Origin: Gloeobacterales cyanobacterium
GTDB taxonomy: Bacteria > Cyanobacteriota > Cyanobacteriia > Gloeobacterales > PMM-0068
Direction: 5' to 3'
Assembly: GCA_038245785.1 (NCBI GenBank)
Contig: JBBRSB010000001.1
Location: 256,001 to 320,000, forward strand
Length of the DNA: 64,000 bases
Made by a program: the position numbers and the translations under genes. Numbering within the stretch: the first letter of the stretch is position 1; each line of letters starts with the position of its first letter. Shown here piece by piece: positions 1 through 64,000 of the stretch. Under the pieces are notes generated by a model. The model was not told where the DNA came from and ran no database searches. It saw only the letters and a list, made by a program, of their open reading frames with translations.

Positions 1-7
1 TTTCCTC

Positions 8-1411
8 ATGAAAATTCTTTTTGTTGCCTGTGAAGTCGCTCCTTTTGTAAAAGTAGGAGGGATGGGAGATGTTGTCGGGTCGCTTCCTAAAGCGCTGGCT
101 GCGCTGGGCCATGATGTGCGGATCATGGCGCCCCGTTTGCATAACACTCCGATTCCAGGAAATGCGATCCAGCACTGGTGGGCTTGGGGACACGATCAGC
201 CTTTTAGCTGTTATGAAACGACCTTGCCTGGAACTCCTACTGTTCCCCTTTACTGGCTGGATAATCCCTCGATCACCCGCGATTATATGTATGGCTATCG
301 GGATGATGCCGAGCGTTTTATTCTGTTTTGTCGGGGTGCGATAGACCTGTGGGCTCGTCTTGGCTGGACGCCGGATGTATACCATTGCCATGACTGGCAT
401 ACGGCGATTATTCCCTGGCTTTCTTATTCCCTGGGCAATCAACACACCAAATCCATTGTCACGATTCATAATCTGGCCTATCAGGGCTGGTGTGACCGAG
501 GAATTTTAGATCGGGTTGGGATGCATGGTTGGGGATTTCCTCCCTCGAATCCTGTACTGCTCTTACCTCTGGGATGCTGGTGGGCTCAAGCCATTAGTGT
601 CGTTTCTCCCACCTATGCTCAAGAAATTCAGACGCCTGCCTATGGCGAAAAACTAGACGCCTTCATGCGCAGTGAGCAATATAAGCTCCACGGCATTCTC
701 AATGGCATTGATACGGAAACCTATAATCCCGCTACAGACAAGGATATCCCTGTTCAATATGAGGCTAAAACAGCGGTGAAGGGCAAGGCCGCCAATAAAA
801 AAGCACTCCTCGAACGCTGTGGTTGGAGCTCGTCTGAAGAGGATGACCGACCTTTATTTGCGATGGTCACTCGATTGGTAGAGCAAAAAGGATTAGACCT
901 GCTTTTGCCAATTCTGGATACCTGGCTGACATTTGGAACGGGCAAGTTCTTTCTCTTGGGCACGGGAGACCCACACTATGAGTTTCAGCTACAGGCGATT
1001 GCCAACCGTCATCCCGCAAGATTTTATTTCTACAGAGGCTACAGTGCGAACCTTGCCCAATTGGCCTACGCTGGTGGAGATATTTTGCTGATGCCTAGCC
1101 ACTTTGAACCCTGTGGTCTAAGTCAGATTATTGCTTTGCGCTATGGCTGTATCCCCTTGGTCCGCTTCACGGGTGGCTTGAAAGATACGGTGACCTATCA
1201 TGACCCAGCTAATGAAACAGGTACAGGCTATGGATTTGATTGGTATGAGAGTACCTCTCTGCTGACGACTATTTTCAAAGCGGAAGAAGGCTATCGGCAC
1301 AAAGATGCCTGGAACAAGCTTGTGCAGCGAGCGATGGCCCAGGATTTCAGTTGGGAAAAGTCGGCCAAAGAGTATGAAGCTCTATACGAAAAAGTGACTC
1401 ATGCCTTTTAA
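8..1411 (+). CDS. glgA: Glycogen synthase (GT5)
   Basis: N-terminal KVGGMGDV ADP-glucose motif, HCHDWHT, TIHNLAYQG, PSHFEPCGLSQ. Confidence 0.95.
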   Translation: MKILFVACEVAPFVKVGGMGDVVGSLPKALAALGHDVRIMAPRLHNTPIPGNAIQHWWAWGHDQPFSCYETTLPGTPTVPLYWLDNPSITRDYMYGYRDDAERFILFCRGAIDLWARLGWTPDVYHCHDWHTAIIPWLSYSLGNQHTKSIVTIHNLAYQGWCDRGILDRVGMHGWGFPPSNPVLLLPLGCWWAQAISVVSPTYAQEIQTPAYGEKLDAFMRSEQYKLHGILNGIDTETYNPATDKDIPVQYEAKTAVKGKAANKKALLERCGWSSSEEDDRPLFAMVTRLVEQKGLDLLLPILDTWLTFGTGKFFLLGTGDPHYEFQLQAIANRHPARFYFYRGYSANLAQLAYAGGDILLMPSHFEPCGLSQIIALRYGCIPLVRFTGGLKDTVTYHDPANETGTGYGFDWYESTSLLTTIFKAEEGYRHKDAWNKLVQRAMAQDFSWEKSAKEYEALYEKVTHAF

Positions 1412-1439
1412 TGTGGATATAAGTACACAACCATAATTC

Positions 1440-1976
1440 ATGCCCAGTGGCCGCACCCATGACCGTATTACCTGGTGGACCTTCCCCTTAACCTTGGGAG
1501 GGACTTGGTGGCTGAGTGGCCGCTGGGATGTCACGAGCGCGGTTGGAGCTAGTTATCTATTTAGTGGCCTGATGTTTGGCCCTGATCTCGATACTCGTTC
1601 GGTGCAAATTCGCCGTTGGGGTCTGCTGCGCTGGATTTGGTGGCCCTACCGTCGTTTTGTCCCCCATCGTTCTCGGCTTTCCCATGGGGTGCTTGTTGGG
1701 ACGTTTCTGCGCTTGGTCTATTTAACGGTTGTTTTCTGTGCGCTAGCTGGTCTAGTGGCCTATGGGCTTCAGCAGTATGGCGGTGTTTCTGTAGTCAAAG
1801 AACTAGAAGTGACCTATCCCATGCTGACCAAACAGACCGCTCGCTGGGAGTGGAAGTTTGTTCTCTGGATTCTCTTAGGGCTAGAGTTGGGAGCGATCAG
1901 CCATATCATCGCTGATACCCTCGTCTCTGCGGTGAAACGGCAGCGCAAAAGGTTCAAACCATCTCGCAGGCGATAA
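1440..1976 (+). CDS. DUF2227-type putative metal-binding membrane protein
   Basis: MPSGRTHDRIT start, GPDLD, PHRSRLSHG, SHIIAD motifs with hydrophobic helices. Confidence 0.8.
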   Translation: MPSGRTHDRITWWTFPLTLGGTWWLSGRWDVTSAVGASYLFSGLMFGPDLDTRSVQIRRWGLLRWIWWPYRRFVPHRSRLSHGVLVGTFLRLVYLTVVFCALAGLVAYGLQQYGGVSVVKELEVTYPMLTKQTARWEWKFVLWILLGLELGAISHIIADTLVSAVKRQRKRFKPSRRR

Positions 1977-2049
1977 ATAAGGCTTTTGGCAGAAAAAAAT
2001 AGACTGCTTTTTGACTATGCTGGGAATAAGAACCCCCTTTACGAAGGCT

Positions 2050-3249
2050 ATGACGGTACCTATTTTTTATAAGCGCGTTCTCCTGGGCCTCAGCCTGGTA
2101 GCTCTTACCGCTTGTAGCAATCTGCAAATTCCCCAACTGACAACGCCAGAAAAGCCTGCCTCTCCAGAAGCAGAGGCCAACCGACAGGCTCCTGCTCCAG
2201 CCCCCAGCCCTTATGCTACTAATAGCGTAACTCGGACCTTGGGGACTGATTTCATTGCGGATGCTGCTGAAAAAGTTAGCCCTAGCGTCGTATCTATCAA
2301 AGTGGAGAGCGTCATTGCAGAAACGCCTCAAGATGAGCGCTACCGACAATATATTGAAGAATTCTTTGGTGCGCGGGTGACTCCTCGACGGGAAATTCAA
2401 CGAGGGGAAGGCTCAGGTTTCATCATTAACGCGGATGGCACTATTCTGACCAATGCCCACGTAGTTGCCAACGCCCAGAAAGTGCAAGTGCTGCTGAATG
2501 ACGACCGTACTTTCCCAGGACGGGTGCTAGGGGTGGATAAGGTGACGGATGTAGCTGTGGTGAAAGTTGATGCGCCTTCTCCTTTGCCCGCAGTTCAACT
2601 GGGAGATTCTAAGAGTTTGCGCCCTGGTCAGTTCGTGGTGGCTTTGGGTAGCCCTTTAGGTTTTGAGAATACGGTCACCTCAGGGATTGTCAGTGCCCTG
2701 AGTCGTCCTAGTGCTCGGCTCGGTATCGCCGATGGCAAGGTGGATTTTATTCAGACCGATGCCGCGATTAATCCAGGCAACTCTGGCGGGCCTCTCATCG
2801 ATACCCAAGGCCGAGTGATTGGTATGAATACAGCGATTATTCAAGGGGCTCAGGGCTTAGGCTTTGCGATTCCGATTGACTTAGCAAAAGACATTAGTGC
2901 GCAGCTCGTCAAACAAGGTAAAGTATCCCGCGCTTTTATTGGAGTGAAGATGATTACCCTCTCACCAGAAGTGCTCCAAGCTTTGCAACAGCGTGGCGTT
3001 TCTTTGAGTGCTACCACGGGAGTCCTCATCCAAGAAGTCTTGCCCGATTCTCCCGCGCAGAAAGCAGGACTGGAACCTGGAGATGTGGTGGTGAAAGTGG
3101 GAGATGCCACGGTCAAGGATGGGACTGAGGTTCAAGCTGCTATTGACAAGGCAAAACCAGGTCAAACTATTGCTTTCACCGTAAACCGCCAAGGCACCCT
3201 GACGCCAATCCCAGTCCGCACCGAAGCTTTGACAAACCAAGCAGCGTAG
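2050..3249 (+). CDS. HtrA/HhoA-HhoB-family trypsin-like serine protease with PDZ domain, probable lipoprotein
   Basis: TNAHVV, DVAVVK, QTDAAINPGNSGGPL catalytic motifs; C-terminal PDZ; lipobox LVALTAC; start taken at MTVPIF (ORF opens at 2011). Confidence 0.9.
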   Translation: MTVPIFYKRVLLGLSLVALTACSNLQIPQLTTPEKPASPEAEANRQAPAPAPSPYATNSVTRTLGTDFIADAAEKVSPSVVSIKVESVIAETPQDERYRQYIEEFFGARVTPRREIQRGEGSGFIINADGTILTNAHVVANAQKVQVLLNDDRTFPGRVLGVDKVTDVAVVKVDAPSPLPAVQLGDSKSLRPGQFVVALGSPLGFENTVTSGIVSALSRPSARLGIADGKVDFIQTDAAINPGNSGGPLIDTQGRVIGMNTAIIQGAQGLGFAIPIDLAKDISAQLVKQGKVSRAFIGVKMITLSPEVLQALQQRGVSLSATTGVLIQEVLPDSPAQKAGLEPGDVVVKVGDATVKDGTEVQAAIDKAKPGQTIAFTVNRQGTLTPIPVRTEALTNQAA

Positions 3250-3282
3250 TGAGCGCATCGACATTTACAGACTTGGGCAGCA

Positions 3283-4230
3283 GTGCCACCCTTCCGCCAA
3301 GTGAGTGCAATGTTGGAAGCCCAGAGCGTCAAAGAAAAAGCCCATAGCTTGGGATTTCACCAAGTAGGGATTGCCAATGCGCGAATACCTTTGGAACGAA
3401 CAGAAGATCTGAAAAGCTGGCTAGAGCAGGGCTATCAAGCCGATATGGCCTGGATGGAAGACCCTCGTCGTCAAGATATTCAGCAAGTTTTGCCCGGTGT
3501 CCAGTCGGTGATTGTGACTGCACTTTCCTATTACACAGAGGAGGCTGCCCCTACCGGAACCGCCAAGATTTCTCGCTATGCATGGGGGCGGGACTATCAC
3601 AAAGTCCTGGGGGGTAAACTCAAAGCCCTCAGTCGTTGGCTGCAAGAAGAGTCTCCAGACCATCAACACCGCTGGTATGTGGATACAGGACCGATTCCAG
3701 AAAAAGCCTGGGCTGAACGAGCAGGATTGGGTTGGTTAGGGAAAAATACGCTGCTGTTGAGCCGTGATTTTGGCTCCTATGTCTTTCTTGGGGTGGTGTT
3801 AACGACCTTGCCCTTAGCCGCTGATGCTCCAACTACGGCTCATTGCGGCACCTGTACTCGCTGTCTGGATAGTTGTCCGACGGGCGCTTTTCCCCAGTCT
3901 GGTGTCTTGGATAGCAATCGTTGTATCGCCTATCACACCATTGAGAACCGCAGTGAAACCTTGCCAACTGACCTTCCTCTGATGGATTGGGTAGTCGGCT
4001 GTGACCTCTGCCAAAGTGTATGTCCTTACAATCAAAAGCTTTCAACACAAGAGATTCCTGCCGATTTTCTTCCTAGAGAAGGCGTTCTCACTGCTAGCTT
4101 GGAAGCGCTGTCCACGCTGGATGATGACGCATTTGACCAATGGAGTAGAGGAATGGCGTTACGTCGAGTCAAAGCCAAAGGACTGCGTCGCAATGCGCTA
4201 CATGCCTTGCATCGTCGCAATCGCTGGTAA
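3283..4230 (+). CDS. queG: Epoxyqueuosine reductase
   Basis: ISRYAWGRDYH, VDTGP, GWLGKN, CGTCTRCLDSCPT and GCDLCQSVCP Fe-S motifs; start may be 3310. Confidence 0.93.
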   Translation: MPPFRQVSAMLEAQSVKEKAHSLGFHQVGIANARIPLERTEDLKSWLEQGYQADMAWMEDPRRQDIQQVLPGVQSVIVTALSYYTEEAAPTGTAKISRYAWGRDYHKVLGGKLKALSRWLQEESPDHQHRWYVDTGPIPEKAWAERAGLGWLGKNTLLLSRDFGSYVFLGVVLTTLPLAADAPTTAHCGTCTRCLDSCPTGAFPQSGVLDSNRCIAYHTIENRSETLPTDLPLMDWVVGCDLCQSVCPYNQKLSTQEIPADFLPREGVLTASLEALSTLDDDAFDQWSRGMALRRVKAKGLRRNALHALHRRNRW

Positions 4231-4266
4231 TGGTTTGGTAGAATTGGAGCCCAGCCAAGAGCGATC

Positions 4267-4827
4267 ATGACCCGTGAATCTCAGGCCACCACTCCATCTG
4301 TAGAACTGTTCTCGGCGGAAGAGCTAGAACGAACGCTCCGTAGATTGGCGCTCCAAGTTTTGGAAGACCTGGATGGTGTTCAAGATCTAGTCTTAATGGG
4401 CATTTATACCCGAGGGGTTCCTTTGGCTCATCGGATAGCTCGGTTTCTGGAAGAACAGGAAGGAGTGGCTCCGCCCGTTGGAGCTTTGGATGTAACTTTG
4501 TACCGAGATGACCTGCGGGAAATTGGAGTGCGGACGCCTGAGCGTACTCAACTCCCTGTAGACCTCCAAGGCAAAAAAGTGGTCCTTGTAGATGATGTGA
4601 TCTATAAGGGGCGTACAATTCGGGCGGCCTTAGATGCCCTGAATGACTACGGCAGACCGACTTCGATTCGGCTTTTAGTCCTGATTGACCGGGGCCACCG
4701 AGAATTGCCCATTCATCCCGACTACTGTGGCAAAGAAGTTCCTACGGCCCGTCATGAACAGGTCAAAGTTTTTCTGAAAGAGACGGATGACTTAGACCAA
4801 GCTGTGTTGATTGGTGGCAAGAGCTAG
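4267..4827 (+). CDS. pyrR: Pyrimidine operon attenuation protein / uracil phosphoribosyltransferase
   Basis: [41 protein letters not shown]. Confidence 0.95.
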
Positions 4828-4851
4828 ATAGCTTTTACAAAAGGAGACAAG

Positions 4852-5280
4852 GTGGATATTACTGGAACGTGGTGGATTTATGCTCTACTTTCAGCTTTTT
4901 TTGCTGCATTGACAACGATTTTTGCCAAAGTTGGAGTTCAAAATGTGGATTCCAACCTGGCCACTGCTATTCGTACAGTTGTCATTTTAGGAGTTGCCTG
5001 GGGTATTGTTTTTGCTCAAGGTAATGCTAAGTATCTTTTTGAAATTCCTCAAAAAACACTGCTTTTTCTCTTACTTTCCGGTTTTGCCACTGGTTTATCC
5101 TGGATTTTCTACTTCAAAGCATTACAAGAAGGAAAGGCATCGTTGGTTGCACCGATCGATAAAGCAAGCTTGGTATTGATTTTGCTATTTTCTGCTGCTT
5201 TCTTGGGGGAACCCTTAAACCTCAAATCTGTTTTAGGAACTGTTCTGATCATTGGAGGCACACTCGTAATAATTCTCTAA
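4852..5280 (+). CDS. EamA/DMT-family small membrane transporter
   Basis: FAALTTIFAKVG, SNLATAIRT, SWIFYFKAL, VAPIDK; about five TM helices; AT-rich. Confidence 0.85.
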   Translation: MDITGTWWIYALLSAFFAALTTIFAKVGVQNVDSNLATAIRTVVILGVAWGIVFAQGNAKYLFEIPQKTLLFLLLSGFATGLSWIFYFKALQEGKASLVAPIDKASLVLILLFSAAFLGEPLNLKSVLGTVLIIGGTLVIIL

Positions 5281-5528
5281 GTAGCTCAACGTCTACTCTA
5301 TGAGGAGGGGGAATAATGCGTGACGAGAGAAAAAAGTCACATACAGTAGCGTACTCACCTAAAAATCGTTCAATTCAATCAAAAGATTCTCCTATTTACT
5401 TTCTATCTCTGTTAACTATCCTCTTAGGTATGACCCTCTCCAGGGGCTTATCAAAGCTAGAAACGGTCGGTTTCTAATGGGTAAGAAATTTAAAGTCAAC
5501 TCAATCTGATTTTAGAAAGGAGTACCGC

Positions 5529-7355
5529 ATGGCCTCACTTGCATCCACTCGCGAAGCACCTGCTAGCCCACAGATCTTTCCTGGAACAAATGATCCTGCA
5601 TTCCCGAACGTGGGAGATCCAGCTCATCCTGAGATCTTCGAAGAAGAACTAAAAGTCCACACCATTCAAGGCAATGTGATTGATGGGGGCTTCAACAAAG
5701 ATTTCCAAACAGTGCTCTGTCTAAAGATTGATGATGTAAACAATTTCAAAATTTGGCTCAGAACGCAAATAGGCTGCATCTCGACAGCAGAGCAGGTGCT
5801 CACTTTCAATCGCCTATTCAAAGCGATTCGCAAGCTACGTGGTGAGCCCACTGGGTTAAAAGCAACGTGGGTCAATATCTCTTTTTCATTCACTGCCCTT
5901 CAGCTACTAGTGGGCTCAGAAGCAGACAAATTTGTCGATACCTCCTTCAAAGAAGGGCTAGCTGCTCGTGCAGAAACGCTAGGAGACCCTACCAGTCCTG
6001 ATGCAGAGGGCAATCCGCAGAATTGGGTTGTCGGAGGGTTAGATAATGAAGCTCACGTCCTGATGCTGGTTGCCAGCGATGATCATCACGATATGGTTAA
6101 TGAGGTTTATCGCATTGAAAACAGCCTGAAGATTCCGCCTATTTCGAACAGCGCTACCGTTATTTTTAAAGAAGAGGGAACTAACCTGCCCGCACCTTTA
6201 GGAGGGCATGAGCACTTTGGAACGCTTGACGGAGTCTCTCAGCCAGGCGTTCGAGGCCGCATTTCCCCAGTGCCAAATGATGTTTTAACCCCTAGACAGA
6301 ATCCAGAGAGAGTTGATAGTAGGGGAAATCGCACGCAAGGCAAACCTGGTCAGGATTTACTCTGGCCAGGTGAGTTTGTGTTTGGCTATCCTGAGCAGAA
6401 TAAGGATGCCGAAGAGCTCGAAGATAGCAAAGGTACCGTCAGAAAAGCTGTCGATATAGATCTTGCACAGCCTCACTGGACAGACAATGGCTCTTTGCTT
6501 GTGTTTCGGCGTCTACGTCAGGATGTTTTTAAGTTTCACTCCTTCCAGCAACAAACGGCACAGACTTTGCAAACTGATCCTCTTCTGGTCAGTGCCAAGC
6601 TTGTCGGGCGTTGGGAAAGCGGTGCTCCCACAGTACGGACTCCCGACCAGGACAATCCGGCGATGGGCGCTGATGATTGCGCCAATAATGACTTTGGATT
6701 CAATCGTGATCCTGCAACTCCAGACTCAGAAAGCAGTGTCATTGACTGTCAAGATAAGTTTCAAAGTGCACCTAAAGATGATGCAACCGGCAGTGATAAT
6801 GCTGCAACAGGAAAGCGTTGTCCATTCGCTGCTCATACGCGCAAGACTTATCCCCGAAACGATTTGACGCCTGGTGGTCTAGATGAGAATGGAGTTCCGA
6901 CTCCGGAGAGAGGCGAGGTTACTACCCAGACTCACCGGATGCTTCGTCGGGGTATTCCCTATGGTGAAGTATCTGCCTCAACGCCGAATAACCCTGTTGA
7001 AGACGAAGTTGACCGTGGCTTACACTTTCTGGCCTATCAGACCTCAATTACGAATCAATTTGAATTTGTCACTCGATTTTGGGTGAATAATCCAAACTTT
7101 AGCGAACCAGCCGCCGAAGGCCATGAGTGTACAAAAGACGGTGAGTCTGAATTACCCCTTGGGCATGATCCTGTAATCGGTCAAAGTAATGGGCCAAATG
7201 GCGATCGCTCACGGAGCTTTTTCATTAAGTTTAAAGACAATAATAGTCAGGAACGGTGTGAAAAATTCTTAGCTCCAGAGGATTGGGTCATTCCTACAGG
7301 GGGTGGTTATTTTTTCACTCCCTCTATTGATGCATTAAAAAATGTACTGACGTAA
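5529..7355 (+). CDS. Dyp-type (dye-decolourising) heme peroxidase
   Basis: EHFGTLDGVSQP (GxxDG), FRRLRQDV, CPFAAHTRKTYPR (proximal His), MLRRGIPYG, GGGYFFTPS. Confidence 0.9.
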   Translation: MASLASTREAPASPQIFPGTNDPAFPNVGDPAHPEIFEEELKVHTIQGNVIDGGFNKDFQTVLCLKIDDVNNFKIWLRTQIGCISTAEQVLTFNRLFKAIRKLRGEPTGLKATWVNISFSFTALQLLVGSEADKFVDTSFKEGLAARAETLGDPTSPDAEGNPQNWVVGGLDNEAHVLMLVASDDHHDMVNEVYRIENSLKIPPISNSATVIFKEEGTNLPAPLGGHEHFGTLDGVSQPGVRGRISPVPNDVLTPRQNPERVDSRGNRTQGKPGQDLLWPGEFVFGYPEQNKDAEELEDSKGTVRKAVDIDLAQPHWTDNGSLLVFRRLRQDVFKFHSFQQQTAQTLQTDPLLVSAKLVGRWESGAPTVRTPDQDNPAMGADDCANNDFGFNRDPATPDSESSVIDCQDKFQSAPKDDATGSDNAATGKRCPFAAHTRKTYPRNDLTPGGLDENGVPTPERGEVTTQTHRMLRRGIPYGEVSASTPNNPVEDEVDRGLHFLAYQTSITNQFEFVTRFWVNNPNFSEPAAEGHECTKDGESELPLGHDPVIGQSNGPNGDRSRSFFIKFKDNNSQERCEKFLAPEDWVIPTGGGYFFTPSIDALKNVLT

Positions 7356-7452
7356 GCAGTCTTTTAGCCGCAACGCAACAGGAAGTTGCGCTTAGAGATA
7401 ATACTTTTGCCATGTTTATCCCTATGGACCTGACGGAAGTAAGATTGAGTGC

Positions 7453-8844
7453 TCATTGTGTAACTGATTTAGAAGTACGAGCAGGATGCAGATTTTTAGG
7501 ATTGTAGCCTTTAACAACCAGTTGTACTGGAGGCGCTCCTGAGGTTAAACCTCGGCGCACAGGTCGCGCTGAACGGGTGTCCGCTAGCCCTAGTTCAACC
7601 TGTGACAAAATTCTGCTCAAAACCACTTTCATTTCAAATTGAGCAAAGGCCATACCAATACAACGCCGACTACCCCCACCAAAAGGCAAATATTCAAAAG
7701 GAGAAAATTGACGCTCCAAAAAGCGTTCTGGTCTAAATTCATCAGGATTTGGATATAAGTCCTCGCGGTGATGGGTGAGATAGATACAGCCGATGACTAT
7801 AGTTCCAGGTTCAAGCGAGTGTCCCATCAACGCAACAGGCAATCTAACAACCCGTGCAAAAGTCAGCATTCCCACAGGGTAGATCCGTAGGGTTTCACAA
7901 CAAACTGCATTCAGATAGGGGAGGTGCAAAAGAGCATTGGGATCGAGGGGATGAGCGAGTCCCTGAAGTTCCTGCAACAGTTGCTCGCGGACTTTTGGAA
8001 ATTTGTGAATCCAGTACAAGGCCCAGGTCAGAGCGGTGGCAGTTGTTTCATGACCCGCCACTAAAAGCGTCATCAATTCGTCGCGCAATTCTATATCCGT
8101 CATCGGCTCACCTGATTGATCCCGGGCAGCCATGAGCAACGTAAGAATATCATCACGGGAAGCGTTGGGATGGGTTCGACGCTCTGCAATTTCATCGTAG
8201 ATAAGCTGGTCTATTTTTTGTCGTCTACGAAGAAAGTGGCCCCATGGACTCAGAGGACCCAAATCCTGACGGAGGATTGGAAAAAAGAGCTGACTGACAC
8301 TCAAGGGGCTACTCATTTCATTGAGCACGGCTGCTAGAAGTTTCTCTAGTTGCTGATAGCGAGTTCCTTCGGCTAAACCAAACACAGCGCCCAAGATCAC
8401 CCGCATGGAAATAGCTTGCATGGACTCCCGAACAGAGAAGGATTTACCGACAGTCCACTTGCGTATTACCTCCTCCGTGATGTTGCCCATGAGTTGTCCG
8501 TAAGAACGCATCCGTTCGCCATGAAACGGGGGCATCATCAGCTGACGCATCCTGCGGTGGGGAGCGCCACTTAATCCAATCACCGATTGCGTTCCCAGCA
8601 ATGGTTCGAATAGACCATTGAGTGCCCCAGGAGCATCGAAGACCTTAGAATCATCACTGGTCAAAATGGTTTGCAGTGCTTGCGGATCACTGAAGAGGAC
8701 GACAGGAGCAAATTTATCACCCAGCCTTACGGTGAAGCAGTCCCCATAGTCACGGTTACAGGCACGCATAAATGAAAATGGATTTTTAATCCAGTGGAGC
8801 ATTTGCACAATGGCTGGAGTTTTTGGACCATCAGGGAGTGACAT
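7453..8844 (-). CDS. Cytochrome P450 (cyanobacterial CYP110-like)
   Basis: AGHETT I-helix, ETLR, PERF, FGGGSRRCIG heme motif. Confidence 0.95.
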   Translation of the reverse strand: MSLPDGPKTPAIVQMLHWIKNPFSFMRACNRDYGDCFTVRLGDKFAPVVLFSDPQALQTILTSDDSKVFDAPGALNGLFEPLLGTQSVIGLSGAPHRRMRQLMMPPFHGERMRSYGQLMGNITEEVIRKWTVGKSFSVRESMQAISMRVILGAVFGLAEGTRYQQLEKLLAAVLNEMSSPLSVSQLFFPILRQDLGPLSPWGHFLRRRQKIDQLIYDEIAERRTHPNASRDDILTLLMAARDQSGEPMTDIELRDELMTLLVAGHETTATALTWALYWIHKFPKVREQLLQELQGLAHPLDPNALLHLPYLNAVCCETLRIYPVGMLTFARVVRLPVALMGHSLEPGTIVIGCIYLTHHREDLYPNPDEFRPERFLERQFSPFEYLPFGGGSRRCIGMAFAQFEMKVVLSRILSQVELGLADTRSARPVRRGLTSGAPPVQLVVKGYNPKNLHPARTSKSVTQ

Positions 8845-9124
8845 AATCGTTTCCCCTTGAAGATTTACCTTCTTTGTGACAAAAAAGTTGATGTTTACGA
8901 AGGTGCGCAGGTGATTCTAACGTTTAAACTAATGGGACGAAAGAATCAGTAGTTCCAGCCAAAATGAACAGGCTGTATTCTTAATAAAGAAAGGCGAGTA
9001 CTTAGTTGAAATACTTCCCAACTAAGATCATAATAAGAGTCTAAAAATTTGCAAGTAATAAATAAAAAGCTCTCTTTTATTGGTTTCCAGTATAAGTAAC
9101 GAATCCTGTGGTGGAATGCTGCCT

Positions 9125-9679
9125 ATGCGTCTTTTCATCGGTATTTTGCTGGACGATGCAATCAAGGCAAGAGTTTCAGCGGTACAGCAAGCCCTCAAAC
9201 TACGTCTCGCAGATCAGTCCATCCGCTGGGTCAAACCCGAAAATTTGCACATTACCCTGCAATTTTTAGGTGAACAAAATCCAGACCGCTTATCGGTTAT
9301 TCAAACTGCTATGCAAGAATCGGCACAGGCCCACAGCCCATTTGAGATTAGTTTGGGTGGTTTGGGAGCCTTCCCCAACTTGCGTCGTTCCTTAGTCCTT
9401 TGGGTTGGTGTAGAAACGGGTGAGGAGCACTTAGGCAGACTAGCAAAGGATTTAGAAACAGCACTTGCGCCCAACCTAGTTGAGCGAGAACCTAGGAAAT
9501 TTCACGCCCATGTGACGTTGGCCCGATTTAAAACTCCTGTGCAAGACTTGGAGAACATTGTTAATCAAGAGCCAACCCCAAAATTAGGAAATCTATCGAT
9601 AAAAAGTTTTAGCCTGATGCAAAGTCAACCTAACGCTGACTCTCCGCAGTATTTAGAGCTGAAGCGGGTGGATTTCTGA
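9125..9679 (+). CDS. thpR: RNA 2',3'-cyclic phosphodiesterase (2H family)
   Basis: MRLFIGI start, two HxT motifs (LHITL, AHVTLAR), GAFP; start taken at 9125 (ORF opens at 9080). Confidence 0.85.
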   Translation: MRLFIGILLDDAIKARVSAVQQALKLRLADQSIRWVKPENLHITLQFLGEQNPDRLSVIQTAMQESAQAHSPFEISLGGLGAFPNLRRSLVLWVGVETGEEHLGRLAKDLETALAPNLVEREPRKFHAHVTLARFKTPVQDLENIVNQEPTPKLGNLSIKSFSLMQSQPNADSPQYLELKRVDF

Positions 9680-9762
9680 GCATAGTTGCCTCGTCAGAGG
9701 AAAAACCCAATTACGGCTTACGGGTTAGTAGATCTAGGAAGTTGGAAATGGGGCAGGTTTCA

Positions 9763-10998
9763 TTAGCTATTCCGTACAGAGCGCCAGCCCAAGATAGATG
9801 CAAGACTTTTAGTGGCACCAACGAATCCTTGGATTTGGTAACCTAGGTAAACTCGAATCGCCCACTCCTTTATATAGTCCTTAGGAACGAAAAGAAATAA
9901 ACATTTGAGCGTTGACCAAACACCTTGGGTTGCATAAGTAGTAGAAATGATTTCGGATAAACTCTTAAAAAATCTTGGCTTTTCATCTCCTATCCAAAGC
10001 AAGGGTTCGCTGTCCCACGGATCAAAAACAATAAATTTTGAGGAAAAGTTCCAGTGTGGACGAACAAACATCTGACCACGTTCATTTAATAAACAAGCGG
10101 CAAAGCTGAAAATGCTATTGCTCGTGGCAACAATGTCACAATTGCTCAAGATAAAAAAATCAACATAGAACTCTATATTTGCGTTTTGCATTCTTTCTGG
10201 GAGTTGCACCTGTAAATCTCGTGAGGTGATAGGAGAAAATTTCTCAAAAGCAGGCAGAATCCGATCGAGATCATCACTGCATAGAAAGAGAACGGGGTCT
10301 TCTAATTCATTCCAGATTTTGTCCAACCATTCGCAGTACCAGCTTTCAGGAAAAACTAAAGTAAATCCTGTTCGTGCTTGAGTAATATAATCACCTCGAC
10401 GAATATGAATTCCAATAATTGTTTTGCCTTTGGAGCGAAGAATTTGCAGACCTTCTTCCAAGGGGGATTTCAAGTCACTCACAGGTTGAAATAGTGAGCG
10501 AATATAGTCCTGGTAGGGAGCAAGTAAATGAGTTGATATCTGGAAGAAACCCCACAAGTCGACATTTGTGATGCCCTGTTCAAGAGTCTCTGCGCCAATG
10601 CGACGTATCTTTGTTCCGGCAAGTTTTTCAATGTGAGGGACAAGTTCTGGAACTATATCAAATAAGATCTCTTCATTATTTTTACGCTCAATGGCAGGTT
10701 CTAACCGACGGGAAATTGGAGCGTCATCATGTCCAAATAAAGTTTGTCCAATCCAGGGTGGGCATTCTACTAAAGATCCAGTTTTGTGGGCACAGATTCG
10801 AAGAAAAGCATACTGAAAAAGCTGATTACCAAATCGTCCCAATTGTCCTAAAGAAGACATGGTTAAAATTGATTGACCGGAGCCTTCAATGTCAGCATCC
10901 GGTGGAGATTGAACCTCCTTAGAATCTTTATTAAAAGTTTCAAAAATATCGAAGACTCGCTCTGTTTCACTTTCAGTTCTGTATTTAGGATTAGTCAT
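9763..10998 (-). CDS. Alpha-1,2-fucosyltransferase-like glycosyltransferase (GT11)
   Basis: GRFGNQLFQYA, IHIRRGDY, SDD, SNSIFSF motifs. Confidence 0.85.
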   Translation of the reverse strand: MTNPKYRTESETERVFDIFETFNKDSKEVQSPPDADIEGSGQSILTMSSLGQLGRFGNQLFQYAFLRICAHKTGSLVECPPWIGQTLFGHDDAPISRRLEPAIERKNNEEILFDIVPELVPHIEKLAGTKIRRIGAETLEQGITNVDLWGFFQISTHLLAPYQDYIRSLFQPVSDLKSPLEEGLQILRSKGKTIIGIHIRRGDYITQARTGFTLVFPESWYCEWLDKIWNELEDPVLFLCSDDLDRILPAFEKFSPITSRDLQVQLPERMQNANIEFYVDFFILSNCDIVATSNSIFSFAACLLNERGQMFVRPHWNFSSKFIVFDPWDSEPLLWIGDEKPRFFKSLSEIISTTYATQGVWSTLKCLFLFVPKDYIKEWAIRVYLGYQIQGFVGATKSLASILGWRSVRNS

Positions 10999-11100
10999 TT
11001 ATGAATTGGTTGATTTTAGTGATTTTTAGGCAATTTACGTACATTATACTGGATTTGCATCGGCTCGAATACAAAAGTTTATATGACTAAAATTTTATTT

Positions 11101-11307
11101 AAGGGATTCAAATTGTTCAATACCGCAAGCCGAACCCTAAGGAAATATGAAGCAATGAATACAATTCGCAAAGCATAAGTGAAAGGAATGGCTCGCGGGG
11201 ACAGGGTAGCTCAAGCCAGGTTTATTTCTAAACTCTTGGGCGTTGCGGCTTAAATCGGCGGATGGCAAAGAGTTATTTTTTCCTTGAATTTTATCTGCAA
11301 CAGAATC
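11101..11307 (+). mobile_element. IS6-family transposase 3' relic with right inverted repeat
   Basis: Frame from 11101 reads KGFKLFNTASRTLRKYEAMNTIRKA*VKGMARGDRVAQARFISKLLGVAA*, resembling the IS6 transposase C-terminus (internal stop 11176-11178); followed by tctgcaacagaatc (11294-11307), resembling the IS6 end TTTGCAACAGARCC. Confidence 0.8.
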
Positions 11308-11498
11308 AATATGGAGAGGACATAGTCGAGATTCTGGATTGGAAGTCTGGCAGCATTGCCTCAATCCTTTCCCCAAACGAGATCGATAGCACGAATCACT
11401 CCTCCTCTGCATTTTGGAGGGTTGTGCTGCGGCCTCTAATTCTAATTCAGTTTCAATCTGGTTAACCAAGATTTTCACTGTCCCTACGAACTATAACC

Positions 11499-12899
11499 AT
11501 GGCCTCTACTATTAATTTTCGTGAATCGAATACCCCTTATCTCATTCTGATCACTGGGGCTGCTGCCCTTGGCGGCTTTCTGTTCGGTTATGACACTGCT
11601 GTAATTAATGGTGCTGTTGCAGCGCTGGCAAAAGCTTTCAACATCTCTAGCTGGGCGACTGGTCTGGCCGTCTCTCTAGCGTTGCTGGGAGCTGCAGTGG
11701 GAGCCTTCTACGCTGGGAAAGTCGCAGACCACTATGGTCGGGTAAGGGTAATGGTGATTGCGGCGACGTTATTTACTATTAGTGCCATTGGCTCTGGGCT
11801 CGCCTTTACCATCTGGGATTTTATTTTTTGGCGTTTATTGGGTGGCGTTGCCGTGGGTACTGCTAGCGTAGTTGCACCTGCTTACATTGCCGAATGTTCC
11901 CCTGCCCATCTACGCGGAAGGCTTGGCTCGCTTCAGCAGCTGGCGATCGTATTTGGGATTTTCATCGCGCTACTCTGCGATTACTTTATTGCGGTATCAG
12001 CCGGTTCAGCAGAGTCCCCGTTTTGGTTTGGAATTCCCGCTTGGCGCTGGATGTTTTGGACAGCAGCCCCGCCAGCCATACTTTATGGAATGGCAGCTTT
12101 GACGATTCCTGAATCTCCTCGATATTTGGTTGCCAAAAGCCGGGAGTTAGAAGCGGCTGACGTTCTGACCAAGATTTTAGGAGGGAATGTAGCAGTAAAA
12201 ATCGAAGAAATTCGACAAACGGTGCTTCGAGAGCGTGAACCTAGTCTTTCTGACCTCTTGGGAAGCAATGGCAACCTCTTACCCATCGTCTGGCTAGGAA
12301 TAGGCTTGTCTGTATTGCAGCAATTTGTTGGCATTAACGTAATCTTCTACTACAGCAGCATTTTGTGGCGGGCAGTCGGGTTCTCAGAACAAAGTTCCCT
12401 CGCCATTACGATGATCACTGGAGCCACCAATATTGTCACGACGCTGATTGCAATCGCCTTTGTCGACAGGTTTGGTCGCAAACCTTTGCTCTTGTTGGGG
12501 TCGTTCGGTATGACCCTGACCTTAGGGACGTTAGCTTTTGTTTTTGCAACCGCACCGCTGGATGCTGCGGGTAATCCTGCGCTAACTGGTTCTGCTGGTA
12601 TTGCCGCACTAGTAGCCGCTAATCTCTATGTATTTTGTTTCGGGTTCTCCTGGGGACCCGTGGTATGGGTGATGTTGGGCGAAATGTTCAACAATAAGAT
12701 TCGAGCAGCTGCCCTTGCCGTTGCTGCCTCCGCACAATGGATTGCAAACTTTATCGTGTCTACGACCTTTCTTCCGCTACTTCAATATTTTGGGTTGGGT
12801 GCTGCTTACGGTATCTATACCATCGCAGCCGCTAGCTCATTCTTCTTCGTTTTCTTTCTGCTTAAGGAAACCAAAGGGATTGAGTTAGAAGATATGTAA
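11499..12899 (+). CDS. glcP: MFS sugar porter, GlcP-like glucose/H+ symporter
   Basis: GGFLFGYDTAVING, YIAECSPAHLRGRLGSLQQ, PESPRYL, QQFVGINVIFYY, ETKG; 12 TM. Confidence 0.85.
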   Translation: MASTINFRESNTPYLILITGAAALGGFLFGYDTAVINGAVAALAKAFNISSWATGLAVSLALLGAAVGAFYAGKVADHYGRVRVMVIAATLFTISAIGSGLAFTIWDFIFWRLLGGVAVGTASVVAPAYIAECSPAHLRGRLGSLQQLAIVFGIFIALLCDYFIAVSAGSAESPFWFGIPAWRWMFWTAAPPAILYGMAALTIPESPRYLVAKSRELEAADVLTKILGGNVAVKIEEIRQTVLREREPSLSDLLGSNGNLLPIVWLGIGLSVLQQFVGINVIFYYSSILWRAVGFSEQSSLAITMITGATNIVTTLIAIAFVDRFGRKPLLLLGSFGMTLTLGTLAFVFATAPLDAAGNPALTGSAGIAALVAANLYVFCFGFSWGPVVWVMLGEMFNNKIRAAALAVAASAQWIANFIVSTTFLPLLQYFGLGAAYGIYTIAAASSFFFVFFLLKETKGIELEDM

Positions 12900-12990
12900 G
12901 TAGCTAAGTGGAATTAAGAAGACCCCTATAGTCCCCTACCCTTGGGAAAGGCTTTGCCTAGGGCAAGGGGGACGGCGATAGCCGGAGGTT
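12897..12990 (+). repeat. TAAGTAG-ended hairpin miniature repeat (same family as 60873-60968) with a nested ~22 nt insert
   Basis: taagtagctaagtggaattaagaagacccctatagtcccct...aagggggacggcgatagccgg matches the reverse complement of 60873-60968. Confidence 0.8.
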
Positions 12991-14089
12991 CGCCGAGGAG
13001 CACTCTATTCAATCGGCAGGGTACCGTTGCTTCGCCTTTCCAATCAGTGAGTGTAGTTTCATTTTTATACTGGCGATGCGTTTGCAGCAATAAGCTCCAA
13101 GCTTCGCTGGCATTAAGGATGTAATCGGACCGCTCAGGATAGTGGATTTTGATCAAGTCTTGAACGATTGGATAGTAGTCAGAGTTTAACCCAGGAAAAA
13201 TATGATGTTCTGCGTGATAAGAAAAGTTTAGATGTAGCAGATCGAACAGCTTAGGAACTTTAATCGAAACACTATTAACCAAGGGATCATTAATGCTGGT
13301 CATAGGGCACAGCATGTGATTGGTATAAACATAAAATATGATTCCCCCATAACCAATGGCTATGGGTAAGAAATAGCTAAGTATTAACTTAACGGGATGA
13401 AATTGTAGATAGGCTAGAACGCTTAAATGGAGGGCAAGAATAACGAGTGATTCTAGAGCAATTGCTCTGCGCTCTTCTATCCGAACCTTAAAAGCAGCGG
13501 GCACATAGCTTACCCGTTCGCTGTTAAATAGTAGTACCGATGTTAAATTGCGAAAGGTATAGATTCCCCAAGCACTTGCCATTCCTATCATTAGCCAGAA
13601 TTGATTAACCGTTTGGGACGGCGTAAACAAGTTTTGAATCCATTTCCCCCATGTATTAGGTTGCTGATATAAGTAATTGCGATCGGGGTCTCCAAGAGAA
13701 TTTGTTTGATTGTGATGAACCCGATTGTGAAGGAGCTTCCATAAGGTTGGTGGCATCCACAGCATCGTTAATCCTAATAGACTAATCATGCGGAGCCCAT
13801 AAGGATTTTTGATAATCCCTGTATGCATCAAATCATGGGAGCTAAAGAGTAAAACGATCACACTATTTCCCATGATCAAGGTTACAGGTAAGTAGAGCCA
13901 CAAAAGATATACAGGCCAGCGATCGAGATGCGCTGCGATCCCCCAACCCAGCAGCAAAATTGCTAGATTAATGAACAGAACTAAGACCTTGCTGCGATCG
14001 GGCAGAAAGGCTTCAGGCGGCAGGAGTGGACGCAGTTTTTTCGCGTACTCTGCCTGAAGTCTCAGGGATTGGTTTTCAACAATTTTCAT
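12926..14089 (-). CDS. Membrane fatty-acid desaturase family protein
   Basis: Three His boxes HDLMH, HNRVHH, HAEHH; last ~20 aa are read through the repeat at 12897-12990. Confidence 0.88.
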   Translation of the reverse strand: MKIVENQSLRLQAEYAKKLRPLLPPEAFLPDRSKVLVLFINLAILLLGWGIAAHLDRWPVYLLWLYLPVTLIMGNSVIVLLFSSHDLMHTGIIKNPYGLRMISLLGLTMLWMPPTLWKLLHNRVHHNQTNSLGDPDRNYLYQQPNTWGKWIQNLFTPSQTVNQFWLMIGMASAWGIYTFRNLTSVLLFNSERVSYVPAAFKVRIEERRAIALESLVILALHLSVLAYLQFHPVKLILSYFLPIAIGYGGIIFYVYTNHMLCPMTSINDPLVNSVSIKVPKLFDLLHLNFSYHAEHHIFPGLNSDYYPIVQDLIKIHYPERSDYILNASEAWSLLLQTHRQYKNETTLTDWKGEATVPCRLNRVLLGEPPAIAVPLALGKAFPKGRGL

Positions 14090-14198
14090 AAACTTATAGG
14101 TGAATGAACTACTTTAAAGCGAGGCTGTGGTCATTTTTTCCGATGAAACTATAATAGAACTCTCCAATCCAGCTCTCAAGACTAAGTGGAGGTTGAGT

Positions 14199-15332
14199 AT
14201 GACGTCTACCCCTGTGTCGCAAGATTTTCAAAAACATATCCCTTTGATTGGGGATATCAATGTAAAAGATCCAATGGCCTATCAAGCAACTCGTGGTGTT
14301 GTTTCCGTAGTCAATGCAGTACAAATGGCCGTGGCAGAAGCGTACATTAATGGATTGGAAGTTCCTGACTCTACGCTGAAAACACTTTTTAATACTTGTA
14401 TGCCTGTATTTTTTAAGAATTTCCCTGCTCTACTGGCACCCTATGAGTGGGTCCTAAAAGAAACGGACCATTTGGCAGAAGGTTCACGGGAACTGATGGA
14501 TGTTCAATATGATCGGCCTCAGGAAATGTTGAACCCGATGCTAGGAGATTGGCCCCTCATCTATCCTAAATACAGCATGGGCTTATGGGAGAAGGGAGCC
14601 CCCAATCTAGAAGTGTCTCAAATGCATATGATTGATGACATGATTGAAAAAATGGATATCCAAGATGGGGATAACATCCTAGACTTTGGCTGTGGTTGGG
14701 GCTGCGTCCCAAACTATATCCTTTCCAAGTTTCCCAACGTCCGATTTACGGGGCTAAATCTAAGTCATTACCAATGCGAATATATGCGTAAAAAAATGCA
14801 AGACCCAGAGAGCCACTTAAGTTCAGGGAGATTCACCTTGCATGAAGGCGATTTGAATGACGCTCAATTTGATGAAAAGTTTGACAAAATTCTCTCCGTT
14901 GGGGTGTTCTGCCATGTTGGAAATTTAACTCAGTCATTCCGAAAACTAGCCTCTTTCTTGAAGGAAAATGGCACCGTTTTCATTCATATCATCACGGTTC
15001 GCACCCCAAACAATATTTCAAGTCCATTTACGCATAAGTATATTTTCCCGTATGGACGCTACTGGAACTACGATGCCGTTCCCAACCATAATAAAGACCT
15101 GAAAACTACTCAGCGCTGGTACTTGAATGGTATTAACTACCACAAAACCTTCATGGCCTGGCTAGATAATTTTGATGCCAACCAGGACCTTGTTAAAAAT
15201 CTGGACTATGGCATGGACTATGCCCGGTTCCGGCGGATTTGGAGATTTTATCTACTTTGGCTAGGAACCAACTTTGCAACATGTGATGGCGAATACAATG
15301 GGAACGGCCAATATCTGATGGTGCACGCCTAA
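14199..15332 (+). CDS. SAM-dependent methyltransferase, cyclopropane-fatty-acid synthase-like
   Basis: KYSMGLW, ILDFGCGWG, FDKILSVGVFCHVG, KYIFP; GGAGG RBS before the ATG at 14199. Confidence 0.85.
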   Translation: MTSTPVSQDFQKHIPLIGDINVKDPMAYQATRGVVSVVNAVQMAVAEAYINGLEVPDSTLKTLFNTCMPVFFKNFPALLAPYEWVLKETDHLAEGSRELMDVQYDRPQEMLNPMLGDWPLIYPKYSMGLWEKGAPNLEVSQMHMIDDMIEKMDIQDGDNILDFGCGWGCVPNYILSKFPNVRFTGLNLSHYQCEYMRKKMQDPESHLSSGRFTLHEGDLNDAQFDEKFDKILSVGVFCHVGNLTQSFRKLASFLKENGTVFIHIITVRTPNNISSPFTHKYIFPYGRYWNYDAVPNHNKDLKTTQRWYLNGINYHKTFMAWLDNFDANQDLVKNLDYGMDYARFRRIWRFYLLWLGTNFATCDGEYNGNGQYLMVHA

Positions 15333-16166
15333 TTGAGCAACAAGCAAATTCCCAACCAAAATTTCTGGAGCCAGGTTTTAGACTGTGCTAAAGCCATTAC
15401 TCAGCAAGCTGGGCAGCAGCTTTTGGCTGATTTCGGCAAAGTTCAGGCTTCCCAAAAAGCCGATGGCAGCCTGGTCACCCAGGCAGACCAGTGGGCAGAC
15501 CACTATCTCCGAGAACAGATTACCGCTGTCTTCCCAGACCATGGCTTGCTAACCGAAGAAAATGAGCAGGTTTTCCCAGACAAAGACTGGTGCTGGGTCG
15601 TTGATCCTCTGGATGGCACGACCAATTTCACGCGAGGGATTCCGATTTGGGGCATTTCGCTTGGCTTGCTCTATCAGGGCACACCCGTTTTTGGTTATGT
15701 CCACATGCCTCCCCTCGGCCAATCTTTTCATGGTTTCTGGAATGCGCCTGGAGATTGTCCAGATGGAGCTTTTCTCAATAACCAAGCGATTCATGCCAGT
15801 GCCGATGAAATCACGGCCAATCACTTTTTTAGTTTTTGTGCCCGCAGTCTTCATCTATGGCAACCCGGTTTCCCGTGCAAAGCTCGTCTCTTGGGCAGTG
15901 CGGCCTACAACTTCCTAATGGTCGCTACGGGAGCCACTTTGGGTGGTGTAGAAGCCACCCCAAAGATTTGGGATATTGCTGGGGCTTGGGTCATAGTCCA
16001 AGCGGCTGGTGGAGTCTGGGTTCCCTTAGAATCTAAACCGATTTTTCCGCTGGTAGCAGGCCTCGACTACGGTAAACGAGGCTATCCCACCCTGGTAACC
16101 AGTCGGTCAGATCTGATTCCAAAGTTTCAGCCCTTTGTCGAAGCGTTGAGATCCCCCCTTCCATAA
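15333..16166 (+). CDS. Inositol monophosphatase family protein
   Basis: LTEE, WVVDPLDGTTNF, WDIAGA; TTG start abuts the previous stop. Confidence 0.9.
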   Translation: MSNKQIPNQNFWSQVLDCAKAITQQAGQQLLADFGKVQASQKADGSLVTQADQWADHYLREQITAVFPDHGLLTEENEQVFPDKDWCWVVDPLDGTTNFTRGIPIWGISLGLLYQGTPVFGYVHMPPLGQSFHGFWNAPGDCPDGAFLNNQAIHASADEITANHFFSFCARSLHLWQPGFPCKARLLGSAAYNFLMVATGATLGGVEATPKIWDIAGAWVIVQAAGGVWVPLESKPIFPLVAGLDYGKRGYPTLVTSRSDLIPKFQPFVEALRSPLP

Positions 16167-16221
16167 AGGGGCAAGGCCATTTATGGCGCATCATTCTCCT
16201 ACGATAGGGGGAATCGAGGAT

Positions 16222-16959
16222 CTAATCGAACCAGCCAATATCCTGATCAGAAGTAGAGGTGGAAGAGCTTGAATCCTCTTTTTTCTGTGCCAGAGAGTGC
16301 ATCTCTTCATTAGTTGGGCGGTGATAAATTCTCGCGACAGGAAGGTTTGAGCCTTTTTCCCCTTCTTGACCCTGCGTAAGGGCCTGCATTTCTTCATTGG
16401 TGGGACGGTGGTAAATTCTGGCGGCAGGAAAGTTTGGCTTTTTCACCGCTTCCCGTTCAGCTTTTGCCTGTGTAAGGGCCTGCATCTCTTCATTGGTAGG
16501 GCGATGAAATATTTTTGGCAAGGAAGATCTGCCCTGTTTGAGGGATTCCAACTCTGCCTTGGCGCTCTCAAGTTCTCCTTGAACTTGCTCAAGGTCTGCT
16601 TTGAGCTGACTGGTTTGGTCAAGATAGGTTTGGAGCTGTTTAATGTGGGCATTTTGATGCTTGAGCTCTGATTGCAAATCAGTAACTTTCTGATGTAGCG
16701 TTGCTTCTTGACCAGCGGATTCTTGTTTATCGATTGGATCTGAAGCCGGGCTTGTCTTCGGCTCACTGGTCTTAGCCGAGGGCTTACTGGTTTTTTCCGT
16801 ATGTGTGCTCTTGGGCTCTGCTGGTGTAGTCATGGGTGATTTCTCCTCTGCTTCAGTAGGTGGTTGTTGATTATTTAGTTCGTCGGTTACAGGGGGGCTG
16901 ACTTCTGGAGCTTTTTCAGCCTCTTGCCTTAGTAGGTCTGCTAAACGTTTTCTAACCAT
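16222..16959 (-). CDS. mcdB: ParA partner protein, probable carboxysome-positioning McdB
   Basis: Basic N-terminus (MVRKRLADLL), disordered linker, Q/E-rich coiled coil, C-terminal Trp (IGWFD); directly downstream of the ParA-like gene. Confidence 0.6.
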   Translation of the reverse strand: MVRKRLADLLRQEAEKAPEVSPPVTDELNNQQPPTEAEEKSPMTTPAEPKSTHTEKTSKPSAKTSEPKTSPASDPIDKQESAGQEATLHQKVTDLQSELKHQNAHIKQLQTYLDQTSQLKADLEQVQGELESAKAELESLKQGRSSLPKIFHRPTNEEMQALTQAKAEREAVKKPNFPAARIYHRPTNEEMQALTQGQEGEKGSNLPVARIYHRPTNEEMHSLAQKKEDSSSSTSTSDQDIGWFD

Positions 16960-16962
16960 TAG

Positions 16963-17610
16963 TCAGTTCCCCCAATCACGTTGTAGTTCATCGGCCACGC
17001 GACGATAGTCTGCTTCAGCTTCTTGAGCATTTTTTCCTCTCCAGTTTGCAATTGATACACCTTCTAGGGCTGCCCGTTCATGGGCTTTGTAGGAGCGAAC
17101 AAAGGCATTGCAGGTGGGAATGCCTACATCCATCAAGGTCTTTTGGGCTTCCAGGGCCTCTTTCAGACTGCGGGTGTCCACCCTAGTTAGCAGAACTCGA
17201 TGAGCAACTCCTATGGGGCTGACGGCATCACGGACCGTCTCAATGAGAACGGTGAGGTCCATGGGGGCAGGCGGTGTCGGTAAAACTAAATAATCAGCGC
17301 AAGCGATTACTGCAGCTAATGCTTCGGAACGCAGCGCGGGAGGGGTGTCTACTATCACCAGTTCATAGCCCTTCGTTTTGTGTAAATCACTGAGGCGTTT
17401 TGGGTCGGTCTCTATGATCAGGTCAAAACCCATACCCTTCTCGCTCCGTCCCACCCACCAGGCTGCTGACGCTTGAGGGTCTGCATCCACTAGTAAGACC
17501 TTTTTTTTCTGTCCAAGGGCTGCGGCCAGATTAACAGACGTGGTGGTTTTCCCAACCCCACCTTTGCCATTGACGATAGCGACTATTCTCGGCACTCCCA
17601 ACCTCTTCAA
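16963..17610 (-). CDS. mcdA: ParA/MinD-family ATPase, probable McdA
   Basis: Deviant Walker A GKGGVGKTT, DADPQ, double-Trp SAAWW, DTPP; short ParA without an HTH. Confidence 0.65.
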   Translation of the reverse strand: MKRLGVPRIVAIVNGKGGVGKTTTSVNLAAALGQKKKVLLVDADPQASAAWWVGRSEKGMGFDLIIETDPKRLSDLHKTKGYELVIVDTPPALRSEALAAVIACADYLVLPTPPAPMDLTVLIETVRDAVSPIGVAHRVLLTRVDTRSLKEALEAQKTLMDVGIPTCNAFVRSYKAHERAALEGVSIANWRGKNAQEAEADYRRVADELQRDWGN

Positions 17611-17833
17611 TCATCCTTCATCCGTTTGACTATAACGCTTTATCTGAGCCGATCGCAGGGATGTATTGTTTTGATACCTCTCCATGAACTGGAAAACCTA
17701 TGGCGAGAATGAATAAAAGGCTTTCTAAATGTAGCAAGTAGAACTAGTTATTCGAGAGATAGCCATGGATAATATGGAAAGCCGTCTACATAAATTCACA
17801 AGCCCCTCTGTTCTATTTAGCTAGAGCTAGATA

Positions 17834-18862
17834 ATGCAGAGAAGCGGGGAGAAATCAGTCATTATGCTTCAGGAAGAGTTACATGAGCGGTTGTATCTAG
17901 AGCAACTGCTTCAGGCCGCGCCGTCCTCCGTCCTTGAAAGGGATGAAGAGGTGGTCAAAGGCTTGAGTCAAGTCCCAAAAACGCTCCCACCGCGTTACTT
18001 CTATGACGACCGAGGATCGGAGTTGTTTGAACAGATATGTGGTCTCCCAGAGTACTATCCGACCCGCACAGAAGCTTCGATTTTGCAGCATTGCGCGTCC
18101 ACTATCGCCAAGATGACTGGCCCCTGCGAACTCGTAGAATTGGGCAGTGGAAGCTCCACCAAGACCCGGATTCTGCTCGATGCCTATGGAGTTTTGGGCT
18201 ATCCTTTGCATTATTTGCCGATTGATGTCAGTGCAGGCATTCTTGAAGAGAGTGCCTTACAGCTACTCAAGTCTTATCCAACGCTGCAGGTGCATGGGGT
18301 TGTCAGCACCTTTGACCTGGCCTTAGAAAAATTAGCTCCTTCTCCCTTACCCACCCGGATGCTCTGTTTTTTGGGCAGTACCTTGGGCAATCTTAATCCT
18401 CAAGAATATGACCAATTCTTTACCCAAACGGTGGATGCCCTCGACACGGGTGAGTATTTCTTGTTGGGTGTAGATCTCCAAAAGCCCAAAGCTATCCTGG
18501 AGGCTGCCTATAACGATAGTCAAGGGGTTACGGCTGCTTTCAACCTAAATATACTCAGTCATCTCAACCGAAAATTTGTTGGCAATTTCAATCTGGCCCA
18601 GTTCCGACATAGAGCTTTCTACAATGAATCTCTGCAGCAAATAGAAATGCATTTAGAAAGTTTGATTGACCAAGTGGCCTATCTGGAGACGCTAGACCTG
18701 AAGGTGACTTTTGAAGCAGGAGAAACCATCCTGACAGAGATTTCTCGGAAATTTGATCTAGAAACTATTCAAAAAGATCTTGCGGCCAAGGGATTAATTC
18801 CCTTGCAGACCTGGACAGACCCGAATCATTGGTTTGGTCTTACCCTGTGCCAAGTGCGTTAA
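17834..18862 (+). CDS. egtD: L-histidine N-alpha-methyltransferase (ergothioneine pathway)
   Basis: KTLPPRYFYDDRGSELFEQI, PEYYPTRTE, ELGSGSSTKT, AAYNDSQGVTAAFN, TEISRKF. Confidence 0.92.
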   Translation: MQRSGEKSVIMLQEELHERLYLEQLLQAAPSSVLERDEEVVKGLSQVPKTLPPRYFYDDRGSELFEQICGLPEYYPTRTEASILQHCASTIAKMTGPCELVELGSGSSTKTRILLDAYGVLGYPLHYLPIDVSAGILEESALQLLKSYPTLQVHGVVSTFDLALEKLAPSPLPTRMLCFLGSTLGNLNPQEYDQFFTQTVDALDTGEYFLLGVDLQKPKAILEAAYNDSQGVTAAFNLNILSHLNRKFVGNFNLAQFRHRAFYNESLQQIEMHLESLIDQVAYLETLDLKVTFEAGETILTEISRKFDLETIQKDLAAKGLIPLQTWTDPNHWFGLTLCQVR

Positions 18863-19161
18863 CCCCTCAGTCCCTGCGGGACAGCTCCCCTGGGAGGGGA
18901 GCCTGTTTTGGGAGCAGAAGGATTGATTGGATTTTAGATGCAGATACTGCTAGAGCGATGGCTTACTTCCTCATGCCTGAAAGGGACTACTTGCGGGTTT
19001 AAACTTTCTAAAATCGCTGTGCGGTGAGCATCGTTTGAGCTTGCTTGCATCCCCACTGTTCTAACTCTACACCTGTAGTTTTCTCTTCCCAGAAAAGGCT
19101 CCCCTTTGTAGGCGAAGCCTTCCCGAAGGGTGGGGAGCTGTCCCGCAGGGACTGAGGGGTT
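18861..19161. mobile_element. Miniature inverted-repeat element, copy 1, with DUF559 endonuclease remnant
   Basis: Perfect 30 bp terminal inverted repeats 18861-18890 / 19132-19161; minus-strand interior reads DAHRTAILESLNPQVVPFRHEEV. Confidence 0.75.
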
Positions 19162-19487
19162 GGGGGAGCTAAGAATTCTGATAGGCTGTGTCATCTAAAA
19201 TGGCTCAAGTACAAATGTGCGTCAAACGGCCTTCATCAAGTGCAAACAATCACTAAATAGACTTCTGAATTGAATAATTTAATTCCTCAAACCCCTGCTG
19301 GTAGAGAATATCAAAGCAAAAATATAGACAAAGACAACTCAAGTACAAACGCATGTCAAACCCTCTTGATTGATATCCTAGGGAGTCTTCAGCCGCACTT
19401 TAGAAAGCGCACTGTTTTTTCGAGCATACTTAGTTCAGTAGCCCAAAAGACTAAAGCGCTACTACATCACGTCCACCGAGGTCCGTC

Positions 19488-19892
19488 ATGCTCATCCACA
19501 CCCAACCCGCGCCCAATTTTACTTCTGGAATGTCTATGGTCCTTACCCCACAGGCTTTCTATGAAGCTTACTGCTGGGTGGTCTTTAGCCGTGCTATTGG
19601 AGAGAGCCAATTGGTAGAAATATGGCCAGACTTGATCCAAACCTACAGTGGCTTTGACCCCTGTACCGTTGACCAATACACGGCGCCTGCGGCCCAAGAA
19701 TGGGTCCCTGCTGAGGCTACTTTAGGACCCAATCAATGTGCTCTGATGATTCAGCTTTTTGGCTGGGAGCAATTTAAGCGTCAATTCATCAGTACGGGCG
19801 ACCCTAACCAATCATTGGCGGCGCTCCATGGTTTGGATTGGATGAGTGTCCAGCAGTTAGGTCGTCTTCTAGATATGGACTGGGCTGACTAA
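19488..19892 (+). CDS. Hypothetical protein, paralog A (weak resemblance to 3-methyladenine glycosylase-like helical proteins)
   Basis: 134 aa, collinear with 20150-20554; FYEAYCWVVFS and WPDL..YSGFDP. Confidence 0.75.
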   Translation: MLIHTQPAPNFTSGMSMVLTPQAFYEAYCWVVFSRAIGESQLVEIWPDLIQTYSGFDPCTVDQYTAPAAQEWVPAEATLGPNQCALMIQLFGWEQFKRQFISTGDPNQSLAALHGLDWMSVQQLGRLLDMDWAD

Positions 19893-20149
19893 GACTCTCA
19901 TTTAGCGCACAAAGCATTAAGAGGAGGAAATGACCTGTTTGGGTGAATAGAGTGAAGACCACAAATCAGGTCGGCTGGCCCGCACTTCTACGCAAGGTGC
20001 AGACAAGTACACATCTTCGCCATACCCTCTTGATGTACATCTTAGATACTCTTTATGGGTAACTTAGAGAATAGATTCCCGTTTGGGGACTATAAGAATG
20101 TAGCCAAATTGACCAAACCTTGGTTGCGTATTATCTGCAGAGACCTGCC

Positions 20150-20554
20150 ATGCTCCTTCATACACAGCCCGCAACCAATTTTTCCTCCGGTACTCCTCTG
20201 GGCCTGACGCCACAGACCTTTTATGAAGCTTATTGCTGGGTAGTTTTCAGTCGGGCCATGGGTGAAAGCCGACTGTCCGAGGCATGGCCGGATTTGGTCC
20301 AGATCTACAGTGATTTTGACCCTTGCACCATCAATCAGGCCGTAGCCCAAGAAGCAGAAGAGTGGGTGGAGCCCGATGCTGCCTTGGGACCAAGCCAATG
20401 TGCTCTGATGATTCAACTTTTGGGCTGGGAGCAGTTTAGTCGCCAATTTATCAAGACGAGCGACCCGAAACAGACTTTAACAGCCCTGCGTGGTTTGGAC
20501 TGGATGAGTGTTCATCAGTTAGGACGTCTTTTGGATCTGGAGTGGGCTGAGTAG
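20150..20554 (+). CDS. Hypothetical protein, paralog B
   Basis: 134 aa from the ATG at 20150; same length as paralog A with no indels. Confidence 0.75.
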   Translation: MLLHTQPATNFSSGTPLGLTPQTFYEAYCWVVFSRAMGESRLSEAWPDLVQIYSDFDPCTINQAVAQEAEEWVEPDAALGPSQCALMIQLLGWEQFSRQFIKTSDPKQTLTALRGLDWMSVHQLGRLLDLEWAE

Positions 20555-20601
20555 CTTGGCTAGCGTATTCTGTGCGTCCAAGTTGCTATTTCCATGGGGA
20601 G

Positions 20602-23600
20602 TCAGTTCACCTTTGCTTTGAAGCGCATGAACCCATAAGAGGTAGAAGGCGTGCCGGGGCCTGTAGACGTAGGAACCGTACCCGCGTTGACAAAGGCTGC
20701 ACCCCTACTATTGTTTGTCCCTGTACAGGCTGAATCAAAGGGACCTGGGTCTGCTATAAACTTTCCTTGATCGCTATCAGCAAGGTCCGTAAGGTTCGTA
20801 GGAGCACTAGAACCTATGGCCAGTTGGAGATTATTAGCTACATACGTACTATTGCCTGGAACGAAATCACAGAGTTTCACGTTGCCAGCATCCCTGCCCC
20901 CATCAGAAAGGAAGTAGATAGTGTATTCGACCTCATCATTGGGACGGGCATCACTGCGATTGATCACTCCTGGGAGAAAAGGACTGAAATTAGGATTGCT
21001 GCCTGGTCCAGGGTCTAGAGTCGCGGTGACCAAGGCGGGGAGATTGGGCCAGCCGGAAGCATTATCATCACTACTGCCTGTTCCACTGTTCACATCTATA
21101 TAGGTTGTGGCAAGGACATTGAGACCATCGCGGTTGATGGCAGTAATACGCTTTACCAGACGGACATGGGGAGGAGAGGCCGTAAAAGTTACGGTCGCAC
21201 TGCTCGTACCGCCAGTACCCCCGTTGCTTGAACTGATATTGCCAGTCGTGTTGTTGTAGATTCCTGCCGTTGGTGCGGTGACATTGACTAAGACGGTGCA
21301 GGTGCCACCGACTGTGATCGAACCACTAGAAAAGGAGATAGAGGCACTGCCTGCCGCTGGGCTGAAGGTTGGGGTGCCACAGCCGCTCGTGCTGGCATTG
21401 GGCGCTGTGGCTACGACCATCGCTCCGGGAGTGGTTGGGAAGGTGTCGCTGAATTGAACCCCGGTTAAAGTTGTGGATGCATTGGGATTGGTCAGCGCAA
21501 ATCGGAGGGTTGTCGGACTTCCTGCTGGAACCGAGTCAGGCAAGAAGGTTTTGGTAATGGTCGGTGGGGAAAGCGCGGTGAGACTGTCTGCTGCCGTACT
21601 CCCCGTACCGCCATTGGTCGAACTCACCGTGCCACTGATATTGCTGTAGCTTCCTGCGGTGAGCGCTACTATGTCCACCTTGACTGTGCAGGTGGCATTG
21701 GCGGCAAGGGTTCCTCCTGAGAAAGAGATAGAGAGACTGCCTGCCGTGGGCACGAAGGTGGGTGTTCCACAACCACTGGTACTGGCGTTAGGCGTAGGGG
21801 CCACTACCATAACTCCCGGAATCGTTGGGAACGTATCACTGAAGGCCACCCCCGTCAGGATGGTGGATGGATTCGGATTGGTGAGGGTGAACGTCAAGGT
21901 AGTAGGAACACTTATAGCCACTGAGTTAGGAGAAAAACTTTTGCTAATCGTCGGTGGGGCTGTACTTACTACCGTTAGCGTTGACGTTGCTGCTACTCCT
22001 GCTCCTGTGTTGGCGGTAGTGACTGTGCTACTGGTGTTGTTATAGGTGCCTGCGGTTGGGGCTGTTATATTCACGGTGACCGTGCAGCTTTCACCCCCGG
22101 CAAGCGTGCCCCCTGAAAAGGCAACAGACGCACTGCCTGCCGTGGGCGCGAAGGTCGGTGTTCCACACCCAGAAGAAGTACTCGCGGCAGGAGTAGAGGC
22201 CACTTTCATCGCTCCTGGAGTAGTCGGGAAAGTATCGGAGAAGGCAACGCTGGTTAAGGCTGTGGTTGCATTTGGATTGGTAACGGTAAAGGTCAGTGTT
22301 GATGTACCGTTTGTTCCAATAGTGCTTGGAGTAAAGGTTTTATTGAGGACGGCTGGGGCCAATGTAAACAAAGTCGCACTGGCTGTATTACCTGTGCCTC
22401 CGTTGGTAGAACTCACCGCGCCACTAATGTTGCTATAGGTTCCTACGGCTGGCGCGGTTATGTTGACGTTGACCGTGCAGGTGCCCCCACCCGCGATTGA
22501 GCCATTGGAAAATGAGATAGAAGTGCCGTTTGCGGCTGGGCTGAAAGTCGGAGTCCCACAGCCGCTTGTACTCGCACTGGGTGTAGCAGCGACTTTCATC
22601 GCTCCTGGCGAGGTGGGGAAAGTGTCAGAGAAAGCCACCCCCGTTAGGGTGGTAGAGGGATTTGGATTGCTAATCGTGAATCGGAGGGTGGTCGTCCCGC
22701 CTGGTGCAACGGCATTGGGAACAAAGGCTTTAGTGATAGAGGGTGGGACTACTGCCGATACAGTGAGCGTAGCGCTGGCAGTGGTTCCTGTCCCTGCGTT
22801 TGTGGTACTCACCCCACTACTCGTGTTGTTGTAGGTTCCTGCGGCGGGTGCCGTGATAGCTACACTCACCGTGCAGGTACCTCCAGCCACTATCGAACCG
22901 CCGGAGAAAGATATGGATGCGTTGCCTCCAGTTGGCGTAAAAGTTGGCGTACCACAGCCATTGGTCGTGGCATTGGGCGTTGCAGCCACTCCCATTGCTC
23001 CAGGCGTCGTCGGGAATGTATCGGTGAAGGCCACGCCTGTTAAGGGCGTTAATGTATTGGGATTGGTGAGCGTGAAGGTGAGGGTCGAGGTTCCTCCAGC
23101 CAGGATGGGAGATGGAGAGAAGGCTTTTGTGATACTGGCAGGAGTAAGCACCGCTAAAGTAGCTGTATTACTGACTGCTCCTGCTCCTACGCCCGTCTGC
23201 GTAGTCGTTGCACCGCTGCTGGTATTGGCGTAGCTGCCTGAAGTCGCTGCAGTAACAACCACGGTAATCGTACAGGTCCCTCCCGCAGCAAGATTGCCAC
23301 TATTTAAGCCGACATTACTATTGCCTGCGGCTCCCCCTGTGCTCGTTCCACCGCAGGTATTGCTTAGCGCGGGTGTGGAGGCAATTACTAACCCGGAGGG
23401 AAAGGTATCGCTGAAGGTTACCCCTGTGAAAGAGGTAGCTGTGGCATTGCTCAGCGTCAAGGTCAGGGTCGAAGTAGCATTAGGTGCAATCGGACTTGTA
23501 GAAAAAGACTTGCTGATGGTGGGCGCACCGACGCTATTAGCAATGGTGGTTGTGTTGTTTGTGAGACTCGGATCCAAAGTGGTGCTAGAAGCTGTAGCCG

Positions 23601-24687
23601 TATTACTGACGCTATTCGGGGCTACTGCTGTCACGGTAACGGTAATCGTGATGTCTGGCAAACTGGCACCGCTAACTACACTGGCCGTATTGTTCGTACA
23701 GGTAACTACCTGTAAAACAGCACTACAGCTCCAGTTGGTCCCTGTGCCGGAGACATAGGTGAGGCCGATAGGAAGCGTGTCTTTAACCGTAAAAGGACCG
23801 CTGGCACTCTGAGGACCGCTATTGCTAACTTTGAGGGTATAGCTGCCATTGGTTGACCGTGGAAACATAGGGCTGGAGGCAGTCTTGGTAATCGAAATGT
23901 CAGCAAATTTTGTGATGGAACCGAGGTCAGTTAGGCCAGCTACAGTACTACCAATTATCGAACTTCCACCACTCGGATTGATCCGAATAAGGTTGGTTCC
24001 AGAGGTACCGTATAGAAGGCTATCAGAGCCGTAGACCAAACCTGTGACGCTCGCGGCTGCTCCGGTGGCCGTTGCTATCGTCGGCAGGGAGGGAGGCGAA
24101 CCGCTGGGAGGAACTGAAATAGTTCCCTGTACTGCATACAAGTTGGTGCCAGTCACGATAAAAAGCTGGCCTGCAGATGAAAACGCCATGTCTCCACCGC
24201 CGTTCAAGGGGGGACCTGATACAGAAGCAACCAGGGTTGGGGCCCCTGTTGTTAAGTCAACGGTGTAAATATTATTTGTGGCCGGATCCATTGTGAATAA
24301 AATACCATCCGACCTAAACGTAAGCCTGTTGGTACCAAATCCGAGTGAGGCACTTAGGACAGTATTCAAGCCTGTAGTAGGGTCCCAGTAGGCAGGCTTG
24401 CCAGGACTGGCAGCCGAGTCAACATAATAGATTCTTCCTGTAACAGGGTCTCTAGCAATTCCATTGGTACTGTAAGAAAAAGTTCCGACTGAAGTAGTGG
24501 CTGCTGTACTTGGATCAATGGTGTAGATCGTAGTGCCATTAGTGCCGTAAATAATGTCATCGCGTGGAGGAGAAGCTGCTTCTACTATCCTCGCACTCAA
24601 GCCAAACCAGACCATCCATAAGGCAAGACAGACTAGGGAATGAGAAAAGAGTTTTTTGAGTGCACCTTGATTTCTAAAAAGAGGCAT
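20602..24687 (-). CDS. Large secreted adhesin: beta-propeller-like head, one DUF11 domain, six tandem Ig-like repeats, truncated C-terminal DUF11-like domain
   Basis: Signal peptide (...ARIVEA); propeller-like repeats (GGGDMAFSSAGQLF); six PxxxKxF...FS/TDTFP...CG...CT...YxN repeats; ends GFMRFKAKVN. Confidence 0.85.
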   Translation of the reverse strand: MPLFRNQGALKKLFSHSLVCLALWMVWFGLSARIVEAASPPRDDIIYGTNGTTIYTIDPSTAATTSVGTFSYSTNGIARDPVTGRIYYVDSAASPGKPAYWDPTTGLNTVLSASLGFGTNRLTFRSDGILFTMDPATNNIYTVDLTTGAPTLVASVSGPPLNGGGDMAFSSAGQLFIVTGTNLYAVQGTISVPPSGSPPSLPTIATATGAAASVTGLVYGSDSLLYGTSGTNLIRINPSGGSSIIGSTVAGLTDLGSITKFADISITKTASSPMFPRSTNGSYTLKVSNSGPQSASGPFTVKDTLPIGLTYVSGTGTNWSCSAVLQVVTCTNNTASVVSGASLPDITITVTVTAVAPNSVSNTATASSTTLDPSLTNNTTTIANSVGAPTISKSFSTSPIAPNATSTLTLTLSNATATSFTGVTFSDTFPSGLVIASTPALSNTCGGTSTGGAAGNSNVGLNSGNLAAGGTCTITVVVTAATSGSYANTSSGATTTQTGVGAGAVSNTATLAVLTPASITKAFSPSPILAGGTSTLTFTLTNPNTLTPLTGVAFTDTFPTTPGAMGVAATPNATTNGCGTPTFTPTGGNASISFSGGSIVAGGTCTVSVAITAPAAGTYNNTSSGVSTTNAGTGTTASATLTVSAVVPPSITKAFVPNAVAPGGTTTLRFTISNPNPSTTLTGVAFSDTFPTSPGAMKVAATPSASTSGCGTPTFSPAANGTSISFSNGSIAGGGTCTVNVNITAPAVGTYSNISGAVSSTNGGTGNTASATLFTLAPAVLNKTFTPSTIGTNGTSTLTFTVTNPNATTALTSVAFSDTFPTTPGAMKVASTPAASTSSGCGTPTFAPTAGSASVAFSGGTLAGGESCTVTVNITAPTAGTYNNTSSTVTTANTGAGVAATSTLTVVSTAPPTISKSFSPNSVAISVPTTLTFTLTNPNPSTILTGVAFSDTFPTIPGVMVVAPTPNASTSGCGTPTFVPTAGSLSISFSGGTLAANATCTVKVDIVALTAGSYSNISGTVSSTNGGTGSTAADSLTALSPPTITKTFLPDSVPAGSPTTLRFALTNPNASTTLTGVQFSDTFPTTPGAMVVATAPNASTSGCGTPTFSPAAGSASISFSSGSITVGGTCTVLVNVTAPTAGIYNNTTGNISSSNGGTGGTSSATVTFTASPPHVRLVKRITAINRDGLNVLATTYIDVNSGTGSSDDNASGWPNLPALVTATLDPGPGSNPNFSPFLPGVINRSDARPNDEVEYTIYFLSDGGRDAGNVKLCDFVPGNSTYVANNLQLAIGSSAPTNLTDLADSDQGKFIADPGPFDSACTGTNNSRGAAFVNAGTVPTSTGPGTPSTSYGFMRFKAKVN

Positions 24688-24905
24688 AAATCCAAAGCAA
24701 AAGGCAGCCTTAAGTTAGTGTGCCCAGTTATTCTCCGTAAATATACGGGTTAGAGTCTAGGCATAGATGCTTCAAGGCCCCTCTACTTTTATAGATGCGT
24801 TGAATTCATTTCTATCAATGCTTATAGAGGTTGAGTAGAGCAGTATACTTTGCAAGTCCCATTTTTCAGCCTATTATAGTCCCATAATATTTCTTCATTA
24901 GTGCC

Positions 24906-25115
24906 ATGCGTACTCACATTGATATCGACGATGTCTTGCTCGATGAAGCTCGCGCCCTAGGAGGCTATACCACGATTAAAATGGCGGTGAATGTTGCTCT
25001 AGTTGAGCATGTCAAGCAGTTAAAGCGACAGGAACTTCTACGCCTTCGTGGTCAGATGCATTGGCAAGGCGATCTAGACTTCCTAAGAGCTGAACGGAAA
25101 TCCAATGCTGGTTGA
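24906..25115 (+). CDS. vapB: VapB-family antitoxin
   Basis: MRTHIDIDDVLL RHH-type start, WQGDLDFLR tail; overlaps the PIN gene. Confidence 0.85.
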   Translation: MRTHIDIDDVLLDEARALGGYTTIKMAVNVALVEHVKQLKRQELLRLRGQMHWQGDLDFLRAERKSNAG

Positions 25116-25491
25116 TACCTCCGTTTGGATCGACTATCTGAATGGCTATGATTCTCTCCAAGCCGACCTTTTGGCTAAAGCAATCGCAGAGGATGCATCT
25201 ATTGTTTTATGTGGGGTAGTTTTGACTGAAATCCTACTGGGTCTCCCGGAAGACGAAGCCAGCCGTATTGAAAACCTCCTAGAAGCTTTTCCGCTGGCTC
25301 CCGAACCTGAGCGACAGGATTATTGCGCTGCTGCTCATCTTTACCGAACCTGTCGCAGCAAAGGCATTACGGTCCATTCTGTGATCGATTGTCTGATTGC
25401 CCAAATCTCCCTCAAGCATAATTACCCCCTGCTTTCTAAAGATCGAAACTTCGTGCAAATTGCACGGTATTTCCCCTTACAGCTTTGCTAA
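25105..25491 (+). CDS. vapC: VapC PIN-domain ribonuclease toxin
   Basis: LVDTSVWIDY, EILLG, IDCLIA, LLSKDRNF. Confidence 0.9.
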   Translation: MLVDTSVWIDYLNGYDSLQADLLAKAIAEDASIVLCGVVLTEILLGLPEDEASRIENLLEAFPLAPEPERQDYCAAAHLYRTCRSKGITVHSVIDCLIAQISLKHNYPLLSKDRNFVQIARYFPLQLC

Positions 25492-25547
25492 CCCACCTCT
25501 AGTTTCTCTGGATGCTATGATTTCTATAGAAACTAGAGAATATAGAA

Positions 25548-25889
25548 ATGGGTAAAGGAAAGACTATCTCTGCGTACACTGATGAGCAAACGGCGCTCAG
25601 AGTGGGCGAGTTGGCCACGCAGGAGCAGCGCAAACCAGCGCAGATTGCGGGCGCGGCGCTCAAATTGTATGTACAGTTGCCACCAGAAGCCCGCGAAGCC
25701 TTTCGGGCTATCGAACAGCAGGGAGGTCCAGCCCTCAAGTTGATGCGACGCGAAGTGACTCGCGCTTTGCTGAATGCTCAGTACGATTGGGCTAAGCAGC
25801 AGGCTATCCAGGCCATGAATGCTCCGGCGGTAGAACTTGAAAGTGAGGATGAGCTGTTGGCTGAGGCGGTGAGACTAACACGCTCGTGA
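25548..25889 (+). CDS. Putative antitoxin (RHH-like N-terminus)
   Basis: KTISAYTDE beta-strand followed by helices; GTGA overlap with the downstream PIN gene. Confidence 0.6.
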   Translation: MGKGKTISAYTDEQTALRVGELATQEQRKPAQIAGAALKLYVQLPPEAREAFRAIEQQGGPALKLMRREVTRALLNAQYDWAKQQAIQAMNAPAVELESEDELLAEAVRLTRS

Positions 25890-26473
25890 GCAGCATTCTA
25901 CGCCTGTGTCTGGATCTCAACATTTGGTGTGGAGACCTCATTGCTGAGCAGCATGGTCGCACGGATACAGCTACGCGCAAGCTTGTCGAGATGGTGCGTG
26001 CTGGGCAAGGTTCGCTTGGCCCCGTGCAACTAATCATTTCTTGGGGGATGATCAATCGGTTGCGCAAGGTGTATGTACAGGATCTACACATTCCAGCATC
26101 CGTGGCCGATACTTTACTGGGGGCGATTGCTGGCTATGCCGCTGTCGGACCGGCTGGGACTCCGCCGACCCTAACCTTGGGTGGTACGGGTGTGATACCG
26201 CTTGCTGATACTGAAGATGCCCATGTGCTAGAGACCTGCATAGCGGCCAAGGCCCATATCCTAGTGACCGCGAACTTTGCTGACTTTCTGACGGGCGGCA
26301 CAACAGGTGCGACTGTACTCGAAGCAGGTCGGATTGCTTTCTACACGGACCCTAGTGGTAGTCTGCTCATTGCCCATCCCTATGTGATGGCAGGCTGGCT
26401 CAGGCAAGGGCAGATCCTACTCCCTGACGGCAAGCAATGGGAGGTCAATTCACCTTCGCCAGGAAGCGAATGA
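25886..26473 (+). CDS. PIN-domain putative toxin (PIN_3-like)
   Basis: LCLDLNIW, EDAHVLETCIAAKAHILVTANFADF. Confidence 0.75.
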   Translation: MSSILRLCLDLNIWCGDLIAEQHGRTDTATRKLVEMVRAGQGSLGPVQLIISWGMINRLRKVYVQDLHIPASVADTLLGAIAGYAAVGPAGTPPTLTLGGTGVIPLADTEDAHVLETCIAAKAHILVTANFADFLTGGTTGATVLEAGRIAFYTDPSGSLLIAHPYVMAGWLRQGQILLPDGKQWEVNSPSPGSE

Positions 26474-29078
26474 AACCATAGGAATTGTTAGGTATTCCCG
26501 GAGCTGTTGCATTCGGTAGGGTATTTACTCCTTTCTCAATGTCAACAACCACCGCTCCATTAGTATTAGTTCCTGAACAGTTAGTGCTTGGAGTTGTCCC
26601 ACCCACGAAGAATTCACCTCGGTCTGCGTCACTGGCATTGCTCATATAGGTCGTTGTCAGACCAATTGCCATCGCTATGCCTGAATCGGCCCCTGGTAAA
26701 CCGCCATCTGTGGGTATCAAACCATTAAAAGTATTGGGACTAAAGGTATTGTTAGCAGGCACTAAGTCACAGACCGCGATCTTGGTGAGCGGGACATCGC
26801 CACTAGACAAGAAGTAGATGGTGTATTCCACATCGTCACCGGGTTTGACGATGCCGCCATCAATTGCTCCTTTTAGATAATTTGCAGGCCAGTTGGGTTC
26901 GTTGTCGTTCAGGTCAGCGGTTGTAGTCGGATCTACCACCGTTGTAATCGGGCTGGTATTGATAGCGGTGATTCGTTTGACTAGACTCAGTTTTGGATTG
27001 TTGGCAACGGGTACCGTCACTGTTGTGGGGTCAAGTGCGGTATCGTTACCCGTATTACTTTCCCCTCCACCCGATACGGTTGCATTATTGGTAACGCTAG
27101 AGGCTGCATTGGAAGCAACGTTCACTGTAAGCGTAATGGCTGGATAGCTAGCACCTGCGGCCAGGGCATCACTGCGGGTACACTGCACTTTTCCTGCCGA
27201 GGGAGTGTTGAGAGCACAGGTCCAGCCATTGATGGTACCCGTTGGGCCCGTTGCCGTCAGACCTGTAGGCAGGGTATCGACTACCGTTACAGTGCCACTG
27301 GTTGCTGCACCACCAGAGTTGGTCGCGGTAATCGTATAGGTTGCTCCAGTTTGTCCCTTCGTAAAGTTGCCCGTGTGGGTTTTGGTAATGGTCAGATCAG
27401 GAATACCGTTGATATTGGTGAGGTCCGTGGTGCTGTTGTTGGTAGTGGTGGCCTCTCCTCCACCAGCTACCGTTGCACTGTTGGTGACACTGGGGGCTGC
27501 ATTGGAAGCAACGGTCACCGTAATCGTAATGATTGGATAGCTAGCGCCTACGGCCAGGGCATCAGCGCGGGTACAGGTTAGGGTTGCCAAGGTGCAAGTC
27601 CAACCCGTACCACTGATGGCGGTTGCCGTCAGACCTGTAGGCAGGATATCGACTACTGTTACCGTTCCGTTAGTCGCTCCAGCACCAGAGTTCGTTGCCG
27701 TAAGTGTATAGGTTGCTCCTACTTGTCCTTGGGTGAAACTCCCGGTGTGGCTTTTAGTAATGGTCAGATCAGAATAGCCAATGGGAGTCGCTACCGTATT
27801 CGAGGTTGTGCTAGAAGGCGTATAGGGTAAATTTGTTGAAAAAGATACATTGTTCTGGATAGGCGTAAGAATAGTGCCCGCCAGCACTTTAAATGTCAGT
27901 GTTAAGGTGCCTGGGGTTATAGAGGTACAGGCTACGTTGGCACAAGTTCCCGCAGGGACGATTAGGTTAGACCAATCAATGGTCGAGCCCGAGAATATGC
28001 CTCCATTGGAAGCCGAGCTTACAACGTACGTAGAATTAGCCGGAATAGCATCTGAAACATTAACGTTATCGCTTGAAATACCCTTGTTCAACAGCGTAAT
28101 GGAGTAAGTAAGTTGCGTACCGGGGGTAACTGGCCCTAAAGGACTAACAGCTTTGCTGATGGTCGTATCCGGTGGTCCGCTGAATAGGGTATTGAAATAC
28201 GCTTGGCTGTCCTTCAGGCTATCGGCTACATCATTGATGGTGGCTTTGACATGATAGGTTTGCCCAGCTTGGACCAAGGCAGTAAAGTTTTTTAAGGGGA
28301 CGGTTCCACCGTCCATGGTGAACTCAGCACCAGCAGCAGTTGAATCGTTTGGAGCGGGACAGGCGATTAAAGTACACCCTGCTTTGAAAAAGAATGAGGA
28401 ATTAGTAGTTTCATTGATCGTATTAATCTGAATAGGAGTAGTTGTATTGGGCAAGCTGGCCAAATTCACCCCTGCTACAGGCAACCCTGGCCCGGTGATG
28501 ATGATGTCAATATTGTCGTTATAAGCTGTGCCAACATATTCCCGGTATTCCCAAGAGAAAAATGAATAGTTAAGCCCGAAACTGTTGTATTGAGGCTTTA
28601 CATCAAACTCAACAGTGGTAATGTCAAAGTTTGGGGAGCTTCCCCCTCCTCCTGTACTTACAGTCCTGCTATTCAAAGTTCCTGTGCGCAGTACGATGCC
28701 ATCACCGGGGAATCCACCCGCATTCGTAAATGTCCCAACACCACTTGTCCCAACACTAATACCCTTCCCCGATACGTTTGAGGTGATGGTGACATTAGAG
28801 ACTGTTGATCCTGATGCTGACCCGGCCAAAGTCGATTGCAAGGTGCTGGTAGTTATGGTCGGCGTAATCGACTGAGCAAAGACCGCGCTGTTACTTATGA
28901 TCATGCCAACAGAGAAAATCGCCAAAAATACCATTACCTGTGCGAACAACCCAGTACCGGACAACCGATGATTACTGCCTTTCTTCTTAGGAGAACGCAC
29001 CCCTGCCTCCAAGGCAGATTCGGAATTGTCATGCCAGGGTGTAAAGAATGCGCTTAGATGTTCGACTAGAAATTTCAT
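26445..29078 (-). CDS. Secreted adhesin: choice-of-anchor-L-like head, three DUF11 domains, truncated C-terminal DUF11-like domain
   Basis: Start taken at ATG 29078 (AGGA upstream; the longer ORF runs through a repeat); signal ...NSAVFA; GIVLRTG/FFSWEYREYVGTAYND head; DLTITKxHTG repeats; ends GFIRFLAKVN. Confidence 0.82.
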   Translation of the reverse strand: MKFLVEHLSAFFTPWHDNSESALEAGVRSPKKKGSNHRLSGTGLFAQVMVFLAIFSVGMIISNSAVFAQSITPTITTSTLQSTLAGSASGSTVSNVTITSNVSGKGISVGTSGVGTFTNAGGFPGDGIVLRTGTLNSRTVSTGGGGSSPNFDITTVEFDVKPQYNSFGLNYSFFSWEYREYVGTAYNDNIDIIITGPGLPVAGVNLASLPNTTTPIQINTINETTNSSFFFKAGCTLIACPAPNDSTAAGAEFTMDGGTVPLKNFTALVQAGQTYHVKATINDVADSLKDSQAYFNTLFSGPPDTTISKAVSPLGPVTPGTQLTYSITLLNKGISSDNVNVSDAIPANSTYVVSSASNGGIFSGSTIDWSNLIVPAGTCANVACTSITPGTLTLTFKVLAGTILTPIQNNVSFSTNLPYTPSSTTSNTVATPIGYSDLTITKSHTGSFTQGQVGATYTLTATNSGAGATNGTVTVVDILPTGLTATAISGTGWTCTLATLTCTRADALAVGASYPIITITVTVASNAAPSVTNSATVAGGGEATTTNNSTTDLTNINGIPDLTITKTHTGNFTKGQTGATYTITATNSGGAATSGTVTVVDTLPTGLTATGPTGTINGWTCALNTPSAGKVQCTRSDALAAGASYPAITLTVNVASNAASSVTNNATVSGGGESNTGNDTALDPTTVTVPVANNPKLSLVKRITAINTSPITTVVDPTTTADLNDNEPNWPANYLKGAIDGGIVKPGDDVEYTIYFLSSGDVPLTKIAVCDLVPANNTFSPNTFNGLIPTDGGLPGADSGIAMAIGLTTTYMSNASDADRGEFFVGGTTPSTNCSGTNTNGAVVVDIEKGVNTLPNATAPGIPNNSYGFIRFLAKVN

Positions 29079-29102
29079 TACGGACTTCCTGGGAACTTTT
29101 TT

Positions 29103-29256
29103 GGCCCCCCTGCCCCCCCTAGCGAAGCTTCCCGAAGGGTACCTTGGGGGGTTCTGAGGGAAAGTTTTATAAGAACTGAACTCTGCCCACCCATCACTGC
29201 TGTCTGGAGCTGGAGAGGGATGTTTCTCCCCCCAGAATTGGGGGGCCGGGGGGGCC
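29103..29256. repeat. C-rich/G-rich inverted-repeat element with a nested ~22 nt insert
   Basis: ggcccccctgccccccc...cttgggggg left arm; ccccccagaattggggggccgggggggcc right arm. Confidence 0.65.
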
Positions 29257-29355
29257 TGCTCTAATAGTTCCCTTATCGGGCTGCACTTCTGAGGTTTTGT
29301 CCTTAACTGGCACATAATTTTCATCTCACCTTGGCTTGGAAGCGAATTTCCTTTT

Positions 29356-32300
29356 TTAAGGAAGAGCGGGTTCTGCAAAATGTGCTGAGACAAGCGTCGC
29401 GGCAGAGGTGTCGAGCGGAGACAGTTCGTTCAGATACACAGGTCCAGAAGGGTGTGCGGGTGTAGGAACTGGAGCTTGGGAAACAGTCGGTGCCGCTGTT
29501 GCAGCATTGGGGGACTCTGTCTGAGGTAGAACAAGCGGTGGCGCTGCTGTTTTAGGCGGCTCTACGGGAGGCAAGGACTTGGCTAGCGGAGACTCCTGCA
29601 GTTGGACGGGAGCAACTTGTTGCAAACCAAAGCCATCAAAGAGTTCATTGACCTTGAGCGTGATGCCCAGATAAGGTCCAGCGGCATAGCGAGTACCACT
29701 GAAATCGCGGTCATTGTTGATACTGCCAAAGCTGTAACCACCCGCCAGGCGAAGATTTGGAGAGAGGTAGTAACCCAGCTCGGCAACGCCGCCGGTTTCG
29801 CTGTAGCCTGCAGTCGGTTGGCTAATCGAGCGAATTTCACCAACTAAGTCGGTATTGTAGCCCAAACGATAACGGGCACGTAGCTGAGCCAGAGAGACCA
29901 TGCTGGAAACAGAGAAATCTTGAGCAAGATTGGTCGTGCTGCTGCGTAGAGCGTACTTGCCGTAGAATTCCCACTGCCAATTCGGTGCATAAATTGCTTC
30001 CAAGGCCAAAGTATGGTCAGCAGAACCCGTACCGCTGCCAAACAAAATCGTGTTCGGAATGACCGATGGATTCTGGCGGTACTCATAGCGCAACAGGGCA
30101 TTGAAACTGTTGTCCTTGGGATTGCGATAGGCCAAGCCTAGTTTCAGGTCCTTCGTGTCCGCCAGTCCAGTCAAGAGTTGATTGGCAGAATTTGCCTGGT
30201 TGTAGCGCAGGAGGGCGGTCAGGGAAGGAGAAAGTTTTCCGGTGACGCCTGCGGTGATAACGGTGTTGTCCCCGGCTCCGCTGGTCCGCTTTTCATAGCG
30301 AGCACTGGCTTTGAAATCAGGATTTGCGGTGTATTCAAAACCGAGGCCGTAGTTGTCTCCGCTTTGGATTCCTAGAGCCGAAGCGCTTTGACCGATGGCA
30401 TAGGGTTGAGCAAACTGAAGCCCTGCGCCTGTATTGGCAAATACGTTACCCAAGACATGTTCATAGTTGAGATTGGCGGTGAGGCCCGCAGAGAGGACCA
30501 AGCGCTGGTTAAGGCCAATCGCTCCTTGGTTAGAAGGACCGTTGGCTCCACTGATCACAGAATAACGTCCGGTCAGAGTTGTATTTTCTGCGAGTTTGTA
30601 ATCGGCCAGGGTATCGAGACTGGTAATCGAGTTGCTGCCAAACTGTCCACCAGAGAAAAATTGCTGGTTCAGTTGGATTCTGATGCCTGGATAAACGGCC
30701 CACTCTAGACCAAGAATCGTGCGGTCAGGATAGCTCAGGTCCTGACGGGGAGAAAGGTTCAGCTCATTCTGCGCCCGGAAGGTTACTTTATCGGTAACCG
30801 GAACGGTCAGTCTGGAACGCAGCTGGCTGGAATTTCCAGCAATATCTGGCTGGAGGCGGTCTTCACGGGTCCGATTGAGCAAATCCACTTCTAATTTGCT
30901 GCTGCCCAGCTGTTGGGCGACGCCTACCGTAAAGGTAGTCAGACTATTGTCCACCTGCATGCCGGGGATGGCGACGGGACCAGGATTGAAGAGGTCCGTA
31001 AAGGTAAGTCGGGGTTGAGGTGCAATTCCCTTATTATCTTCCCGGTCGTACTGCACCTTTACGTTCGTAGTCGGGGAGACCTGAGCCGTCAGGTCCACGC
31101 CATAACGGGTTTGCCCTGGTACAAAACTAATGGTGGCATTATTGGCAAAGCCACTATCGGCAGCACGCAGATAGGCACGGCCTCTGATCTCTTTAGAAAG
31201 TTCTCCGTCGAATTCCACCCGAAAAGCGGAACCGCTGGCCGGACCGACCACTTCCGAATCATTTTGAGAATGGGCATATTCGGCAATTAGCTTGCTGTTG
31301 GGACCGAGCGAGAAGAGGGCATCCGCTCCATAGAGTTCAAACGTGCGGACTCCCTGGTTTTCCTTAACGTAGGTCGTTCCTAGCCAGCTTTCTCGGTTCA
31401 GTTCTTTGGAGAAGTGGTAACGGGCGCGAGCACCGTAAATATTGGCATTTTCTCTACTTTCATATTGATAAGTCGCTACTAAACGACGCACCAAAAGCCG
31501 ACCATCTTGGCCGATTTCTGTCCGCAAGAGGGGGCTGCGGAGCAAGATAGCGCCCCGGTCATAGTCAATGTCATAGTCTGTGCTGCGGGATAGGAGTTTG
31601 CGCTCGATCACCGTGCCGGGACGGTTGATTTCTTCTAGTTCGACGGCAAGCTGTTCACTTCCTGCCAAGAGCAGTCGGCGGGATACAAAGTAGTAGCCAC
31701 TGGTGCCATCGGGAGCAATCGTGTCGCGCTGGAAACCCTGGACATTGTCGCCATAGAGTCCGGTGAGCTGTAGGTTGCCAAAGTTGTAGTTGAGTTTGAG
31801 TCCATGCAGTTGACGGCTGAGGGCGGTCAATTGTTGATTGCTTGTCGAAAATTCTTTCGCCGTATCGTAATCGCCCCACAGAGCAGAGTCTTGGTTGCGT
31901 TCTAAACGAAGGAATAAGCTGTCTTTTGATTGAGCGGTGCGTTCCGTGCTGGAACTATCGCCAAATACGGGATAGGGCTGGTCGCAAGACTGGACATCTT
32001 GGTAGAGGCGACTACTGTCATTGCAATCCAGGTTAAGCGAGCGGCTGTTGTTGTAGGCTCCGGTGAAGAGCCAATCCCCAACTTTACCCGTAGCAAACAC
32101 GGCACTGCGCAGGTCTAGTTTGGTGGTGTTGTTGCGGTCAGGCGGTAGAAAGTCTCGGAAACTACGGTAGTAATCGGTTCCTTGAGCGCCCAGTCGTAAA
32201 TTAACTACGCCCGTGACGAGAGAAGGACGCAAACTGGTCTCGAATTCTAGCTGGGAAGAGGCTGCCAGGTCTGCCGCTCTGGCCTCAACCTTGACTACTT

Positions 32301-32949
32301 GCGCTTCTAAGTTAGAACGTAGATTGGCTACATACTGGCCCTTTTGGACTTTGACCTGGAACCCAGCCTGGTCGGGGTCTGCGTCGGTTCCGGTGAATTC
32401 GCCAGCGCTACTAGTCAGCGTCACCATCGCATCCCGGTCTGAACGATTGCCTTGCTCATCCAGAAGTTGGCCTTCTAGGGTAACGGTTGAACGACCATCG
32501 GCGGGGAGCTTAGCCTGTGCAGACTTGACCGTGATTTTCTTAGGGATACCGCGCACGAATACTTTGACAATGATTTTCTCTCCACCCTTAACCTGGGCCA
32601 CGAGCGTGTTCTCACCCTCTTTCAGGGAAAGGCCATACCAGGTTTGGGTGACCAGGTTGTTTTTGGTATCCGTTTCTGTACGCCCAATCAAGGTACGGTC
32701 TGCTGGGACATCATTGACCAGCAGATCTACGTCTTTGCCCACATCCAGCGGAAACTGTAAGACCACATTCGTTGCCGGAATGTCCACGATTGAATTCGGG
32801 GCAGGATTGAGAATTTTGACGACTCGGCTGGCTGCATTCGGCGGAGTGAGTTCCGTTTGGGCAATGGGCTCTGCTTTGACCACACAGCTAAAGCTCAAGC
32901 TCCCAGCCAGATAGAAGAGAATTCCTGTACGTACTACAGAAGATTTCAT
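29356..32949 (-). CDS. Large outer-membrane protein: periplasmic Ig/invasin-like domains plus a predicted beta-barrel
   Basis: Signal peptide; LPADGRSTVTLEGQLLD invasin-like motif; several hundred residues of alternating amphipathic strands (GARARYHF, YGLGFEY, LGLAYR, ELGYYL); Pro-rich tail. Confidence 0.75.
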   Translation of the reverse strand: MKSSVVRTGILFYLAGSLSFSCVVKAEPIAQTELTPPNAASRVVKILNPAPNSIVDIPATNVVLQFPLDVGKDVDLLVNDVPADRTLIGRTETDTKNNLVTQTWYGLSLKEGENTLVAQVKGGEKIIVKVFVRGIPKKITVKSAQAKLPADGRSTVTLEGQLLDEQGNRSDRDAMVTLTSSAGEFTGTDADPDQAGFQVKVQKGQYVANLRSNLEAQVVKVEARAADLAASSQLEFETSLRPSLVTGVVNLRLGAQGTDYYRSFRDFLPPDRNNTTKLDLRSAVFATGKVGDWLFTGAYNNSRSLNLDCNDSSRLYQDVQSCDQPYPVFGDSSSTERTAQSKDSLFLRLERNQDSALWGDYDTAKEFSTSNQQLTALSRQLHGLKLNYNFGNLQLTGLYGDNVQGFQRDTIAPDGTSGYYFVSRRLLLAGSEQLAVELEEINRPGTVIERKLLSRSTDYDIDYDRGAILLRSPLLRTEIGQDGRLLVRRLVATYQYESRENANIYGARARYHFSKELNRESWLGTTYVKENQGVRTFELYGADALFSLGPNSKLIAEYAHSQNDSEVVGPASGSAFRVEFDGELSKEIRGRAYLRAADSGFANNATISFVPGQTRYGVDLTAQVSPTTNVKVQYDREDNKGIAPQPRLTFTDLFNPGPVAIPGMQVDNSLTTFTVGVAQQLGSSKLEVDLLNRTREDRLQPDIAGNSSQLRSRLTVPVTDKVTFRAQNELNLSPRQDLSYPDRTILGLEWAVYPGIRIQLNQQFFSGGQFGSNSITSLDTLADYKLAENTTLTGRYSVISGANGPSNQGAIGLNQRLVLSAGLTANLNYEHVLGNVFANTGAGLQFAQPYAIGQSASALGIQSGDNYGLGFEYTANPDFKASARYEKRTSGAGDNTVITAGVTGKLSPSLTALLRYNQANSANQLLTGLADTKDLKLGLAYRNPKDNSFNALLRYEYRQNPSVIPNTILFGSGTGSADHTLALEAIYAPNWQWEFYGKYALRSSTTNLAQDFSVSSMVSLAQLRARYRLGYNTDLVGEIRSISQPTAGYSETGGVAELGYYLSPNLRLAGGYSFGSINNDRDFSGTRYAAGPYLGITLKVNELFDGFGLQQVAPVQLQESPLAKSLPPVEPPKTAAPPLVLPQTESPNAATAAPTVSQAPVPTPAHPSGPVYLNELSPLDTSAATLVSAHFAEPALP

Positions 32950-34424
32950 GGTCGTTTTTCCTTGTACGTGGGGGTGACGCCAAAATTCATCCGCACCAAA
33001 CCGCCTGGTTCTAAGTTCACGAAGCGAGACTGACTATTGAGTTCGATAAAATGGATATTTGGGGCGAAGGTATATCCCGGTAGGCTATTGAGGTCTAGAA
33101 CTCCGGTGTGGGGTCCAGAAGTCACATTGGCGACGGAGAACAGACCGTTGGGATCGGTGGTGATGCGGGTGCCATTGTCCATGAAGACCACGGCATTGGG
33201 CACTCCTGGTTCATCAGGCTGCTGTTCGCCGTCAAAGTTTTTGTCTGTAAATACTGTCCCGAGAATCAAACCCCGGTCGGAGAGGATACCAGGACGGATC
33301 TTGAGACGGTAGACAGCAGGGCCACCGCGTACTGGACGGTTGTTGCTTACCCGGCGACCGACTACGGAAGCTGAGTTTTGGCCTGAGCCGCGAATGGCAT
33401 CGGGCGTGAGGGTTGTGGCATAAGCAATGTTGAGACTCATGCCCACAGGAATGGTTGCACCTGTGGCATCTAAGAGGACGGTCGAGCCACTCCGGGTTGC
33501 CGTAACCGCTACGGGGCTACCTGAAACTTCTGCCCGTACGGAGTTTTGCAAGAAGTCAAAACCGAGGGGAAGAGTATCGGTTACCTGGATCGAATCTAGG
33601 GGAGAAGTAGATAAATTTTTGACCTCCACCCGATAGACAATCGTGTCTCCTGTTTCAGCGGTAGCACGATCTCCTATCTTGGTAATTTGGATTTCGTTGG
33701 GTTGGCAAACACTGGTATTGAGGCCAGTTATGAGGATCAATCCAACCGTTGCTGCATCGCCAATCGTAGTGGTATTGGTTGTGGAAACAGTCGGATTGCT
33801 GGTGATCGCTAAGGGATTATTATCTAGAGATGTAGCTTCATAGGTAACGTTGTTGCCCACACGGTTAGTAATTTTTAGAAGAATTCTGCGCTGGCTGTAA
33901 ATACCACCTGTAGGGGGATTGACCACTAGGATATAGGTTCTACCTGTATCCAATTGCCCTCTTCTTGCATCAAAGAGAAAGTTATAGTTGCCCTTGCCAC
34001 TATCAGACAGAAAGAAAGGATTACTGTTTTGCGTATTGGGAGCAGCTCCACCTGGAATGGTATTGCTCAAATCATCGGGTACTTCTGTGCGCGTCAGAGA
34101 TACTAGAGAGCCAAGGTCTGTGCCATTCGGCGTGTCATATAAACTAATACTGAATCCCTTATAGCTGCTCAGCGTTTCTCCATCACAACCTGTTACCCGG
34201 CCTAAGGGATCGATCAATTCAAAGCTGGAGCTATTCTGATTAGAAGCTAAACTGGCCTGAGCATAGCCCTGAGGATCACGATAGACCAGGCTCGCCTGAT
34301 TCCTGAAGGTCGTATTGGTCTGAGCCAAAACAGGTTGAGCTAGGGGTAACATTCCACCTACTAGTAATAGCTGAAAGCAACGTTGTAAGAAATCACTAGA
34401 GCGCTTTTTGCACAAGGAAGCCAC
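32946..34424 (-). CDS. Secreted DUF11 + SdrD-B-like protein (putative anchor/adaptor)
   Basis: Signal ...QPVLA; IQITKIGDRATAETGDTIVY DUF11; GTVFTDKNFDGEQQPDEPGV...TTDPNGLFS SdrD-B-like; 4 bp overlap with the barrel gene. Confidence 0.82.
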   Translation of the reverse strand: MASLCKKRSSDFLQRCFQLLLVGGMLPLAQPVLAQTNTTFRNQASLVYRDPQGYAQASLASNQNSSSFELIDPLGRVTGCDGETLSSYKGFSISLYDTPNGTDLGSLVSLTRTEVPDDLSNTIPGGAAPNTQNSNPFFLSDSGKGNYNFLFDARRGQLDTGRTYILVVNPPTGGIYSQRRILLKITNRVGNNVTYEATSLDNNPLAITSNPTVSTTNTTTIGDAATVGLILITGLNTSVCQPNEIQITKIGDRATAETGDTIVYRVEVKNLSTSPLDSIQVTDTLPLGFDFLQNSVRAEVSGSPVAVTATRSGSTVLLDATGATIPVGMSLNIAYATTLTPDAIRGSGQNSASVVGRRVSNNRPVRGGPAVYRLKIRPGILSDRGLILGTVFTDKNFDGEQQPDEPGVPNAVVFMDNGTRITTDPNGLFSVANVTSGPHTGVLDLNSLPGYTFAPNIHFIELNSQSRFVNLEPGGLVRMNFGVTPTYKEKRP

Positions 34425-34454
34425 TGCTTTTCACTCCGATAAGGCATGAAGAAA

Positions 34455-34484
34455 TTGGGGACACCCTAAGGAAAGTGCCCCCAA
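34455..34484 (-). terminator. Intra-operon stem-loop after the putative major subunit gene
   Basis: Minus strand ttgggggcac-N10-gtgtccccaa, 10 bp stem with one G-U pair, followed by tttctt. Confidence 0.6.
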
Positions 34485-34497
34485 CTGTCTGTTTTAA

Positions 34498-36861
34498 CTA
34501 GTTGATCTTGCGGCGGAAAGTAAACGTTTTGCTTACCCCTGGTCCTATAGGGCCAGTAATGGTATCTACATATTTGGTGACATCCGTAGTTGCGGTTGTC
34601 CCCGCTTGGTCTACGGCGGCAGTAGCGCCTGTGGCACCACTGAAGAAGGTAATCACGGTACCCGTTCCAGAATCACGAGCGGAGCCAAGCACATTGCTGG
34701 TATCAAAGGAACCATTGCTGTCGTTGTCTAGAGCCCAGTTGTTGCCAGTCAATCCACCGATGGTGCCGTTTTCGGTAACCACAATGTCTTTGGCATCCAG
34801 CACCGCATTACTTCCAGAACCTGCTTGCGCTTCTGTGATGTTCTTGTAGGTGATGTTGTACTCGATGATGCTTCCAGGAGGAACATTGCCCGTGATCGCT
34901 GTTCCAGCAGGAACTAGTTCTGTTGCGCCATCGGCCGCTAGAACCCGTGCCGTTTTAGCCAGGGTCATGAAACCGACATAAACCCGGTCAATGGAGGTGT
35001 TCTGAGCATCGGCAGCATCTAAGCCAGCAGGCCCTAGATCGATAAAGGCTGCAACAGGAACAGGAATACCGGTGAAGGTGGGCGCTCCAGCAGGTAGGTC
35101 AACGGATACCCCGTAGTTGGCAATTCCACCGACGGGAATATCTGCGGCAGGAATTACGACGGGGGTCCCGGTAGTGGCAGGAACTCCTCCGGTGTAGGTG
35201 TAGGTTGCGGATTGACTACCGTAGGAGATTGTCACCTTAGTACCATTGGGGATAGTCCCTGCTGCGACGGTAGCAGGTGCTAGGGATATAGGAGTCGTAG
35301 AGGTCCCTGAGTTTTGCACGGTACCAGTGAAAGCTGCAGGGCTAGGGTCGGTTCCGACTAATAGGGCGGCCTTGTTGGTGAAGTCATCGTTATTGCTCGT
35401 AGGACCGATGGCCGTGGGTGCGCCAGAAGGACCATTTAGAACAGTAGAAGGAGGGGCAATCGAGACGAGGTTCGCTTCCCCATCTGGACCTGTACCGGAG
35501 TTATTACCGGGGTCATTGCCGTCGGTCGCGCCTGGGACGCCCGTGTTGGTGGCTGGATCAAAGGGGTCAGCAATAGGACTGGGGCCATCGGTGAAGTTGC
35601 TAGGATTCTGGTCTCCAGATTCGTCGTAGACCAGGATAGTGCCACCGGGAGTGGTACCGAATATTTGAGCCAGGTTACGAACACTGGTACCTGCGGATGT
35701 AACGCCACTGGTAACGACTTGGAAGGAAAATCCGGTGACGGTGGTTCCTGCACTTACTGGGCCATTGTTGATAAAACCGACCCGAGCTACGGTAGTGCCA
35801 GGTACGGTAGTCCAGGCAGCAAGCGTGGAGTTAGGCTTAGTAGCCGTGAGATCTGAGGTGTAGACGGTGGTCCAGCCTGAGGGTGCAACAGGGGTACCTG
35901 CTATCAAAACTGTGCTTACAGGAACAGCATCCGAAACCAAAATCCGAGTGACGGTAGCGCCATCTACGGTGATAGGAGTACCGGCTAAGGGAGCGGCAGA
36001 AAATCCTGTGCTTCCTAGAGGGGCAGCACTGTCTACCCTCAGGCTCAAACTGTAGGTAACCTTGTCATCGGTGAGCGTGCTTGGTGTGCCATTGTCCGTA
36101 TAGGCACTGCCCTTGAGGATGGCCGCGAAGGCTTGAGGGTTACTGCCCACGGTAGCGGTCTGGGTCGCACTGGCTTCACGAGTACCGTTAATCGGAGCGA
36201 AGGCTGCATCGGCAGGAACGGTTCCATCTACGGTAAATACGTCTCCGGCTTGGGAGGTAGCTGCCGTCCGCTCTTGGTTCTGAGCATCTCCGGGGGTGTT
36301 ACCCAATTGAATGGAGATTGCTTGGCCTGTTGTTGCGCCAGGACTGACTTGGATAGGGACTCTTACTTTGATCGTGCCGCCTACAGGAATATCGGCGGTA
36401 GTGAAAGAACCACCGCTAATTGCGACAAACCCGCTGCCCGTATCGACAGACAAGCTCCCATTGATACTGCCAGGACCAGCGGTCACCGTGGCCAGGTTAG
36501 GAATCGTAAATCTTGTTGCGTCGTTACCTGTGTTGGTAATTACGTAGTCATAGTAAAGGACTGAGCCGGGAGTGATAGAGGCTCCGGCCACTGCTGGCGT
36601 AACACCAGCGGAAGTAAGCGTCATACCCGCAACTTCTGCGACGGTGACGGTGACAGTATTGGAAGTGGTAGGGGGCTGCGCTACGCCTGCGTTGTCAGAG
36701 TAGGTAGCTTGGGCCGTGTTGCTGATAGTAGTACCAGCCGTAGTGCCAGAAGCCCAAGCGGCGGGAGCCAACTGTAGGATACTACTCACGAGAAAAGTAG
36801 CGGCCAGCAAACCACTACTGTGACTCCTTGGTGTTTTGGATAGCTTTTCGAGAAGACGCAT
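34498..36861 (-). CDS. Secreted Thr/Gly-rich multi-Ig protein, putative major filament subunit
   Basis: Signal ...PAAWA; mature N-terminus SGTTAGTTISNTAQATY; C-terminal DUF11-like domain MTLAKT...PGSIIEYNITYKN ending FTFRRKIN. Confidence 0.82.
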   Translation of the reverse strand: MRLLEKLSKTPRSHSSGLLAATFLVSSILQLAPAAWASGTTAGTTISNTAQATYSDNAGVAQPPTTSNTVTVTVAEVAGMTLTSAGVTPAVAGASITPGSVLYYDYVITNTGNDATRFTIPNLATVTAGPGSINGSLSVDTGSGFVAISGGSFTTADIPVGGTIKVRVPIQVSPGATTGQAISIQLGNTPGDAQNQERTAATSQAGDVFTVDGTVPADAAFAPINGTREASATQTATVGSNPQAFAAILKGSAYTDNGTPSTLTDDKVTYSLSLRVDSAAPLGSTGFSAAPLAGTPITVDGATVTRILVSDAVPVSTVLIAGTPVAPSGWTTVYTSDLTATKPNSTLAAWTTVPGTTVARVGFINNGPVSAGTTVTGFSFQVVTSGVTSAGTSVRNLAQIFGTTPGGTILVYDESGDQNPSNFTDGPSPIADPFDPATNTGVPGATDGNDPGNNSGTGPDGEANLVSIAPPSTVLNGPSGAPTAIGPTSNNDDFTNKAALLVGTDPSPAAFTGTVQNSGTSTTPISLAPATVAAGTIPNGTKVTISYGSQSATYTYTGGVPATTGTPVVIPAADIPVGGIANYGVSVDLPAGAPTFTGIPVPVAAFIDLGPAGLDAADAQNTSIDRVYVGFMTLAKTARVLAADGATELVPAGTAITGNVPPGSIIEYNITYKNITEAQAGSGSNAVLDAKDIVVTENGTIGGLTGNNWALDNDSNGSFDTSNVLGSARDSGTGTVITFFSGATGATAAVDQAGTTATTDVTKYVDTITGPIGPGVSKTFTFRRKIN

Positions 36862-37417
36862 ATAGATGATGTGCCAGTGGATACAAAATCAAGCATTCCT
36901 CCGTATATCTCCTGATTTGTAAAGATTTTGTGAACTTCGTAATGACTACCTATGGCAAGATTGCGACAGAAACTATCTTCCTTTTATCTATAAATTGTTT
37001 GTATCTTGACAATCCAAATGGGGCACTTACGCTTACGATAGTTTGTAGTCGTTAGTGGAAAGCCTACAGGAAGAGACTTTAACTGTTTCATGTCAATACA
37101 GTTGATGATGTTTAAAAGTTGGGAAGCGCCATCGTATCCTAGAAATCTCTACAGGAGAGAAGAAAAACCCGTTCCCTAATTTACGGATAGGCTACTTACC
37201 CTATAAGGGTGATAGAAACTGGCTTCATTCTCTATATAGGTTATAAACAGTTTCTGCAACACCCCTGATGTTTGCCAATTAGGGTATGTGTGTTAGCAAT
37301 CTCTCTGATGCCTCGCAGCACAGCAGAAATCCCGTCACTAGTCCATTACACGTTCTCCATATGGGGTAAGCAGCAGTTTCAACTAGAATGTGGTTAATAC
37401 TGAATTGGCTAAGACCT

Positions 37418-37702
37418 ATGCCCAAAGCGATCTGGAATGGTGTAACTCTGGCAGAGAGCGCTCAATGTGAGCAGGTGGAGGGAAACTATTATTTCCCTGC
37501 GGACTCGATCAAGCAGGAGTATTTCAAAGAAAGCTCTACCCACACAACCTGCCCCTGGAAGGGGGTTGCCAGCTACTACAACGTGGAAGTGGATGGTCAG
37601 GTGAACAAGGACGCAGCCTGGTACTACCCCACGGCTAAAGATGCCGCCAAAAATATCCAGGGCCATATCGCTTTCTGGAAAGGCGTAAAAGTCGAGAAGT
37701 AA
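37418..37702 (+). CDS. DUF427-family protein
   Basis: MPKAIWNG, VEGNYYFP, TCPWKGVASYY, AAWYYP, IAFWKGV. Confidence 0.9.
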   Translation: MPKAIWNGVTLAESAQCEQVEGNYYFPADSIKQEYFKESSTHTTCPWKGVASYYNVEVDGQVNKDAAWYYPTAKDAAKNIQGHIAFWKGVKVEK

Positions 37703-37747
37703 GGCCTGACAGTCTTTGCTGCTAAAGACCAGGACCATGGCTCTCTC

Positions 37748-37775
37748 GTAAGGGCGCATCGCGATGCGCCCTTAC
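37748..37775. repeat. REP-like perfect palindrome
   Basis: gtaagggcgcatcg|cgatgcgcccttac, 28 bp perfect palindrome. Confidence 0.8.
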
Positions 37776-37985
37776 CTATACGGAGGACTATCGCTGCGAT
37801 GTAGAGACCAGCGCGCTTGGGAGCGGTCTAGAAACTCCACCTATCCCAGAAAATGACCAAAAAGTGAGTACTTTTTGGTCTGGAAAGAGCATTTAACCCC
37901 CTAGAGAATGTGGATACCGATTCTGTACGCCGTTCAAAAGCAGTCAATGAATCGCTACGTTACCCACATCTTTAGGAAATACACT

Positions 37986-38609
37986 ATGGAAACGCCTACT
38001 TCCTCTCGGCGCGATGTTCTTGTGAAGGGAGCTGCCGCTGGTTTGACAGGAGTTTTGGGCATAGTTGCTATTGCGCGTCCGTCGATGGCAGCGACCGATC
38101 AAGAAAAAGATGCCGCTATCCTCAATGCTGCTATCGACTTAGAAAACCAAGCGATCTGGGCCTATGGAGTCGCTGGTGGAAAACTCAGCAGTACAGACGT
38201 CGGAAAAACGATTCTGGCTTTGGCCCTCCGCAACCAAGCAGACCACAAAAAACACCGAGATGCTTTAGCGGCGGTAGTCAAGAGCTTGGGTAAAACGCCT
38301 GCTCCTGCCAAACAGAGCTATGACCTCTCTACCTATATCAAGGCAGGGGAAGGCAATCTAAACTCCGATGCCAATATTGGCAAACTGGCCTTGGCCCTGG
38401 AAATTGATGCCGTTCTCGCCTATGGGGACGCCTTCAGCAAACTGAAAACCCCTGCCATTCTCGCCGCAGCCGGAACAATCGCTCCCGATGAAGCCGCCCA
38501 TGCAACGGCAATCCGGGCTGTATTCAAAACCCTAATCCCCTCCCTCGAATACGTGCCAGCCGCTTTTATCAGCGCTGATACGCGCAAGGATTGGATCTTG
38601 AAAGTCTAG
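37986..38609 (+). CDS. Tat-exported ferritin-like protein
   Basis: SRRDVL twin-arginine signal; LENQAIWAY, DHKKH, LEIDAVLAY, DEAAH helix-bundle ligands. Confidence 0.8.
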   Translation: METPTSSRRDVLVKGAAAGLTGVLGIVAIARPSMAATDQEKDAAILNAAIDLENQAIWAYGVAGGKLSSTDVGKTILALALRNQADHKKHRDALAAVVKSLGKTPAPAKQSYDLSTYIKAGEGNLNSDANIGKLALALEIDAVLAYGDAFSKLKTPAILAAAGTIAPDEAAHATAIRAVFKTLIPSLEYVPAAFISADTRKDWILKV

Positions 38610-38689
38610 AGCTTTTGAAATTTGATGCTGATCTTGTTGGGTTATGCGCCTAGGTACTTCCCCCTGGGCGTTTTCTTGAGGAACTTTTA

Positions 38690-39097
38690 ATGAAACGCTA
38701 CGCCATAAATCTCGCTTTAGTACCTATTTTCTCCATGGGCATATCCACTGCAGCTTTAGCCATGTATCCCCTTATGCCTCTTATGCATAATGAATCTCAG
38801 AAAATCAGTCAAATGGCTAAGACAGGAAAAGCGGTGAAAACCGCTACGGTGATTATCGATGGCTTTCAATTTACACCGGATAATCTAGTGCTTAAAAAAG
38901 GGGGCAAGGTGACTTTTATGAACAAAGATTCCACTTCCCACACCGTTACACCAGAGGAAGGGTCAAAGTTCGTGGGAACGGGGCGTTTAGAAAAAGATGC
39001 CCCCTCTAAAACAGTCACGTTTACAACAATGGGTGAACAGAATTATTTCTGTGAAATTCATCCCAGTATGAAGGGCAAAATCACCGTTGTTCCTTAA
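38690..39097 (+). CDS. Secreted cupredoxin (plastocyanin/amicyanin-like type-1 copper protein)
   Basis: Signal peptide; NKDSTSHTVT and YFCEIHPSMKG ligands. Confidence 0.88.
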   Translation: MKRYAINLALVPIFSMGISTAALAMYPLMPLMHNESQKISQMAKTGKAVKTATVIIDGFQFTPDNLVLKKGGKVTFMNKDSTSHTVTPEEGSKFVGTGRLEKDAPSKTVTFTTMGEQNYFCEIHPSMKGKITVVP

Positions 39098-39183
39098 GAA
39101 ACGGAGACTTGAACAAGGGGATAGAGAAAAAGGTAGTTTATATTCGGTAGGAGCGTCTGTCTATAGAAATCATTGGGGTCTAT

Positions 39184-40128
39184 ATGGATAGAATTACTTC
39201 TAATCGAAATAGCTTCAAACAGGATTTGACAATAAAAAGCTTCTCCCAATTCCTGCTTAAGCTTCTAGGTGCTTTTTTAACGTTGTTACTCGCTGTATAT
39301 TGTGCTGCCTGTGTTTTCCTCTATATTCGACAGGCACACTATATCTTCGTCCCGGAAAGAGATATCAAAGTTACCCCTGCAGATTATCAGCTCAACTATC
39401 AAGATATTTACATACCTGTTTCTACTCCTACAGGCAAGACAGAAAAAATTCACGGGTGGTGGATTCCTAATGCCAATAAAAATGCCAAAACCCTCCTCTA
39501 TCTGCATGGAAACAGCGTTAGTGTCGGAGCGAACGCAGAACATGCCACCCGCTTACATAATCTCGGGTTTTCTGTCCTTTTGGTTGATTATCGGGGCTTT
39601 GGACGAAGTGATGGAGAATTCCCTTCCGAATCTCAAGTTTATGAAGATGCCCAAGCAGCCTGGAACTATTTAGTAAAGAAACAAAAGGCCCGAAATATTT
39701 TTATATATGGTCATTCTCTTGGAGGAGCGGTTGCGGTAGATCTCGCGGTGCACCATCCAGAAGCTGCGGGCCTGATTGTGGAAAGTTCGTTCACTTCTAT
39801 CCTGGATCTGGCTTCTCGCTATTCATGGACTCAGTTCTTTCCCATGCCCCTGCTCCTGACGCAGCGATTCGATTCCCTCTCTAAGGTGAAATACCTCAAA
39901 GTACCGGTTCTTTTCATTCATGGCACAGCGGATCAGACTATTTCTTTTCAAATGAGTCAGCGCTTATTTGCTGCGGCTCCCGCACCTAAACAGTTGGAAC
40001 TAGTGCCCAATGCAGACCATGGGAATGATGCTATCGTTGCAGGTCCACGCTACCTGGAAGTGGTTCAAAATTTTGTGCAGATGGTCAGTGCTCCTACGAA
40101 CCCCGTGGTATCTCAGGGGTCTTCATGA
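39184..40128 (+). CDS. Membrane-anchored alpha/beta hydrolase, paralog 1
   Basis: LYLHGN, DYRGFGRS, GHSLGG, IHGTAD, DHG. Confidence 0.9.
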   Translation: MDRITSNRNSFKQDLTIKSFSQFLLKLLGAFLTLLLAVYCAACVFLYIRQAHYIFVPERDIKVTPADYQLNYQDIYIPVSTPTGKTEKIHGWWIPNANKNAKTLLYLHGNSVSVGANAEHATRLHNLGFSVLLVDYRGFGRSDGEFPSESQVYEDAQAAWNYLVKKQKARNIFIYGHSLGGAVAVDLAVHHPEAAGLIVESSFTSILDLASRYSWTQFFPMPLLLTQRFDSLSKVKYLKVPVLFIHGTADQTISFQMSQRLFAAAPAPKQLELVPNADHGNDAIVAGPRYLEVVQNFVQMVSAPTNPVVSQGSS

Positions 40129-40211
40129 AAAATCATTTGGATTCTAGAGCAGCAATCTATAAATTTCCATAATCAGGCATATTGTAGGTACTTATTCCTG
40201 CCCCTAACTGA

Positions 40212-41105
40212 ATGTTCGTACGCAAACTATCATGGCCAAATATTTTTAAGAGTTTGAGCATTCTCTTCATCCTCTTTTATATTGCTGTCTGTGGCTTCCT
40301 CTATTTCCGTCAGAACTATTTTATTTACGATCCAGAGCGGCAAATTCGAGCTACTCCTGCGCTTTATCATCTGCCCTATCAGGAGGTTGAGCTTCCTATC
40401 ACAACCCAAAGTCAGAAGATTGAGAAAATACAGGGTTGGTGGATTCCTGCTGTCCAGAAGAATGCTAAAACGCTTCTATACCTCCATGGGAAGGGGGCCA
40501 ATATGGGTAAAGACGCTGAACGGGTTAGCCAGTTTCACCAGCTTGGGCTGTCTGTCTTTTTGATTGACTATAGAGGTTTTGGTAAAAGTGAAGGGGCCTT
40601 TCCCTCTGAAACTCAAATCTATGAGGATGCTGAGCAGGCTTGGCAATATCTGATTCAAAAGTTAAAGCTAAATCCTAAACATGTATTTGTCTATGGTCAT
40701 TCGCTGGGCGGAGCGATTGCTATTGAGTTAGCGCTTCATCATTCTCAAATACCAGGATTAATCATAGAAAGTTCGTTCACCGCCATGCGCGATATGGCTA
40801 TTAGAACGGATTGGTGGGCTTCCTATATTCCTTTAGATTTTCTGCTCACTCAGAAATTCGATTCCCGGTCAAAAATTAAAATGCTTAGAATGCCAATTTT
40901 ATTTATTCACGGTACCGCCGATGCGATGATTCCCTACGAGATGAGTGAACAATTATTTGCGATGACCACTTCACCGAAGAAGCTCTTGCTAATTCCTCAA
41001 GGCGACCACGACCACAATTTTAAAATTGGAAAAGCTCAATATATGGAGGCTATCCGGGATTTTGTCTTGCATACCCCTCAGTCCCTACGGGACAGCTCCC
41101 CTTAG
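40212..41105 (+). CDS. Membrane-anchored alpha/beta hydrolase, paralog 2
   Basis: Same motifs (GHSLGG, IHGTAD, GDH); stop codon lies inside the downstream element. Confidence 0.9.
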   Translation: MFVRKLSWPNIFKSLSILFILFYIAVCGFLYFRQNYFIYDPERQIRATPALYHLPYQEVELPITTQSQKIEKIQGWWIPAVQKNAKTLLYLHGKGANMGKDAERVSQFHQLGLSVFLIDYRGFGKSEGAFPSETQIYEDAEQAWQYLIQKLKLNPKHVFVYGHSLGGAIAIELALHHSQIPGLIIESSFTAMRDMAIRTDWWASYIPLDFLLTQKFDSRSKIKMLRMPILFIHGTADAMIPYEMSEQLFAMTTSPKKLLLIPQGDHDHNFKIGKAQYMEAIRDFVLHTPQSLRDSSP

Positions 41106-41375
41106 AGGGGAGCCCATACTGGGAGAAGAAGGATGGCTTGGATTTGGCTACAGACGCTGCCAAAGTGATAGCTCCCAGCATGGATGAAATAGACTACTCG
41201 CAGGCCTAAACTTTCTAACGCGGGAGTGGAGCTACCGCGCATCTTGCAGGCCCTAGGGGGAGCTTGTTCATATGATTGTTCTCGTATCCCCTCAGTTCTA
41301 CCCTTGCACCCGCAGTTTTCTCTGACCACAGAAGTCTCCCCTCTAAGGGGAGCTGTCCCGTAGGGACTGAGGGGT
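41073..41375. mobile_element. Miniature inverted-repeat element, copy 2, with DUF559 endonuclease remnant
   Basis: Perfect 40 bp inverted repeats 41073-41112 / 41336-41375; interior homologous to 18861-19161; minus strand reads RACKMRGSSTPA-LESLGLRVVYF...FGSVCSQIQA. Confidence 0.78.
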
Positions 41376-41402
41376 TGGATCATAGCCTTTCCGAAGAATG
41401 AA

Positions 41403-41963
41403 TCAGCCTCCCAAAGTTGGGGGCTTCCCAGATCCATGCAGGAGGTTCATTTGTTTCAGGTAAGCTGCATAGCCTAAATGCTCCAAACGGGCTTCTTTTT
41501 GGGAGACTTCTTGATTGAGTTGCGCCTGGTAGGCAAGCATTTTATCCAAGAGTTCGGGAATCCCGGTACTGAGGATGCGAATTGCTAAAAGACCAGCATT
41601 TTTTGCATTGCCAATCGCGACAGTGGCCACAGGAATTCCTCCAGGCATTTGCACAATCGAATACAGCGAATCAACCCCACCTAGTTGTTTGGTCGGCACG
41701 GGGACACCAATGACGGGTAGGGGAGATAGAGAAGCGACCATGCCGGGCAGATGAGCAGCACCTCCCGCTCCAGCAATAATCACTTTAATGCCCCGCAGAT
41801 GGGCTTGCTGTGCAAATTGAACCATCATTTCCGGAGTGCGATGGGCCGACACAATTTTTACTTCGTGCGTGACTTCGAAGGCTTCTAAAATCTTGACGGC
41901 TTCACTCATCACGGGCAAGTCCGAATCACTGCCCATAATCACGCTGACTAAACAATTGTCCAC
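41403..41963 (-). CDS. purE: N5-CAIR mutase
   Basis: [38 protein letters not shown]. Confidence 0.97.
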
Positions 41964-41980
41964 GCACTTCTCCGCATTAG

Positions 41981-43153
41981 TTAAACGTTCAGGAGCTTAC
42001 GGGCTTGCCATGCCCGTTGGTAAACCGCTTCCAGATTATCGCCCAAGACAGTGATGTGCCCTAGTTTGCGACTAGGACGAGCCGCCTTGCCGTACCAGTG
42101 AAAGTGCACATCTTCTAGCACTAGGAGCGGTGAGAGGTTGAGCGCACCTGGAGCCTCAACCTCTCCCAAAATGTTGACCATGACTGCTGCCGGACGAACG
42201 AGATCCGTACTGCCCAAGGGCCAATCCAAAATTGCCCGCAAATGTTGTTCAAACTGGCTCGTGACGCACCCTTCAATCGTGAAATGACCTGAATTATGGG
42301 GACGGGGCGCAAGTTCATTAATCCAGAGTTTGCCACTCGTTTCCTGAAAGAGTTCAACAGCGACAATCCCGACTCCTTGCACGGCTTCTACCGCCGCTCG
42401 GGCAAGTTGAGTCGCCTGTTCTTGGAGGGCAGTCGGGATAGCAGCGGGGGCCAAGACCACATGACAAACCTCCCCTACCTGCTGGGTTTCAACAACCGGA
42501 TAGCTCTTGATTTGGCCGGAGGGACTTCGCGCTACGAGAACGGCGAGTTCTCGTTCGAAGGGAATATACTGCTCCACCAAAAGAGGTTGCCGCGCAAATT
42601 TTTTCCAAATCGCATCCCAGTCATCCCCAGGGCGCAAAATAGCGGTCCCTTGCCCGTCATAGCCCTGTTTTCGGGTTTTCAAAACGACAGTTGGCCCATA
42701 GACTTTGGCAAAAGCCAGGAGGTCATCATAGGTTTCTACGCCCTCAAAAGCTGGAACGGGTAAGTCATACTTTTTGAGGTGCTGCCTTTGACCATATTTG
42801 TCCTGAATCCAGGTCAGTGTCTGTGGATGAGGCCAAATTGGAGTAGCGTATTGTTGAGCGATGGCAGCAAGGACCGCCCCATCGACCCATTCGTTTTCTA
42901 CCGTTAGCACATCTGCATGCTGAGCCAAGACTCCCAAAAGCTCAGGGTCTTCCAGACTGCCCACCAGTGCTTGACTCACCTGAGCCGCACTTTCCTGTGG
43001 ATCATTCGCCAAAATTTGGGTCTGAATTCCCATACGGTGGGCCGCTAGAGCCAACATCCGCCCCAACTGTCCCCCACCAATGATGCCTACGCGCTTGCTG
43101 TAGGACTGGAGCGGTTGAGATTCTGTTTTGACCAAAGCTAATGACTGTTCCAA
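41981..43153 (-). CDS. purK: N5-CAIR synthetase
   Basis: [40 protein letters not shown]. Confidence 0.96.
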
Positions 43154-43311
43154 AAGACTAAATGGATACGACCCTGTAATTCTCGCTCAAGTGGGCACTC
43201 TTCCGATGGGTCTATCTTAAGATTTTGCTGCATACATAGATTTTCCGTTTTCCCCTCACCTTGCCTGAAGGTTCATGGTTGGGTCCCATTCTGGATATCC
43301 TAAAAATTTCG

Positions 43312-43353
43312 GCGTACGGTAGAGACTTCATATATGAAGTCTCTACCGTACGC
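43312..43353. repeat. 42 bp perfect palindrome of the GTAGAGAC REP type
   Basis: gcgtacggtagagacttcata|tatgaagtctctaccgtacgc. Confidence 0.85.
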
Positions 43354-43496
43354 AAACAGGGGATGAATGCCATTGGGTGGAACGGTATGCCCATCCAGAA
43401 ATACAAAATTGCCTAGATATTGTATCGGCAGCACCTGTAGCATGACATGACCAAGCCCTCTTGCACCATGGCTTCCGTAGGACCCTGCAGGCGGGA

Positions 43497-44606
43497 TTAA
43501 GGGGTGTAGACCGTAGGTCGTGCGGAGCGGGTCCGTTGAATCAATGCTCCTAACTCTGCCAGGTCCTGACCTTCTCGATGGAGCCAGAAGAGGTTGCCCT
43601 CGGCGCGGTGACGATAGATCCAGCCACTCAGCATGTGCACTTCATCCAAGCGGTCCTGAGGTAAGGTAAAACAAGGCTGATCATTGGGTTGTGTATAGTT
43701 TTTTTGATAGAAGCTTTTAAGCTGCTTTCTAATCGTTGGCATGGAAGCCGTGGTGTTGAATTCATGGGTGGCCAGGAGGGTTCCAGATTGTACCCAAAAT
43801 ACTTGAGCCGTTCCCTTGACTTGGCCAGGATAGACCATCACCAGGTCTAAAACGACCCGTTCACGAACCAAATTCTGACGCTGGAGAAATCCCTCTAAGG
43901 CAAACAGACGATTGCGCCACTGGGCAGCCCGTTCAAAAGCTTCTTGCGTAGCACAGGATTCCATTTGTTCATGGAAGTGCTGCAACACCTCTTTGGAGGC
44001 GCTGGCTTCTCCCCGGAGCATAGCCCGTAGCTGTTCTATAGGGGTGTGGTACGCTTCTTCATCCACCCAGCCACGACAAGGGGCTAGACACTTGCCCAAT
44101 TGGTCCAAGAGGCAGCCTTGACGAATCGCGGAAAGGTCCTTACAGGCACGCAGTCCAAGCGCTTCATTCAAGAGACTGGCCATCCAATCAACGGTTCTGG
44201 CCTTGACATAGGGACCATAGTATTCGGCCCCATCATTCCTCAGGCTCCGCGTCAAATGCAGCCGAGGGAAGGGCTCGTGGACTGTGAGGCGTAAAAAAGG
44301 ATAGTGCTGATAGCGACGCTGTAACCGATTAAAGGGCGGCAAATGCTTCTTGATCAGCTGATTTTCTAAGATGAGCGCGGCTAGCTCAGAGCCAGTGGAG
44401 GCTATCTCCACCGTAGAAGCTTCAAATTTCAGGCGTTGGGTCGGACGAGAGTGGCCCCCTTCCTTGCGAAAGTAAGACCGGACACGGGTTTTAAGCTTTA
44501 CAGATTTGCCGACATAGAGAATCTCTTCTCGGCAATTGCGGAATAGATAAATACCTGGAGTGTCCGGCAATTCTGCCAGTTGGTCGATGGAAACGCGCAC
44601 AGACAC
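43497..44606 (-). CDS. GIY-YIG excinuclease, UvrC N-terminal-like (Cho-like)
   Basis: LPDTPGIYLF...YVGKS..LKTRVRSYF, Cys cluster, UVR motif FERAAQWRN; too short for the UvrC RNase H/HhH half. Confidence 0.85.
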   Translation of the reverse strand: MSVRVSIDQLAELPDTPGIYLFRNCREEILYVGKSVKLKTRVRSYFRKEGGHSRPTQRLKFEASTVEIASTGSELAALILENQLIKKHLPPFNRLQRRYQHYPFLRLTVHEPFPRLHLTRSLRNDGAEYYGPYVKARTVDWMASLLNEALGLRACKDLSAIRQGCLLDQLGKCLAPCRGWVDEEAYHTPIEQLRAMLRGEASASKEVLQHFHEQMESCATQEAFERAAQWRNRLFALEGFLQRQNLVRERVVLDLVMVYPGQVKGTAQVFWVQSGTLLATHEFNTTASMPTIRKQLKSFYQKNYTQPNDQPCFTLPQDRLDEVHMLSGWIYRHRAEGNLFWLHREGQDLAELGALIQRTRSARPTVYTP

Positions 44607-44659
44607 TGATCCGTTTTTACAGATTGAAAAGTAAAACAGGGATTTGGATGAGTCCAGGC

Positions 44660-44767
44660 CTAGTCAGGCTCGCCCTCAATAAATATGTACAGGGCGATAA
44701 GCGAAATCACAGGGAACACCAACCCGACGGCATAGACCAGGAAGGGATATACATTCGCACCAGGCAT
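44660..44767 (-). CDS. psaI: Photosystem I small subunit, PsaI/PsaZ-like (35 aa)
   Basis: Read manually: MPGANVYPFLVYAVGLVFPVISLIALYIFIEGEPD*; single TM with the P...GLVFP...IE pattern; AAGGA RBS upstream. Confidence 0.75.
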   Translation of the reverse strand: MPGANVYPFLVYAVGLVFPVISLIALYIFIEGEPD

Positions 44768-44869
44768 AGAAGTCTTCCTTTAAACAACTTGCTAGGGTAG
44801 TGTACTGGTGGGGTCTAAGCAAAAAGCGCCCTGTACATACTTCTTTACAACATTCGGCTTCTTAACAAT

Positions 44870-45364
44870 ATGGATCTCTATTTCATCCGCCACGGAATCG
44901 CTGTGAAACGAGGCACTACGGGCCTTGATGATGAGCAGCGTCCGCTTACCCCAGAAGGTAGGCGCAAAACTGCTCTAATTGCCCAGAATTTAGAGCATCG
45001 TGGTATTCGCTTTCAATATCTTTTAGTAAGCCCCTTAGTGCGCGCTCAGCAAACCGCTGTTATTTTGGAAAAATGTGGATTAAGCAAGACCTTCGATACC
45101 TATCTTCCCCTTGCGCCAGGAGGTTCTCTGGAACAGTTTAGGCAGGAGTGGCTGTCAAAGCCAGACCTCAAAAGTGTTGCTTTGGTAGGCCATGAACCAG
45201 ATTTAAGCGGATGGGCAGAGATGATACTCTTGGGAGAGGTTCATGGCATCTTGCACTTAAAGAAGGCTGGACTGATTAAAATCTCTTTGGAAGAGCCAGA
45301 ACGGGACAAAGCAAAGTTAGTTCTGGTTCTCTCACCCAAAGTTTTGATAGAAGCTCAAGGTTAG
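44870..45364 (+). CDS. sixA: Phosphohistidine phosphatase
   Basis: IRHGIA, RPLT, SPLVRAQQTA, VGHEPDL. Confidence 0.93.
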   Translation: MDLYFIRHGIAVKRGTTGLDDEQRPLTPEGRRKTALIAQNLEHRGIRFQYLLVSPLVRAQQTAVILEKCGLSKTFDTYLPLAPGGSLEQFRQEWLSKPDLKSVALVGHEPDLSGWAEMILLGEVHGILHLKKAGLIKISLEEPERDKAKLVLVLSPKVLIEAQG

Positions 45365-45371
45365 ATTCGCT

Positions 45372-45782
45372 GTGAAACCGGAACCTATTGATCTCCAGGA
45401 ACAATATCCCTGTCCACGCTGTAAGAAGGGCAATCTCCAAGCCATCGTTCTGACAGAGGCTTTTGGCTGCGACCGCTGCCAGCAGATTTTCGGATTGAGC
45501 GAAGACAATCAGACCATAGAGCAGCTTTCGACAAGCTATCCCTATACCAAGACCTGGCAATGGGTTTCAGAAGGCTGGCGTAGTAAAGACCGTGGTTTGA
45601 GCGAGAACTATCTTCCTTTGGTTTTAGGCTCTCTTGCCATTCCTCTACTTATGACATTCTGGCTGCCTCGATATTTTCAACTACCGCCCGGACCTGGAGT
45701 TGTATTGTGGATTACGATCACTTTTTTAGTAATGACCCTGCCGTCTCTCATGCTGTGGCTGGTTTTCCGGGATAGTCGCTAA
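45372..45782 (+). CDS. Cyanobacterial Zn-ribbon membrane protein
   Basis: YPCPRC...LTEAFGCDRC plus two TM helices. Confidence 0.7.
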   Translation: MKPEPIDLQEQYPCPRCKKGNLQAIVLTEAFGCDRCQQIFGLSEDNQTIEQLSTSYPYTKTWQWVSEGWRSKDRGLSENYLPLVLGSLAIPLLMTFWLPRYFQLPPGPGVVLWITITFLVMTLPSLMLWLVFRDSR

Positions 45783-45901
45783 ATGCAACCTTGGACACAT
45801 CACATTCCTAGGATATTCTGGTAAAAGTTAAGAACTCTTCACGACGCCAGCTTCCTGGTTGTTCGTCTTAGTCCTAACCAGTCCTAGCGTTGTTATTCTG
45901 A

Positions 45902-47188
<1,287 letters not shown>

Positions 47189-47219
47189 GTTTTCTTTGTG
47201 GACGACTCACTGAATAACG

Positions 47220-47243
47220 AACGGCCTCCGGGCCGTTTTTTAT
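47220..47243 (+). terminator. Rho-independent terminator of ahcY
   Basis: aacggcc-tccg-ggccgtt followed by a T run. Confidence 0.8.
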
Positions 47244-47327
47244 TGTTCAGCGAAAAAATAGGCAATCTTACCGAGGGAGGGAATCCAGCCTCACATCCCT
47301 CTCAGATCCCTCAGGTAAACAACTAAC

Positions 47328-47678
47328 CTATCTTTTCCGATTACCTCTACATGCATCTCGGTTCTGTTCTTGCTGGATAAGCGCTCCAGCACCAGCACCC
47401 ACGGCTCCACCGATAAGGCCACCGCCCGTTAGTAACCCAGCCCCAGCCCCATAGGCCGCTCCTTTGGTTACATTATTATTACGCTCGTCGGAACCACAGG
47501 AAAGATTAGGACTGAGCACGCTATTAATTCCCGTATTCCTTTGAGACTGTTCGGTACTGGCACCCGCCTCATATCGCTTGGACTTTGCTTCTGCAGAGGA
47601 AACGGAAGCAAACGGCAGTATGGACAATGCCAATAAACCAGCGAAAACTACATTGCAAACTTTGCTCACTTTCATCAT
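47328..47678 (-). CDS. Secreted glycine-zipper protein
   Basis: Signal peptide; GAAYGAGAGLLTGGGLIGGAVGAGAG flanked by two Cys. Confidence 0.7.
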   Translation of the reverse strand: MMKVSKVCNVVFAGLLALSILPFASVSSAEAKSKRYEAGASTEQSQRNTGINSVLSPNLSCGSDERNNNVTKGAAYGAGAGLLTGGGLIGGAVGAGAGALIQQEQNRDACRGNRKR

Positions 47679-47917
47679 TTATTTCCCTTACCTCAGGGCA
47701 CAAATAGATACACAAGCTAAGATTTCTGTATCCTAAGCTTGGACTCATGGTTACAGAGCAAAACTAACATTCTGCCCTAACTAGATCATCCACCATTTGG
47801 AAGATGACTGCAATAGTCAATTTCTTCAAAGTAGCCCTGAAAAAAGAAAGTACAGGAGAAACATTGTGCCTAATATAAAAGTACATAGATAAGCCCGCTG
47901 CACTGTAGAGAAATATT

Positions 47918-49303
47918 ATGAAACCGCTAAAATCGCTTGATGGTCCCAAGGATCTACCGCTGTGGCAGCTTATTCAGTGGATTGCCCATCCTCTTCAGTA
48001 TCTAGAGCGTAATGCCCATCGCTATGGTGACCGCTTTAGAGGAAGCTTTCTGCGTTTCCCTAATATTGTTTTCTTGAGCGATCCAGAAGCTCTTGAAAAA
48101 CTTTTTACCGAGAATCCTGAACAGTTTGATGGGGGCTGTGCGAACACTTTAATCAAGCCGATACTGGGCAACAATTCACTCTTGATGCTCGATGGGGAAC
48201 GACACAAGCGCCATCGGCAGCTCTTGATGCCTCCCTTTCATGGGGACCGGATGCGGGCTTACGGGCAGCTTATTTGCCAGATTACGGAACAGGTTACGGA
48301 CCAATGGACGGAGAACAAACCTTTTCTGGCGCGTTCTGCTATGCAGGCAATCTCGCTGCAAGTGATGCTCCGAGCTGTATTTGGTTTGGAAGAAGGAGAA
48401 CGATACCGACAACTCCAGCAACTCCTCAGTTCTTTACTGGAATTATCACTCTCCTCGCTGGGGAATATTCTGCTTTTCTTTCCCTTTGCCCAGCGTGATT
48501 TGGGCTCTTGGAGTCCTTGGGGACGCTTCCTAGAGCAGAAACGACGCATCAACCAGCTAATTTACGCTGAGATCCGGGAACGTCGGGCACAGCCTAATTC
48601 TTCCCGTACCGATATTCTCAGCGTCCTGATGGCTGCCCGTGATGCAGAGGGACAGCCAATGACGGAGGAAGAACTGCTAGACGAATTGATGACGCTTTTG
48701 GTGGCGGGTCATGAAACAACGGCAACGGCGCTCACCTGGGCCTTGTATTGGATTCACCATCTACCAGATGTCAAAGCAAAGCTTTTGCATGAGTTGGATA
48801 CACTAGGAAAAAACCCTGACCCTAGCGATATTACGCGGCTTCCCTATCTGAGTGCCATCTGTTCAGAAACGCTGCGCATCTATCCGGTTGCGATTATTCC
48901 TACCCCGCGCATAGTTCTCTCCCCGATTGCGTTCTTGGGTTATGAATTTGAACCGGGGACGCTGCTAATCCCCTCTATTTACTCGGCCCATCACCGTCAG
49001 CAAACCTATCCCAACCCGAAACAATTCAGACCGGAAAGATTTCTGGAACGTCAATTTTCGCCCTATGAATACTTGCCCTTTGGCGGGAGTAACCGTCGTT
49101 GTATTGGGGCCGCGTTTGCCCTCTTCGAGATGAAACTGATTCTGGCTACGGTGATGTCGCACTTCCAGTTAGCTCTGGCTGATGATAAGACTGTTCAACC
49201 TGTGCGCCGTGGGCCTACGATCGCTCCTGGCAGTGGTGTGCCGATGGTGATGACGGGTAAGCGTTCAGAGAAAGAACGTTTAGTCCCTGTTTCTGCGAAG
49301 TAA
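47918..49303 (+). CDS. Cytochrome P450 (CYP110-like), paralog of 7453-8844
   Basis: AGHETT, ETLR, PERF, FGGSNRRCIG. Confidence 0.95.
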   Translation: MKPLKSLDGPKDLPLWQLIQWIAHPLQYLERNAHRYGDRFRGSFLRFPNIVFLSDPEALEKLFTENPEQFDGGCANTLIKPILGNNSLLMLDGERHKRHRQLLMPPFHGDRMRAYGQLICQITEQVTDQWTENKPFLARSAMQAISLQVMLRAVFGLEEGERYRQLQQLLSSLLELSLSSLGNILLFFPFAQRDLGSWSPWGRFLEQKRRINQLIYAEIRERRAQPNSSRTDILSVLMAARDAEGQPMTEEELLDELMTLLVAGHETTATALTWALYWIHHLPDVKAKLLHELDTLGKNPDPSDITRLPYLSAICSETLRIYPVAIIPTPRIVLSPIAFLGYEFEPGTLLIPSIYSAHHRQQTYPNPKQFRPERFLERQFSPYEYLPFGGSNRRCIGAAFALFEMKLILATVMSHFQLALADDKTVQPVRRGPTIAPGSGVPMVMTGKRSEKERLVPVSAK

Positions 49304-49351
49304 CCTTCCTATGAGTTTGTTCATCCTCGTTAAGGACGCGACGGCGACCGA

Positions 49352-49828
49352 TTAATCGGGATACCAGAACATCCCTTTGATACCTTCTGGATCTTGCACA
49401 AAGCCGAGGCGGCGATAGAAATCCACGACCTGAGGGTCGGCGAAGAGGGTGACATTGCTGATGTCTGCGCTGCGCAACTCCATAATCACGCGGTCTACCA
49501 GCTTTTTGCCTAAACCTTTGCTCTGATAGTCGGGATGGACCACCACATCCCAAAGCGTGGCATTAAAAGCATGATCCGAAGTGGCGCGGGCAAAACCAAC
49601 CAATCGCTTGTAGTCATTGCGGCTATGGTACATGGATACCACGCAGAAGCTGTGGTCAATCGCTTTTTTGACCTTTTTGATCGGTCTACGCGACCAGCCG
49701 ACGGCATCACAGAGCTCTTCTAATTCGTAAAGGTCAATCTCTCGGTCGGTGGAGAAGGAAATGCTGCCAGTATCTTCAGACAGATTTTCATCTTCTACGC
49801 TAGGGAAAAACTTTTTCCAAAAACTCAT
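49352..49828 (-). CDS. GNAT acetyltransferase, Ycf52-like
   Basis: [45 protein letters not shown]. Confidence 0.88.
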
Positions 49829-49944
49829 AGTGTTGGGGACGGTCGCTATTCAGTAGTGTACTCCGTACCTACCGCTTGCGTCGTTCTTTCCTAGGGAATA
49901 AGGTTGCCTGATTGTGGGATCGTTTTTAGCCCAATTGTGTTTCA

Positions 49945-50880
49945 TTACTTGGCAAAGGCCGCGCGTAGAGTCGCGCTAGTTTCTTCCACGGCGGCTCTTG
50001 CTTGGTCTACCACTCCTGTCATATGGAAAAACAGGTGAATCATTCCCTCGTAGCGAATCTGCGTCACAGCCACATCATCTTCTCGAAGCCTCTCTGCATA
50101 ATGCTCACCCTCATCTCTCAAAAGATCGTACTGAGCGGTGATCACTAAGGCTGGGGGTAAATTCTTTAAACTTTTTACCCACAAGGGAGATAGATAGGAG
50201 TTTTTCAAGTCAGTCTCTTGGGTTAGATAGTGATTGAAAAACCAACGCATAGTTTCTCGGTCAAGCAAGGTTCCATCAGATTTTTCTTGGTAAGAAGCAC
50301 TGCTACAGGTTGCATCTAACACGGGATAAATCAAGACTTGATATGCCAGGGAAGGGCCGCCTTTGTCCCGTGCCATGAGGGCAACAACCGCCGCTAAGTT
50401 GCCCCCGGCACTATCGCCGCCCACCGCGATCCGGGTTGCATCAGCCCCTATTTCTGCTGCGTGCTCCGCAAGCCACTGAGTCGCAGCATACGCATCTTCT
50501 ATAGCTGTCGGAAATTTACACTCTGGAGCGCGCTGATAATCGACGGCAGCAACGATACAGCCAGCTCTATTCGCGAGCAGGCGGCAAAGTTGATCATGGG
50601 TTTCGAGATCGCCTACAACAAATCCGCCACCATGGAAGAACACTAAGAGCGGGAAAGGCTCCTCCCCGTCTGGTGTATAAACCCTCAACGAAATAGCTTG
50701 GGTGGGCCCTGGAATGGAAAGATTTTCAACTTTATGAACGGGCTCTGGTTCGCCTGCTAATCGGCGCATACCCATGTAAAACTGACGTGCTTCCACAGGT
50801 GGCAAACTCCTCAGAGGAGGTGCAGCTCCCATATGCGCAAGCAGCGCTTGGACCTGTGGATTTAAGGGAGATGTTGCCAT
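49945..50880 (-). CDS. HSL-family esterase/lipase
   Basis: HGGG, GDSAGG, YDLLRDEG, GMIH. Confidence 0.92.
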   Translation of the reverse strand: MATSPLNPQVQALLAHMGAAPPLRSLPPVEARQFYMGMRRLAGEPEPVHKVENLSIPGPTQAISLRVYTPDGEEPFPLLVFFHGGGFVVGDLETHDQLCRLLANRAGCIVAAVDYQRAPECKFPTAIEDAYAATQWLAEHAAEIGADATRIAVGGDSAGGNLAAVVALMARDKGGPSLAYQVLIYPVLDATCSSASYQEKSDGTLLDRETMRWFFNHYLTQETDLKNSYLSPLWVKSLKNLPPALVITAQYDLLRDEGEHYAERLREDDVAVTQIRYEGMIHLFFHMTGVVDQARAAVEETSATLRAAFAK

Positions 50881-50978
50881 GGTTGCTTCATAGATGACCG
50901 GAGAAGTCTAATAAAAACAGCCCCTGCTGTCTGTTCTTCAGGTCTCTGCAAAGTCGACAGATTCTATACAGTCAGGGG

Positions 50979-51428
50979 CTAACCCAACATTTCAATGCCG
51001 TGCTTTTGACCGACCGAGACCATTCTTTTCATATCCAAAGGCCCCTCAACCGCCGCCAGATCTTCTAAAAAATTCTGAAACCATGCCGAAACCGTGACGA
51101 TCAGGAGCCTGCCTCTGGTTTCTCCTACATTCTTATAGCCATGGGCAACTCCAGGAGGAATATGGATGTAGTCTCCAGCCGTTGCCTGAATCGTCTCTTC
51201 TGGCTGGGCTCCAAAAAACTCGAAGGATCCTGCGTGAACATAGAAAGTTTCTGAAGTATGTCTGTGGAGCGGTGCCCCTCCGCCGGGCGGAGTCATAATT
51301 TCTATGAGAGCAGCTTCTGCTGCATCATGCTCAGCTACTGCAACTTTGAAAATAATTTGGCCGCCATTCACGGAAATAGTCTTGCCCTCACCCGGTCGGA
51401 TCAGTTTGAGCGTGTGCTGAGTGGTCAT
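50979..51428 (-). CDS. Cupin-domain protein
   Basis: PLHRHTSETFYV and IPPGVAHGY cupin motifs; start taken at MTTQH. Confidence 0.85.
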   Translation of the reverse strand: MTTQHTLKLIRPGEGKTISVNGGQIIFKVAVAEHDAAEAALIEIMTPPGGGAPLHRHTSETFYVHAGSFEFFGAQPEETIQATAGDYIHIPPGVAHGYKNVGETRGRLLIVTVSAWFQNFLEDLAAVEGPLDMKRMVSVGQKHGIEMLG

Positions 51429-51530
51429 AATTTTCACCCCGATTTGCATCCTGTAGATACTCTATCGTTTGTCTCTGTCGGCTTGACATTGTAGATGCGA
51501 TAATCACATGGGCCTCTTTTGTAATTTCTC

Positions 51531-52679
51531 ATGTCATCCAAGCTGCCTGCTCTTCTAGTCCTTGAGGACGGTACAACTTTTCGGGGCTTTTCCTTTGGGG
51601 CGACCGGGACGACCACGGGCGAGCTGGTTTTTAATACGGGAATGACGGGCTACCAGGAAGTGCTCACGGACCCTAGCTACTGCGGCCAAATTGTAACGTT
51701 TACCTATCCGGAATTAGGGAATACAGGGATTAATCCGGAGGACGTGGAATCCAGCAAGCTTCAAGTCCGGGGAATCGTTGCGCGCAATATTGCCCAACGA
51801 CCTTCCAATTGGAGGTCTACGGCTTCGCTGACGGAACATTTACAGCAAGAGGGGATTGTCGGCATTGCCGGGGTGGATACAAGGGCTTTAACCCGTCATC
51901 TACGGACCCAAGGATCGATGAATGGAGCCATTTCTACAGAAATCCTAGACCCAGAAAAGCTCCTAACCCAAGCTAAAGCTGCTCCTTCGATGAAAGGCCG
52001 GGATTTAGTGCCTGAGGTAACGACGGCTAACTCTTATACCTGGGAAGACCAAGGGGACAGTCAATGGGAATTCCGAGCTGGCAAGACAGAAACCGGGACA
52101 GAAACTCCCCAATCCCTAAAAGTGGTGGCCTTGGATTTTGGGATTAAGTGGAATATCCTGCGTCGTTTGGTTTCCTATGGCTGCGAAGTGGTCGTGTTGC
52201 CAGCTACGAGCACCCTTGAAGAGATTATGAGTCATCAGCCCGATGGTATTTTTCTCTCCAATGGTCCTGGGGACCCAGCGGCGGTGACCTACGGCATTGA
52301 TACGGTGAAGCAATTGTTGGAGGTGGGCAAACCTGTTTTTGGTATCTGTTTGGGCCATCAAATCCTCGGTTTAGCGTTGGGGGGTAAAACCCACAAGCTC
52401 AAGTTTGGACATCGAGGGCTGAATCAGCCTGCGTCGTTTAATTCAAGGGTGGAAATTACCAGTCAGAATCATGGCTTTGTAGTAGATTCTGACTCTTTCC
52501 AAAATATGGATGTAGAAATCACTCACCTCAATCTGAATGACAACACCGTAGAAGGATTACGGCACCGCAGCCTGCCTGTTTTTTCTGTGCAATATCACCC
52601 TGAAGCCTCTCCTGGCCCCCATGATGCTGACTATTTGTTTGCTGAGTTTGTAGAAGAGATGAAGAAAGTTAAGGCTTAA
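51531..52679 (+). CDS. carA: Carbamoyl-phosphate synthase small subunit
   Basis: [34 protein letters not shown]. Confidence 0.97.
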
Positions 52680-52807
52680 CTCAGGAACCATGCGGTAGGG
52701 TAGTTCATCAAGCCTTCCATCTTCCCCTGAGCCATAAGGCATGAGGCTTCTACCCCCTTTCTGAAGGATGTGTTACCATTCTTAACATATTGATACTCCT
52801 CTTAAAA

Positions 52808-53617
52808 ATGCCCTCTTTACGCAGCTTCATAGTTCTACTGGCTTTGATCTTCGCTACTCCAGCCCATGCAGAAATCACACTGCCCCAGCCTGCCCGTCCG
52901 GTTGTAGACCTTACGGATACACTCACGGCAAAAGATGAGCAACAATTAACCAAAACTATTATCAAGCTTGAGAAAGACCTAAATTGGAAGGTCCGAATTC
53001 TCACCGTAAACCTCAAAAAGTACAGGCCTGGTGCTGACCCCGAGACGCTGAAAGACGAAACCCCAGGCCGTGCGGTGAAACCCTACTGGGGCTTGGATGA
53101 CCGTTCTATTCTCGTGGTTATGAACACTCGTGAAGACAATCCCCTGAATTTCAATGTTGGAGATGGATATCGGCAGACTTTGCCTAGAGTTTTCTGGAGA
53201 GAACTACAGGCTCGTTATGGCAACAAATTCTATGTAGCCGAGCATGGCCGCTCCCAGGCGATGCTAGCAACCGTCAGTGCTATTGATGAATCTCTACGCC
53301 AGGGCGGTAGGCCCTCTGTCCCTGGTTTGACCTCAGACCATCAGCTATTTACCTTTGTTCTTTCATTGATTGGCGGTCTGGTGGCAGGCTTTGCCAGTCA
53401 TCCCCGCAGCAAAGGTGAACGTTTTAATTGGAAAGGGTTTCTTATCTCTGCACCCCTCTGGGCCATTCTCTTTGTGTCTTTTGGCATCGGTCCTGTCGTC
53501 ACCCGAACAACTGATTTTCTACCCTTAGCCCAAAATATCGGTGGCTTTGTATTAGGCATGATCATCGCCTTATTGATTCCGACCCCAAAAAGAGCGAAGC
53601 AAATCAATCAGTATTAG
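52808..53617 (+). CDS. TPM-domain membrane protein (cyanobacterial conserved)
   Basis: Signal peptide, PVVDLTDTL, TPGRAVKPYWGL, C-terminal TM helices; ORF opens at 52790. Confidence 0.8.
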   Translation: MPSLRSFIVLLALIFATPAHAEITLPQPARPVVDLTDTLTAKDEQQLTKTIIKLEKDLNWKVRILTVNLKKYRPGADPETLKDETPGRAVKPYWGLDDRSILVVMNTREDNPLNFNVGDGYRQTLPRVFWRELQARYGNKFYVAEHGRSQAMLATVSAIDESLRQGGRPSVPGLTSDHQLFTFVLSLIGGLVAGFASHPRSKGERFNWKGFLISAPLWAILFVSFGIGPVVTRTTDFLPLAQNIGGFVLGMIIALLIPTPKRAKQINQY

Positions 53618-53669
53618 ATCTCTTGAGATGCCCCAAGCTAACAAGAACTTTAATCCTGTAAGGGCTTTG

Positions 53670-53698
53670 CCCCCTTATTAAGGGGGGTTGGGGGGCTC
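53670..53698. repeat. Single C/G-rich REP-like hairpin
   Basis: cccccttattaaggggggttggggggctc between convergent genes. Confidence 0.55.
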
Positions 53699-54871
53699 TC
53701 AAAAGAAATCTGGCATCCAAGGCAGACTTCCTGAGAATAGTCTTGTAGCAATGGACAGAGTTTCCTCTGTAGCTTTTAGCTGACCTGTCCACTGCAACTG
53801 CTGAGGGGTGAATAATCCCGTATAGAGGGGTGACAATCCTCGAATATTTAGCTGTAAATCTCCTCTGCCTCCTTTAGTGACTTCACCCTGCCCCTCTGCT
53901 ACTTTTAAGATGAATTTTCCACTATTTTGAGTTAGCAAATCATCTTCAATTTCTAGATGTAATTCTGCTGATATGTTCTTTGGATAACCTCGCTTTTCTA
54001 AGGCTTTTTGAACATTTACAATGCGTAGCATCCAATGTCCCAAATTGCGAATTTTTGCGGTTCGTTCATTAAGTGAGAAAGAGAGCGTGTCAAAGCTGGA
54101 ATGCTGCCAGCGCACTTTTCCCACTATGGACCGATGGTCTGCTATAAAGCTCCAGAACCTCTGAATTGCTGCAGGAGTGAGTAATGCCCAATCCTTGATA
54201 TGCATATAGATACTATTGTTCTCCTGATGTTGACTGAAGATGATATAGCCCTCTGGATGAGCTTCTTCTCCGATGAGATAAGCATAGACAGGTGGTTCCA
54301 GAATGCCCTTCCAAATAGCTTGATTCCGCTCTAAGTATCCATTGTTCGCTTTTGCTTGCTGGGTATAGAGGTTGGTGAAGATCTGGTGATTTAGATGGGC
54401 ATTTTGTACAGGAATGACGGGCAGGGCGCGGTCTTTGAGATTAATACTGTCCGTCTTTATTTCCCAATCACAGCGCATGCCTCCTTGTTCATAGCCCACC
54501 TGTCGATAGAAGTATTGCGTGGCTGGATAAAGAGAAGAAAGGGGTGTTCCCTGAGCGTAAAGCTCTAGGAGCATCTGTTGCATCAAGGCCAACGCAGCAC
54601 CGGAGCCGCGATGCTCGGGTGCAACGCCAACGGCAGCGATGCCCGCCATCGGAATACACTGCTCCCCAAACCACTGCCCCATCTGCAAGATGGCCAATCC
54701 GCCAACAATTTGCTCTGACCGACGGATAGTCCGAAAGTTTTCTAATCCCACCCGAGCGCAATAAGCTGCTGCTGCCTCTGGTGAACTGTTAAAGCATTGC
54801 TGAAGAATTGCCCCTAAGATCTGACTGTCTTCAGGACTGGAAATAGGGCCATACTCAAATCGAGATGCCAT
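53699..54871 (-). CDS. Eis-like GNAT acetyltransferase with SCP2-like C-terminus
   Basis: GIAAVGVAPEHRGSG, SLYP...FYRQVGYE, WMLRIVNV, ends PDFF; start taken at MASRF. Confidence 0.88.
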   Translation of the reverse strand: MASRFEYGPISSPEDSQILGAILQQCFNSSPEAAAAYCARVGLENFRTIRRSEQIVGGLAILQMGQWFGEQCIPMAGIAAVGVAPEHRGSGAALALMQQMLLELYAQGTPLSSLYPATQYFYRQVGYEQGGMRCDWEIKTDSINLKDRALPVIPVQNAHLNHQIFTNLYTQQAKANNGYLERNQAIWKGILEPPVYAYLIGEEAHPEGYIIFSQHQENNSIYMHIKDWALLTPAAIQRFWSFIADHRSIVGKVRWQHSSFDTLSFSLNERTAKIRNLGHWMLRIVNVQKALEKRGYPKNISAELHLEIEDDLLTQNSGKFILKVAEGQGEVTKGGRGDLQLNIRGLSPLYTGLFTPQQLQWTGQLKATEETLSIATRLFSGSLPWMPDFF

Positions 54872-54982
54872 AGAATTCCTCAAGCGGCTTATTACAAAAA
54901 GTCTAACGGGTGCTCGATTCACACACTTCTCGGACACCACCAACGGCATTAAACAAAAGGACAGATCGTTAGGTTGCTGAGG

Positions 54983-55357
54983 TTAGATCTTAGTAGACGT
55001 ACTCTGCATCACAGTGGGTCCGGTAGGATAACGGCCAGATTCAGACGCTTCCAATGTCACGAATAAACTGGAACTGCCTGTGTCATAAAAGTCAGCAGGC
55101 ATCCAGAATTTCTCCAGCACCTTCCCTTGGAGGTTGGTCTTTAGGGTGCCACAGGGAATCTTTTCGCCATCGGCGATCGCCCACAGCCGATGGACCTTAC
55201 CTGCCGGAGGAGCTGCCAGATTTTGCACGGTAAGAATCCCCTGCCGCTGCCCCAGATTCACCACAAAGCTACCCGAAGCGGTATCTGTCACATTCATCGC
55301 CTTGAGCGAGAAAAGTTGCGTCTGGGACTGTTGCAGGAGGGCGTTGATATCCTGGGC
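54983..55357 (-). pseudogene. 3' fragment of an RskA-type anti-sigma factor
   Basis: LAAPPAGKVHRLWAI, LFVTLE...PTGPTV C-terminal domain only; no TM helix or N-terminal domain. Confidence 0.7.
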
Positions 55358-55619
55358 CCTGTTGCTTTCATTGCTGTCCCGCTTTTCGTCGGTCACTGTG
55401 TTGAGCGGTCATATCCATCAGGTAATTCAACGCAGCGAAGGCAATATTCGTTTTCACACGGCGTCGACAACCGCCTATCCTCTACCCGCCCCAGGCAACG
55501 GTGAGCAGCCCACTCCCGTAAAGCTCCCCGAAAAAAATCTGTTGGCGATACTAAGATTTCGTACAGTTGAAGTGATTGCAGGGAAGAATGCCAAAGTTGG
55601 CCAACATTCTCTGGGATAG
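55356..55619 (+). pseudogene. 3' fragment of a calcineurin-like metallophosphoesterase
   Basis: LLSRFSSVTVLSGHIHQ...FHTASTTAYPLPAPG: only the last GHxH motif is present. Confidence 0.7.
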
Positions 55620-55659
55620 AGGCAATAGCCAAGTTCTGGATGGTGAATTTGATTTCAAT

Positions 55660-56424
55660 TTAAACAGCCACAGCGACTGCAGATTCAATTGGCTGGTAAA
55701 TCGAACTCGAAAATGGATGGAAGCCCTCTGGCCAACGTGCTGTCAGTTTGCAAAGCAAACGGAACTGAATAGGAGTAGGGGGTAGATTGACACGTTCAAC
55801 TGTTACTTTTACAGACTGTTCAGCTCCTGAAGGTTGTCTTAGTAGTTTAAAGACATCATCTAAGAGATATCGAGGGCAATAACCAGCGTTGTAACCATCC
55901 TCTGTGCGTAGTAGCAAAGCGTGTTTGTCATGAGGATTTTGAAAGTCATGCATGAGCAACAGGGAGTCACCTGAACTTAAACCCTGAAGTCTAAGTTGAC
56001 TCTCCGCTGGTCGGTGCCGAATCCCATGAACAAAGAAATAAAGATGGTAAGATCCCTCGTTATCTGGCTCGGGCGAAGGAAAGACTTCAAAATTATCAGT
56101 TGCTCGCTGTCCCCCACTACGGCCCAGTAGCGTAATTTCATCCTTCTCTTCAGGAGAGATGTTTAACCATTGGATGAAATCTGGGTAGTCTGGTCGTGAG
56201 GGACGCAGAATACGATTGGCAAACAGAGGAAATAGTTCTGGTGATTCGTAAACCCTGTTCAAATCTGGGAATAGCCATAACGGTTGGAAACCACATTGTT
56301 TTTGCGCTTCCTGTGCACCGTTGACATAAACAAATCGGTACGTAGCGCCATCAGAAGTTAATCTCCCAATGGGGAACCATGAGCGACTCGACTGATCCTG
56401 CCAAGCTAGATACAGAGTTTTCAA
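55660..56424 (-). CDS. HipS-like N-terminal domain fused to a HIRAN domain
   Basis: LAWQD...PIGRL...YRFVY, ELFPLFANR, TDNFEV, then FFVHGIRH...NPHDKHAL...GYCPRYL; 4 bp overlap with the kinase. Confidence 0.8.
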   Translation of the reverse strand: MKTLYLAWQDQSSRSWFPIGRLTSDGATYRFVYVNGAQEAQKQCGFQPLWLFPDLNRVYESPELFPLFANRILRPSRPDYPDFIQWLNISPEEKDEITLLGRSGGQRATDNFEVFPSPEPDNEGSYHLYFFVHGIRHRPAESQLRLQGLSSGDSLLLMHDFQNPHDKHALLLRTEDGYNAGYCPRYLLDDVFKLLRQPSGAEQSVKVTVERVNLPPTPIQFRLLCKLTARWPEGFHPFSSSIYQPIESAVAVAV

Positions 56425-57338
56425 GATAATTTCTCCCGCAAGTCAAGCAGGCTATGTTGGTTCATTTCTAACACTTTCTGAGCAAAATCGATGGCTGTTT
56501 TTGAGATTCGTGCTGATGGAATTCGCTGGAGGAGTTCCATTGTATCAGTTGTTGAAACATCCTCTAAACGCCCAAGCCATGCTCGTGCGGCACCAGGGTA
56601 ACGCTTTGCCGCATCATGGAATGCGACAAGTGTGAACATCGCTTTTTTATCACCATCCTGAACGTACAGTGCCGACCTGCATTTAGCCACATATTTGTGA
56701 ACAGAGTTTTCATTGAGCATTATTTCGCGTTTACTGTCCTGCAATTCCCGACCAAGACAGGAAGCATGGTCATAGCTAGACGCCAGATGATACATAGTTG
56801 AGGCTTCCCCAGATCTAGCAAGAAATCCCCAGTTTTCGTGGTGTCTATCAGTGTTTCCAATCCATGCATCTAAGAGGAGATACCCTAGGAAGACTTCTAC
56901 TGCAGTTGTTATTCCATTAGGAGGTGCCCAGCCAAGAGGTAGCTGCACCACTTCACTTCCAATAACATCTAGCACAATGTCAAGCGTATGTTGCGACACT
57001 TTAAAGGTTCGATCTGTGGGATAGCTTAGATCACGCCTAGCCAAAATTTCATTGCCATGAACGAGAGCATTACCCTCATGAATTAGAGAAGGAGATACGA
57101 TGCCAAACGCTCCATTATGAATGGCTAACTCATAACGAGCGTGAGGTAATCCCAGCCACTCACACAGTTCCGAAGCTATTTTCTCAGACCAGTCTTCCCC
57201 CGTATTGGGCCGAGCTTCTTTATAGAGGCAATAACCCAGTTCTGAGTGGTGAAACCAAAATTTGTCCTTGGTTCCCATTGCTTCAATTTCCTCAGCAGCA
57301 TCAATAGGAACATCGATAATGGGAAATTGGTTATCCAC
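56421..57338 (-). CDS. HipA-like (HipT/CtkA-type) Ser/Thr kinase
   Basis: GTKDKFW, EDWSEKIASEL, DAWIGNTDRHHENWG catalytic loop, YDHASCL. Confidence 0.85.
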   Translation of the reverse strand: MDNQFPIIDVPIDAAEEIEAMGTKDKFWFHHSELGYCLYKEARPNTGEDWSEKIASELCEWLGLPHARYELAIHNGAFGIVSPSLIHEGNALVHGNEILARRDLSYPTDRTFKVSQHTLDIVLDVIGSEVVQLPLGWAPPNGITTAVEVFLGYLLLDAWIGNTDRHHENWGFLARSGEASTMYHLASSYDHASCLGRELQDSKREIMLNENSVHKYVAKCRSALYVQDGDKKAMFTLVAFHDAAKRYPGAARAWLGRLEDVSTTDTMELLQRIPSARISKTAIDFAQKVLEMNQHSLLDLREKLS

Positions 57339-57395
57339 ATGGCCTCGTGCTGTTTTGTCCGATGCAAGTATGCCCTATCTGACGGTGTAAAACGT

Positions 57396-57665
57396 ATGAA
57401 CGTTATTCTCTACAGCAAACCAGGCTGTCACCTTTGCGAAGGAATGCAAGAAAAACTCAGCGCTGTCCAGAGCTTTTGGCCCTTTGAGCTAGAAATAAGA
57501 GATATATTGACCAATCCTGAATGGTTTGAGCGATATCAGTACACTATTCCCGTAATTCAAGTGGGCGATAAAATTCTTCCACCACAACCGCCCCACATTC
57601 CGGTACAACAGTTGCAGCGGTTGCTTGTGAGGATGAAGGATGCGGCTGAAGGAACTACTCCATAA
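57396..57665 (+). CDS. Glutaredoxin-like protein (DUF836 type)
   Basis: LYSKPGCHLCE, RYQYTIPV; start at ATG 57396. Confidence 0.85.
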   Translation: MNVILYSKPGCHLCEGMQEKLSAVQSFWPFELEIRDILTNPEWFERYQYTIPVIQVGDKILPPQPPHIPVQQLQRLLVRMKDAAEGTTP

Positions 57666-59106
57666 AGCGGGTTTAAATCAATTAGTAGATGGGATAGTAG
57701 ACGAAGAGATTTTGGGGTTGACGACCGATTCGCGGGCGGTGAAACCAGGAGATTTATTCATCGGTTTGCCAGGAACTAAAGTAGATGGCGGTGAATTTTG
57801 GGCTCAAGCCGTTGCCCAAGGAGCTAGGGCGCTGGTACTCAGTGAAGGGATTAAGGCAGAAAGTTCGCTACCCACGGTTCATGACTCGGACATATCCGCA
57901 CTGTGTGGGCGTCTTGCCAGCGCATTCTATGATTTCCCTGCCCAGAAATTGGCCTTGGCCGGAGTGACCGGGACTAATGGCAAAACAACAACAACCTATC
58001 TTTTAGAGCATCTGCTCAATAGTAGTGGTCATAAATCAGCCCTTCTTGGCACCTTAGTCGCCCGCTGGCCTGGATTTAGTCAGGTGGCCCAACATACCAC
58101 TCCCTTCTCCGTTGATATTCAGAAGACCTTAGCCCAGGCTGTTGAGGCGGGTTGCACCCATGGCGTCATGGAAGTAAGTTCCCATGCCTTGGCCCAAAAG
58201 CGAGTCTACCCCCTTACCTTTAAGACCGCTGTCTTTACGAACCTTACCCAAGACCATTTGGACTACCACCCGACGATGGAGGATTATTTCCAAGCAAAGG
58301 CGCTCCTCTTTAGTCCGGAATACCTCCAAGGACCAGGGATTATTAATCGAGATGATCTCTACGGTCAGCGTCTCTTGGAAGGTTCTGACCATATTTCCTA
58401 TGGCCTGACCTCAGAGGCAGACATCTATGCCCGAGATTTGACCCTTGCGCCCCAAGGTATGCAGGGAACCCTGGTTACACCACAAGGAACGGCCCTATTT
58501 CAGGCTCCCCTGGTCGGCCAGTTTAATTTATATAATCTCTTAGGAGCCGTCGGAGGGGCTTTGTCCCTGGGCCTAGATCTGGAGCAGATTATTGAAGGGT
58601 TAACGAACTTTGCTGGAGTGCCTGGACGAATGGAGCGCGTCACAAGCCTAGAAGATGACATCACAGTTCTCGTCGACTATGCCCACACTCCAGATGGTTT
58701 GAAAAGTTTGCTGGAAGCAGCACGACCCTTTATTCCTGGCCGTTTAATCTGTGTCTTTGGCTGTGGCGGAGACCGAGACAGAAGCAAGCGCCCAAAAATG
58801 GGAGCGATTACGGCTGAGTTGGCCGATGTCTTGGTCGTTACTTCCGATAATCCACGAACAGAAGATTCACAGAGAATTCTGGATGATGTGATGACGGGGA
58901 TTTCTACCACAAAACCTGTGCTGGTCCAGGTAGACCGCCGTCTTGCCATAGAAGAAGCGATTGTCCAAGCTAAACCAGGAGATGGCATCGTCATTGCAGG
59001 AAAAGGCCATGAAGATTATCAAATCCTTGGCACCATCAAATATCCCTTCGACGACCGCGAAGAAAGCCGTAAAGCGTTGAAGCTAAGAGCGAACCATTCG
59101 GGTTAA
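57640..59106 (+). CDS. murE: UDP-MurNAc-tripeptide (meso-DAP) ligase
   Basis: GVTGTNGKTT, MEVSSH, DHLDYH, DYAHTPD, DNPR, GKGHE. Confidence 0.97.
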   Translation: MRLKELLHKAGLNQLVDGIVDEEILGLTTDSRAVKPGDLFIGLPGTKVDGGEFWAQAVAQGARALVLSEGIKAESSLPTVHDSDISALCGRLASAFYDFPAQKLALAGVTGTNGKTTTTYLLEHLLNSSGHKSALLGTLVARWPGFSQVAQHTTPFSVDIQKTLAQAVEAGCTHGVMEVSSHALAQKRVYPLTFKTAVFTNLTQDHLDYHPTMEDYFQAKALLFSPEYLQGPGIINRDDLYGQRLLEGSDHISYGLTSEADIYARDLTLAPQGMQGTLVTPQGTALFQAPLVGQFNLYNLLGAVGGALSLGLDLEQIIEGLTNFAGVPGRMERVTSLEDDITVLVDYAHTPDGLKSLLEAARPFIPGRLICVFGCGGDRDRSKRPKMGAITAELADVLVVTSDNPRTEDSQRILDDVMTGISTTKPVLVQVDRRLAIEEAIVQAKPGDGIVIAGKGHEDYQILGTIKYPFDDREESRKALKLRANHSG

Positions 59107-59607
59107 TTCCCGAAGACGGTCAATAACAGGACCATAGGGATCCTCAAGCGATGTTTTTTCTAGGACACTGCTTGCGCTCGAGGAGACTTTGGCTTGTAAC
59201 ATTTCTTGAACTTCTGGATGTAGACCAATGGGGAAACTAGAGCTGGCATAGAAAGCTTTAGACTTTTTAGATACCGTTGACTTTGATCTACTTGGTGCTG
59301 GAGACATGGGATCAATAGGTTTGACAATAGGCTCCCAATCCAAGCCTAAAATCATCCGTTTGAATTCACGGTCAAAATTGCAGCGGGGTTCTCCTCTGCG
59401 CTCCCAGAATCTTAAAATTTGTTCTACAGAGGCAACTTTATATCGGCCCTGATAAGCAGCCTGAACCACTGCCAGGGGAATCCACTCGGAAGAGAATGTC
59501 TCCTGCCAAGCACTTAATATTTTGGATAAACCAGGACTACTGATTCCCTCAAACCTAAATTTCGAAAGAGTTTCATGTATGTTGATAGCTTCTGATGTAT
59601 CGCTCAC
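59083..59607 (-). CDS. Conserved cyanobacterial hypothetical protein
   Basis: AYQGRYKVASVEQILRFWERRG motif. Confidence 0.65.
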   Translation of the reverse strand: MSDTSEAINIHETLSKFRFEGISSPGLSKILSAWQETFSSEWIPLAVVQAAYQGRYKVASVEQILRFWERRGEPRCNFDREFKRMILGLDWEPIVKPIDPMSPAPSRSKSTVSKKSKAFYASSSFPIGLHPEVQEMLQAKVSSSASSVLEKTSLEDPYGPVIDRLRELTRMVRS

Positions 59608-59908
59608 TGGACGTACAACTCCTTTTCAATTTACTGCAATGGTCAACAGTCTAACTAAAATAGATTGTCAAACTAGCATTGCGCTAAACGAGATTTAAGC
59701 ATACCTTAACTTGTCCCTCTTGGTTGTCAACTCTGCAACAACAATAAACAAAGTAAGCTGTGAATTTTTTGCAAAGAAATATAGACTGTTTTCTTAAGAA
59801 TATCAGCCTAAACTACGGCAAAAAAGGGTAGCACCCGGAAAGTATAACAATAATGAGCTGTAAGCGTGTTTGCTGGGCCCCTAGAAAATGTCAAAATATG
59901 CCTAATCG

Positions 59909-60847
59909 GTGAGGCTTTTCGTGACTGTATCAGCATTTGGTGGATTTGAATCGCAGTCTATTGACCTGGAGCATATCCAAGTGGTCATTATTCCTGTTCC
60001 TTATCAAGCGGCCCTCAATCAGGCCACCAGTCAGGGTCCGCAGGCGATCCTATCCGCCAGCCGCAATCTGGACCTATTTGATGAGGAATTAGGCTATGAG
60101 CCCTACCAGGTGGGTATCGCAACGGCTTCAGCCTTTTGGGATGAGCCCCCCTTTGCCCGCACCGAACAGGCCACGATGGAGGTACTCAAGCAGGGCAAGT
60201 TCCCGATTTTGATCGGGGGAGAGCAGGCCTTGAGTATTGGGGCTATCCGTGCTGCCTGGAAACAATATCCAAACCTATGCGTGGTGCATGTGGATGCCCG
60301 TCTCGATCTAGTCTCTGGAGAAGACCCCTATGCTTCCAGGTCTGTCATGGCCCGCGTCCATGGATTAGGAATCCCTCTGGTACAGGTGGGGATTCGGGCT
60401 CTGAGCATGGATGAATCTCAGTGGTTGTCTTCGCCTGCAGGACTTGGCAATACCGTGTTTTGGGCAAGAGACTTTGTCGATCACTGTCCGGTAAAAGATA
60501 GCACCAAGGCTTGGGATATGAATAAGGTTGTAGAGGCTATCCCCAAGGATGCTCCGGTCTTCTTAACCGTCGATTTACATGGGCTGGACCCCAGCATGTT
60601 GCCTGCCATCTATGCTCCAGTCCCTGGGGGAATAACCTGGTACCCGATGCTTCGACTTCTGCGGCACCTGTGTGAAGCCCGAAATGTAGTAGCTGCAGAT
60701 TTCTTGGAACTGATGCCGATGGTTGGTCAGGAGCAGTGCGATGCGCTCGTGGCCCGGCTTATCTATAAGCTGATTGGCTATCGCTTTAACGCCACGCAAA
60801 AAAAACCAGCAGCTCCGAGCAAAACGAAAGCGTCCCGCTCGAAATAA
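59909..60847 (+). CDS. Agmatinase/ureohydrolase-fold protein with degenerate metal site
   Basis: GPQAILSAS, GGEQ, DARLD, QVGIR, VDLHGLDP, PVPGG, DFLEL. Confidence 0.8.
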   Translation: MRLFVTVSAFGGFESQSIDLEHIQVVIIPVPYQAALNQATSQGPQAILSASRNLDLFDEELGYEPYQVGIATASAFWDEPPFARTEQATMEVLKQGKFPILIGGEQALSIGAIRAAWKQYPNLCVVHVDARLDLVSGEDPYASRSVMARVHGLGIPLVQVGIRALSMDESQWLSSPAGLGNTVFWARDFVDHCPVKDSTKAWDMNKVVEAIPKDAPVFLTVDLHGLDPSMLPAIYAPVPGGITWYPMLRLLRHLCEARNVVAADFLELMPMVGQEQCDALVARLIYKLIGYRFNATQKKPAAPSKTKASRSK

Positions 60848-60872
60848 CCGAGCAGGACGCTTTCAAAAGACT

Positions 60873-60968
60873 TAAGTAGATAGGTGGGTGGTCTTAACCC
60901 CCGGCTATCGCCGTCCCCCTTATCAAGGGGGACTATAGGGGGTCTTCTTAATTCCACCTATCTACTTA
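60873..60968. repeat. Miniature element with 15 bp terminal inverted repeats and an internal hairpin
   Basis: taagtagataggtgg (60873-60887) / ccacctatctactta (60954-60968); internal gtcccccttatcaagggggac. Confidence 0.8.
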
Positions 60969-61289
60969 CTTCGTTTCTACAAGCTCTCTGGCCTCAGCTT
61001 CCTCAGGCGCTGTATGCACAGGAAACTCTTCTAGATTGACTTCTGCCGCCGTTGCCGGAGGAATAGCTTGCTTCTGCATCACCCAGAAAGCGGCGGAGGC
61101 AAGACCAAAAATCACAGCGGTACTGATCAGGGTTGAAGGGTTGTTGAACCAGCTTATGAAGAATCCACCGCCGCCAGAGCTTCCAGAGCCCAAGGCCTGT
61201 GTGGAATTCAGAGACTGCGTTAAGGGACATGCAATGATATCCAACATAGGCATACCTACATAAAAAGCATAGTTAGCAGTTTGCCACAC
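60966..61289 (-). CDS. Hypothetical single-TM protein
   Basis: TM segment LISTAVIFGLASAAFWVM and acidic tail; true start probably downstream of 61289. Confidence 0.5.
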   Translation of the reverse strand: MWQTANYAFYVGMPMLDIIACPLTQSLNSTQALGSGSSGGGGFFISWFNNPSTLISTAVIFGLASAAFWVMQKQAIPPATAAEVNLEEFPVHTAPEEAEARELVETK

Positions 61290-61363
61290 TTATTTAGGAT
61301 TGGCTCAGATCTTGATAGATCTATTTTTTGTGTTGCTTATGCTACACAATTTACACTTCAAAT

Positions 61364-62182
61364 CTAAAGTTTTAGAAAATCTCGGATGTGCGCGTAATAA
61401 GCTTGTGGTTCTTCCAACATGGGGAAATGGCCACTCTGTTTCATGAGGGCAAAAGTCATCGCGGGATTTGCTACTAATGCCTTTCTGGCCAACTTTTCTG
61501 GGATGATTTGGTCATGGGCTCCCGCAAATAATAGGGTTGGCATTTTAAGCTGGGCAAACTCTTTCGGTAGCTCTTCAGCGGCATATTTGCTAACAGAGCT
61601 ATAGAGCGTTCCCATCGCTGCCTCTTGATTGCATAGTACGTAGTCTTCCAAAAATTCTTTAGGAAAGGGATTGGGCAAAGATTTATGGACAAACCGCTGT
61701 TGAAATAAGAAAGGGGCCAGGGGGACTTTGACTAACCATGAGGGTCTAAAGCCAACGACGATGCGGCTAAAGAAGTAAAACAGTTCAAAAGCGACCTTGT
61801 TGTAGTCATAGACTCCTGAGCAGGTAAGAATCAGTTTCTGCACTCTTTCTGGATAATGATTGGCAAAAAGAAGCCCAATAGAAGCTCCCGTGGAGTGGCT
61901 ATTCAAATATATTTTTTCAATCTCTAACTGGTCTAAGATTTCTTTCAAATCCTCTGCATAGGTCGCTAAGTCAAAAGATTCACCCAATTGAGGCGCTTGC
62001 GATTGGCCAAAGCCTCTGAGGTCATAGGTAAGCGTAGAAAGGTCTTTTTGAAAATGGTCTACGGTTCCCTGCCAGTAGCGTTTGGAACCTCCCCAGCCGT
62101 GGACATGAACGAGCACAGGCTGCTGAGGATTGCTTTTTTCAAATTGCACTTCGTGGGGTACACCCCGGACTAAGAGCTTCAT
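61364..62182 (-). CDS. Alpha/beta hydrolase
   Basis: HGWGGS, YDLRGFG, SHSTGA, GAHD, GHFPMLE. Confidence 0.88.
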   Translation of the reverse strand: MKLLVRGVPHEVQFEKSNPQQPVLVHVHGWGGSKRYWQGTVDHFQKDLSTLTYDLRGFGQSQAPQLGESFDLATYAEDLKEILDQLEIEKIYLNSHSTGASIGLLFANHYPERVQKLILTCSGVYDYNKVAFELFYFFSRIVVGFRPSWLVKVPLAPFLFQQRFVHKSLPNPFPKEFLEDYVLCNQEAAMGTLYSSVSKYAAEELPKEFAQLKMPTLLFAGAHDQIIPEKLARKALVANPAMTFALMKQSGHFPMLEEPQAYYAHIRDFLKL

Positions 62183-62472
62183 GATCTAGGGGTATCAAAT
62201 AACTTTTCGATATCTTGAGAAGAAGGGGTTGCGGGGAGAAAGTGTCGAATTACGGTCAGGTGTTCCACCAAACGGAGCCAGAGGGCATTGAACACACCAG
62301 GGTGCAGTCCTTCACAGGTCACTTGGTAGACCTTGGAGTAATCTTCTTCCAGCAAAACCTCGATCTTGCCTTCAAAGATGATGCCATTGTCGGCCAGGTC
62401 ATAGGTCCGGTCATCATCGTAAATGATGTATTGACGCTCCGGGCTTGCGATAATCTGCACCTTTCGTTGCAT
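62179..62472 (-). CDS. Hypothetical protein
   Basis: 97 aa ORF with a 4 bp overlap with the hydrolase. Confidence 0.6.
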   Translation of the reverse strand: MQRKVQIIASPERQYIIYDDDRTYDLADNGIIFEGKIEVLLEEDYSKVYQVTCEGLHPGVFNALWLRLVEHLTVIRHFLPATPSSQDIEKLFDTPRS

Positions 62473-62633
62473 ACCGCTTCCAATCTGTGGAATCTGTAAA
62501 CTATCTCAGACTAACGCTCCTGATTATGGAAGTGTCTTCCTCTTCAGGTTTTCTTTAATGACCCGTAAGGGCCACGCTTGGGTTCTCGAGATACTGAGAA
62601 GACGCAAACCATGGCTTGCCCCTAAACCGATAC

Positions 62634-62852
62634 CTAACGCAGTTCGTTTCTGGAAAAGTAGCGCTCTAGGTCAGCTTGAGCTTGCTGAGCAGGACTGGCG
62701 GTATTTTGCGCATCCATACGCGGAAGTAGATTTCGGGCTTGGAGTGCCATATGCACGTGAAGGTCGGCAACGTAGGCACTCATCTCTTCTTGAGAGGATC
62801 TTATATTTTGCTCTGCTGAGGACAAGGGGGATACTCCTGATTGCGATGCCAA
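62634..62852 (-). CDS. Small conserved cyanobacterial hypothetical protein
   Basis: 72 aa; MSAYVADLHVHMALQARNL. Confidence 0.6.
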   Translation of the reverse strand: MASQSGVSPLSSAEQNIRSSQEEMSAYVADLHVHMALQARNLLPRMDAQNTASPAQQAQADLERYFSRNELR

Positions 62853-62912
62853 ATTAACACGCTCATTCGTACATTGTTTCAGGAATGTAAAAAAGATTTA
62901 CGTTCCTATAAT

Positions 62913-63356
62913 TCATTTACCCTTTTTGGTTCCCAAGAACCCCTTGAGCTTTTCAAAGAAGTTGCCCACCTGAAGCGGACGAACAGCAGGAGTGTATGGA
63001 TCATCTGGAAATTCCACATTCCGGAAGCTGTATTCCATCGGGGGCTTTTCTTTTTTCCAAGCCTTATCCAGTAAAAGGGCGTTCTGATAGAGCTTTTCTT
63101 CCATGTCAAAAATAGCCTTGTTCACCCCAATGCTCGTTTTGGAACCGACCTTCCCTAGCGCTTTCCAGTCTACTGAGGAGCCTTGAGGCCGAGCGAAAAT
63201 TTCAAAAATAGGACCATCTGATTCTTCTAATTGTTTCTTCGCCTTGAAGTCTTCATCGGAGAGCCGAGGCATCATCATCGGTTTTCTTTTCTTGGGGCGA
63301 GGAGAGGGCGCTTCCATGGGTGCGCCAAACCCTTTGCCATTTTTATCTTGGGTCAT
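62913..63356 (-). CDS. HHL1-like protein
   Basis: GKGFG start, PIFEIFAR, AIFDMEEKL, EYSFR..FPDDP..AVRP pattern. Confidence 0.6.
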   Translation of the reverse strand: MTQDKNGKGFGAPMEAPSPRPKKRKPMMMPRLSDEDFKAKKQLEESDGPIFEIFARPQGSSVDWKALGKVGSKTSIGVNKAIFDMEEKLYQNALLLDKAWKKEKPPMEYSFRNVEFPDDPYTPAVRPLQVGNFFEKLKGFLGTKKGK

Positions 63357-63415
63357 GAATTTAAAAAGTATTGCGGTTTCACTATATTACTGCCTTGGAC
63401 CGCGATCCCAGCGCC

Positions 63416-63913
63416 CTAAGAAGCTTCCTGTAGCGGAACTTTTGCAACCGATTCTGCGGCCGCTTGAACAACTAAGACGGAACAAGGGCTGTGGTGCATC
63501 ACATAATTACTCACAGACCCCAGGATCATCTCTGAGACTCCCCGCAATCCCCTACGACCAATCACTACCAAGTCTGCATCTATTTCTTGGGCGTAGGCAC
63601 AGATGAGTTGCCCTATGGGGCCTGTTCGATATTCCCAATACGCCATAACGTCCTCTGCGTTGGCCTGCGTGCATCTTTGTTGAAGCTGCCCCGTGTCGTC
63701 GCCTTCGTGTCTAATCTCATTCACTTCCGTAGAGAGGGGAGTCCACATCGGATAGGAGTAGGGAGGAATGGGAGCGATCGTAGGGAACGGTATCTCTGTG
63801 GCTCCAAAGATAAACAGCTCAGCCTGAAGCCGCTTAGCCAAAGCCAGTGCCTTCTCAAAAGCTTGTTGAGCCTCAGGCGTATCATTGAACGCTACAAGAA
63901 TGCGTTGAAACAT
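63416..63913 (-). CDS. Universal stress protein
   Basis: FQRILVAF, DLVVIGRRG, LGSVSNYVMHHSPCSVLVV. Confidence 0.92.
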   Translation of the reverse strand: MFQRILVAFNDTPEAQQAFEKALALAKRLQAELFIFGATEIPFPTIAPIPPYSYPMWTPLSTEVNEIRHEGDDTGQLQQRCTQANAEDVMAYWEYRTGPIGQLICAYAQEIDADLVVIGRRGLRGVSEMILGSVSNYVMHHSPCSVLVVQAAAESVAKVPLQEAS

Positions 63914-64000
63914 AAGTCCATCCCTAGATTACTGGGTGTGAAGCAAAGGTAGCCCACACAAAAAGCAAGACTACGGTAAACCACAACCAGAGAATCAAAG

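Follow-up and report, generated by a model that had tools for sequence, protein, structure and literature searches.

A gene cluster of a Gloeobacterales cyanobacterium appears to encode a tip-shaft-anchor surface fibre whose subunits would hold together by completing in trans a split Ig domain of CnaA-like (DUF11/CLIPPER) type, a reading to which we give a probability of roughly 60%. The subunit joints are probably locked covalently, as a conserved Lys/acid/Asn triad suggests. The cluster lies within a 64,000-nucleotide stretch of DNA, hereafter the window, in which the first-pass annotation had described five co-oriented genes for secreted proteins. Indeed, all five ORFs were found at their positions on the minus strand, but the row is interrupted by two plus-strand PIN-domain cassettes (25105-26473) lying between both adhesin genes. 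Read by eye, all five proteins start with Sec-type hydrophobic leaders and small-x-small sites (AWA↓SG, VLA↓QT, VKA↓EP, VFA↓QS and VEA↓AS). The strings on which that annotation relied were recovered in the ORF translations, namely the termini FTFRRKIN, FIRFLAKVN and FMRFKAKVN, each followed by the stop codon, the donor strings AGTTISNTAQATY...TTSNTVTVTV and TTFRNQASLVY...LASNQ, and the complete DUF11 example LTLTFKVLAGTILTPIQNNVSF...TTSNTVATPI of the 26445-29078 protein. DUF11 was matched by Pfam in three of the five, both adhesins and the 492-aa protein.

The proposal centres on a domain cut in two. A truncated DUF11-like domain (the acceptor) stands at the extreme C-terminus, and a hairpin with the motif I-x-N-x-A...S-N-x-V (the donor) directly follows the signal peptide. 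The distribution of donors and acceptors proposed from the window was borne out by an HMM search of the whole 5.0-Mb genome, where the hairpin was found in four ORFs and acceptor domains in five, all of them in the studied cluster or in a paralogue of it on contig C11.

Both halves are present in the 787-aa protein, the candidate shaft subunit (34498..36861, minus strand), whose ORF shows a Pfam match to the DUF7925 family (residues 246-423, E 2.7e-57). It has more than 1271 homologues, cyanobacterial in every named source organism among the matches listed. Its AF2 model (mean pLDDT 78.4) contains domains structurally like TTHA1873, BcpA/SpaD/RrgB/CLIPPER and PorA-N/CooA. The donor hairpin, delimited by conservation and HMM, comprises residues 38-75 (36637..36750, minus strand) with Asn48 and Ser67-Asn68, and begins just past the AWA↓SG site at which the leader is predicted to be cleaved. 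N48 was conserved in 297/298 sequences, S67 in 298/298 and N68 in 296/298. The hairpin reached a pLDDT of 82-91 in the AF2 monomer, a value that could arise from packing in cis or against the following domain, D1. From residue 75 on, the latter can be aligned with solved domains that are complete, the hairpin not being included. The acceptor, defined by the same two approaches, spans residues 618-787 (34501..35010, minus strand) and ends at an F-like strand, KTFTFRRKIN; Lys636, an acidic residue at 697 (Glu697 here, E/D elsewhere) and R784 were each found in 298 of 298 sequences.

The two adhesins carry the acceptor half only. The 877-aa adhesin (26445..29078, minus strand; translation, Pfam and HMM inventory) is counted from the ATG at 29078, the ORF 26445-29393 giving 982 aa from the first TTG. 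It consists of a choice-of-anchor L domain, three DUF11 repeats and the acceptor-only C-terminal domain, whose alignment covers the last 188 aa (26448..27011, minus strand) and shows a Lys in LVKRIT, an Asp in CD, a Cys pair and the end YGFIRFLAKVN. The 1361-aa adhesin (20602..24687, minus strand; translation, Pfam and HMM) has an N-terminal region with no Pfam match, then DUF11 and six DUF7933 repeats, and ends in an acceptor-only domain of about 190 aa (20605-21174, minus strand). There, positions 14-227 of the adC HMM match residues 1160-1370, as numbered in the stop-to-stop frame. When 80 adhesin-type acceptors were aligned, K39, D109, C108 and C172 were invariant, and the profile match of the domain to DUF11 is confined to the B-to-C' strand part. 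Our set held 81 adhesin-type ORFs, 3 of them cut by the locus end; in the 78 complete ones the acceptor was always the extreme C-terminus (tail 0-2 aa). Its last residue was not a conserved Asn: most of the 81 end in K, the others in N, D, KP or DE. A near-invariant Asn176 (NTNGAVVV) could in principle act as an alternative bond partner in cis.

Conversely, the 492-aa protein (32946..34424, minus strand; translation, Pfam and synteny) carries the donor only and is the candidate basal anchor. Pfam placed DUF11 at 245-351 and an SdrD_B-like match at 390-439. Its hairpin, residues 35-64 (TNTTFRNQASLVYRD...LASNQ; 34233..34322, minus strand), was located by conservation and profile match, with N42 kept in 78/79 homologues, A44 in 75/79 and Y48 in 78/79. 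It is homologous to the 787-type hairpin according to the hhalign profile-profile comparison (probability 86.6%, E 4.5e-6). The stop codon of the 492 gene overlaps the start of the barrel gene by 4 nt. The two genes adjoin in 79 of 80 loci, with the 4-nt overlap in 64.

The idea that a DUF11-like domain lacks its last hairpin, and that this hairpin is found at the N-terminus of other chains, was backed by placement, by unsplit forms and by the triad. Of 256 hairpin HMM matches, 252 started at or before residue 100, the remaining four following an internal acceptor domain, and the median start over 173 locus ORFs was residue 40. The 787-type acceptor was terminal (tail of at most 20 aa) in 246 of 258 matches. 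In all five proteins where at least 418 aa follow the acceptor, the hairpin came next, with no signal peptide between, and then D1. The spacing from acceptor to hairpin was +1, +1, +2 and +7 by HMM in four of them; the fifth was read by eye and by profile match. By sequence, these five contiguous proteins are natural unsplit forms. They are parts of RTX-type giant adhesins, and two come from records under isolate strain names, Geminocystis NIES-3709 (4.15 Mb) and Kovacikia minuta CCNUW1 (7.3 Mb). As judged from conservation, acceptor Lys636, Glu/Asp697 and donor Asn48 form a split isopeptide-type triad. The Lys is replaced by Thr in two of the five unsplit forms and in none of 298 split forms. 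Across the junction, the Asn falls 11-12 residues past the end of the F strand, as against 10 in the complete DUF11 repeats of the window. Against the idea, the hairpin showed a weak resemblance to the G strand when compared with complete DUF11 repeats (E 0.0098 and 0.23), and none to the 492-aa protein's own DUF11 domain; Pfam searches gave nothing above threshold for the acceptor domains (DUF7507 E 0.0028, DUF11 E 0.008) and no match for an unsplit unit, and covariation analyses yielded no signal.

A gene-neighbourhood survey, one of the checks put forward with the initial proposal, found the donor/acceptor logic conserved in about 80 cyanobacterial loci, where the genes again stand in the order 787 - (small protein) - 492 - barrel - adhesin(s). 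The 787-like gene lay upstream and opened the cluster in each of the loci whose flank was long enough (76/76), and at least one acceptor adhesin lay downstream in 61 of 68 loci, none being found within the downstream flank of the other 7. Among 492-like proteins, 79 were donor-only. Among 787-like ORFs, 80 had donor and acceptor, 5 the donor only and 1 the acceptor only; of these odd ones, three are fragment-like (one frame in pieces, locus L064) and three donor-only ORFs run off the locus end. Adhesins were acceptor-only in 70 cases and had both halves in 9. Over these loci and 277 homologues, the split-module pattern is far beyond chance. It had also been noted that the cluster has no chaperone. 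This is true of the studied cluster, but a small acceptor-like protein is encoded in 72 of 75 related loci and in the second cluster of the same genome. It lacks the acid, the catalytic position being Gln in 70 of 72, which makes it a candidate chaperone or cap, a possible role as far as sequence goes.

The fifth protein, a predicted outer-membrane protein of 1197 aa (29356..32949, minus strand), was analysed with an AF2 model, Foldseek and VIA-align, and has 378 relatives. The model predicts two N-terminal Ig-like domains (~45-237), a giant beta-barrel (~246-1100) and a Pro-rich disordered tail. Between 485 and 1100 it shows 32 strands that are at least 10 residues long, with about five more before them, at low confidence (mean pLDDT 64.6, pTM 0.40). 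Pfam gave weak Porin_4 and Invasin_D3 matches. Foldseek returned SlpA, SprA, MtrB, LptD and TonB-dependent receptors, and VIA-align gave FimD (Z 17.2; rmsd 6.4 over 319 aligned residues), PapC (Z 15.0), SlpA (Z 15.3) and OccK (Z 15.9), so that no more than about 2 Z separates the usher match from those of ordinary porins (Z 15-16), above which it does not clearly stand. The barrel is homologous to and collinear with residues 1496-2349 of P0277 (E 3e-34), a single-chain 2475-aa protein of passenger-stalk-barrel architecture, and residues 245-401 and 405-483 of the 492-aa protein align to P0277 upstream of its barrel. Thus, P0277 holds in one polypeptide the 492-like DUF11/SdrD_B-like parts and the barrel, which the studied cluster encodes in two translationally coupled genes. 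Synteny, this fused protein and the barrel model together back the earlier scheme of donor-only, donor-plus-acceptor and acceptor-only subunits coupled to a barrel.

How the fibre might assemble can be sketched as follows. Once exported by the Sec route, an incoming subunit would insert its N-terminal hairpin into the C-terminal domain of the preceding one, where it would supply the missing G and H strands. Insertion would bring the donor Asn (Asn48, or Asn42 of the 492-aa protein) beside acceptor Lys636/Glu697 (Lys/Asp in the adhesins), and a spontaneous intermolecular Lys-Asn isopeptide bond would then lock the joint. The predicted polarity runs from an acceptor-only adhesin at the tip through a shaft of 787-aa subunits, (787)n, with both halves, to the donor-only 492-aa protein at the base. 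The CnaB/SdrD_B-like C-terminal domains of the 492-aa protein would be placed at or in a barrel of at least 32 strands. This barrel may anchor the fibre and would probably also be its conduit, growth occurring at the base by analogy with chaperone-usher pili. Adhesion or aggregation would be the likely role.

A possibility was that the split-domain joints exist but form no long polymer, the adhesin being tethered through one 787 adaptor to the 492-aa protein and the barrel, in effect a multi-chain fibrillar adhesin and not a pilus. We consider this unlikely, yet deserving real weight: polymer length is something we only infer, P0277 has the same passenger-stalk-barrel architecture in one chain, and the unsplit forms belong to RTX-type giant adhesins. 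Against it, the 787-aa protein has donor and acceptor halves that match in type, so that its sequence sets no bar to self-addition, and its gene comes first in all 76 loci; major subunit genes often come first in their cluster.

Two further explanations do away with trans-completion between subunits. The C-terminal domains might be complete sorting or export signals for the barrel, comparable to T9SS C-terminal domains, the hairpin being part of, or packing on, its own first domain. This is improbable. The strictly C-terminal position of the domain, the high pLDDT of the hairpin in the monomer model, its statistical weakness against DUF11 G/H strands and the conserved Asn176 of the adhesin domain would all fit. 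However, the acceptor is also internal in RTX-repeat proteins, always with the hairpin directly next, D1 is already complete from residue 75, the 492-aa protein has the hairpin without such a domain and the adhesins the reverse, and Lys636, acid 697 and Asn48 are kept as a set. Fainter still is the chance that the 787-aa protein closes in cis, its hairpin completing its own C-terminal domain, and that the ends of the adhesins and of the 492-aa protein have unrelated roles. Both halves do occur in that one chain, and their docking is conceivable in the AF2 monomer model, but cis closure would probably demand a ring-like bend of four tandem Ig-type domains, and it leaves aside the 70 adhesins with an acceptor and no donor and the 79 492-like proteins with a donor and no acceptor. 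Moreover, D1 comes after the hairpin in the unsplit forms, which assigns the hairpin behind an acceptor to the next unit.

Our literature searches found no published description of such a split-domain fibre with a giant barrel. The trans-completed fibre that we favour resembles chaperone-usher pili (FimH-FimG-FimF-FimA-FimI, with FimC/FimD), in which the next subunit's N-terminal extension likewise completes an Ig-like fold. Both would have an acceptor-only tip adhesin, a shaft with both halves, a donor-only terminator and a dedicated outer-membrane barrel, FimD being the best VIA-align match of our model. In contrast to these pili, no PapD-like chaperone or Pfam Usher match was found in the studied cluster, a hairpin of two strands from a CnaA-like/DUF11-type domain serves as donor, a Lys/acid/Asn triad is conserved, and the barrel has at least 32 strands in the model, whereas the usher has 24.

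Covalent locking after strand insertion has been described in part for other filaments. In BsaA of Clostridium perfringens, a TasA-family protein, "donor-strand exchange and lock" leads to an intermolecular isopeptide bond after strand insertion (bioRxiv 10.1101/2024.11.04.621531). From the available part of this preprint, BsaA is similar in having a donor N-terminal segment with Asn and an acceptor with Lys and a catalytic Glu, and different in its TasA-type fold, monoderm host, dependence on the SipW signal peptidase and lack of an outer-membrane barrel. We saw no sequence relationship between BsaA and the studied proteins. The archaeal thread filament of Sulfolobus acidocaldarius is reported to combine donor-strand complementation with inter-subunit isopeptide bonds (PMC9715654); it differs in being archaeal, without outer membrane or barrel, and made of another subunit family. 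Related by fold are the CLIPPER/DUF11 and CnaA-like isopeptide domains found in fibrillar adhesins and in the pilins of Gram-positive bacteria (PMC12617251). Residues 241-470 of the 787-aa protein match BcpA (Z 9.9), SpaD (Z 9.3), RrgB (Z 8.4) and CLIPPER 9ifr (Z 9.4) in structure. Compared with Gram-positive pilins, the studied cluster has no sortase or LPXTG motif. As far as the accessible sections of the PMC12617251 survey go, it deals with the same superfamily, covers DUF11, DUF7925 and DUF7933, and reports a triad of Lys (first strand), Asp and Asn (penultimate strand). There the bond is intramolecular, within a single chain, whereas in the studied cluster the terminal domain stops after the F strand, another polypeptide carrying its hairpin.

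Translation of the window recovered five large ORFs on the minus strand, where the first-pass annotation had placed them. They encode a 787-aa protein (34498-36861), a 492-aa protein (32946-34424), a 1197-aa protein (29356-32949), a first adhesin (26445-29393; 982 aa if begun at the first TTG and 877 aa if begun at the ATG, position 29078) and a second adhesin of 1361 aa (20602-24687). The peptide strings quoted in that annotation were all present in the translations, and all five proteins, as judged by eye, carry Sec-type leaders. As had also been stated, scanning the five proteins and 13 flanking ORFs with Pfam revealed no chaperone, sortase or prepilin peptidase in the cluster. The start of the first adhesin is uncertain, since its N-region is unusually long (~50 aa before the hydrophobic leader even in the 877-aa form) and the ORF can be extended by 105 codons (29079-29393, minus strand) to an upstream TTG overlapping the end of the gene for the 1197-aa protein. 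The genes flanking the cluster are unrelated housekeeping genes, and a promoter and terminator scan gave counts no higher than shuffled controls. Two plus-strand PIN-domain cassettes lie between the adhesin genes (25105-26473), comprising a 128-aa PIN ORF, a 195-aa PIN_3 ORF and a 113-aa ORF between them; the PIN-domain ORFs look like toxin-antitoxin-type cassettes. At 17834-18862, on the plus strand, is a histidine-specific SAM-dependent methyltransferase (Methyltransf_33, E 4.7e-116), unrelated to the present finding.

In Pfam, residues 246-423 of the 787-aa protein matched DUF7925 (PF25546) with 194 bits against a gathering cut-off of 26.5 (E 2.7e-57), the 492-aa protein contained DUF11 and an SdrD_B-like stretch, and the adhesins contained DUF11 and DUF7933 repeats, to which NCBIfam added a choice-of-anchor L domain in the 877-aa form. 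According to a 2025 survey of intramolecular isopeptide domains, in which DUF7925, DUF7927 and DUF7933 were created, DUF11 has been renamed "CLIPPER" and its triad consists of a first-strand Lys, an Asp and a penultimate-strand Asn (PMC12617251). Internal DUF11 repeats (PF01345) scored above the gathering threshold in the 492-aa protein (39.8 bits) and in the adhesins (89.7 and 127.3 bits), and ITK...VxD...NxA motifs, with Lys, Asp and Asn in one chain, were visible in the internal DUF11/CLIPPER repeats of all three proteins.

Two modules are placed at the ends of these proteins: a donor, the beta-hairpin that follows the signal peptide, and an acceptor, a C-terminal DUF11-like domain without its last hairpin. 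After the leader, members of the 787 family start with GT.AGT.ISNTA.ATY.D...TSNTV.VTV, and N48 (297/298), S67 (298/298) and N68 (296/298) are conserved in this hairpin. The 492 family opens with a related segment, whose N42 is present in 78 of 79 sequences; profile-profile comparison of the two hairpin types gave a probability of 86.6% (E 4.5e-6). The hairpin starts at a median residue of 40, and beyond residue 120 in a single case out of 173. At the other end, K636, an acidic residue at position 697 and R784 were each found in 298/298 acceptors of the 787 type. The bodies of the adhesins are highly diverse, and a C-terminal domain of ~190 aa is common to all; it ends 0-2 residues before the stop in 78/78 complete ORFs, and across 80 sequences Lys39, Asp109 and two paired Cys residues never vary.

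An HMM inventory assigned the donor only to 79 492-like proteins and both modules to 80 787-like proteins, with five donor-only and one acceptor-only 787-like ORFs besides. Three of the donor-only ORFs among these six run off the end of the locus, and the other three, all from locus L064 (the acceptor-only ORF and one donor-only ORF, cut from a single frame, and another donor-only ORF), look like fragments. Seventy adhesins were acceptor-only and nine had donor and acceptor. These nine, which combine a 787-type N-terminal hairpin with an adhesin-type acceptor, are second or third adhesin genes of loci L015, L021, L022, L026, L032, L033 and L034, and by their modules they could be extra shaft or adaptor subunits. 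An HMM search of the whole window genome found both modules confined to two clusters, the one in the window and a complete paralogous one on contig C11 (110600-122032, locus L003 from 10613), which encodes an 870-aa 787-like protein, a small protein, a 498-aa 492-like protein, a 1227-aa barrel and an acceptor-bearing adhesin of 903 aa.

The 787-aa family has more than 1271 homologues (clusters) at E<=0.001, and a profile search of 1.84 billion representatives gave 1490 matches. Among the matches listed, every named source organism is a cyanobacterium, and the only names given are "hypothetical", "DUF7925" or "beta strand repeat". When 301 genomes from across the phylum were sampled, 32 contained DUF7925. 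For the 1197-aa protein, 378 relatives were found in the species-genome collection, and synteny was assessed in the best 79 of these 378 loci together with the C11 cluster. The best 79 loci are titled cyanobacterial, except L010 (Gracilibacteria), L013 ("uncultured bacterium") and L046 (Leptothoe). L010, on a record titled as a Candidatus Gracilibacteria MAG, and P0144, a homologous protein assigned by name to an uncultured Arsenicibacter sp., are typical cyanobacterial versions under non-cyanobacterial labels, which may be due to binning errors or transfer. Gene order was constant throughout this set. A 787-like gene lies upstream in all 76 loci with enough flank, the 492-like gene adjoins the barrel gene in 79/80 loci (with a 4-nt overlap in 64), and at least one adhesin with the common C-terminal domain lies downstream in 61/68. 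The donor/acceptor logic that had been read from a single cluster, both in gene order and in module inventory, recurs across ~80 cyanobacterial loci.

The relatives contain one more component. A secreted protein of ~190 aa is encoded between the 787-like and 492-like genes in 72/75 loci, including the C11 copy (L003:13331-13882); it is missing from the window cluster and from L005, L056 and L076. By sequence it is DUF11-like, not PapD-like, and like the acceptors it stops at an F-like strand. Its Lys is kept in 72/72 sequences, and the acid position is Gln in 70/72, with Glu solely in the C11 copy of the window's own genome. It is speculation that the small protein acts as a non-covalent hairpin cap or chaperone, or as a minimal tip.

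Are acceptor and donor two halves of one domain? The acceptors end in "...PG.S.TFTF.RK(I/V)N" or "...YGF.RFRAKV", which by sequence resembles the F strand in complete repeats of the window ("...GASYPIITITVTV"). In the complete repeats, a "SVTNSATV" strand follows 10 residues past the F strand, and across the split the Asn stands 11-12 residues past it. Sequence logic makes acceptor and hairpin the two halves of a single domain. Another reading is that the terminal acceptors are complete DUF11/CLIPPER members. They did match DUF11 (profile positions 10-54 of 114, E 0.008) and DUF7507 (positions 15-95 of 105, E 0.0028), but both matches were partial and below cut-off, and the chains stop at the F-like strand; this reading was rejected. 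With hhalign, the acceptors aligned to DUF11 over strands B to C' only. The best local matches of the hairpins to the adhesins' complete DUF11 repeats were weak (E 0.0098 and 0.23) and fell in the G-strand region; no match was obtained to the DUF11 of the 492-aa protein, and alignments of hairpin and DUF11 in global mode were meaningless. Searched against PDB sequences, the adhesin acceptor profile had no match at E<=10. Mutual information (188 sequences) and mean-field DCA (298) were applied to covariation between the hairpin and the other domains; noise from clades and gaps dominated both, leaving no signal that could be used.

More telling were homologues in which the two modules are not split, found in a survey of 277 homologues of the 787-aa protein. 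Of 258 matches to the 787-type acceptor, 246 lay at the end of the chain, with a tail of <=20 aa, and seven more had short tails of 22-74 aa without a hairpin. In the remaining five (P0130, P0144, P0152, P0186 and P0245), the chain continues for 418-1830 residues and runs straight into the hairpin, which by HMM begins at +1, +1, +2 and +7 in four; in the fifth, P0152, it is recognisable and bears an insertion. No signal peptide intervenes, and the chain goes on into D1, the first domain of the 787-aa protein after the hairpin. The only hairpins away from an N-terminus (4/256 matches) were all in these unsplit forms. The unsplit forms are genuine genes, and two of the five are on isolate-strain records (Geminocystis sp. 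NIES-3709 and Kovacikia minuta CCNUW1, 4.15 and 7.3 Mb). In make-up they resemble giant adhesins consisting of a single chain, with RTX repeats in two and Calx-beta, cadherin or DUF4347 domains in others. Pfam returned no family at E<=10 for the joined acceptor and hairpin of P0130; its nearest ESM Atlas clusters, at 0.90-0.91, were DUF11/DUF7507, a lead at most. All five retain the acid and the Asn, and the Lys, invariant in the 298 split proteins, is replaced by Thr in two of the five. The five proteins are few and related to one another; with that reservation, the substitution fits a Lys that would mainly lock separate chains. Structure comparison aligned D1 (residues 75-239) in full, without the hairpin, to solved single domains (TTHA1873, Z 9.8), and the DUF7925 domain resembled Gram-positive major pilins and a CLIPPER structure (BcpA, Z 9.9; SpaD, Z 9.3; 9ifr, Z 9.4). 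As far as sequence can tell, the comparative evidence from the unsplit forms is decisive; the profile comparisons alone are weak.

The 1197-aa protein had been proposed to be a membrane barrel. Pfam gave weak matches only, to Porin_4 (E 4.6e-6) and Invasin_D3, and its ESM Atlas neighbours were unnamed or auto-named OM-like clusters. The AF2 model (mean pLDDT 64.6, pTM 0.40) has two Ig-like domains (residues 45-237), then a barrel, then a disordered Pro-rich tail, with at least 32 long antiparallel strands (32 in residues 485-1100 and about five earlier). The top non-Ig Foldseek matches of the barrel were Deinococcus SlpA, T9SS SprA, MtrB, LptD and TonB-dependent receptors. All are giant OM barrels, and together with the strand-rich model, itself of only moderate confidence, they support the proposal. 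In VIA-align, the highest-ranked structures were two ushers, FimD (Z 17.2) and PapC (Z 15.0), but porins, OccK among them, and SlpA came close at Z 15-16. The comparison thus supports a membrane barrel, and usher-like character is only hinted at.

Longer relatives of the barrel include Moorena proteins of 2100-2500 aa and P0267 (JGI), a 2245-aa protein with an OmpA domain. Another, P0277 (2475 aa), matches barrel residues 283-1099 through its C-terminal part (E 3e-34), and segments upstream of that part match the DUF11 (E 6e-9) and SdrD_B-like (E 4e-7) domains of the 492-aa protein. P0277 also has a passenger-like region at its N-terminus and a coiled-coil-like tail at its C-terminus. Judging from these alignments, P0277 is a fused counterpart of the 492-aa and barrel pair. 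The fusion keeps the order of the translationally coupled genes, which argues that the two form one basal unit, with the N-terminus away from the barrel.

Taken together, the best explanation, to which we give a probability of about 0.6, is a fibre of the form adhesin-(787)n-492 that is joined by split domains, locked by isopeptide bonds and rooted at the barrel. The hairpin of an incoming subunit would give the last two strands to the terminal domain of the preceding one. With these strands donated, the donor Asn would come to lie next to the Lys and acid of the acceptor, where an isopeptide bond could form. The polarity would be adhesin, (787)n, 492, barrel, and by analogy with chaperone-usher pili, growth would take place at the base, with passage through the barrel. 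The split-domain idea at the core of this interpretation, already put forward in the first-pass annotation, is backed by where the modules sit, by the unsplit forms and the split triad, by synteny, by the fusion of 492-like and barrel parts, and by the barrel fold; from it we infer the filament, covalent-lock and export steps. Such a donor-strand-built, isopeptide-locked fibre may represent a new class of pilus among diderm bacteria.

If confirmed, this would be an assembly route for a diderm fibre or pilus with parts non-homologous to those of chaperone-usher, type IV, type V, curli and sortase systems. It would also place spontaneous intermolecular isopeptide locking on a diderm surface fibre; reports of such locking have until now concerned BsaA, a TasA-family fibre of the monoderm C. 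perfringens, and archaeal threads. Many "hypothetical" cyanobacterial proteins (the 787 family, the barrel relatives, DUF7925) would gain a function, and such fibres could matter in the formation of mats, biofilms and symbioses. The split domain, if it behaves as proposed, would be nature's equivalent of the split-isopeptide tools used for protein ligation and could be put to use as a covalent ligation module.

A search of main texts, with many subscription papers outside its coverage, found no description of this system, and DUF7925 in one paper only. At somewhat below even odds, we consider the system to be the cyanobacterial version of an undescribed diderm pilus class that does without a classical chaperone. 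In it, handover of a split-CLIPPER hairpin and a spontaneous intermolecular Lys-Asn weld would build a fibre both secreted through and rooted in a dedicated OM barrel with 32 strands or more, itself a relative of fused giant-barrel systems from other phyla. The proposed logic is like that of chaperone-usher pili, in which an N-terminal extension of the following subunit fills in an incomplete Ig fold, and sequence logic together with the unsplit forms favours a putative split of an analogous kind. However, a PapD-like chaperone was not found in the cluster (Pfam, five proteins and 13 neighbouring ORFs), and a Pfam Usher match is absent from the 1197-aa protein. The usher is a 24-strand barrel with a plug. 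Sortase-assembled pili were rejected, since the C-termini read ...KIN or ...KVN and carry neither an LPXTG signal nor a membrane anchor, and no sortase family occurs among the neighbours. So were the type V (FimA/Mfa) pili of Bacteroidota: the leaders end in AWA followed by SG, VLA followed by QT and the like, with no Cys at +1, and Pfam found no FimA/Mfa families. The CT pilus (MrpC) of Microcystis is unrelated, having a 12-kDa pilin, a different fold and a different gene cluster.

The window domains belong to the CLIPPER/CnaA-like superfamily, which the accessible part of the 2025 survey describes with intramolecular bonds only (PMC12617251). In the accessible part of a 2026 review of bacterial surfaces, intermolecular isopeptides are mentioned for sortase pili only. 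Membership among the TasA/BsaA fibres was rejected, as no TasA-type family was found (Pfam, NCBIfam) and the domains resemble CnaA-type pilin domains. Yet a functionally analogous N/E/K set is present in the window system: in BsaA, N35 lies on the donor, and K74 and E56 lie on the acceptor (bioRxiv 10.1101/2024.11.04.621531). The folds differ from those of BsaA and of the archaeal threads, a filament of Sulfolobus acidocaldarius, neither of which involves an outer membrane, but the "exchange and lock" chemistry proposed for the window system would resemble theirs.

Follow-up and report, generated by a model that had tools for sequence, protein, structure and literature searches.

A cyanobacterial surface protein with an isopeptide-type domain split between its two ends, a candidate subunit of sortase-independent covalent fibres

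Sortase-assembled pili are covalent, Lys-linked polymers of multi-Ig subunits with internal isopeptide domains, and they need both a sortase and a C-terminal LPXTG motif. In chaperone-usher pili each Ig-like subunit is completed by the N-terminal extension of its neighbour, and the system includes an outer-membrane pore and a terminator subunit. SpyTag/SpyCatcher is an engineered split of CnaB2, in which one piece holds one reactive residue, the other holds the Lys together with the catalytic Glu, and the two pieces ligate spontaneously.

CLIPPER/DUF11 domains and DUF7925 are CnaA-like Ig domains of diderm surface stalks, with a Lys in the first strand, an Asp or Glu in the middle and an Asn in the penultimate strand (PMC12617251). 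The archaeal thread subunit Saci_0406 combines donor-strand complementation by an N-terminal tail with a proposed intermolecular isopeptide bond, with no known sortase (PMC9715654, in which, as in PMC12397347, chaperone-usher pili are also discussed); that bond runs from the alpha-amine of the N-terminal Asp24 to Asn57 in subunit n+2 and involves neither a Lys nor an acid triad. The closest precedent for the locus considered here is the 'exchange and lock' fibre of BsaA from Clostridium perfringens, in which an N35-K74 bond, catalysed by E56, is formed after donor-strand exchange (bioRxiv 10.1101/2024.11.04.621531); BsaA oligomers are resistant to heat and SDS.

The window (the whole stretch of DNA analysed, 64,000 nucleotides) encodes a putative shaft subunit of 787 amino acids, p787, taken from the list of open reading frames and their translations (34498..36861; this and all other genes and features below lie on the minus strand). 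It begins with a signal peptide and the donor strands, which are followed by D1, D2 (DUF7925), a linker, D3 and D4, and the order N-terminal segment, D1, D2, D3, C-terminal domain is the same in each of the 308 split homologues in which these five parts are all present. The signal peptide (residues 1-37; 36751..36861), read from the sequence and modelled with pLDDT below 50, ends in AAWA before SG, which sets the mature N-terminus at S38 (a cleavage site placed by eye). The donor segment that follows (residues 38-76; 36634..36750) consists of two strands, ISNTAQATYSD and TSNTVTVTV, and contains N48 as the 11th residue of mature p787; in the AlphaFold2 monomer model its strands lie at 45-48, 51-55 and 70-74 with pLDDT of about 87, and the couplings 47-69 and 52-65 correspond to a hairpin. 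At the other end, the protein stops with KTFTFRRKIN directly at the stop codon and, as read from the sequence, has no LPXTG.

D1 (residues 77-240; 36142..36633) is Ig-like with a first strand that lacks Lys, and VIA-align matches it over the model range 77-240 to TTHA1873 (Z 9.8, rmsd 2.8, 125 aligned residues) and also to middle domains of pilins. D2 (residues 246-423; 35593..36126) is CnaA-like and belongs to DUF7925 (PF25546; residues 246-423, E 2.7e-57, score 194 bits, gathering score 26.5), an assignment that covers D2 and not the split domain D4. A candidate triad for a bond within D2, K250, D311 and N396, was mapped by eye and is to be read beside the DUF7925 triad Lys264/Asp326/Asn415 of Q8YS00 (PMC12617251, Table 1), and the VIA-align matches of D2 include BcpA (Z 9.1) and the CLIPPER structure 9ifr (Z 8.3). 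Sortase-assembled pilins (BcpA, SpaD, EbpB and PilA) are among the VIA-align neighbours of these two domains. The linker between D2 and D3 (residues 424-494; 35380..35592) is conserved in sequence and modelled with low confidence (pLDDT below 50 at residues 415-492); in 308 homologues its length ranges from 49 to 144, with a 5th percentile of 78 and a median of 95. D3 (residues 495-612; 35026..35379) is a beta domain according to its predicted strands and always lies N-terminal to D4. D4 (residues 620-787; 34501..35004), delimited by conservation and couplings, is the putative acceptor half-domain with K636 and E697, and 269 of 308 homologues end exactly where D4 does. With the whole p787 model, the VIA-align matches were confined to D1 and D2, and Foldseek against the PDB gave generic multi-Ig matches (PrgB Ig-like domains, integrins, the C-terminus of AgI/II); among PDB sequences, phmmer gave one chance match (E 0.41) and a search with the homologue alignment profile gave none.

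The initial annotation had assigned the halves of a Lys-Asn isopeptide triad to opposite ends of this protein. Re-reading the sequence placed N48 at codon 36718-36720 and K636 at codon 34954-34956, as claimed, and the IVVTE motif at residues 693-697, so that the putative catalytic acid E697 has codon 34771-34773; the spacing between N48 and K636, given as about 590 residues, is 588. The three strands in neighbouring genes to which the N-terminus had been likened were also located, SVSNTATA in domain 1 of p1361 and SVTNSATV and SVTNNATV in domains 2 and 3 of p982. Lack of conservation of K636 and N48 had been named as one observation that would speak against the idea, and the opposite was found. 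In a set of 342 non-identical homologues (327 with an aligned N-terminus, 321 with both ends, and 331 aligned split-form rows for K636 and E697), N48 is Asn in 326 of the 327 N-termini and Ser in one, K636 is Lys in 331 of 331 rows, and position 697 is Glu in 319 rows, Asp in 11 and Gly in one. Of the 321 homologues with both ends, 301 combine N/K/E and 11 combine N/K/D. Most relatives share about 38-53% identity with p787 of the window; of the species genomes covered by the scan, 345 encode relatives, and the 80 listed loci all come from cyanobacteria. Judged by position and conservation, D4 and the donor segment together appear to reproduce the arrangement of DUF11/CLIPPER domains (Lys in the first strand, acid in the middle, Asn in the penultimate strand) and likewise the triad of BsaA-like fibres, with the Asn in the donor (N48) and the Lys and Glu in the acceptor (K636 and E697).

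The relation between the two ends is clarified by nine large relatives (P0160, P0178, P0181, P0238 and P0267-P0271). Searching for longer forms with D4 of the window gave none, a search that is itself weak evidence, and searching with P0238 gave eight. In all nine, D3 directly adjoins D4, and 1-7 residues, without a signal peptide, separate a full-length match to D4 from the donor segment behind it; therefore p787 is, on the evidence of domain order, a circular permutant in which D4 is split across both termini. In four of the nine (P0268-P0271) the donor segment is followed by neither D1 nor D2. Because the donor still adjoins D4 where D1 is absent, the donor strands belong to D4 and not to D1. 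The reactive positions in the contiguous relatives follow in the order K, E, end of D4, N, last strand. The Lys is replaced by Thr in four of nine contiguous forms and in none of 317 split forms (Fisher p 2.7e-7, uncorrected for shared ancestry), and in two of these four the Glu is replaced by Gln as well. The equivalent of N48 remains Asn in all nine, including those without K and E, and hence no co-loss singles out N48. The claim that a single isopeptide-type domain is divided between the N-terminal strand and the C-terminal domain is thus strongly supported by the nine large relatives, the co-conservation of the two ends and the loss of Lys. No description of a terminal domain split across both protein ends by circular permutation was found in the literature searched. 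An AlphaFold2 model of the contiguous domain reached a mean pLDDT of 38 from an alignment of only four sequences.

The likeness of D4 to DUF11 itself is weak. At E <= 0.01 p787 has no match to the Pfam family DUF11 (PF01345), and a Pfam scan of four contiguous relatives gave no DUF11 at E <= 1. Profile-profile comparison with DUF11 domains of the same loci gave E 7.7e-4 for D4, 0.0075 for the donor segment and 0.1 for the contiguous form, and such matches are weak overall (E 5e-4 to 0.1, with probabilities of 0.6-31% for D4 and the contiguous form). The register is consistent: the PGxxIEYxITYxN motif of D4 pairs with DUF11 strand B, and IsNtA of the donor pairs with the DUF11 Asn strand.

It was also considered whether K636 has a partner other than N48. 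The statement in the initial annotation that the C-terminal domain lacks an Asn strand is accurate insofar as the other conserved Asn and Asp residues of D4 vary while K636 is invariant. Couplings within D4 (637-669, 639-667, 632-693, 665-783 and 671-777, of which 632-693 joins the residues four before K636 and four before E697) have registers that set N787 and positions 722/723 at the opposite end of the sheet from K636. An intramolecular K636-N787 bond was rejected: N787 is Glu or Asp in nine rows, the equivalent C-terminal residue is Lys in most adhesin C-terminal domains, and the coupling registers put about 10 residues of the sheet between N787 and K636. Position 723 is His in 69 split rows and in nine of nine contiguous forms, five of which retain K, which speaks against K636-N723; D760 is an unlikely partner, as some homologues that retain the Lys have G, V, A, N or E at this position. 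As a catalytic acid E667 was rejected as well; it is variable (Q, D, R, V) and couples with R639, apparently as a surface pair.

The stronger of the two competing explanations is that no bond is formed between N48 and K636 at all. According to this explanation p787 would remain a monomer, a beads-on-a-string adhesin that passes out of the cell through p1197, the hairpin would act as a cap or as a non-covalent donor, and K636 and E697 would be kept for a salt bridge or for a different partner. The weak profile matches just described and the missing Pfam assignment of D4 to DUF11 agree with it, according to PMC12617251 some DUF11 domains are without the bond, and Table 1 of that survey lists only the DUF7925 triad for this family. 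Furthermore, about 10 strands are predicted in D4 alone by the AlphaFold2 model, and therefore a vacancy for two further strands is not evident. Coevolution is compatible with it without deciding the matter, as the donor-D4 signal does not rise above that of the controls: mean-field DCA between donor and D4 gave top scores of 1.68-1.43 (pairs 49-625, 50-623, 52-666, 51-634 and 52-632) against a maximum of 1.42 with shuffled pairing, and the controls were similar, donor against D2 reaching 1.87 (shuffled 1.69) and donor against D3 1.73 (shuffled 1.62). On the other hand, this explanation has to account for a Lys without exception, an Asn with one exception and an acid in 330 of 331 rows despite the low identity of p787 to most relatives, for K and E being lost together only in contiguous chains, for a donor N-x-A that equals the Asn strand of complete DUF11 domains in neighbouring genes, and for a donor segment that stays with D4 where D1 is absent. 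Considering both sides, we regard the absence of the bond as unlikely, though it retains appreciable weight.

A separate observation concerns the DCA pairs 51-634 and 52-632, the register of which would set N48 opposite K636, with scores no stronger than those of the D2 and D3 controls.

The neighbouring genes were counted over 81 loci, of which 73 have a p492-like gene, 73 a p183-like gene and 70 a p1197-like gene, whereas in seven loci with full 10-kb flanks (L054, L063, L065, L068, L075, L076 and L079) the shaft gene stands alone. A second complete locus is present in the same genome. The protein p492 (32946..34424; analysed by Pfam, HMM and hhalign) is a donor-only protein: its mature N-terminus, TFRNQASLVYRD, bears N42 (34299-34301), and behind this donor Pfam finds a complete DUF11 domain and an SdrD_B-like domain. 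An HMM of the p492 N-terminus, built from 71 homologues, matches the N-terminus of p787 with E 9.3e-6 among all ORFs of the genome, hhalign of the two N-termini gave E 1.8e-4, and the motif N.A...[YF].[DNE] is present in 57 of 71 p492 homologues; by these profile comparisons the N-termini of p492 and p787 are homologous.

The p183 proteins differ from p492 in the half that they carry. Pfam assigns p183 to DUF11 (E 1.3e-5) over profile positions 10-58 only, and the protein stops before any Asn strand; an N.A motif occurs in the final 45 residues of only three of 73 homologues, and 67 of the 73 have Gln at the acid position. The p183 encoded in this genome has Glu there. From the locus in the window itself a p183 gene is absent. 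The third neighbour, p1197 (29356..32949; Pfam), is a candidate outer-membrane beta-barrel with an N-terminal Big_1/invasin-like domain; it scores 27.1 bits for Porin_4 against a cut-off of 27 and 24.5 bits, under the cut-off, for Invasin_D3, and an Atlas search returned no named family. We infer that p1197 could serve as a secretion or assembly pore.

From these characteristics we propose that p787 is the repeating subunit of a covalent, head-to-tail surface fibre held together by K636-N48 bonds through the split D4, a proposal that we judge to be evenly poised between right and wrong. D4 would hold K636 on its first main strand together with the catalytic acid E697, and its last two strands, including N48, would lie at the mature N-terminus. 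Once exported by Sec, a subunit would insert its N-terminal hairpin into D4 of another by donor-strand complementation, and K636 and N48, aided by E697, would form a spontaneous isopeptide bond. This would yield rigid D3-D4*-D1-D2 rods (the asterisk denotes D4 completed by a donor), chained covalently from head to tail and connected by linkers of about 95 residues. Having a donor and no acceptor, p492 could be the base or terminator that ends the chain at the cell; p183, a DUF11-like protein that lacks the Asn strand and in most cases the acid as well, could be a cap or chaperone of the free donor; and p1197 could be the outer-membrane pore. In three dimensions N48, K636 and E697 would have to come close to one another, which the model assumes.

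Complementation in trans is favoured because the operon encodes the donor-only p492, usually the acceptor-only p183, and p1197. With regard to the intermolecular bond and polymer proposed in the initial annotation, it is this operon logic, with p492 and p183 conserved nearby, that speaks for them, while the bond and the polymer themselves we infer. The weaker competitor, in which the hairpin completes D4 of the same p787 and the K636-N48 bond cyclises a very stable monomer without any polymer, draws on a linker of at least 49 residues in all 308 homologues that by a rough chain estimate spans back along the four-domain rod, on N-terminal strands whose pLDDT of about 87 in the monomer model suggests packing within the same chain, and on the general knowledge that circular permutants usually reform in a single chain, but it would leave the donor-only p492 and the acceptor-only p183, each in 73 of 81 loci, without partners and, if D3 and D1 lie at opposite spatial ends of D4 (in the chain of contiguous relatives they lie on opposite sides of D4 and donor), would probably stretch the linker to about half its contour length, and we consider it improbable.

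Comparison with the known systems indicates what would be new in a covalent p787 fibre. BsaA resembles p787 in having an Asn in an N-terminal donor strand, a Lys and a Glu in the acceptor and a bond for which no sortase is invoked. The differences are that BsaA is a small, single-domain, TasA-like protein of a monoderm, whereas p787 has four domains in 787 amino acids, is CnaA/DUF11-like with DUF7925, and occurs in a diderm together with an outer-membrane barrel gene and separate donor-only and acceptor-only proteins; a Pfam scan of p787 for families such as TasA/BsaA gave only DUF7925. In the CLIPPER/DUF11 and DUF7925 domains the bond lies inside one contiguous domain, whereas the Asn of p787 lies 588 residues upstream of the Lys with three domains between them. 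Saci_0406 is archaeal, and no homology to p787 is known. SpyTag/SpyCatcher is man-made, uses Lys-Asp and derives from CnaB, whereas the split of p787 is natural and permuted, with both halves in one chain, a proposed Lys-Asn bond and a CnaA/DUF11-like fold. Sortase pili carry an LPXTG motif, which p787 lacks, and the bond proposed here would be autocatalytic. Chaperone-usher pili are non-covalent, one strand is donated instead of two as in p787, and the PapD-like chaperone donates a strand, whereas p183 resembles an acceptor; their terminator subunit may nevertheless be a close analogy to the role proposed for p492. Usher and PapD-like families were absent from Pfam scans of five proteins of the window and four of the paralogous locus. 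The Litorilinea DUF11 'grappling hook', a single protein of 6,596 amino acids, and the Microcystis CT pilus, with a 12-kDa pilin and glycosyltransferases, are different systems and were set aside.

Taken together, the locus may represent a new class of pilus of diderm bacteria, sortase-independent and covalent, in which a circularly permuted subunit carries a split CnaA-like isopeptide domain, each joint is locked by a spontaneous Lys-Asn bond, p183 acts as an inverted chaperone without the catalytic acid and p492 terminates the fibre at a dedicated barrel of 1200 amino acids. We put this forward tentatively, as somewhat likelier to fail than to hold. A multi-domain surface protein whose terminal domain is, on the evidence of domain order, split over both ends by circular permutation is already unusual. 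If the bond is intersubunit, p787 would be a natural counterpart of SpyTag/SpyCatcher within a diderm pilus; covalent fibre assembly would extend beyond sortases in a phylum of mats, biofilms and symbioses; a CnaA/DUF11-like fold and a new envelope type would join 'exchange and lock', so far represented by BsaA alone; orthogonal, naturally evolved ligation pairs would become available for protein engineering; and an operon of unknown function in hundreds of cyanobacterial species would be given a role.

Two adhesin-like proteins are encoded further along the locus. p982 (26445..29393; Pfam, NCBIfam), the listed ORF start of which is probably too far upstream, combines a choice-of-anchor L domain with three DUF11 domains and has at its C-terminus a domain with LVKRIT...FIRFLAKVN, and p1361 (20602..24687; Pfam) has DUF11 repeats and six stretches of DUF7933 followed by the same C-terminal domain. 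Both were considered as acceptor-only tips, an idea that was dropped since the D4 HMM, run against this genome, finds only p787 and its paralogue and misses both C-terminal domains. In hhalign, NTNGAVVV of the adhesin C-terminal domains pairs with the DUF11 Asn strand at low confidence; an Asn strand may therefore be present in the adhesin domain itself, which leaves a 'tip first' architecture unsupported. Among the contiguous relatives, P0270 is named Runella defluvii, and PF18962 is present in P0270 and P0271. The C-terminal domains of p982 and p1361 share 34% identity (E about 5e-26 by tblastn), and a C-terminal domain of this type is found in 36 of the 81 loci.

The putative shaft subunit p787 (787 residues; ORF 34498..36861, reverse strand) carries isopeptide-type residues at its opposite ends, and this observation of the initial annotation is confirmed in its positions, motifs and conservation. 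N48 is encoded at 36718-36720 and K636 at 34954-34956, and the acid E697 (34771-34773) closes the IVVTE motif at residues 693-697. Because the signal peptide, as read from the sequence, ends in AAWA, directly before SG, N48 is the 11th mature residue. The Asn-strand motifs with which it had been matched are real: SVSNTATA is present in p1361, and SVTNSATV and SVTNNATV in p982, both adhesin-like neighbours, each motif lying inside a DUF11 domain with its own Lys and Asp. The sole Pfam family found in p787 is DUF7925 (residues 246-423, E 2.7e-57), which originates from a survey of intramolecular isopeptide bonds and, according to Table 1 there, has its own Lys/Asp/Asn triad (PMC12617251); within the literature searched, this survey is the only paper naming the family.

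An AF2 model (35-sequence alignment, mean pLDDT 75) places three short N-terminal strands (45-48, 51-55 and 70-74; pLDDT about 87), which fall in the donor segment, ahead of domains D1 (residues ~77-240), D2 (~241-417), D3 (~495-612) and D4 (~620-787), with a low-confidence stretch at 415-492. The D2-D3 linker (window 35380-35592, reverse strand; residues 424-494) is modelled with low confidence, yet its motifs (DESGDQNPSNF, GxGPxGE and LNGPxGxPxAxGPTxNNDDFTNK) are conserved in the family, and they flank the module at either end in relatives where D4 and donor are contiguous.

Relatives of p787 number 1271 at E <= 1e-3 in a word-index search, those with names being cyanobacterial, and 594 clusters (50% identity) were matched in an exhaustive phmmer scan. 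Relatives occur in 345 species genomes, every one of the 80 listed loci being cyanobacterial. K636 and N48 are conserved in these homologues: among 342 non-identical sequences, 321 have both ends, and positions 48/636/697 read N/K/E in 301 and N/K/D in 11, the exceptions being a gap at 697 (5), S48 (1), G697 (1) and T636 (2). In the rows of split proteins, that is, those arranged like p787, Lys occupies position 636 in 331/331 aligned, and position 697 is Glu in 319, Asp in 11 and Gly in one. The remaining candidate partners in D4 vary more, with N723 replaced by His in 69 rows, D760 by Gly, Val, Ala, Asn or Glu in some homologues, and N787 by Glu in seven rows and Asp in two. E667 seemed at first to be an invariant alternative for the catalytic acid; since Q, D, R and V also occur at this position, which is coupled to R639, the Glu of IVVTE proposed initially is upheld as the better candidate.

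No DUF11 match to D4 was found with Pfam in p787 or the contiguous relatives scanned. Aligned by hhalign with the DUF11 domains of these loci, D4 reached E 7.7e-4, the donor segment E 0.0075 and the nine contiguous forms E 0.1, and the register was as expected every time: PGxxIEYxITYxN fell on DUF11 strand B, VVITE of D4 on VTVTD, pGxSxTFTFxRxV on the strand preceding the Asn strand, and IsNTA of the donor on the Asn strand itself. These alignments hint weakly that D4 is a DUF11-type isopeptide domain. Mean-field DCA (285 sequences, effective number 153) gave clean ladders in D4 between strands 632-641 and 664-674 and between 664-674 and 777-786, as well as a 632-693 contact; in these registers K636 is distant from N787 and from residues 722/723, and its strand would have a free edge open to an added strand. 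In this analysis the donor segment coupled with D4 no more strongly than in the controls. Strong couplings at 712-720 and 702-706 fall within the DNDxNGxxD insert, a conserved D4 loop (window 34702-34728, reverse strand; residues 712-720) which we take to resemble a calcium-binding motif type.

Exhaustive and follow-up searches found nine large proteins (991-2910 aa) in which a full-length D4 match is followed 1-7 residues later by the donor segment, with the junction ...F.FQR.VN-xTAAGxxIxNxAxATYED... and without a signal peptide. The order is D3-D4-donor-D1-D2 in P0178, P0181 and P0267, D3-D4-donor-D1 in P0238, D2-D3-D4-donor-D1 in the partial record P0160, and D3-D4-donor, without D1 and D2, in P0268, P0269, P0270 and P0271. 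In the last four, the module is a contiguous cassette within giant adhesins; P0270 is listed in one source under Runella defluvii, P0269 is named as an ExeM/NucH family protein of Synechocystis sp. LKSZ1, and PF18962 is present in P0270 and P0271. The module therefore moves among surface proteins and phyla. As the donor remains with D4 where D1 is absent, the donor strands are part of D4; comparative architecture strongly supports reading the two as one split domain. Since, in addition, all 308 split homologues having the five parts show the order donor-D1-D2-D3-D4, p787 is, judged from domain order, a circular permutant with the break inside D4, right before its last two strands.

Lys is kept in 317/317 split forms vs 5/9 contiguous ones (Fisher p 2.7e-7, kinship ignored); the other four have Thr, two of them with Gln at the E697 position, and these may share ancestry, so that the independent losses are maybe one or two. 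We read this as a constraint on Lys and Glu that relaxes once the chain is continuous, which is the expectation if the bond joins both halves in the split form. No co-loss singles out N48, its equivalent being retained in 9/9 contiguous forms. That the N48-K636 bond is absent altogether appears unlikely, with some weight still to be granted to it.

The genes for p492, p1197 and p982 lie 3' of the p787 gene on the same strand, with p1361 beyond. In the donor-only protein p492 (mature N-terminus TFRNQASLVYRD), a complete DUF11 domain is accompanied by an SdrD_B-like domain; p1197, a candidate outer-membrane barrel, has a Big_1/invasin-like N-terminus and a Porin_4 score at the cut-off, and an Atlas search returned no named family for it; p982 combines three DUF11 domains with a choice-of-anchor L domain. 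By profile comparison, the N-termini of p492 and p787 are homologous: among the genome's ORFs of >= 60 aa, a p492 N-terminal HMM finds p787 at E 9.3e-6 and its paralogue at 6.3e-4, the next best being E 0.47, and hhalign of the two N-termini gives E 1.8e-4. The strict motif N.A...[YF].[DNE] is present in 57/71 p492 homologues, and NxAxYxY in most others. A complete paralogous locus on contig 11 of the same genome (L001, 6613-18033, forward strand) encodes, in order, an 870-aa shaft, p183, a 498-aa p492-like protein, a 1227-aa barrel and an 893-aa adhesin, whose C-terminal domain ends ...FLRFRAKVK. The acceptor-only p183 (9331-9882, forward strand; 183 aa, secreted) is a single DUF11-like domain that stops ahead of the Asn strand: its Pfam match (DUF11, E 1.3e-5) covers only profile positions 10-58 of 114, its final strand reads ...V.A.Y...V[RK], and only 3/73 p183 proteins have an N.A motif within the last 45 residues. 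Its acid position is Gln in 67/73 and Glu in two, from the window's genome and its nearest relative. For donor strands, p183 may act as a cap that binds non-covalently, or as an 'inverted' chaperone. Across 81 loci, some of which end at contig edges, p492-like genes are present in 73, p183-like genes in 73 (in most loci between the shaft and p492 genes), p1197-like genes in 70 and the adhesin C-terminal domain in 36; the window's own locus has no p183 gene.

The donor-only and acceptor-only proteins would fit at the two termini of a chain assembled head to tail, and mainly for this reason complementation in trans, covalently locked, is preferred, with roughly an even chance of being correct; the covalent bond and the polymer are what we infer. 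Self-closure, where the N-terminal donor completes D4 of the same molecule, would be permitted by a D2-D3 linker of at least 49 residues in 308/308 measured homologues (median 95), able on a rough chain estimate to span the four-domain rod at moderate cost, but it is improbable, as it leaves the donor-only and acceptor-only proteins without sense. A small remainder of the probability is assigned neither to these two readings nor to the absence of an N48-K636 bond. The adhesin-like proteins had been considered as acceptor-only tips, an idea withdrawn because the D4 HMM has no match there and NTNGAVVV may be their own Asn strand.

The same mechanism as that proposed for p787 is described for BsaA of C. 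perfringens, in which the N-terminal donor strand bears N35, E56 catalyses the bond of N35 to K74 in the next subunit, and oligomers are lost when any of these residues is mutated (bioRxiv 10.1101/2024.11.04.621531). Donor-strand complementation also occurs in archaeal threads, there together with an N-terminal isopeptide of another kind (PMC9715654). Unlike both, the p787 system would use another fold family, a four-domain circular permutant as subunit, a diderm host with its own barrel gene (candidate p1197) and separate donor-only and acceptor-only accessory proteins; it is without an LPXTG signal, and its gene content is not of the chaperone-usher type. No description of the operon or of a split isopeptide domain was found in the literature retrieved on DUF7925, DUF11/pili/cyanobacteria, intermolecular isopeptide/donor strand and isopeptide/Nostoc/Anabaena, a search separate from the survey's per-protein predictions.

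The shaft gene stands alone in seven loci with full flanks (L054, L063, L065, L068, L075, L076 and L079). These shaft relatives (42-44% identity), from several Nostoc genomes, lack relatives of p183, p492 and p1197 in their 10-kb flanks and may be orphan paralogues dependent on another locus. The listed p982 ORF (window 26445-29393, reverse strand) has a TTG start, overlaps the end of p1197 (29356-29393) and begins about 150 residues ahead of a plausible signal peptide (…MVFLAIFSVGMIISNSAVFAQS), so the true start probably lies further downstream. Between p982 and p1361, a 195-aa ORF is located on the opposite strand (window 25886-26473, forward).
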